Assembly: GCA_002794465.1 (NCBI GenBank)
Contig: MTSL01000150.1
Location: 89,448-121,447 of the forward strand
Direction of reading: 5' to 3'
Source of the DNA: Paramicrosporidium saccamoebae KSL3
Lineage: Eukaryota > Fungi > Cryptomycota
Length of the DNA: 32,000 nt
A model generated the notes under the pieces. That model ran no database searches. It was not told the DNA's origin and saw only the letters and a list, made by a program, of their open reading frames with translations. Within the stretch, counting starts at the first letter, position 1. Each line of letters opens with the position of its first letter. Positions 1 to 32,000 of this stretch are shown here, piece by piece. The position numbers were made by a program, and so were the translations under genes.

Positions 1-109
1 GATGAGGAGAAAATATCTCTACATTACCGCCCCGATGAGGAGAAAATATCTCTACATTACAGTCCAGATGCTCGCTCACGTCTCTTTATTACAGTCCAGA
101 TGCTCGCTC
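1..109. repeat. Two adjacent short tandem duplications
   Basis: GATGAGGAGAAAATATCTCTACATTAC at 1-27 and 34-60 (period 33); ATTACAGTCCAGATGCTCGCTC at 56-77 and 88-109 (period 32). May continue beyond the window start. Confidence 0.9.
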
Positions 110-232
110 TTGCTCAAAACTCTACGATAAGGCCCAAATGTTTCCACACATATCTATGCTACAGCCTAGGGATAAAAAAAGCCTCGCTACAACCCCCCCC
201 CCACAGCTAACATCAATACAACAGATTTTCTA

Positions 233-1077
233 TTATTCTTGTGACGTCAAAGTATCTCGTTCAAATCGTTCACACACCATACGCATATGGTCTAGTAGAT
301 TATCCAGTCCTTCCAAGTAATTCTCATCAACGGTGGGCTGATCCTTTGGGAAGATGTGGCAATGTACAAAGTCTATTATTCGACAGTCCCATCGGGCAAT
401 ATCGCTGTGATCATAGACGAAAAGAATAGAGGACGAGTAAAAGTGTCCGTTTGAGCACTTGACTGCTCGTCGAATAGCCTCCAAACGACGTATGAATCTC
501 GTTAATAAGGAAACTGCATCTCGAGGGGATAGCCGTGTGAAGAAGGCCTCCATCATTGGTAGCAAGTCTGCTTTTACTAATCCACGAACGTCTCGCTTTA
601 GCCGTAAGATTACACTACCCTCGGGGTCCAAACTCTACATATTAGCTGCAATCGTAGGACGAATGTACCCTCATCCCACTTATCCTGAATCCGACGCTTC
701 CCGAGGTCGAGTTCTCCGACTTGAGCTTCATTCTATCAGCCTTCTCTGGGGTGGCATCATCATCGTAGAGCCTCCTCCCAATTTTCATGTCCAGAATGCA
801 TGGTTCGTCCATTCCATAGGTCAGGTCTTCCAAGACAATACAATCTATCAAACAATTATTATACTATTTGAAAGATTGTACTTCCTAACATTGGCAAGTA
901 AATTTCGCCATGAAATTTGGAGACTACCTGCTGCAGAGCAGGATCCTGTTGTACGTCCTCATAAAATTGTGTTTCTTTTGGGAAGAAGGGTTTAACAATT
1001 AGGTCGGGGCGACTTGGGTGTTTCACAATCAAGTGGTGTCCACCAACCTGGTGAGGAAATATATCTATACTCTCCAT
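233..1077 (-). CDS. Inositol polyphosphate kinase (IPK family, IPMK/Ipk2-like size), ~257 aa, 2 introns
   Basis: Exons 1077-882, 844-669 and 634-233 join in frame across GT-AG introns 845-881 (37 nt) and 635-668 (34 nt). Motifs FPHQVGGH, PCILDMKIG (PxxxDxKxG), GFRISGM, SSILFVYD and IIDF. The subfamily (IPMK vs IP6K) is not resolved. Confidence 0.9.
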
Positions 1078-1195
1078 GGAGCAGACCTCATCTTTGTTGT
1101 CCAGCTCGACGGAAAGACAGTCAGCGTCTTTCATGGAGAGTTTGGCACGGTAACGTCGGCCCAACGATTGGCCAATTGGATTTTAACAGAATCAT

Positions 1196-2559
1196 ATGCC
1201 GCGAGTGGAGAGCATCCTCGTTTCTGACCCGGATATTGAGAGCTCTGCCTTGCGCAGTCATGCCACATACAAGATTACTTCCAAGGTTCTCTACGTACCG
1301 ATTGTGTTTCTGGTCAGCTAACGATGGTCAGGATGTTAATGGGATGGAAAATGCCCGGGAGACTTTGATTGTCGTAAGGCGGAGATTTCGGGAATTCCTT
1401 CTCCTACAAGACTGTCTACGTGCAAATAATCCAGGCTGCATTCTCCCGCCCCTCCCAGCACCCACCATCCATTGTAAATGCTATGGGGGTTAATTTACAT
1501 TAGTGCATCCATCAAAAGAGCTGGTAGAGTCGCGGCAAGTCTTGCTACAACGCTACCTAGACAATATCCTTGCATATAGACCGTTCTTCACAGACCCTTC
1601 AGTTTGGCTTTTTATTGAGTGCGAAAAATTTCCCCAGATGGTTCACGAATTTAAGCTTCGGGAACGTTTTGACGAGCTTAGACCGCCCCCTCATGGATTG
1701 CGGGAGACCCCGCGATATTCGGATCCCGTATATTATTATCAATCTACCAGCTCACTCTGTAGCTTGAAGACCGGTTGGACTATCTCATCAAGATTACTGC
1801 CCGTTTAGAGATTTTGAAACTCTCCCTGATAGAGTTTTTCTCTGCCCAAAAGAGTACTGCTACTACCATGACTGACGTTAATTTTAGATCTGGCAGAAAT
1901 GATAACGGAGACTGGAAAAGCTCTTACTGGATACCTGGATGCTGCTACCGATTGCGGAAGCCACTCGAAGCTCATACACTTGATCGATTCTGTCGATACT
2001 ATCTCGGACCTGCTAGCCCTCGGAACTGTATTATATTCGCGAGTGTCTTGTAATCAATAGGACCAGCTGAAAGATTCAAAAAGCTTTACAGTAATTGTCG
2101 ACGACAATATTCGTCTCATGCATGAAATTGAGCAAGCTTTTAATGTAAAGAGAATGTGGAAAGCAGCAGTGTACCATTTGGAAATCAGAATAATAGACAC
2201 TCAGGCCACCTTGATCAAGTCCCAAAACGACCAAAAGAGAAACTTTGACAAAAACTATCGCCTTTCTGAATCGTTCCTGAAGATGAGGGAGGAGCTCAAA
2301 GAGACATCCAAAATTTACGATACCATCTGTCAAAGGTTGAACTCTGAGCTGGATAGGATCGATAGTCAGAGGATGCTAGAGATTGAGCAGGGAATAAACC
2401 ATCTACTGCGGAATCTCCTCGATGCTCAAACCGAGGTACTCTACTACAACTGCAAATTGACTTTAGATGGTGAGCATCTGGGACAATTTTATGGCTGCAA
2501 ATGAGAGCGAGATTTCTTTAAGGGCAGCATCTTCGGCAGGAGTGGCACCTTATGCATAG
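1196..2559 (+). CDS. Sorting nexin, PX + BAR domain, ~384 aa, 6 introns
   Basis: ATG 1196; introns 1286-1331, 1474-1503, 1728-1762, 1854-1887, 2028-2060 and 2436-2466 all keep frame. PX signature VRRRFREFLLLQDCLRANNPGCILPPLP and SRQVLLQRYL, then a helical C-terminal half ending EMVSIWDNF. The exact paralog (Vps5/Snx4/Mvp1-like) is not determined. Confidence 0.88.
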
Positions 2560-2584
2560 CAATCCAGCCTGTATAAATTATTCC

Positions 2585-3403
2585 TTAATGCCCACAGAGG
2601 CCGATTTGTAAGGCTTGTAGTGTAGGTGGTGGATTGGAGAAGTCAAGTTGATAGAGATGAGTCGAAAGATAAGGCAGGCGCGAGCGCAAGGAGCCTGGAC
2701 GTCCAGTTTATGGTCATAACTTTGCAATATATCTATTTACAATACCAGACCCTCTATTGGAATTCCTGGACCGCAAATATCCTCTGTAAAACAGCATCCG
2801 CCGTTCATTGGTGACTCCAATCAAGATATCTGTCCCCATAAACCCAATCTGGCATTTTGTTGAGAGTAGTCATCCATAGACAGCAGACGTTGTCTTGCGG
2901 TAATATTCTACTCGGAATTTAACACGCTCTTACTCCCATTATGTCCACATTCTCGTCTAAATGAGAATCTCTACTCCACGAACCCTATGACTCATATGTA
3001 TATACTCGGTAAATCATTTTCGTATTCTTATCTTCTATTTTGCCATCACATGTGGCCCGCCTAGTGAGTGAATAGGAGTACATAAAGACTATCCGTTCGA
3101 TTATAGCTCATTTTTATGTGATAGGCCCCATAAACCACTTTGAATATTCAATGAATAGCATGGAATAAAAATCATGCGGATATTTGCCATTTTGGGACTG
3201 GTAAGATGGGGGATTAGGGACAAGGGTATCTTGACAGGTTGGAGTGTTGGGTTAGGCTCTGCGCATCTTTTCGTACGAGTATATTCCGCACCGTTCGAAC
3301 ATTTAAAGTTTACCTCCCCTCTGGTTATCTTCTGCAACCAGTCACACCTATTGTACAGCCCGAGCTTTGACTCGTTGTTTGCTTTTTGTCCCCCCATCAA
3401 CAA
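2585..3403 (-). other. Possible intron-rich gene, no reliable model
   Basis: About 870 bp gap between SNX and the zinc-knuckle gene. The minus strand has several short GT..AG segments and short open stretches (e.g. IGFMGTDILIGVTNERRMLFYRGYLRSR), but I could not build a unique spliced ORF. Confidence 0.2.
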
Positions 3404-3435
3404 GTTTTATTTGAGTTTCAAGATTTTCAGCGCCC

Positions 3436-4500
3436 ATGAACAACAGCGATTATCTAGATAAGACTGCTCCATCTGGAAAGCGACAGTCTCACGATGATTC
3501 CGGGCTACCTGGAGAGGAGGACCCATTCTGGGTGTCTCCTGCGGATTCTGGATTGGGTGCTATTGGAGAGCGTCAAATTAAGCGAGCTTTTGACCAAATC
3601 GTCACCAGCATTCATTTGGACGCGGAAGATTATGCGCCTCAAAGTCGCAAAGGTAAGATTCATTTGATTGGTCAAGGTGCTAATTCACTTTCCTTTTTAG
3701 ATAGGACAACTGTTCCTGACTTGGACTCGCCACAGAGTAGTACCTCCTCCAGAGTTTCGTTCCCATCTCACACACTCTCCACACCTAGTAAGAGACAAAT
3801 ATGGGTACTGATGGTAGATTTTGCATTGAGCCCGTCGGTGTCTCTGGCCAGCCTATCTTCTCCCTCCAGAAGAGCCAACTTGGATCCGCCCATTATCAGC
3901 TCACCAGTGCCATTGTCCACAAAAAGCTTCCTCGACGATGACTGGCTTCGAGATCGTGTTAAGCATGATTCCAAGATGGCGCAAGTGGCGGGCGGCCTTG
4001 TTCGCTCCTCATCAACGCCCCCACGATCTGATCAGGGCAACTTTGAGTACAGTTTTGGCGGTTCGGGTGCTTTTTTGAACGGCTTTAACAGCAATGCACC
4101 ACCCAGAGACTACATATGCAAGCTATGCAGCATTCCTGGGCACTGGCTAAAGGATTGTCACCTATATGAGCCGCGAGGCAATGGAGCTGGGGGTGGAGGT
4201 CGTTTTGGCCACACTCGCGCCACGTCCATGAGCAGTGTCGGATCTCGCACCCAACAGCCACCGGGCAACTATATCTGTCGATTATGTGGCGTGCCTGGGC
4301 ATTGGATTGAGCAGTGTGCTAAATTCCAGCCAAAATCGGGCAAGGTGGATGTGTACATTAAGGGAAGCATTCCGCCGAAGAACTATATCTGTAACCTATG
4401 TCATCAGCCAGGACATTGGATACAACAATGTTCAGAGTTTACATCCATGCCAAGTCATCACAAACGATCCGTCTCATCTGAGCGTGGACGCTACTTTTGA
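3436..4500 (+). CDS. Protein with three CX2CX4HX4C zinc knuckles (Mpe1/RBBP6-type knuckle) and a Ser/Pro-rich N-terminus; putative RNA-binding
   Basis: YICKLCSIPGHWLKDC, YICRLCGVPGHWIEQC and YICNLCHQPGHWIQQC, each preceded by PP(x)(D/N). Probable in-frame 30-nt intron at 3788-3817. Confidence 0.85.
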   Translation: MNNSDYLDKTAPSGKRQSHDDSGLPGEEDPFWVSPADSGLGAIGERQIKRAFDQIVTSIHLDAEDYAPQSRKGKIHLIGQGANSLSFLDRTTVPDLDSPQSSTSSRVSFPSHTLSTPSKRQIWVLMVDFALSPSVSLASLSSPSRRANLDPPIISSPVPLSTKSFLDDDWLRDRVKHDSKMAQVAGGLVRSSSTPPRSDQGNFEYSFGGSGAFLNGFNSNAPPRDYICKLCSIPGHWLKDCHLYEPRGNGAGGGGRFGHTRATSMSSVGSRTQQPPGNYICRLCGVPGHWIEQCAKFQPKSGKVDVYIKGSIPPKNYICNLCHQPGHWIQQCSEFTSMPSHHKRSVSSERGRYF

Positions 4501-4734
4501 TCTTTTGTATTGCCGTTAGTTTGTTATAATTTCATTTCTACAGTATATATTTGTTATGTAGTGGATTAAAAAAATTCTGTTTAACCCATGATTTTATGTG
4601 AGGGTGTTTTATAATGTGTGGAAGAAATGTTTAAAAGCCCGGGCATTAACGCTGCGATTCGGTTTGTGCTAGATTAGGGATCCGATAATGCCGTAAAAAT
4701 GTTTTGAAAAGCTAAAGCATTCTATTAAAGGGAT

Positions 4735-6507
4735 CTACTTTGATCTTGTCTTCTTGTTCGTCCGTTTGTTGGCATTTACTTTGGTAGCATTGGGTTTCGT
4801 AACATTTACCTTGGTGGTATTCGGCTTCGTAACACTTTGTTTGTTGGCAGCGTTCGGCTTGGTAACATTTTTGTTGGCAACGTTTGCTTTAGTGGCACTC
4901 GGCTTGGCAACACTTACATTGTTAACATCCGACTTAATACCTTCCTCTTTTGCAGCACTGCCAGGATACTTATTGCTAACCTTTTTCAGTTTGGCAACAA
5001 AGAAGCCATCCATGTTATGAACATGTGGGTAGAAACGACGTGCCAATTTCATAGAGGGATGGAACGATTTTCCACGGAATGCAGGGAATCCCTCTCGTCC
5101 AAATTCCAGTCCAGCTTCAACTAAACGTACATTGGGACGCTTCAGGAGGGCATATTGCACCACCTCTTCATTCTCTTCCACAGTGACGGAACAAGTTGAA
5201 TAGACAATGATTCCACCAGTTTTGGAGTTGGCATCGCAAGAATCGATGGCAGCAAGAATGAGCTCTTTCTGTAGGTGAGTCAATCGGCGGAAATCTTCTT
5301 CAGTTTTTGACATTTTCACAGTCGGATCTTTGGAGATGACACCGGTACCAGAGCAAGGCGCGTCCAGCAAGACGCGGTCAAAACCACCAATAACACCAGG
5401 GAACTCCCGTCCGTCATGGGCACACACTACCGAGTTGCGGACACCGAGACGGTGAATGTTGGCCGCTAGGGACTTGCAACGATCACGGCTTGGATCGTTT
5501 GCATAGAGGATGCCAGTGTTACGCATGAGGGCAGCAATATAGGTTGATTTGCCACCGGGGGCAGCCGACATGTCCAAGACACGCTCATTGTCGCCAGGAT
5601 TGAGAGTCATGACTGGCAGAAAAGACGCCGCACTTTGCAGCATATAATGGCCAGCGAGGTATTCAGGAGTTGCACCAATAGGGACTGGGGAGTCAAAGAT
5701 CTGCAGCCCGACCGGAGACCACTTGTCCAGTGGGTCCAGATTAACCCCACGACTAATCAGAGCCTGTGCAAGATCACGACGACGCGTTTTTAGCGTGTTC
5801 ACGCGGATAGTAACGGGACGAGGTGTCTCGTTTGCTTCAATAAACTCTATCGCCTCAGTCACTGGGAATATCTGAATAATCTTTTCAATCATGTACTCAC
5901 TGTAGCTGTAGTAGGCAGCAAGGTCCGCTACAAGTTGACGTAACAGCTCACTGCGACTAGGTCCCTGGCCGGAGTAGGCCTTAAAGTTGCCCAAGATGGC
6001 CACAATCTTTTGGATTCGTTGCTGTGCAGCACCGACATCAGTGACTCCCTCGCTGTCCACCCCAATGATAAGATTCGAAGTATCCTCGACCATGACTTTG
6101 TCTTCTTCATCGGCATCCTCCGAGGCGAGTTCTTTGTCAGAATCCTCCTCGCTGTCGTCTGCCTCGACGTCAAAGTTATCGTCCATCATTTCGGCGTCGT
6201 CGTCATCAGACCCGAACATTTGCATCTTTTCATCCCCACTCTCACCATCTTCAATCGTCACGTCTGATTCAAAGTCATCTTCCATGATTTCAGCTTCAGA
6301 AGATACCATTTCCTCCTCAACGTCGATTTCCGAGTCTTCCTCAGAGCTACTCTGTTTCTTTGACCGCTTGCTATCGCGACCCTTGTTCTTTGACGTAACT
6401 GGCCGTTTGCCCTTTTGTATCACTGCCGTTTTGGCAGGTTGTTTTGTAACCGGCATCTTTTTGGGAGCACTTCCCTTCTGAACGGCGGTCGGCTTGCTCT
6501 TGGACAT
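4735..6507 (-). CDS. NOP2: 25S rRNA m5C methyltransferase Nop2 (NOL1/NOP2/Sun family)
   Basis: ATPEYLAGHYMLQ, VLDMSAAPGGK, FDRVLLDAPCSGTGVI, VYSTCS and PHVHNMDGFFVAKL; acidic N-terminal region and Lys-rich tail. Start taken at MSKSKP (6507); the ORF track extends to 6555. Confidence 0.96.
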   Translation of the reverse strand: MSKSKPTAVQKGSAPKKMPVTKQPAKTAVIQKGKRPVTSKNKGRDSKRSKKQSSSEEDSEIDVEEEMVSSEAEIMEDDFESDVTIEDGESGDEKMQMFGSDDDDAEMMDDNFDVEADDSEEDSDKELASEDADEEDKVMVEDTSNLIIGVDSEGVTDVGAAQQRIQKIVAILGNFKAYSGQGPSRSELLRQLVADLAAYYSYSEYMIEKIIQIFPVTEAIEFIEANETPRPVTIRVNTLKTRRRDLAQALISRGVNLDPLDKWSPVGLQIFDSPVPIGATPEYLAGHYMLQSAASFLPVMTLNPGDNERVLDMSAAPGGKSTYIAALMRNTGILYANDPSRDRCKSLAANIHRLGVRNSVVCAHDGREFPGVIGGFDRVLLDAPCSGTGVISKDPTVKMSKTEEDFRRLTHLQKELILAAIDSCDANSKTGGIIVYSTCSVTVEENEEVVQYALLKRPNVRLVEAGLEFGREGFPAFRGKSFHPSMKLARRFYPHVHNMDGFFVAKLKKVSNKYPGSAAKEEGIKSDVNNVSVAKPSATKANVANKNVTKPNAANKQSVTKPNTTKVNVTKPNATKVNANKRTNKKTRSK

Positions 6508-6848
6508 TCTCAATGACCGGGGTATCGAGGCAAGAATGTGAATTTGAGCTATCATTATATCGGTCCAAGCATAGAAGCAATAGTAGAGCTTTAGTTTAAA
6601 AGTGTTTTACACAAGGGTTGAGAGTATGAGCAAAACTTGTGGCCCGATCTATAAGATTATACAGCCGGGTTCAATTTGAGAAATCCTGTGAACACAAGTA
6701 GGCTGCACATGTGCTACTTCACTGCTCCGATTATTAAATATACTAACAGGGCTTCCAGATACATAGTCAGCTGCATCAGCGTGCATATTATACCACTGCT
6801 GAGAGAATCAATACAGTACCTGACTCCTCATACCCTGGTCTCGCTACT

Positions 6849-7356
6849 ATGGCCTCCAAGAGTACCCACATCCCCTTCGTCCATCCATCCTAACTTCTAG
6901 ACGCCGCCCTCGCTCAGGCCCAATCCGCCCGTAAGGCCACCCTCAAGGGCACCACCAAGGTTGCTCGCAAGGTCCGCACCACTGCCACCTTCCGTCTCCC
7001 CAAGACCCTCGCTCTCCCGCGTACTCCCAAGTATGTGCAGAAGGCGCTCCCCAAGGCCGGCAAGATGGACCAGTTTGCCGTTGTCAAGTTCCCCTTGAAC
7101 ACGGAATCGGCTATGCGTCAGATTGAGGATCACAACACATTGGTGTTTGTCTGTGATGTGCGCGCTAACAAGGCACAGATCAAGGCTGCCGTGAAGGGTC
7201 TCTATGGTGTCGAGGTTTCCAGCGTCAACACCCTTATTCGGTAGGATTGAGTATATTTGCTAATTGTGTAGCCCCGATGGTCAGAAGAAGGCCTATGTTC
7301 GTTTGGCCCCCGAGGTTGACGCTTTGGAGACTGCCGGAAAGATTGGTTTCATCTAA
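6849..7356 (+). CDS. RPL25: 60S ribosomal protein uL23 (L25/L23a), 145 aa, 2 introns
   Basis: Exons 6849-6861, 6901-7240 and 7272-7356; introns 6862-6900 (39 nt, CTAAC branch site) and 7241-7271 (31 nt, CTAAT). Sequence [47 protein letters not shown]; strong C/G-ending codon bias. Confidence 0.97.
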
Positions 7357-7434
7357 GCTAGCCACTTAAATACATACAACAGCTTATTGCTTTCTTACGG
7401 TGTGGCTACTGCATACATAGAATTCTAGGCTTTA

Positions 7435-9360
7435 TTACTTGGAATAATCTTTTTTGACAAATTTAATAGGGTCGATGATGGATCCCACCTTGACGCGGAC
7501 ACGAGACTGGATATTCTTGGTGAAATTGGTAGCACAATTCCACTCTTTGCCGACGGGCTTCTGTAGACTGCGCTCATATTCTTCATGCGACTTGAAAGGG
7601 AATGGTGGCCTGTCAATCATCAATTTCGCCATCTTTTTAGACCGCTTCTCGTGAATGATTACATGACTGAGATTGGCATCCTTTCTTTTCCTTGGATCAA
7701 GTCCTTCCTGAGCCTTGAGGATAATCTTGCCTTTGGGCGCCTCAATATCCAGCCCTCCCCATGTTCCCCATCCCGGCAGTGTGAGGTCAACATCTTTGGG
7801 CTTGTCTTCGTCAATCTCTTCTTGCTTCCTCTGCTGGAATTCAGCAAAAACATTGTCACCGTCAAATGCCTGCTTGATAACCTCTAATTGACCTTTAGTT
7901 TTCTCATCAAGAGTAATCGACTGCTCGTCCTCTGGGGCAAAGAGGTTTGGAATTTGCATCTTGCCTTTTAATCTCCGAGTTCGTCCACTTGAACTTTTTG
8001 GTTTCGCCTTATCAGCAACCGGGAGGATCACTTCATCGTCTCCGAAAATGCTGGATACGGTCTCGGGATTTTTGCTCTTTTTGGTGCTGACATTAGGAAG
8101 AGACTCGATCTCCTTATTGATGGGGTTGGTGGGTGCGAATACACGACGACCGATGGGAGCAGCAGCCTCTGGCTTGTCCTCAAAAATTTCGTCCATTTCA
8201 CCCGACATTTCGTGCCCAGAAAAAGAGTCTATTCCACTTTCCTCACTCGTCTCAACGTAGTCGTCTTCACAGTGCCTCTTCTTCTTGCTCTTTGAAAGGG
8301 ACTTGAAATCCTCAGTGGTCCCCTCTTCATCAGAGGAGTCTTCCTCATCATGAAAGTGGTCTCCCTCTGCGTTGTCGCTGTCCAGCTCAGAGCCTGAAAA
8401 TTCTTCCGCATACTGAGAAGCTTTTCCGAAAATTTCTTGACGGAGACGATCCTTGTCGCGCACTTGTTGCATCACTTCCTCGCGGCTCCCAGATTCGAGA
8501 CGACGCTTCTGCATCAGGTCATGGGCCCACTTGGTAGCCTTTCTAGTCTTAAGCGTCATGCGTTCTTTGATCCTCCCAAGCTCGGCCTTCATGCGCTCCT
8601 CCCGGATTTCTTCTTCCGTGAGACGCTCTCCCGAGGCATCCACGTCCTTTACCATTCTCCTCTCCTTCTCACGTTTCACTACCTTGCGAAAGGTTTTACT
8701 CTTAATCTTGGACTGGCGTTTGTTCTTTTGTTCATTGAAAAATAACAGTGCGCGACGTTTTGCCAGTTCCTGGTAGCGCCGTTCCACCTCTTCTGGTGTT
8801 AGCTTGCTCATCTCCAACTGTTCGGCGGTTGTGATGCCTTCCTCAGTGTCCATTCCACTCTTCTTTAGCATCTCATTCATTGTTTTCTCCAAATCAGTTT
8901 TTGGCTCAAATGCTGTGGCGAGTATATCTCCAGTGCTAGGCGTTGGCCTTGGCTGTTTGGCCGGGAAGGACAAGACTTTGGCGTTCCTGTTGGCCCTAAT
9001 CACTGGGATCCATTTGTTCACTTCCTTCGAGGACAGCTCATAAGCTGCCTTTCTCTCTAGCCTTTTCTGCTCATGCGAGGCAAGGGGTGCCGCCACTATT
9101 TCGACGTTTGCCACGCCTCTTTTCCCGACAGCATTCTCGGCCTCTACGATATCACCGATACGCTTCTTAAGGTCTGCGAAACCGGTTTCATCGTCAAGCA
9201 CTGCCGTCAGTTCAGCTATGCTAACCTGTTCGCCTTCCTGTGCATGTTCCGCCAACGCTGTGCTCTTATTCAAGTTTCTCCTGTCAGCGGATGCATCAGC
9301 ATCCAGACCAGTGACAAAAGAAAGCAAGTCTTTGTCTATTCCCGAATCCTTTTTGCCCAT
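7435..9360 (-). CDS. UTP14: U3 snoRNP / SSU processome protein Utp14
   Basis: RRALLFFNEQKNKRQSKIKSKTFRK, RIKERMTLK, DLTLPGWGTWGG, DANLSHVIIHEK and PFPFKSHEEYERSLQKPVGKEWN. Start taken at MGKKDSG (9360). Confidence 0.93.
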   Translation of the reverse strand: MGKKDSGIDKDLLSFVTGLDADASADRRNLNKSTALAEHAQEGEQVSIAELTAVLDDETGFADLKKRIGDIVEAENAVGKRGVANVEIVAAPLASHEQKRLERKAAYELSSKEVNKWIPVIRANRNAKVLSFPAKQPRPTPSTGDILATAFEPKTDLEKTMNEMLKKSGMDTEEGITTAEQLEMSKLTPEEVERRYQELAKRRALLFFNEQKNKRQSKIKSKTFRKVVKREKERRMVKDVDASGERLTEEEIREERMKAELGRIKERMTLKTRKATKWAHDLMQKRRLESGSREEVMQQVRDKDRLRQEIFGKASQYAEEFSGSELDSDNAEGDHFHDEEDSSDEEGTTEDFKSLSKSKKKRHCEDDYVETSEESGIDSFSGHEMSGEMDEIFEDKPEAAAPIGRRVFAPTNPINKEIESLPNVSTKKSKNPETVSSIFGDDEVILPVADKAKPKSSSGRTRRLKGKMQIPNLFAPEDEQSITLDEKTKGQLEVIKQAFDGDNVFAEFQQRKQEEIDEDKPKDVDLTLPGWGTWGGLDIEAPKGKIILKAQEGLDPRKRKDANLSHVIIHEKRSKKMAKLMIDRPPFPFKSHEEYERSLQKPVGKEWNCATNFTKNIQSRVRVKVGSIIDPIKFVKKDYSK

Positions 9361-9483
9361 TCCAGTATCCGCGACCCCGGCCTGGCCACACATAGTATGA
9401 TGGAGTGAGTTGTAAATAATCTAAAGTTTCATTGCGTTCTACTGTACAGGGCCTTGTGTAGCGAATACTTGAATCCATGCTAT

Positions 9484-9741
9484 TGCCGCGTAGTGGGGAT
9501 AAAACCACGGACGGGAAGGGGGGTTGTTCCCTGCTAATCCTAGAATAGTATGGATGCACATGTCGCGTAGTGGGGATAAATAGTATGCATACATATCTTA
9601 CTGTCCCCAAATACCCAGCAAAGCGATCCACTCTAGCGCACAAACACGTCTCGCTGCCCTCAAATACCCAGAAACTAGGTCTTTTCCAAACTAATCAACC
9701 CTCTACGTCATATACCCAGCTAATCAATCCTCTACGCCACA
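9484..9741 (+). mobile_element. Solo-LTR-like / short TG..CA element, copy A (258 bp)
   Basis: Begins TGCCGCGTAG, ends CTACGCCACA, flanked by a perfect CTAT/CTAT (9480-9483, 9742-9745). Shares GCTAATCCTAGAA.AGTATGGAT.CACA and CTAATCAA.CCTCTA motifs with copies B-D. Confidence 0.8.
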
Positions 9742-9982
9742 CTATAATTGCCGAGAGTACTGTTAAAAACTATATAGCAACTGATCTGGAGCTTTCCTGC
9801 CAATTATTGGTTACAGAGTGAAAAGACTTTGCCTAAAGGACGATCAGTGGCCCTTCTACAATTATTTGACTGAAATGGGTACAAGTTAACAAGGGGCTAT
9901 TCTGATTTTTATTCATAAGGAAGAAGAATCCCATGTTGCAATCGTTACCCATCTATTAGTATTCTTCTCTGAACGGCATGGT

Positions 9983-11704
9983 CTAAGCGAATAGGAACAA
10001 AGCCATAATCAAGGCACCGGCGATCGCCGAAAACCCACACGGCCTCGAAGTGGCGGCATTAATATCACGGACACTATCGCTTTCAAGGGTCTTTGAGGTG
10101 CTACTTTCAGAAGTCTTTGAGGTGCTACTTTCAGAAATCTTTGAGGTGCTACCTTCAAGGATATTTGAAGTGTCACTTTCAGGAATCTTTGAAGTACCAC
10201 CTTCAAGGATCTTTGAAGTGCTATTTTCAAAGACAACCAGCTGTCCATTGACGTAGACATTACCGCCCGCGCGGAGAGCCTGGCTGGCAATGCTCTCAAT
10301 CATGCGGTCATTCTGGGCAACGCAGTCATCAGATTGATCGGCAATCTCACAGAAGATTATGGTGGTGCAAACAGCGGCCTGGCTGGTGGTTTGGGTTACA
10401 TAACTTGTGCATGGAGTGCAAATGCCCTCCTTATCGACAGGTGCTAAACCGTTAGCAGGTGCGACGCTAATTCCCGGGGTAGTTTGAGATTCTGGTGCGA
10501 TAATAGCCCCAGGTGCAACACCAGATCCTGGTGTGATAGCAGATCCCGGTTCGATACCAGCTCCAGGTGCAAAGCCAGCTTCGGGCGCAACACCAGGTCC
10601 AGGTGCGACATCTGATCCAGGTACAACACCGGATCCCGATGCAACTTCAGATCCTGGTGCGACTTCATATCCAGGATAAGCCATAACGACCTCAGTACAA
10701 GGAGCATCAAATCTAGGAGCCACGCATGGAATAGGAGAAACATAGGCTGTTGCGGTGATGTGACAAGAAGTGGCAGTGTGACAGGGCCAAATGTAAATCC
10801 AACAAGGGGTCTCATTGACAGTAGTACAGATCGTCTGTGTTTCACACCAATAGTGATGGTCACGACGATGATGTTCACAGCAATCCGTCGGGCAGTGAGG
10901 ATGTCTTGTATGCCTAGTTGTAGGGCAGATGGTGGTAGTGAAAGTCGTTCTAGACGTCACTGTCGTGGTGGTCGGCGTGGGAGTAGTAGTCGGCGTTGTT
11001 GTTGGGGCAGTAGTTTCGGTAGTTGGAGTAGTAGTCTCTGTAGTCGGAGTAGTAGTCTCTGTGGTTGGAGTAGTAGTTTCGGTAGTTGGAGTGGTAGTTT
11101 CAGTAGTCGGAGTAGTAGTTTCTGTGGTTGGAGTGGTAGTTTCTGTAGTCGGTGTGGTAGTTTCTGTGGTTGGAGTAGTAGTTTCGGTAGTTGGAGTGGT
11201 AGTCTCTGTGGTTGGAGTAGTAGTTTCAGTAGTCGGTGTGGTAGTTTCAGTAGTCGGAGTGGTAGTTTCAGTAGTCGGAGTAGTAGTTTCTGTGGTTGGA
11301 GTAGTAGTTTCTGTGGTCGGAGTGGTAGTTTCGGTAGTTGGGGTAGTAGTTTCTGTAGTCGGAGTAGTAGTTTCTGTAGTCGGAGTAGTAGTTTCTGTAG
11401 TTGGAGTGGTGGTTTCTGTGGTCGGAGTGGTAGTTTCTGTGGTCGGAGTCGTAGTTCTAGTGGGAGTAGTAGTTCTTGTAGTGGTTTCGGTGGTAACCCT
11501 AATTGGAGTGGTGGTCATTCTAGTTGTAGTAGTAGCGCCTAGCGTAGTAGTATCAGTGGTAGTCGCAGTGGTGGGGAGCGTTGTATCAAAGAAGAACCCG
11601 TTATCACTCGCTTCACTCGTGCTGATTACTGTCGTGCTGGGCGGCGGAGGGACTGACGCGGCAACTAGGCCAAGCAAACCAAGAGCAGCCGTTTTGAGCA
11701 GCAT
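9983..11704 (-). CDS. Secreted, probably GPI-anchored mucin-like Thr/Cys-rich surface protein, paralog 1 (573 aa)
   Basis: Signal peptide MLLKTAALGLLGLVAA; 21x TTTPTTE; two Cys-rich modules shared with the next two genes; C-terminal NAA + spacer + hydrophobic tail (SAIAGALIMALFLFA). Confidence 0.9.
   Translation of the reverse strand: MLLKTAALGLLGLVAASVPPPPSTTVISTSEASDNGFFFDTTLPTTATTTDTTTLGATTTTRMTTTPIRVTTETTTRTTTPTRTTTPTTETTTPTTETTTPTTETTTPTTETTTPTTETTTPTTETTTPTTETTTPTTETTTPTTETTTPTTETTTPTTETTTPTTETTTPTTETTTPTTETTTPTTETTTPTTETTTPTTETTTPTTETTTPTTETTTPTTETTTPTTETTAPTTTPTTTPTPTTTTVTSRTTFTTTICPTTRHTRHPHCPTDCCEHHRRDHHYWCETQTICTTVNETPCWIYIWPCHTATSCHITATAYVSPIPCVAPRFDAPCTEVVMAYPGYEVAPGSEVASGSGVVPGSDVAPGPGVAPEAGFAPGAGIEPGSAITPGSGVAPGAIIAPESQTTPGISVAPANGLAPVDKEGICTPCTSYVTQTTSQAAVCTTIIFCEIADQSDDCVAQNDRMIESIASQALRAGGNVYVNGQLVVFENSTSKILEGGTSKIPESDTSNILEGSTSKISESSTSKTSESSTSKTLESDSVRDINAATSRPCGFSAIAGALIMALFLFA
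10085..10228 (-). repeat. 24-bp coding tandem repeat, 6 x ExxTS(K/N)xx
   Basis: ENSTSKIL/EGGTSKIP/ESDTSNIL/EGSTSKIS/ESSTSKTS/ESSTSKTL. Confidence 0.9.
10439..10675 (-). repeat. Degenerate 18-bp coding repeat, ~13 x VAPGxG-like hexapeptide
   Basis: PGYEVAPGSEVASGSGVVPGSDVAPGPGVAPEAGFAPGAGIEPGSAITPGSGVAPGAIIAP... Confidence 0.85.
11015..11455 (-). repeat. 21-bp coding minisatellite, 21 x TTTPTTE
   Basis: Pro codons recur every 21 bp from 11024 to 11446; units differ only at synonymous positions. Confidence 0.95.
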
Positions 11705-12236
11705 CTTTAATATGGCTGAACACTGGCCTCTCCGCCTTAAAGATCAGTATTGGGTACTTCATCCCTGATGCCTCAAGAAACGCCGATTGTATTGGACCCC
11801 GTGTACTCCTCCTGCGCATAAGAATATGATTGGCCCTAGTATTCTGTAAATAATCAATTTGAAGATTGAAGTTAGTAATAAGGTCCTTTATTAGGCTCCT
11901 TGGTCCGTCCTTATACTGTTGCGTGACGGGAGTACTACCACAGTGTCAATATAAATGGGCAAGAGAGAGCTGTTTAGTATCGGCTGGTATGAATGTAATG
12001 GCATAGTGTCCAGGCGTTGGGGAGGCAACCTTTCCCTCCCTCGACTCTGGGTCTCCTTTCCATATTTGGACAACTACCTTACAATACTATCTCACGGATA
12101 CCCAATACTTGATGTAGCACACAATTACACCAAGCTTCCTAAAACTAGAAGAGAGATATTTTTATTCAGATTCTAACATTTCTATGTTTCAATCGTAGAG
12201 AGAGGGAATTCGCAATGCAATTCTTCGTCCAGGCAT

Positions 12237-12923
12237 CTAGAAGAAGAGGAGACAGCCCATAATGGCAGCAATTGCAATCGGGACGCCTTGATTCGTCGCC
12301 GCAGCATCGTTGGCATCCTGTCCAGAGACACTTCCGGTACTGGCAGTACTGCTACTGCTACCGCTGGCAAAGACGACCATCTGTCCATTAACATAGACGT
12401 TACCGCCTGAGCGGAGGGCCTCTGAGGCGATTTCCTCAATCAAACGGTTGTTTTGGGCAACACAATTCTCAGACTGGTCTACAATGTCGCAAAAGATCAT
12501 TGTGGTGCAGACGGCTGGAGGATTGACAGTCTGGGTAACGTAGCTGGTGCATGGCACACAGGCGGGGGCAACAGCAGAGGTAGGTGCGACATAGGCGGTA
12601 GAGGTGATAAAGCTGGTGGTGGCGGTGGGGCACGGCCAGACGTAGAGCCAGCATGGCGTGTTGTTGATCGTGGTACAGATAGTCTTGGTATGGTAGTGAT
12701 GGTGGTGATGCTCAGTGCATTTGCTGGGACAGTAACTAGTCGAGGAGGGACATACGGTAGTTGTCAAAGTCGTCGGAGTGTCCACTGTGGTAGTCACTGT
12801 TGTGGGGGTGGTAGTGGGGGTTGTAGTATCGGTGGTGGTAGTGTCAGTTGTGGTGGTGGTGGTGGTGTTAGTGGTCGTTTGAGCCGCTACAAGGGCAACC
12901 AGGAAAAGACTTTTTAACAACAT
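12237..12923 (-). CDS. Secreted, probably GPI-anchored Thr/Cys-rich surface protein, paralog 2 (228 aa)
   Basis: Signal MLLKSLFLVALVAA; Thr tract; CTEHHHHHYHTKTICTTINNTPCWLYVWPCP; CVPCTSYVTQT..AVCTTMIFCDIVDQSENC..ALRSGGNVYVNGQ; hydrophobic C-terminus. Confidence 0.9.
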   Translation of the reverse strand: MLLKSLFLVALVAAQTTTNTTTTTTTDTTTTDTTTPTTTPTTVTTTVDTPTTLTTTVCPSSTSYCPSKCTEHHHHHYHTKTICTTINNTPCWLYVWPCPTATTSFITSTAYVAPTSAVAPACVPCTSYVTQTVNPPAVCTTMIFCDIVDQSENCVAQNNRLIEEIASEALRSGGNVYVNGQMVVFASGSSSSTASTGSVSGQDANDAAATNQGVPIAIAAIMGCLLFF

Positions 12924-12956
12924 GTCAGAGGTGTGGTGTCACATGCGTGTCCACGC

Positions 12957-12963
12957 TTATATA
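12957..12963 (-). promoter_or_regulatory. Candidate TATA box of surface-protein paralog 2
   Basis: TATATAA on the minus strand about 34-40 bp upstream of the ATG; paralog 3 has a TATA element at the same spacing. Confidence 0.5.
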
Positions 12964-13153
12964 TTATCTCCTTCCCCGAGTCTCCTTTCCCCTGATACAA
13001 TATCATGCTAAAAATAGACGCTACAATGGGGATTATGGGAGCCAATCAGAACACGCATGACAATAAATTTCGAGAGAGATTTAAACTTTATTTCTAAGGG
13101 CTCGAACATTGAGAGAGGGTTAAGTTAGGGTATCCAGAGATCAGTCGACTCGC

Positions 13154-13909
13154 TTAAAGCAAGAAGAGCATACCAACAAGGGCAGCGGCGGAACCAGCAA
13201 GCACATTCATGAGACTTCCTGGGGCAGCGTTGGCATCCAAGCCAGTGATGGTGGCTACAGTGCTTCCACTGATCACAGAGGTGGAGGCAGAGACAGAGGT
13301 GGAGGCGGATGCGGAGACTTCAAAGACAACACGTTGTCCATTGATAAAGACATTTCCACCGGAACGGAGGGCACGGCTGGCAATGCTTTCAATAAGACGG
13401 TTGTTGTGGGCAATGCAGTTGTCAGTCTGGTCAGCAACATCACAGAAGATCATGGTGGTGCAGACAGCAGGCGGGTTGACAGTCTGGGTAACGTAGCTGG
13501 TGCATGGCACACAGACGGGGGCAGCAGCAGCAGCGGGGGCAACAGCAGAGGTAGGTGCTACCTGAGCAGAGGCGGGGGCGACATAGGCAGTCGAGGTGAC
13601 AAAGACGGTGGTGTTTGTGGGGCATGGGCACACATACAACCAGCACGGGGTCTTGTCGATCGTGGTGCAGATTGTCTTGGTCTCACAGCACTCCTTCTTG
13701 GTGTGGCAGTGGCTGCTTTGATGACAACGGCTGGTATCACGGCAACGGCTGGTCTCGCACTCTGAGCTCCAGCGGCATTGGCTCGAGGTTGGAGAACAGA
13801 ACGTGGTGGTATAGGTCGTGGGAGTCGGTATGGTCACCGTCACAGTGGAGACTGAAGCGGCGCTGAGGCCGAGAAAAGCAGCAACGGACAGGAGATTTTT
13901 GAAGATCAT
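13154..13909 (-). CDS. Secreted, probably GPI-anchored Thr/Cys-rich surface protein, paralog 3 (251 aa)
   Basis: Signal MIFKNLLSVAAFLGLSAA; the same two Cys-rich modules plus an extra Cys-rich stretch; C-terminal NAA + hydrophobic tail. Confidence 0.9.
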   Translation of the reverse strand: MIFKNLLSVAAFLGLSAASVSTVTVTIPTPTTYTTTFCSPTSSQCRWSSECETSRCRDTSRCHQSSHCHTKKECCETKTICTTIDKTPCWLYVCPCPTNTTVFVTSTAYVAPASAQVAPTSAVAPAAAAAPVCVPCTSYVTQTVNPPAVCTTMIFCDVADQTDNCIAHNNRLIESIASRALRSGGNVFINGQRVVFEVSASASTSVSASTSVISGSTVATITGLDANAAPGSLMNVLAGSAAALVGMLFLL

Positions 13910-13943
13910 CTTGTGTCTTTATTCCACCTCGACCAAAGGCCTC

Positions 13944-13950
13944 TTTTATA
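13944..13950 (-). promoter_or_regulatory. Candidate TATA box of surface-protein paralog 3
   Basis: TATAAAA on the minus strand 35-41 bp upstream of ATG 13909. Confidence 0.55.
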
Positions 13951-14297
13951 GATGGGCGGCTCCGGGTCGCCCCTCCTCTCCGGTTTTGTTGTTATTTTAG
14001 GTATGATCAGCTACAGGGACAGGGGTTATCGGCCATAATTCGTGTTTACATGATCCGTTACTATTCTCGGCCTGACCTATCACGGAGTGCCACAGGCTAT
14101 TTTTGGTATCAGACCGTTAGTCCGCCTGATGGTAAGATTGTTAGCCAAGCGCTTTTAATCCGCTCCATTTTGGATAGGTGCGAGTAGTTTAGAGTGTAAA
14201 GCTGTAAATGGGATCTTTTAGATTGCCACATGTCAGTCTAGAGTTCTGTAAATATGCTATAATGATGTTCAGATGTGGAGATGCCGAGTTACTATGC

Positions 14298-14380
14298 CAC
14301 TAATACACTTTTCCACTGATATACTCTTTCACTAATACACTCATTCACTAATACACTCTTTCACTAATATATTCTTTCAC
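14298..14380. repeat. 16-bp intergenic minisatellite, ~5.2 x CACTAATACACTCTTT
   Basis: Units start at 14298, 14314, 14330, 14346 and 14362, each with 0-2 substitutions; the array ends 11 bp from the SPB4 stop codon. Confidence 0.92.
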
Positions 14381-14391
14381 AGATAAAAGCT

Positions 14392-16095
14392 TTATTCTAG
14401 CAATTTGTTCTGTTTCTTCAGCCGCTTGTATTCACGCCAATCCTCATCCAGCTCTTCCATGTTGATTTTATTGGTCGCCGTCCGATTACCTTCAATGACT
14501 CGTTTCTCGGCCCTCTCAAAGTAATCACCCGTCTTTTCTTTCTTTGCCGGCCGCTCACCAGTGGACTTTCGCAATTTGAGGGCTTCAAATGAAATCTGAC
14601 GCTGCTGGTTTCGCAGCGGGTCTTTGAATTTGATGTCGGCCGTGTTGATCTTGCTCTCCTCAAAGTCTGTCACATTGATCCCTTTGAGCTCTTTCATTTT
14701 TGGCAGGCGCAAAAGTCCAAATGACTTGGCAACACTGGCAATGTTGAGGTCCTTTACTCTAAAAATGAACTTTGTTTGATGTTCCTGGTAGAATCGCACA
14801 AATGCAACAAATGCCTTGACGCTCTAGAATATCAATTGACCAATAATATGGGGGCCTACTCTTTCTAGCAAATCACGATCTGTAATGTTCAGCTCTCGTA
14901 GCGCCTCGAATAATGAATTAGTAGTCGGGGTCTTTTCCGCTTCTACAAGAGGGACCTTTCGATTGGATAGAAACTCAATGTATGCATCTTCACTTTCACT
15001 TAATAGTAGGAGCGCTTCCCCGTCTCTCCCGCTCCTCGCCGTGCGGCCGCAGCGATGGACAAAGGTCGTGGGGTCCTGAGGAGCTTCATACTGCAATACC
15101 AATTCTACATCGGCGAAATCCAGTCCACGAGCCGCCAGATCTGTACAAATAAGGACTGCGCGCTCTGAGGTAATGTAGTCTTGATAAATCCTTTGCCGTT
15201 TCTTGTGATCCATTTTGCCATGGAGGGCACATATCTTGGGAACGTCTTGCAGCAGTTTTGCAGGGAGAAGTGGAAGGACCCTGCCGAAATACTCTACGGC
15301 CGCACATGTTCCAAAATATACTATGCTTTTCTTGGCAGGATGTGCACGGAGATGCTCTAGGATAAAGAAAAGTCGGTGCTCATATTCACAAATGACATAT
15401 GATGATTTTAGCGACTCGGGTGTCTTTTGCTCCTCCTTTGTCGTTAAATTCTCTACCTTGACAGTCACTTTTACAGGATTCCTCAGTCCGGTCCTGATGA
15501 GTTGAGAGAGCGCATCGGACATTGTTGCAGAGAACAGTCCAGTCCTACGTTGCTTTGGAAGGCGTTCCAAGATGGAGTTGATAGTCTTTTCAAAGCCGAG
15601 GTTAAGGAGACGATCCGCCTCGTCAAGGACCAAGACTTCCAGAGACCTCACATCAATCATGGAGCTGTTCCTCTCCAACACGTCCAGCAGTCTTCCAGGA
15701 GTGGCAACAATAATGTTGCATCCTCCTTGCTGAAGATTTTTGAGATCATGCGCAACATCTGTCCCGCCGATAAGCGTCGCCTGTCGCAGGTCAGTTCTCT
15801 CTTTCAACAGCTCATTTAGTACGTTGCGCGTCTGCAAGGCTAGTTCTCTGGTTGGAGAGATGATAATAGCACCCACCTGGTGCTGCGGAATGGGCCGGGC
15901 GAGTATCTCCACGATGGGAATCAGAAAGGCGAGCGTCTTCCCAGACCCAGTGACGGCCTCCACTACGACATCTTTGTGGGATAGGAAGAGCGGGATGGAA
16001 GATGCCTGGACTGGTGTGGGCTTGTTAAAACCAAGTCTCTTTATGGTTGCATACGTGGTGTCACAAAGTTTCGTCTTTTCAAGCTCCCAGGTCAT
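14392..16095 (-). CDS. SPB4: DEAD-box RNA helicase Spb4 (DDX55), ~555 aa, 1 intron
   Basis: PTPVQ, AVTGSGKT, SPTRELA, TPGRL, LVLDEADRLL, FSAT and HRCGRTARSG. Intron 14824-14859 (36 nt) joins LLER to SVKAFVAFVRFY, followed by the C-terminal VAKSFGLLRLPKMKEL typical of Spb4. Confidence 0.93.
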
Positions 16096-16200
16096 TTCCC
16101 AGTTGCTGGGGTATCATCACCTGGGAAGGATTATCTACTAAATGCAGTATATATATCAAAGACAGTATTCTACATGATTTGATACAACTGCTAGTTCTAT

Positions 16201-16427
16201 TACCACGTAGTAGGAATTATACGACGGACCTTGCCAGGTGGGAAGAGACGAGACGAGATGAGACAAAACAAGACAAGACAAGACAAGACAAGACAAGACA
16301 AGACAAGACAAGACAAGACAAGACGAGACGAGATGAAACGAAAACTTGTTCACTGCTAATCCTAGAACAGTATGGATACACATCTCACTGTCCTTAAATA
16401 CTCAGCTAATCAACCCTCTAAATCACA
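16201..16427 (+). mobile_element. Solo-LTR-like element, copy B (227 bp, degenerate, contains a microsatellite)
   Basis: Starts TACCACGTAGTAGG (degenerate TGCCGCGTAG), contains CTGCTAATCCTAGAACAGTATGGATACACATCTCACTG and ends CTCTAAATCACA. TSD unclear (CTAT/CTGC). Confidence 0.65.
16246..16345. repeat. Pentanucleotide microsatellite (AGACA)n with AGACG/AGATG variants
   Basis: About 20 pentamers, with 10 perfect AGACA at 16271-16320. Confidence 0.97.
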
Positions 16428-16584
16428 CTGCTAGTCAGCTCCGAGACTCTTTGACGTGAACTGAGGCAAGCAACGGGGTTTCAAACCTACCAGGCTTCTT
16501 GGCATGATCCTATACACCAAACAGCACCATTGGTTGTCTCGGAGATGACATCCCATTTTCTCATAATATGATACAAAAGATGCT

Positions 16585-17193
16585 TTATTGGCCGCCTTCG
16601 GGACGGTTCGGCATGAATTTTTTCTGCTTTGATGCCTTCCTCTTTCTCTTCTTTTCGATAAACTTTTCAATATTTGCATCCTCCCCCAGTCTCCGCTTGA
16701 CTCGCTCAAATTCTTCCGCAATCTCAAGATGCTTCATGTCACCTCGTTTCAGGTAATACGGAGTCTTTCCCTGTTCCACCAATTTTGCGTCTAATTTTCG
16801 ATGTTCCCTAACCAACTTTTGTCGTTGTTCCTTTCTCTCTTTGGTCTTGTGCATCGAGTTCATGCGCTCGATAGTCTGTTTGATGGCAAATTTGCGGTGC
16901 GGGTTTTTTTCATTTCTGAGCGACTCGTGCAGCTTTTGCTTCTCATCCTTCTGGATATCACCAATAAAACCGTACGTCTTGCTGAAGAGATCTTCGTTGA
17001 AATGGCCAAAGGCGCGGTCGAAGCGAGGATCTATGGCTTTCTAGCGCTATGAATATCAAGCAACAGTATACCTTTCTGACAACGGGAACAACTTCCCTCA
17101 GCACTGATACGGGTCGTTTTGAGGACACCTCTGTGGGACTATAATAATAAGCACAACCACAATAAAATACGCATTCTTGTGCTCTCGAACCAT
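16585..17193 (-). CDS. RRP36: rRNA biogenesis protein Rrp36, ~181 aa, 2 introns
   Basis: Exons 17193-17171, 17138-17072 and 17040-16585; introns 17139-17170 (32 nt) and 17041-17071 (31 nt). HKNAPTEVSSKRPVS, DPRFD..GHFNEDLFSKTYGFI, GKTPYYLK and IEKKRKR. An alternative in-frame ATG lies at 17244. Confidence 0.88.
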
Positions 17194-17290
17194 TTGGAGG
17201 TGCAGTGCGACCCCGGCCGAGTTGACAAGTGGAATAGCGACCATTCACTCGTTTCCCTTTGAGAGACCTTGCAACCCCCATTTCCCCGAT

Positions 17291-18646
17291 ATGGAGAGCT
17301 CAGGGAATGAAGCCACTAACCACCACCCTACTGCAACAGCCGACGCGGACACTGCCGAAATGACGGAATCACTTGCGGTCATCCATCAGAGGTAGTACCG
17401 TCCACCCTGCCTCATCACATCGTAGTAGAGAGGAAAGACAAGTGGAGAATGTGTTGGTAGAGCAGAGCGCGCTTAGTATGGGCGAGGTGCAGTCGGTGGT
17501 GGATCTCCACGTCCCTATCATTGGTCTCCTCCTCGGCGACACTTCTGACAACGGTGTCGTGTTCATTCGTAGTCTCCATAGGATTGAACGGTATTGCCAA
17601 CATTGGCGGTGTTGATGGTATAGGGACGCAGGTAGTCTAACTATACGGAGGAGGATAGTCCCGAGTGGCGATTTGAACGAATTGAACCGACGAATCAGAG
17701 ACGAGGAAAGCGTTATCCTGGGCTACTATTACTCGTACCACCCCGTGGGAAACATCCTTAACATGATAGTGAGACCAATGCTAATGGCTACTCTGTGGAT
17801 CATGGAGCGATACTGGATATGCTCGCCAACGTGGCATGCTACAAGCCGGTGGTGCTCCGGATGCAAAGGATTCTTTGCGGGTCCGTCAAGGAGGACGTTG
17901 AGGCGGGAATACGGTTCGACTTTTATGCACATCGGAAGGGCTTAGAGTTGGCAATGGTGCCGCATCGTATTATTGAAACTGCCTTTGTCTCGCCGCTCAG
18001 CCTCTCCAGCTGCCTGCACGACCAAATGACTGACTTTGCGGAGGCTGCCGCGCAACGCAAATGTCTTTCTCGATGGGATTTGGATTATGACATGATGCTA
18101 TCGCGATTAATTAGGGCGAATGAACAGGCTGCCACCCGACTGTTGTGGAATGCAAGGAGTCGGCTGGTTATGGACAAATTCCATCTTCGTCGGATGATCA
18201 GACAGAGGATGGGAGCCGTGGAAAATCTTTGGCCATTAAAATCAGTCGACTCGGATGCCGAATTGTACGCAGACAACACTCAGAGGATAGCCACGCTCAT
18301 TCACCAAATGGTGACCAAGGAGCTGCCCTATGCAATCACTGATTCGGCCAAGAAAGCTCCTTCCTGCGCCACGCTTAACTATGAGCGACCCACAATTGCA
18401 ATGAAGACGGCCCGAGGCTCTTCCAGCAGCGGGTCGACGAAGAAGAGAAAGACGGCCGGCAAGACCGCCGCCAAGGTTCCGCCTCGACCAATCTTGCCGG
18501 CAGTGCGATCGAGGACCCCCTCGTCAGAGTCCATTAATGCGGAGCAGAGTGAGGCTGCTATTTGTGATCCACTACTTCCCCTGGCGACTGTTTGCGAGGA
18601 TCCAAATTCTACACTGGAGAACGTCTCCATTCAAACAACATTGTGA
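17291..18646 (+). CDS. Hypothetical protein with MPN-like (BRCC36/Abraxas-like, JAMM-minus) N-terminal domain, ~417 aa, 3 introns
   Basis: Introns 17392-17425, 17591-17623 and 17735-17769 give a continuous frame. VENVLVE...IIGLLLG...VVFIRSL and VILGYYYS resemble the MPN strands (xMGLxxG, VVGWYHS). Basic, low-complexity C-terminus (TKKRK). Confidence 0.6.
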
Positions 18647-18898
18647 TTTTTGTACACTTGACAGATACGAGTAAATACATTGTATATGTGAGCGAGCGAG
18701 TATCTATTAACGTATTGATATTAAATTTAAGAACCAGACAAAGCGTCTTTACTACCTACCTCTACACCATTGCCAAGTTATTGTACCGACAAAATTGCAG
18801 TGTTGGGAAATTAATATGCAACAAATTGTATTGCGCTTAGCTAGTTTACACAAAGTCGGATTATTAAACCTATCTGAATCTTGTCCAGGGAATATCTT

Positions 18899-21199
18899 AT
18901 GATTGTCTATTGGGCTCTTGTCGTCGGACTTTGCAGGTGCTCATTCTCAAATCCTACATGGCTCTACCGAAGCGAGAGCAGCGAAGAGAGTTGGTCCATT
19001 GACAATGTGTTTCCAGGACTCTATGCTACAAATGAAAATGGATCGTCAACACTCGCAATACCTCCTCATGCAGTAGAGATGACTCTGGCATATCGCCCGA
19101 CTGAGGGCTACCAAGAGCTTTATGAGTCTCTCCTTTCAGATGATCCACCTTACTTTGCTACTTACGAAGGAGCAGATTTCAATCTTTCTTCTGACGAGGC
19201 CTATCAAGTAAAGTGGTCTCAAGTGCTATTTCCGAAAAGTATCCCACGACAGGCACCGTTAGAATCCTTGCAGAGAGTTGCACCGACACCAATGTCCAAG
19301 ATTGCAACGCCTGTTGTTGAAGTAGTTGCTATCCCAACACCAGTTGATCCGGCGGACACTATTTCGGAGCCCATCGTCAAGTTGCCTGACAACAAGCACA
19401 TGGACAACGAGCAACGGGAGCAAGATACTAAACATTGTTTTGTTCAGTCGAATCAGGCTGGTAGCAAGCCACATGAGCATTTGAATCAAAAAAAGACGGT
19501 CGGTGTGCCGATTACTGATTTAAAGCCAAGGGGTAATACGCTGCTGCCACCTACAGCAAACACTGTAGTGGCACAACCACCGCACTCCCCTCCACAATCA
19601 ATTCCCAGACTTGCTATTCACCGATCGGCGGGCACATCAAGTCAATCAATGCCTGAGAGGTCGGCGAGCCGCGCAGTTTGGTTCAAGGATGGGGTTGGAA
19701 AAAAGTTTTCCTCTCAAGTTGCTCGAATAGATGGAAAGTCACATATTTTCTTCTCTAAATATCATATATATGGAGTGGCACTCCCCAAAATGGGGACTGC
19801 CTGTATGGAATGCAGACATACGGCTATGGGTTACCGAATCAATCATGATCGAATGGTATTTTTAGATGGCTACAAGATAGATGGGGAAAGGAAGTGGGGT
19901 CGTGACGCAGACTGGGCAATACATGCTTTTAACAAAAGCGGACTGCAGGTTGGAAATTTTAAAAAAATGTCTCCACTCGAGACGGATGGTCTTGTTGTTG
20001 CTCTTCAGGAGGGCGGTAGTAGGGATCACGGGTTGCTTATGGCATCATATGGTAGGCCTCCATTAGGAGTAATTCTGCTCCGTCCCGAAAGAGATCGGCT
20101 AGTGTATGTGGCTCGTACGTCTGGTGATACTACTGCATCCTTAAGGGTACAGAATGGTGATTTTGTTGTTGTTGGACCACTTCTGGGAATATCAAGCTTG
20201 GAGGCAGGCCATCTCCTACTAAGCAGTGTGGACACACCAGGCATGATTGCAAAAAGAGTCTACGACTCTGCAGCAGAGCCTTCGATTTGCGTTGTCGCTA
20301 CTGTTTCTATTGTGCAGGATCCACCGAAACAATTCGATTTTGTGTCCAGCCTATTGGAAAAAGCTTTTTCTGGCGCCGTCTCGTCTCCCCAAGCCCACAA
20401 CAGTGTCCAAAGAGACAACGATTCACGGCTACCCTCATCCGTGGTACCCAAAGCAATGGGAAGGCCACCCGTCAGGTATTTCACCCATGTATCTCCGGCG
20501 ACATTTAAGGGCACGAAATCCGAAAAGCCAGCGGACCGAGTGAGCTGGTTTACTGATGCTAAGAACCTCTATTCTTTGTCTCAGACCACCAAGCAGAATA
20601 ATATCATATCACCAATTGTCTTTGCCCAATGGCATTACTATGGAGTGTTACTGCCCTCAAGAAGCAGGCTTCCTAACATATCCGTCGCCAACTCGGCTAT
20701 GGGTGGCATAATTGACCATAGTCGGATCGTGTTTTTAGATGGTCACAGGGACGACACCAAATGGAAACAGACTTTTGAGAGTCGCTGGGAGGATGGTGAC
20801 ATTAATGAAACCTCTTTGGGGGTTGGAAGGGTTAAAGATTTGTATTCACTCGAGACGGACGGTCTTATTGTTGCTCTCAAAGAGGGTAGTAGTGGGGATC
20901 ATTGGTTGCTCATGGCATCCTATGGCAGACCTCCACTGGGAGCAATTCTCCTCCGTCCTGAAAGAAATCAGCTAGTGTATGTGGCTCGTACGTCTGATGA
21001 TACTGTTACGCCCGTAAAGATTCAGGATGGTGATGTTGTTATTGTCGGACCATTTCTAAGAATCTCAAGCCTGGAATTGGGTCTTCTCGCATTAACCACT
21101 TTAGACACACCTTATATGATTGCAAAAAGGGTCTATGGCTCTGGGGACAAAAGGTCGCTTTGCTTTGTCGGCATCATTTCCGTTGAACAACAAGCTTGA
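18899..21199 (+). CDS. Secreted family paralog P1: signal + header domain + 2 PP2C-like repeats (~766 aa)
   Basis: Intronless ORF; MIVYWALVVGLCRCSFS signal-like start at 18899 (the ORF track starts at TTG 18881); colinear with P2-P5. The ORF is solid; the product call is inference. Confidence 0.85.
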   Translation: MIVYWALVVGLCRCSFSNPTWLYRSESSEESWSIDNVFPGLYATNENGSSTLAIPPHAVEMTLAYRPTEGYQELYESLLSDDPPYFATYEGADFNLSSDEAYQVKWSQVLFPKSIPRQAPLESLQRVAPTPMSKIATPVVEVVAIPTPVDPADTISEPIVKLPDNKHMDNEQREQDTKHCFVQSNQAGSKPHEHLNQKKTVGVPITDLKPRGNTLLPPTANTVVAQPPHSPPQSIPRLAIHRSAGTSSQSMPERSASRAVWFKDGVGKKFSSQVARIDGKSHIFFSKYHIYGVALPKMGTACMECRHTAMGYRINHDRMVFLDGYKIDGERKWGRDADWAIHAFNKSGLQVGNFKKMSPLETDGLVVALQEGGSRDHGLLMASYGRPPLGVILLRPERDRLVYVARTSGDTTASLRVQNGDFVVVGPLLGISSLEAGHLLLSSVDTPGMIAKRVYDSAAEPSICVVATVSIVQDPPKQFDFVSSLLEKAFSGAVSSPQAHNSVQRDNDSRLPSSVVPKAMGRPPVRYFTHVSPATFKGTKSEKPADRVSWFTDAKNLYSLSQTTKQNNIISPIVFAQWHYYGVLLPSRSRLPNISVANSAMGGIIDHSRIVFLDGHRDDTKWKQTFESRWEDGDINETSLGVGRVKDLYSLETDGLIVALKEGSSGDHWLLMASYGRPPLGAILLRPERNQLVYVARTSDDTVTPVKIQDGDVVIVGPFLRISSLELGLLALTTLDTPYMIAKRVYGSGDKRSLCFVGIISVEQQA

Positions 21200-21410
21200 A
21201 TTGCACGTCGCTTCCAGGATTAAATCCTCAACAATATATATAATCCACCAGCCGCCATCTATTTGACAAAGATGTTTTCCAGATTCAATTAGATAGTCTA
21301 ATATCAAGCGCCATAGGTTATCTGGTGCACTGAACTTTATTCTGATCGGCCTACTTACATAAGCTTGTCCTTCAGGTTGAAGGGCTGAACCCTGACCAGG
21401 GGGTCGCCTG

Positions 21411-22817
21411 ATGATCTTCTGGGCTCTTGTTTTTGGACTGTGCAAATGTTCCGTCTCAAATCCCACGTGGCTCTATCGAAGCGAGAGCTACGAAGAGAAC
21501 TGGTCCGTTGAAAGTGTATTCCCAGGACTCTATACCACAGATGGCGATGGTGCGTCAACACTCACAGTACCTCCTCATGCAGTGGAGATGGTCTCTATAT
21601 ATCCTCGGGACGAGGGTCTCCAAGAGCTTCGCAAATCTCTCCTTACAGATGATCTGCCTTACTTTTATGCTTATGAAGGTGCAGGTTTTAACCTTTCTTC
21701 AGATGAAATATACCAAGTGAAGTGGTCCCATGTACCACTTTCGAAAAGTGTCCCGCGACAGGCACCATTAGAATCCTTGCAGAGAGTTTCACCGGTTCCA
21801 AATCCCACAATGATGACGCCTACTGTTGAAGTACCTGATATTATATCACCTGTCGGTCCAGTGAACGCTATTTTGGCGCCCAGCGCCAAGTTGCCGGACA
21901 CTAGGCACCTGGAACACGAGCAACCAGATCAAGATCCTGGACACCGTTCTGTTCAATCGAATCTGGTTACCAACAGGCCACACGAGCATCCGAGTCAAGT
22001 AAGGACGTTTGGTGTACCGATTGTCGGTCTAAAATCAAGGTTGACTACACTGTCTCTGCCTCTTAATCCGCAATTGGCGACTAAACCCGTTGCTAACCGA
22101 TTAACAAGCACATCAAATCAGCCAGTGCTTAAGAGACCAGTAAACCGCGCGGTTTGGTTTAAGAGCGGCGCAAACCGAAAGTTTTCCTCTTACAAAGTCC
22201 CGAGAAAGAAGACTCCGCCGGCTTTATTCTCTCAGCGTCATATGTATGGAGTGGCAGAGCCCGCTATGAGAGCCACCTCCATGGTAAGCACAATGAGAGC
22301 CATGGGTTTCCGAATCAATCATAGTCGAATGGTATTTTTCGATGGCTATAAGATGGGTAACGAAGTGGAGAAGGGTAGCAAAGCGGAGAAGAACCAGTTA
22401 CTTGCCTCAAATTGGTCAACTTGTGCTTTAAATACGACCTATTTGCAGGCTGGAAATCTCAAGCAGATGTCTCCATTAGAGACGGATGGTCTTGTTATCG
22501 CCTTTCATACGGGTAGTAATTATAGTCGTCAGTTGCTTATGGCATCCCATGGCCGACCTCCACTGGGAGCAATTGTCCTTCGTCCTAAAGGAGATTGGCT
22601 AGTGGTTGTGGATCGTACGTCGGATGATACCGTCAGGGCCGTAGATATTCAGAATGGCGATGTTGTCATTGTTGGACCACTTTTGGGGATTTCAAGCGTA
22701 GAGTCTGGTCTTATCCTACTAAGCACTTCAGACGCACCACAAATACTCGCCGAAATAGTCTACAACGCTGCTGCAAGGCCCTCACTCTGTGTTGCCGCCA
22801 CCATTACCGCTTGCTAA
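21411..22817 (+). CDS. Secreted family paralog P2: signal + header + single PP2C-like repeat (468 aa)
   Basis: Same N-terminus; only the first (a-type, GFRINHSRMVFFDG) repeat is present. Confidence 0.85.
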   Translation: MIFWALVFGLCKCSVSNPTWLYRSESYEENWSVESVFPGLYTTDGDGASTLTVPPHAVEMVSIYPRDEGLQELRKSLLTDDLPYFYAYEGAGFNLSSDEIYQVKWSHVPLSKSVPRQAPLESLQRVSPVPNPTMMTPTVEVPDIISPVGPVNAILAPSAKLPDTRHLEHEQPDQDPGHRSVQSNLVTNRPHEHPSQVRTFGVPIVGLKSRLTTLSLPLNPQLATKPVANRLTSTSNQPVLKRPVNRAVWFKSGANRKFSSYKVPRKKTPPALFSQRHMYGVAEPAMRATSMVSTMRAMGFRINHSRMVFFDGYKMGNEVEKGSKAEKNQLLASNWSTCALNTTYLQAGNLKQMSPLETDGLVIAFHTGSNYSRQLLMASHGRPPLGAIVLRPKGDWLVVVDRTSDDTVRAVDIQNGDVVIVGPLLGISSVESGLILLSTSDAPQILAEIVYNAAARPSLCVAATITAC

Positions 22818-22867
22818 CGATCGTTTGAATAAAACTGCTTTTGCCGTCCTTAGATCGTTGATAGGTG

Positions 22868-23121
22868 TGTGACGTAGATTGATTGGTCGGGCACTTGGAA
22901 ATATGGGGATACATTTGTGTGATAAAGCGGACTGATTAACTGAGTGTTTGAGGACAGTGAGATGTGCATCCATACTATTCTAGGATTAGCAATGAACAGG
23001 TTTCCGCACGACTTGGGTCGTGGTATCATCCCCACTACGCGGCATGTGCATCCATAATATTCTAGGATTAGCAGTGAACAACCCCCCTTCCCGTCTGTGG
23101 TATTATCCCCACTATGCGACA
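22868..23121 (-). mobile_element. Solo-LTR-like element, copy C (254 bp)
   Basis: Minus-strand ends TGTCGCATAG ... CTACGTCACA; perfect GGTG/GGTG flanks (22864-22867, 23122-23125). It interrupts a spacer that is uninterrupted after the other paralogs. Confidence 0.85.
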
Positions 23122-23355
23122 GGTGGATGCTTGAATTTAACGTTCCTCTCAGGACCAAATCACCGGTGGCGGCAGATATAACGTATACAATTCAACAGCC
23201 GCCCTTTATTTGATAATCTTGTACGCGCTGCATGGAATGGGCATTATAAGATATTTAGCGCGTACTAAATTTTATTCTGCTCGGATTATTCACGTAGGCT
23301 CGTCCGCTCAAATTGGGTGATTGAATCGGTCCGAATTCTGACCAGGGAGTATGGC

Positions 23356-25674
23356 ATGATCGTTTTCTGGGCTCTTATTGTCGGACTGTGCAAGTGCTCT
23401 TCCTCAAAGCCCACATGGCTTCACCGAATTGAGAGGAGCGAGGAGAACTGGTCTATTGACAACGTGTTTCCAGGACTGTATACTACAAATGAGGACGGTT
23501 TGTCAGAACTCTTAGTGCCTCCTCGTGCATTGGAACTGTCTCTTGCGCATCGCCCGGCTGAGTGCCATCAAGAGTTCCACTACTCTCTCCTTTCAGATGA
23601 CCCACCTTACTTTTGTGCTTATGAAGGAGTAGATTTTAATCTCTCTTCTGATGAGGTCTATCAAGTAAAGTGGTCCCAGATGCCACGTTCAAAAAGTGCC
23701 TCGCGACAGGAGTCATTGGAATCATCGCAGGCAGTTGCACAAACTCCAATGTCCACGATTGTGGCGTCTGCTGTCGAAGCGCCTGATGTTCCACCGCCTG
23801 CCGATCCGGTAAACACTCTCCCGCCACCCATTGGCAACGTGTCTGACATCAAGCACCTGGAACGCGATCTCAATTGCCGTCCTGGTCAGCCGAAACAGGC
23901 TATAAGCAGGCCATGCGAGCGCTTGAATCAAACAAGGAGGTTGAGTGCGCCGATTACCGGTCTAGACTCGAAGATGACTACCCTGTTGTCCTCCACAGCA
24001 AATACTGTAGTGGCGCAGCCGCCATCTTTCAATGCACAATCAACGACCAGACCCGATATTCACCGATCGGTGGACGCAGCACATCGGTCAGTACCTGAGA
24101 GATCAGAGAGCCGTGTAGTTTGGTTTGAGGAGGGTGTAGAGCAAAGCTTTTCCTCTCCGAATTCTTCGGTAGATAAAAGTTCACGTGTTTTCTTCCCCCA
24201 GTACCACATATATGGAGTGGCACTGCCCAATATGAGAACCGCCTTGTTGGGAGGCAAATATGCGGCCATGGGTTATCGAATTAGTCATAAGCGAATGTTA
24301 TTTTTAGATGGTTACAAGAGAACAAAGAAAGCGAAGCAGAGTCAGGTCGACGACGCCAATCGGCCAAGGCGTGTTTTCAGTGAGGCCACTTTGCGGACTG
24401 AAGATTTTAAATGGACATTGCTACTCCAGACGGATGGTCTTGTTGTTGCTCTTCAGGAGGATGATGGTAGTGATCACAAGTTGCTTATGGCATCCTATGG
24501 CAGACCTCCATTGGGAGCAATTCTGCTCCGTCCTAAGGGAGGTTGGCTAGTGCCTATGACTCGTACGTCTGATGATACCGTCAAGACTGTAAAGATTCAG
24601 AATGGGGACGTTGTTGTTGTTGGGCCATTTCTTGGAATATCAAACTTGGAATCGGGTCTTCTCCTACTAAGCACTTTGGACACACTGGACATGATCGCCG
24701 AAACTGTCTACAACTCTGCAGCAGAGCCTTCGCTTTGCGTTGTCGCGACCATTTCCGTTTCGCAGAATTCACTCAAAAAAATCAAGTTTATATCTAGCAG
24801 ATGGGAAGAATCTTCTAAAAGAGCCTCTCCCAGTGCCATCTCATCTCCTCAAGCCACGCATCACGGACAGTCTTCCCCTCATAGCAACGTCCAAAGAGAC
24901 AATGAGCCGCAATCATCCTCACCCGTGACATCCAGAACGATGGCAAAACCCTCTACCAAGCATCTCCCCCCTACATCCCCGGAAATCTTTAATGGTACAA
25001 AAGTTAAAGAGTCGGCAGGACGGGCGAACTGGTTTCCCAGATTTCTGCCACTCTGTTATTTATCCCAAACTACCACGCAGAATACCATGGTGCCGATTTC
25101 TTTTGCTCAGTGGTATTACTATGGAACGTTAACGCCCTTGAAGGCGCGCCTCCCTGGACTATCCATCGCCAATACGAGTATGGGCGGCGAGGTTGCTCAC
25201 ACACGAATCGCGTTTTTAGATGGTTTCAATTCCAGTGTTGGATGGAGGCAGACCTTTCGCGATCGCTGGAAAAAGGGCATTATTAATGAAACTACTTTGA
25301 GGGCTGAAAGGATCAGGGATTTGCTTCCCCTCAAGAAGGATGGTCTTATTTTTGCTCTCAAAGAGGGTAGTAGTAGGGATCATCGGTTGCTTATGGCATC
25401 ATATGGCAGACCTCCATTGGGAGCAATTCTTTTCCGACCTGAAAGAGATCGGCTAGTTTTCATGGCTCGTACGTCTGATGATACTATTACATCCGTAAGG
25501 ATCCAGAATGGTGATGTTGTTATTATTGGATCGCTTTTGAGGATATCAAGCTTAGAATCAGGTCGTTTCCTACCAAGTAGCTTAGACCAACCGGATATGA
25601 TTGCCAAAACAGTCTGTGGCACTATAAGTGAGCCCTCGGTTTGTCTTGTCGCCATCATTGCGGTTAAACAATAA
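23356..25674 (+). CDS. Secreted family paralog P3: signal + header + 2 PP2C-like repeats (~772 aa)
   Basis: Intronless; homologous ATG at 23356 (MIVFWALIVGLCKCSSS). Confidence 0.85.
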   Translation: MIVFWALIVGLCKCSSSKPTWLHRIERSEENWSIDNVFPGLYTTNEDGLSELLVPPRALELSLAHRPAECHQEFHYSLLSDDPPYFCAYEGVDFNLSSDEVYQVKWSQMPRSKSASRQESLESSQAVAQTPMSTIVASAVEAPDVPPPADPVNTLPPPIGNVSDIKHLERDLNCRPGQPKQAISRPCERLNQTRRLSAPITGLDSKMTTLLSSTANTVVAQPPSFNAQSTTRPDIHRSVDAAHRSVPERSESRVVWFEEGVEQSFSSPNSSVDKSSRVFFPQYHIYGVALPNMRTALLGGKYAAMGYRISHKRMLFLDGYKRTKKAKQSQVDDANRPRRVFSEATLRTEDFKWTLLLQTDGLVVALQEDDGSDHKLLMASYGRPPLGAILLRPKGGWLVPMTRTSDDTVKTVKIQNGDVVVVGPFLGISNLESGLLLLSTLDTLDMIAETVYNSAAEPSLCVVATISVSQNSLKKIKFISSRWEESSKRASPSAISSPQATHHGQSSPHSNVQRDNEPQSSSPVTSRTMAKPSTKHLPPTSPEIFNGTKVKESAGRANWFPRFLPLCYLSQTTTQNTMVPISFAQWYYYGTLTPLKARLPGLSIANTSMGGEVAHTRIAFLDGFNSSVGWRQTFRDRWKKGIINETTLRAERIRDLLPLKKDGLIFALKEGSSRDHRLLMASYGRPPLGAILFRPERDRLVFMARTSDDTITSVRIQNGDVVIIGSLLRISSLESGRFLPSSLDQPDMIAKTVCGTISEPSVCLVAIIAVKQ

Positions 25675-25954
25675 CTATCTAAATGAATTGAGCTTTTGTC
25701 AATCTACTGACCGCCGATCTGTGATAAGCGTATGCTTTGAATTGCACGTTGATTCCAACATCAAGCCTTCAGCAGTCGCCATCTACTCGATGAAGGACAC
25801 TTGCCAGATTCAAGTAGATAGTCTATCACACACTGCATTAATCGGACGCTGTAAAATAGCTGGTATATTAGATTCGACTGGGCTTGGCTCATCCACGTAA
25901 ACTCGTCCGCCCCAGTTGGGTAATTGAACCTGAATCATGACCAGGGGCTGCCTG

Positions 25955-28303
25955 ATGATCTTGCTCTGGGCTCTTGTTTTTGGACTGTGCAGATGCTCAT
26001 TCTCAAATCCCACATGGCTCTACCGAAGCGAGAGCAGTGAAGAGAGCTGGTCTGTTGACAATGTGTTTCCAGGACTATATGCTACACATGAAGATGGGTC
26101 GTCAACACTCGTAGTACCTCCCCATTCAGTAGAGATGACTTTTGCATACCTTCCGGATGAGAATCCTCAAGAGCTTTGCAAATCCCTCCTTGCATATGAT
26201 CCGCCTTGCCTTGCTGCTTATGAAGGAGCTGATTTCAACCTTCCTCCAGATGAGGTCTATCAAGTAAAGTGGTCTCAGGCGCCGCTGTCAAAAAGTGTCT
26301 TACGACGGGCACCGGTAGAAACACTATACATGGGTGCAAAGACCCCTGTTTCCACGATTGTGACGTCTGTTGTTGAAGCACCTGATGTTCCACCACCTGC
26401 TGACCCAGTAAACACTCTCCTGCCACCCATTGGCGACGTATCTGGCATCGAGCTTCTAGAGGACAAACAACTGGATCAAGATCCCAAAAGCCATTCTGTT
26501 CAGTCGAAGCAGGCTATAAGCAGTCCACGCGAGCATTCAAACCAAATAAGAACGTTTGGTATGCCGATTGTTGGTCTAAATTCAAGAGTGGCCACACCTC
26601 TTTCACCTATAGTAAACACTGTAGTGCCGCAACCACCACATTCCAATCCGCTAATGATGACTAGACCGGTTGTTCACCGACCGACGGCCTCATCAAATCA
26701 TTCAATGCCCGAGGGAACGGAGAACCGTGCAGTTTGGTTTGAGGATGGTGTAGAAAAAGAATCTTCCTCTGCCGATTTTTCGATAGATGAGAATCCACAA
26801 ATTTCCTTTTCTAAATACCATATGTATGGAGTGGCGCTGCCCAATACGAGTGCCACCTTCATGATGGGCAAATATGTGGCCATGGGTTACCGGATTAATC
26901 ATGACCGAATGGTATTTTTAGATGGCTACAAGAGGAAGAGGGAATCGAATCAAGGTCGAGTCAGCGATCTAAATTGGTCAAAGTATATTGTCAATGAAGC
27001 CACTTTGCGGGCCGAAAACGTTAAACCGATATATCCGCTCGAGACAGATGGTCTTATTGTTGCTCTTCAGGAGGGCAGTGATATTGATAGTGATAGTCAT
27101 GACAAGTTGCTTCTGGCATCTTATGGCAGACCTCCATTGAGAGCAGCCCTTCTTCGTCCTGGAGGAAATGGGCTAGTCGTTGTGGCCCATACGTCTGATG
27201 ATACTGTCAAGACTGTAAGGATTCGGGATGGAGATTTTGTTATTGTTGGGCCACTTCTCGGAGTATCAAACTTGGAATCGGGTCTTCTTCTACTAAGCAC
27301 TTTGGACACACCGGCCGTGATTGCCAAAACTGTTTGCAACTCTGTAACAGAGCCCTCACTTTGCATTGTCGCTACTATTTCCATATCGCAGAATTTATCG
27401 TCACAATTCAAGTTTGTGTCTGATGGACCGGAAGAATCTTCCAAAAGAACCCTCCCCGGTGCTTGCTCACCTCCTCAAGCCGTGCATCACGAACAATTTG
27501 TCCCTAATAGCAATCACCAAAGAGACAATGAGCCGCGGCCTCCCATATCTGTGACATCCAGGACAATGGAAGGACCATCCGCCAAGGATTTCATCCTTAC
27601 ATCTCCAGGAATGTTTAACGTCACAACACCTGGAATGCTAGCAGAACGAGCGAACTGGTTTGCCAGAGCTAGGAACCTTTATTCTTCATCCCAACCCACT
27701 ATGCAGGATAACATGCTACCAGTTACCTTTGCTCAGTGGCACTACTACGGTGTGTTAGCGCCGCCAAAGAATAAGCGAGCTAACCTATCCATCGCCAATT
27801 CGATTATGGGTGGCCAAAGTTCCCACGACCGAATTGTGTTTTTAGATGGCTGCCAAACCGAATCTAAATGGAAACAGACCTTTGAGAGTCGCTGGGAAGA
27901 TGGTGATATTAATGCAACCTCCTTGGGGGTTGAAAAGGTCAGAGACTTGTATCCACTCGAGAAGGATGGCATTATTGTTGCTCTTCAGGAAGGTGGTGAT
28001 GATGGTAGTGGTCATCAATTGCATATGGCGTCTCATGGCAGACCTCCGCTGGGAGCAGCTCTTCTCCGACCTGAAGGAGATCGACTAGTGTTTGTGGCCC
28101 GCACTTCTGATGATACTGTTATATCCGTAAAAATTCAGGCTGATGATGTTGTTATTATTGGACCACTTCCTGAGATATTAGCCTTGGGATCAGGTGCTCT
28201 TGTGCTAAGCACTTTAGACAATCCAGATAAGATTCTCAAAACAGTCTATGGTACGGATAAGAAGCGGTCGCTTTGTTTTGCCACCATGATTGCCGTTAAG
28301 TAA
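25955..28303 (+). CDS. Secreted family paralog P4: signal + header + 2 PP2C-like repeats (~782 aa)
   Basis: Intronless; homologous ATG at 25955 (MILLWALVFGLCRCSFS); an upstream in-frame ATG lies at 25937. Confidence 0.85.
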   Translation: MILLWALVFGLCRCSFSNPTWLYRSESSEESWSVDNVFPGLYATHEDGSSTLVVPPHSVEMTFAYLPDENPQELCKSLLAYDPPCLAAYEGADFNLPPDEVYQVKWSQAPLSKSVLRRAPVETLYMGAKTPVSTIVTSVVEAPDVPPPADPVNTLLPPIGDVSGIELLEDKQLDQDPKSHSVQSKQAISSPREHSNQIRTFGMPIVGLNSRVATPLSPIVNTVVPQPPHSNPLMMTRPVVHRPTASSNHSMPEGTENRAVWFEDGVEKESSSADFSIDENPQISFSKYHMYGVALPNTSATFMMGKYVAMGYRINHDRMVFLDGYKRKRESNQGRVSDLNWSKYIVNEATLRAENVKPIYPLETDGLIVALQEGSDIDSDSHDKLLLASYGRPPLRAALLRPGGNGLVVVAHTSDDTVKTVRIRDGDFVIVGPLLGVSNLESGLLLLSTLDTPAVIAKTVCNSVTEPSLCIVATISISQNLSSQFKFVSDGPEESSKRTLPGACSPPQAVHHEQFVPNSNHQRDNEPRPPISVTSRTMEGPSAKDFILTSPGMFNVTTPGMLAERANWFARARNLYSSSQPTMQDNMLPVTFAQWHYYGVLAPPKNKRANLSIANSIMGGQSSHDRIVFLDGCQTESKWKQTFESRWEDGDINATSLGVEKVRDLYPLEKDGIIVALQEGGDDGSGHQLHMASHGRPPLGAALLRPEGDRLVFVARTSDDTVISVKIQADDVVIIGPLPEILALGSGALVLSTLDNPDKILKTVYGTDKKRSLCFATMIAVK

Positions 28304-28590
28304 CAACTATCTAAATGAAATAAGCTTCTATCGATCTACTATTTTTAATGGGCAGATGCTTTGAATCGCACGTCGCCTCCAGAATCAAAAACAGCAACAG
28401 TGAATTTGAGGTAATAATGGTGAGTGCAGTGTGTATAGTGTAATAGCCTTTATAAATTCGAAAAAGGACATGTGTTAGATTCAGCTAGATAGTCTAATAC
28501 CGAGTGCCATAGGATATTCAATATATTTAATTATATTCTACTCAGCTCGAGTGGGATAATTGAATCTGAATACTGGTCAGGGGCCGTCTG

Positions 28591-30978
28591 ATGATCTTAC
28601 TCTGGGTTCTTGTTTTTGGACTGTGCAGATGCTCATTCTCAAATCCCACATGGCTCTACCGAAGCGAGAGCAGTGAAGAGAGCTGGTCTGTTGACAATGT
28701 GTTTCCAGGACTATATGCTACACATGAAGATGGGTCGTCAACACTCGCAGTACCTCCCCATGCAGTAGAGATGACTTTTGCGTATCGCCCGGATGAGAAT
28801 CGTCAAGAGTCTTGCAAATCTCTCCTTACAGACGATTCGCCTTACTTTACTGCTTATGAGGGAACAGATTTCAACCTTCCTTCAGATGAGGTCTATCAAG
28901 TAAAGTGGTCTCAGGCGCCACTGTCAAAAAGCGCCTCACGACAGGCACCGTTAGAATCATTGAAGAGAGTTGCACCGACGCCAATGTCCAAGATTGCAAC
29001 GCCTGTTGTTGAAGTAGTTGCTATCCCAACACCAATTGCTCCAGCGGACACTATTTCGGAGCTCATCGTCAAGTTGCCTGACAACAAGCACATGGACAAC
29101 GAGCAACGGGAGCAAGATACCAAAAGCCATTCTGTTCAGTCGGAGCAGACTATAAGCGGTTCACACGAGCATTTGAGCCAAGTAGGGTCGTTTGGTGCGC
29201 CGATTACTGGTCCAAAATCAGGAGGAAATACGCTGTTGGCGCCTATAGCAAGCACTGTAATGGCACAACCACCACATTCCAATCCAGAATCAAGTACCAG
29301 ACCTGTTATTCACCAACTGGCAGATTCATCAAGGCAGCCAACGCCTGAGAGATCAGAAAGCCGTGTACTTTGGTTTGGGGATGGTATGAAAGAAGCACCT
29401 TCCTTTAACAATTTTTCGATATATAAGAATTCACAAATTTCCTTCTCCAAATATCATATGTATGGAGTGGCACTGCCCAATTCAAGAACCACCTTCATGA
29501 AGGGCAAATATGTGGCCATGGGTTACCGAATTAATCACGACCGGATGGTATTTTTAGATGGCTACAAGAGGAAGAGGGAAACGAAGCAAGATCGGGTTGG
29601 CGATCTAACTTGGTCGAATTATATTGTCAATGAAGCCACTTTGCGGGCTGGAAACGTTAAACAGATATATCCGCTCGAGACAGATGGTCTTATTGTTGCT
29701 CTTCAGGAGGGTAGTGATATTGATAGTGATAGTTATGACAAGTTGCTTCTGGCATCTTATGGCAGACCTCCATTGAGAGCAGCCCTTCTTCGTCCTGGAG
29801 GAAATGGGCTAGTCGTTGTGGCCCATACGTCTGATGATACTGTCAAGGCCGTAAAGATTCAGAATGGGGACGTTGTTATTGTTGGACCATTTCTCGGAAT
29901 ATCAAACTTGGAGTCGGGTCTTCTCCTACTAAGCACTTTGGACACACTGGACATGATCGCTGAAACTGTTTACAACTCTGCAGAAGAGCCTTCGCTTTGT
30001 ATTGTCGCTACTATTTCTGTTTCGCGAAATCCATCATCAATATTCAATTTTGTGTCTAATGGACCGGAAGAATCTTCCAAAAGAACCCTCCCGGGTGCTT
30101 GCTCGCCTCCTCAAGCCGTGTATCACAAGCAATCCTCTTCCCATAGCAATTTCCAAAGGGGCGATGAGCCGCGACTACCCCCGCCTGTGGCATCCAACAT
30201 GATGGTAAGACCATACGCCAGACAGCCCCTCCCTGCATTTCCGGCAACCTTTAATGCCGCAAAATCTAGAGAGCCATCGGGACGAGCGAAATGGTTTGCT
30301 AGAGCTAGACAGTTTTATTCTTTATCCCAAATCGCCACAGTGAAAACCGTACCACCAGTTGGATTTGCTCAATGGCACTATTACGGAGTGTTAGCCCCTC
30401 TCAAGGGTAGGTTTGCTAGATTATCCATCGCCGATTCTAGTATGGGTGGCCACATTTCCCATAACCGAATTGTATTTTCAGATGGTTGCCAGGCCGGCGC
30501 TAGATGGAAGAAGACCTTTATGAATCGCTGGAAAAATAGTGATATTGATGAAACCACTTTGGGGGCTGAGAAAGTTAGAGACTGGTATCCCCTCAAGGAG
30601 GACGGCCTTATTGTTGCTCTTCAGGAGGATGGCGATAGTGGTAGTGATCACCAGCTGCTTATGGCATCCCATGGCAGGCCTCCACTAGGAGCAGTTCTTC
30701 TCCGACCTGAAGGAGATCGGCTAGTGTTTGTGGCTCGTACTTCTGATGATAAGGTTACGCCCGTAAAGATTCAGGATGGTGATGTTGTTATTGTTGGGGC
30801 ACTTTTGAGTATATCAAGACTGGAATCAGGTGATCTCGTGCTAAGCACTTTGAGCACGCCAGATACGATCCCTGAAACGGTCTATGACTCTGCAAAGGAA
30901 CCTTCGCTTTGCTTTGCTGCCGTCATTGCGGTTAGCCAACAATTATCTAAATGGAATGAGCTTCTGCCAAGCTACTAA
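28591..30978 (+). CDS. Secreted family paralog P5: signal + header + 2 PP2C-like repeats (795 aa), mosaic
   Basis: Intronless; MILLWVLVFGLCRCSFS; segments nearly identical to P4, P1 and P3 in turn. Confidence 0.85.
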   Translation: MILLWVLVFGLCRCSFSNPTWLYRSESSEESWSVDNVFPGLYATHEDGSSTLAVPPHAVEMTFAYRPDENRQESCKSLLTDDSPYFTAYEGTDFNLPSDEVYQVKWSQAPLSKSASRQAPLESLKRVAPTPMSKIATPVVEVVAIPTPIAPADTISELIVKLPDNKHMDNEQREQDTKSHSVQSEQTISGSHEHLSQVGSFGAPITGPKSGGNTLLAPIASTVMAQPPHSNPESSTRPVIHQLADSSRQPTPERSESRVLWFGDGMKEAPSFNNFSIYKNSQISFSKYHMYGVALPNSRTTFMKGKYVAMGYRINHDRMVFLDGYKRKRETKQDRVGDLTWSNYIVNEATLRAGNVKQIYPLETDGLIVALQEGSDIDSDSYDKLLLASYGRPPLRAALLRPGGNGLVVVAHTSDDTVKAVKIQNGDVVIVGPFLGISNLESGLLLLSTLDTLDMIAETVYNSAEEPSLCIVATISVSRNPSSIFNFVSNGPEESSKRTLPGACSPPQAVYHKQSSSHSNFQRGDEPRLPPPVASNMMVRPYARQPLPAFPATFNAAKSREPSGRAKWFARARQFYSLSQIATVKTVPPVGFAQWHYYGVLAPLKGRFARLSIADSSMGGHISHNRIVFSDGCQAGARWKKTFMNRWKNSDIDETTLGAEKVRDWYPLKEDGLIVALQEDGDSGSDHQLLMASHGRPPLGAVLLRPEGDRLVFVARTSDDKVTPVKIQDGDVVIVGALLSISRLESGDLVLSTLSTPDTIPETVYDSAKEPSLCFAAVIAVSQQLSKWNELLPSY

Positions 30979-31510
30979 CTTTAATGTGCGGATGCTTTGA
31001 ACATCATGTTGCTCTCAGGATTAAATCCTCAACCGTAAGCTTGGGAGGAGGAGTAAAAACCGCAGATGCAGTGTATGTGGTGCAATAGCCGTTACATATT
31101 CGACAAAGGGCACTTGCCAGATTCAATTCGAAAATCTCGTACAGAGTGAATTGGTCGAGCGTTCTAAGGCATTTGTTACACTGCAACTGTCTAGTGGCAC
31201 ACAACTGCATCACTTCTGCCTCAATAACAAATTTGAATTGTCCATCCAGGGATCATACAAGATTTGACGATTGAGGGAGTTGTATTAAAGACCATATTAA
31301 ACAGCATTTGTTTGTTATTGGCAAGCCCGATCCATATAGCGACCCCACAATCCATCCCTGTCATCTTAAGGATAGCTGCCCATAAAGGATCCACAAGCTC
31401 CACTACAACCAATTCACTCATCAACAGGCTCTTTATTGGAAATTTGAGCCGCGGGTCTATACTCTTAACCTGTGTAAACCCTCTCCCTGGTCCATATATA
31501 TGATGGCATA

Positions 31511-31752
31511 TGTCGCGTAGTAGGGGATAAATAGTATGGACTGTCAGCGGGAAAGGGGGGTCTGTTTATTGCTAATCCTAGAATGGTATGAATACACATC
31601 TCACTATCCCCAAATGTTCAGCAAAGCGATCCATTCTAGCACACAAATACCCAATTAATCAACCCTCTATGTCACATGGCCAACTAATCAATCCCTTGCC
31701 TCTACGTCACGTAGCCAACTAATCAATCCTCTGCCTCTGCCTCTACGTCACA
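31511..31752 (+). mobile_element. Solo-LTR-like element, copy D (242 bp)
   Basis: TGTCGCGTAG ... CTACGTCACA; flanks CATA/TATA (1 mismatch); 3' module present three times. Confidence 0.8.
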
Positions 31753-31834
31753 TATACATGGACCAGGAATATAGTCTCTCTCACAGGCCATTATTTACAT
31801 TGTATTCATCTCTTTGAGTCAATATTTACAAAGT

Positions 31835-32000
31835 CTACGCGGCGAAAAAGGCGGGCCTTAGCAGGGATCGGACCTGTTCCAGCAACACGAGAGTTAACAC
31901 GGTATGCGGGCCGATCCGCACAAAATGCGGCACCAATCCTCTCCATAATGCCCCTACTCCTTCGACCCTCACCGTCTTTACGGCACAATTCACCAGTCCC
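31835..32000 (-). CDS. Mitochondrial carrier family (SLC25) protein, C-terminal fragment, Oac1-like; continues beyond window
   Basis: Frame not in the ORF track, read from 31999: GLVNCAVKTVRVEGVGALWRGLVPHFVRIGPHTVLTLVLLEQVRSLLRPAFFAA* (TAG at 31835-31837). EG..ALWRG...RIGPHT matches the third carrier repeat. Confidence 0.85.
   Translation of the reverse strand, partial: GLVNCAVKTVRVEGVGALWRGLVPHFVRIGPHTVLTLVLLEQVRSLLRPAFFAA

Follow-up and report, generated by a model that had tools for sequence, protein, structure and literature searches.

The contig MTSL01000150.1 of Paramicrosporidium saccamoebae, an amoeba parasite, carries a family of short, dispersed, non-coding elements with exact ends and 4-bp target-site duplications (TSDs). 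The mobility of this family is well supported. Its members are probably old solo LTRs of a Ty3/gypsy-like LTR retrotransposon that is either extinct or unassembled. The stretch analysed here, called the window, is 32,000 nucleotides of that contig. The contig could be extended by 5.2 kb leftward and 9 kb rightward (at most 10 kb around window-encoded proteins), giving 46 kb of readable DNA (L001, the window and L010) out of a genome of ~7.3 Mb.

Copies, ends and internal repeats

Four copies lie in the window, 227-258 bp long and pairwise 69-86% identical. Copy A occupies 9484..9741 on the + strand (258 bp, TGCCGCGTAG...CTACGCCACA), B 16201..16427 on the + strand (227 bp, TACCACGTAG...CTAAATCACA), C 22868..23121 on the - strand (254 bp, TGTCGCATAG...CTACGTCACA as read on that strand), and D 31511..31752 on the + strand (242 bp, TGTCGCGTAG...CTACGTCACA). 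The initial annotation had listed four copies with these coordinates and strands, and a repeat search, blastn and nhmmer recover them all; blastn and nhmmer match nothing else in the window. The repeat search aligned A with C over 94 nt at 93%, B with C over 90 nt at 86%, and C with D over 87 nt at 79%, and K2P divergence among the copies is 0.10-0.30. A fifth, more diverged copy, E, is found 8.7 kb past the right edge of the window (L010 31596-31802) and widens the range of lengths to 207-258 bp. Together the five copies make up 2.6% of the 46 kb, the leftmost 14.7 kb of which, including the 5.2-kb left extension, contains none. All five are intergenic in a genome whose published description gives 76% gene space, a share that bears out the earlier characterization of the genome as compact. 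Start codons follow ~90-235 bp downstream of three copies. D and E each sit between convergent gene ends, the 3' end of D being 82 bp (83 coordinate positions) from the stop codon of a Mito_carr gene at 31835-31837.

The copies are tied together by motifs that recur far above expectation. An invariant 14-mer core, TGCTAATCCTAGAA, occurs five times, twice in C, against 0.01 expected. TGYCGCRTAGTRGGG occurs five times against 0.27 expected, in every case either at the 5' end of A, C or D or, within A and C, in the duplicated internal module. CTACGYCACA occurs three times against 0.10 expected, solely at 3' ends. The consensus ends are TGTCGCG...CGTCACA. As first described, the elements have TG..CA ends with short imperfect inverted repeats: three copies (A, C and D) begin with TG, B and E with TA, a single transition, and the 3' CA is present in 5/5 copies. 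The 5' sequence is TGTCG in C, D and the inner module of A, whose outer end is TGCCG. The inverted match between the ends amounts to 5-9 of 12 nt and is confined to the outermost ~10-12 nt, the remainder of the element being asymmetric.

Internally, a 77-bp 5' module is duplicated in tandem in A and C (93% over 94 nt), where the two modules stand head-to-tail and each begins with TG and ends with CACA. In A the first module is full (9484-9560) and the second, from 9561, is internally deleted; in C both are full (23121-23045 and 23044-22963). The 3' part consists of tandem sub-repeats, one to four units of 30-35 bp, whose number varies by copy. A has three to four units, the terminal one at 9715-9741, and D has one 5' module and four 3' units. 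B has one 5' module, broken up by the expansion of an (AAGAC)n/(GAGAC)n microsatellite within the copy (16246..16343, + strand), and stops after the first 3' unit. One end carries one or two direct occurrences of a 12-nt terminal motif, TGTSRCGTAGWG; the opposite end carries between one and four of them in inverted orientation. In E the interior has diverged and the ends are conserved. Because A and C share the module duplication and B, D and E are without it, the copies fall into subfamilies, as expected from different master copies.

The elements have neither coding capacity nor RNA structure. The copies share no conserved reading frame, in keeping with the original statement that the element contains no ORF; C is stop-free in one frame by chance. 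Rfam gives no hits at the gathering score over the window and none at E<=1 around copy A, and ARAGORN finds no match. Against dinucleotide shuffles the fold z-scores are -0.44 for A, -0.04 for D and +1.05 for C, with no excess of foldback energy.

Target-site duplications and empty sites

The length of the TSD is fixed at 4 bp; the duplication is perfect in A, C and E, matches at 3/4 positions in D and at 2/4 in B. On the element strand the flanks are CTAT/CTAT for A (9480..9483 and 9742..9745), CACC/CACC for C (GGTG on the + strand, 22864..22867 and 23122..23125), CATA/TATA for D and CATA/CATA for E. B, with CTAT/CTGC, has no clean TSD and shows in its place a repeated 9-mer, ACTGCTAGT, at an offset of 5 bp. 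The flanks reported earlier for A, C and D, and the unclear pair at B, were all reproduced. How readily would such duplications arise by chance? For an interval placed at random, the flanks match perfectly over 4 bp with P=0.006; the probability of at least two perfect flanks in four is 2e-4 (copies A-D), and of at least three in five, 2e-6 (A-E). The perfect CATA duplication of E lies exactly where the consensus ends had predicted it. The left-flank 4-mer starts with C in 5/5 copies. D is bracketed by a 17-nt palindrome of 94% identity (left arm 31486..31502, right arm 31751-31767) that is unique in the window and is a target-site feature that predates the insertion.

Copy C provides a paralogous empty site. 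It lies in the spacer between units 2 and 3 of a five-unit tandem gene array and is the sole large insertion among the aligned spacers. When the element and one GGTG are removed, the remaining sequence aligns gap-free over the junction with spacers S3, S4 and S5. The copies are younger than the local gene-array expansion. Nor does the element occur in the syntenic intergenic regions of a relative (contigs L003/L006) or in 51 kb of DNA from relatives. At the sites of A and B in L003 the comparison shows that the element is missing and that the spacers are of compatible length, but goes no further, because the intergenic DNA of L003 is too diverged to align; a closer relative (L002, 80% nucleotide identity) spans none of the insertion sites, and the NOP2-side relative contigs L007-L009 end short of the site of A. 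The empty site of C, the predicted TSD of E and the absence from syntenic relatives are new support for the dispersed mobile family that had been claimed. Two other sources of such copies were rejected: segmental duplication, as the flanks are unrelated and the ends exact, and a composite element bounded by B and D, as the interval is occupied by conserved host genes whose synteny extends to L003.

Origin of the elements

What kind of element leaves such copies? The 5' TGTCG and the reverse-complemented 3' TGTGA/TGTGG fit TGTNR, and the TGTNR-fitting TG/TA..CA ends, together with the fixed 4-bp TSD, support the integrase-type insertion signature that the initial annotation had proposed. Of the classes of integrase element that it offered, the LTR or solo-LTR kind agrees with the signature; a Ginger-type origin is disfavoured, as the copies lack the terminal inverted repeats (TIRs) of 40-270 bp that define Ginger elements. 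In the scenario we favour, a retroviral-type (DDE) integrase would have recognised the short, imperfectly inverted TGT...ACA ends of a full-length Ty3/gypsy-like element and made a 4-bp staggered target cut, the repair of which would leave the 4-bp duplication. Recombination between the two LTRs would later have deleted the coding interior, so that a single LTR remained, still flanked by the original duplications. The parent may have become extinct in the reduced genome, or may be missing from an assembly that, according to the genome paper, is a metagenome binned by ESOM and coverage, a procedure in which contigs of high copy number or atypical coverage may have dropped out. The copies would since have decayed as old non-coding insertions. 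Both copies of the TSD are kept and PBS- or PPT-like flanks are absent, which is the outcome expected of LTR-LTR recombination.

Similar orphans are known. The Yarrowia lipolytica solo LTRs LTRyl1 and LTRyl7-9 are 244-444 bp long and have no full-length parent (PMC5014426). Like the elements described here, they are non-coding, have LTR-type ends and flanking target duplications, and are dispersed between genes (PMC5014426). By analogy, the 207-258 bp length and parentless state of the present family suggest a comparable set of orphan solo LTRs in a compact fungal genome. The likeness is one of features and not of sequence comparison, and the host here belongs to the Rozellomycota; in contrast to the Yarrowia solo LTRs, the present family has a 4-bp TSD, variable sub-repeats at both ends and much more diverged copies. 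A second likeness is to LTRs of Sushi/rGmr1-type Ty3/gypsy elements (Metaviridae), which have TG..CA short inverted repeats and tandem repeats inside the LTR (PMC3601003). The 3' CGTCACA equals the rGmr1 CGTNACA and the Sushi CNTNACA, and the 5' TGTCGCG is one position off TGTYANR (PMC3601003). This likeness consists of 7-nt motifs only; unlike those LTRs, the present copies have no AATAAA, assignable U3/R/U5, gag-pol, PBS or PPT. An AT-rich box, GATAAWA/GTATAATA, is conserved at positions ~15-22 only. Since AATAAA is absent from every copy and only this weak ATAAWA box near the 5' end is present, no U3-R-U5 structure can be assigned, and the orientation itself is uncertain.

Several observations count against solo LTRs. 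In fungal Ty3/gypsy elements a 4-bp TSD is less usual than one of 5 bp. The TSD of Tyl3, for example, is 5 bp (PMC5014426). B has no clean TSD, and the genome paper mentions no transposons and reports 0.53% repeats. That low figure means that the family, which the initial annotation took to be abundant, may be a local cluster, or may have been missed by repeat masking. No full-length element, gag-pol remnant, PBS, PPT or transposase is present in the 46 kb read, neither RT nor integrase is listed in the genome paper's supplements, and a literature search found no paper on transposable elements of P. saccamoebae. The core pattern TGCTAATCCTAGAANNKTATGNATNCACAT had no hits in JGI metagenome contigs, GTDB genome contigs or IMG/VR, and the 3' unit pattern none in JGI metagenome contigs, these being collections without the P. 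saccamoebae genome. Finally, the terminal motifs are repeated internally (the 5' module twice, the 3' units one to four times), an arrangement similar to the sub-terminal repeats that bind transposase in some DNA transposons; tandem sub-repeats are also common in the U3 part of LTRs (PMC3601003).

These internal repeats raise the question of a MITE-like, non-autonomous cut-and-paste DNA element that was moved in trans by a DDE transposase related to integrases, whether of the Ginger kind or of an undescribed related one. The terminal motifs that recur, with TGTSRCGTAGWG direct at one end and inverted at the other, would then serve as multiple binding sites for the transposase. Ginger1 and Ginger2 use an integrase-related enzyme and share TGTNR termini and 4-bp TSDs with Gypsy LTRs (PMC2836005); the Ginger2 target, RTATAY, is AT-rich, as are the TSDs CTAT and CATA, and two or three of the insertion sites loosely resemble it. 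No retroelement gene was seen nearby. We nevertheless consider such an origin unlikely. Ginger TIRs of 40-270 bp stand against the 5-9 of 12 terminal nt found here, in elements that are otherwise asymmetric and have no foldback potential; the TSDs CTAT, CACC and CATA differ from CCGG/CCGT (PMC2836005), and the 46 kb holds no transposase. Ginger elements are known mainly from animals, Dictyostelium and one fungal vestige (PMC2836005). A generic MITE was rejected, as whole-element foldback is absent and the TIRs are weak.

It is rather improbable that the copies are miniature elements moved as such by integrase-type enzymes, with LTR-like ends and arrays of end motifs on both sides, and not relics of recombination. 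Such elements would be clustered at lineage-specific arrays of secreted- and wall-protein genes and would give their neighbours ACGTCA-type regulatory sites. If true, this would add a new kind of non-autonomous element, dependent on integrase, in a lineage near the root of the Microsporidia.

Very improbable, too, is a self-propagating non-autonomous retroelement that is no recombination remnant, either TRIM- or LARD-like or an LTR-only unit integrated in trans. The head-to-tail 5' modules of A and C, with their TG starts and CACA ends, the conserved termini of E around a diverged interior, and the subfamily structure are all in its favour. The modules of A and C abut directly, however, no internal domain, PBS or PPT separating them, and the 3' end is unrelated to the 5' module and no copy of it, so that the defining TRIM layout is absent. 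We know of no mechanism for reverse transcription of an LTR alone, which also counts against this reading.

Might the copies instead be dispersed host sequence, with duplication or gene conversion having multiplied a regulatory module or a gene for a non-coding RNA? Three of them lie upstream of start codons, as noted, and their repeated ACGTCA-containing units could perhaps bind a bZIP-type factor. This proposal is largely refuted, and we give it hardly any credence: the fixed 4-bp duplications fall at the exact ends, the insertion of C is precise relative to the paralogous spacers, and D and E lie between convergent gene ends, a position that also speaks against promoter targeting. The initial annotation had raised the prospect of a structured non-coding RNA at orthologous positions in relatives; none is seen, with no Rfam match at E<=1, fold z-scores near 0 and the element absent at the syntenic positions in L003/L006. 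A structured RNA was rejected on the same Rfam and folding results, and a tRNA-derived SINE for want of any tRNA-like part (ARAGORN).

Significance and gene models

As old solo LTRs, the copies would be of an unsurprising kind, for compact fungal genomes are well known to contain such orphans. The clear insertion signatures point to activity of integrase-type mobile elements in this lineage after the genome became compact, and the family is relevant to the manner and timing of transposon loss on the branch toward the Microsporidia. It is also a practical marker for presence/absence comparison among Paramicrosporidium isolates.

The insertion in the gene array exposes annotation problems in the record. 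An exhaustive protein search shows that the record fuses the array units into one 2,569-aa gene model, and copy C lies within an annotated 'intron' (22416-23298) of that fused model. The record's gene models for NOP2 and for the array units differ from the raw ORF translations.

Copies of the element and the evidence for insertion

Four copies of the element lie in the window on the strands and at the coordinates first annotated, and repeat search, blastn and profile search agree on all of them: copy A at 9484-9741 (+), copy B at 16201-16427 (+), copy C at 22868-23121 (-) and copy D at 31511-31752 (+). In the repeat search C pairs with A over 94 nt at 93%, with B over 90 nt at 86% and with D over 87 nt at 79%. 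Sensitive blastn and the profile search found none in the window beyond A-D. A fifth copy, E (207 bp), lies past the right edge and matches the profile over its full length, on the + strand at window coordinate 40494-40700 (31596-31802 of L010, a stretch of the same contig). One 14-mer, TGCTAATCCTAGAA, is invariant and turns up five times, versus 0.01 expected. The 3' end motif CTACGYCACA (0.10 expected) marks that end in A, C and D and is found nowhere else, and the 5' motif TGYCGCRTAGTRGGG is confined to the 5' ends of these copies and the internal duplicated module of A and C.

Are the copies insertions? It is very probable that they are mobile-element insertions of some kind. Copy C is the only large insertion in an alignment of the spacers of a five-unit tandem gene array (18899-30978), and when it is deleted with one GGTG, the joined flanks align with spacers S3, S4 and S5 and no gap opens at the junction. 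The reconstruction is a paralogous empty site and shows the insertion to be younger than the array duplications; the array units are only 55-61% identical to each other as proteins. The flank repeats are as originally read, CTAT/CTAT for A, GGTG/GGTG (+ strand) for C, CATA/TATA for D and no clean pair for B. A perfect 4-bp flank match has P=0.006 at random same-length intervals, and two perfect pairs in four copies P=2e-4. Copy E keeps the ends TATCGCGTAG...CTACGTCACA despite a strongly diverged interior, and CATA abuts both, just where the conserved ends predicted a target-site duplication. Counting E, the 4-bp duplication is perfect in three copies of the five (P=2e-6). A 77-bp 5' module is tandemly duplicated in both A and C, and B, D and E are without the duplication; since the flanks are unrelated, this subfamily pattern points to successive master copies, not local duplication.

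Some insertion sites are odd. Copy B has CTAT on its left, as does A, and CTGC on its right. It is also bracketed by two direct copies of a 9-mer, ACTGCTAGT (16187-16195 and 16427-16435), with 5 bp (TCTAT) separating the left one from the 5' end of B; for random intervals the chance of such a pair is about 0.005. The bracketing repeat suggests an insertion or repair history unlike that of the other copies: B may be a short variant ending at its first 3' unit, its duplication since lost, or a repair-type event may have brought it there. Copy D lies within a pre-existing 17-nt palindrome (94% complementary; arms 31486-31502 and 31751-31767), unique in the window. With copy D taken out, the reconstructed site is a hairpin (14-bp stem) about 70-100 bp beyond the Mito_carr stop, in the interval where two genes converge. 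Left flanks read C-W-N-N in all five copies, a possible target preference at n=5.

Anatomy and age

In the annotated orientation the element runs from 5' modules (one or two per copy, about 77 nt, TGYCGCGTAGTGGGGATAAWACCACGGACGGGAAGGGGGGTTGTTCACTGCTAATCCTAGAATAGTATGGATGCACA) through a short middle section to 3' units (one to four per copy, 30-35 nt, AAATACCCAGCTAATCAAYCCTCTACGTCACA). The modules start with TG, and CACA closes modules and units alike, so that the terminal motifs recur internally at both ends. Copy B contains an (AAGAC)n microsatellite at 16246-16343 and has only the first 3' unit before its end. The choice of strand label is arbitrary; should the opposite orientation be the true one, the 30-35-nt units, which vary in number, would fall on the 5' (U3) side, the usual site of tandem repeats in LTRs. 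Pairwise K2P distances between copies are 0.10-0.30, comparable to or larger than the roughly 20% nucleotide divergence from one relative (L002), and the insertions are therefore old; this relative is about 80% identical to window 12316-13771, intergenic DNA included.

What kind of element is it?

The element combines TGT...ACA ends and short, imperfect inverted repeats with a duplication fixed at 4 bp, an established mark of retroviral-type DDE integrases; such an enzyme would insert the element and leave that duplication at its ends. Mobility and integrase-type insertion, as the initial annotation proposed, are supported; the Ginger origin it also entertained is not. The inverted ends are indeed short and imperfect (5-9 of 12 terminal bases match), and no reading frame is conserved among copies, in line with the annotated lack of an ORF. 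Among Ty3/gypsy LTR clades, tabulated integrase-recognition motifs include CNTNACA (Sushi) and CGTNACA (rGmr1), both of which the element's 3' CGTCACA fits; the 5' end is one position off TGTYANR.

LTR-LTR recombination would remove a retrotransposon's interior, leaving a single LTR between both duplication copies. The element looks like such a product, being non-coding, 207-258 bp long, with both duplication copies kept and no flank resembling a priming site (PBS or PPT). Orphan solo-LTR families of 244-444 bp, parent not known, are documented in Yarrowia lipolytica, and resemble it in size and missing parent. These remains and this precedent favor solo LTRs whose parent LTR retrotransposon is extinct or unassembled, which we consider the probable identity; the LTR assignment itself is inferred from end motifs, size, duplication and precedent. 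The main rival, a non-autonomous DNA element that an integrase-like transposase would mobilize, has its best argument in the end motif repeated internally on both sides, and seems unlikely. Ginger transposons share TGTNR ends and 4-bp duplications (at CCGG/CCGT or RTATAY targets), but their inverted repeats span 40-270 bp, which narrows the interpretation away from them. A TRIM is rejected, as no two terminal repeats enclose a PBS/PPT interior. Folding energies equal to those of shuffles (z = -0.44, -0.04, +1.05) rule out a foldback MITE and also a structured RNA, the alternative that the initial annotation had set against its own reading; searching the whole window against Rfam at gathering score gave no match, nor did a search of the surroundings of copy A at E<=1, and ARAGORN found nothing.

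Relatives and genomic setting

Relatives of P. saccamoebae occur in public read sets and metagenomes: L002 (Logan SRR16214429), L003/L006 (Logan runs SRR28640811 and SRR28640813) and L011 (JGI 3300042203). In a more distant one GC is 57-58% and gene order around the window is conserved. Synteny of L003/L006 with the window extends to either side of copies A, B and D (Utp14, wall-protein genes, DEAD helicase, the ortholog of a 283-aa ORF, Mito_carr), yet neither there nor in 51 kb of DNA from five or more related organisms can a copy of the element be detected, which is further evidence for insertion. Intergenic DNA of L003 is too diverged to align, so that empty sites cannot be read from it at base level. 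These sequence sets would be useful for presence/absence tests of the element.

The window, which includes a NOP2 gene (P0001), belongs to contig MTSL01000150.1 of assembly GCA_002794465.1, the P. saccamoebae genome (MTSL00000000), and its position 1 is at about 89,448 of the record. All copies are intergenic. Copy A is upstream of Utp14, 90-125 bp from its start. B is downstream of RRP36, 157 bp from the stop, and upstream of a DEAD-box (SPB4-type) helicase, 105 bp from the start. C separates array units 2 and 3: unit 2 stops 50 bp before it, and the ATG of unit 3 follows after 234 bp (235 coordinate positions). D is 82 bp (83 coordinate positions) beyond the Mito_carr stop codon. Distances between successive copies, E included, are 6.7, 6.7, 8.6 and 9.0 kb, and the 14.7 kb to the left contain no copy (46 kb of this genome covered). 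Such a density, if genome-wide, would exceed the reported repeat content of 0.53%, so that the copies are either a local cluster or members of an under-detected family. We found no paper on transposable elements of P. saccamoebae.

The array (18899-30978) comprises five tandem paralogous ORFs of about 770-795 aa, one truncated to 468 aa. All begin with a signal-peptide-like stretch and contain an internal two-fold domain duplication; Pfam matches none of them, and only 38 relatives were found among 1.84 billion representative proteins. The record fuses them into one 2,569-aa gene (P0126) whose 'introns' cut parts from each unit, and one such 'intron' (22416-23298) encloses copy C. L003 is without the entire 13-kb array block, and its 283-aa ORF ortholog lies 77 bp from Mito_carr.

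Three adjoining Thr-rich, Cys-patterned genes at 9983-13909 (573, 228 and 251 aa) look like wall or surface proteins from their signal peptide and hydrophobic C-terminus; only five homologs occur in 5.8 billion proteins, all on Logan, ENA or JGI contigs. The 573-aa gene contains about 30 tandem 21-bp repeats (TTPTTET) at 10872-11600 and, inside its 3' part, a 24-bp repeat x6 at 10080-10247. A 16-bp repeat x6 at 14282-14401 overlaps the helicase gene's 3' end. Outside the window, two ORFs at L010 24565-25727 (window coordinates about 33463-34625), absent from the locus gene table, read as the exon pair of an AGC/PKA-like protein kinase, with the motifs GTGSFGRV, YRDLKPENIL, DFGFAK and GTPDYLAPE, and are followed by a (GTGAGTAGGGAA)n-like minisatellite at L010 25760-25900.
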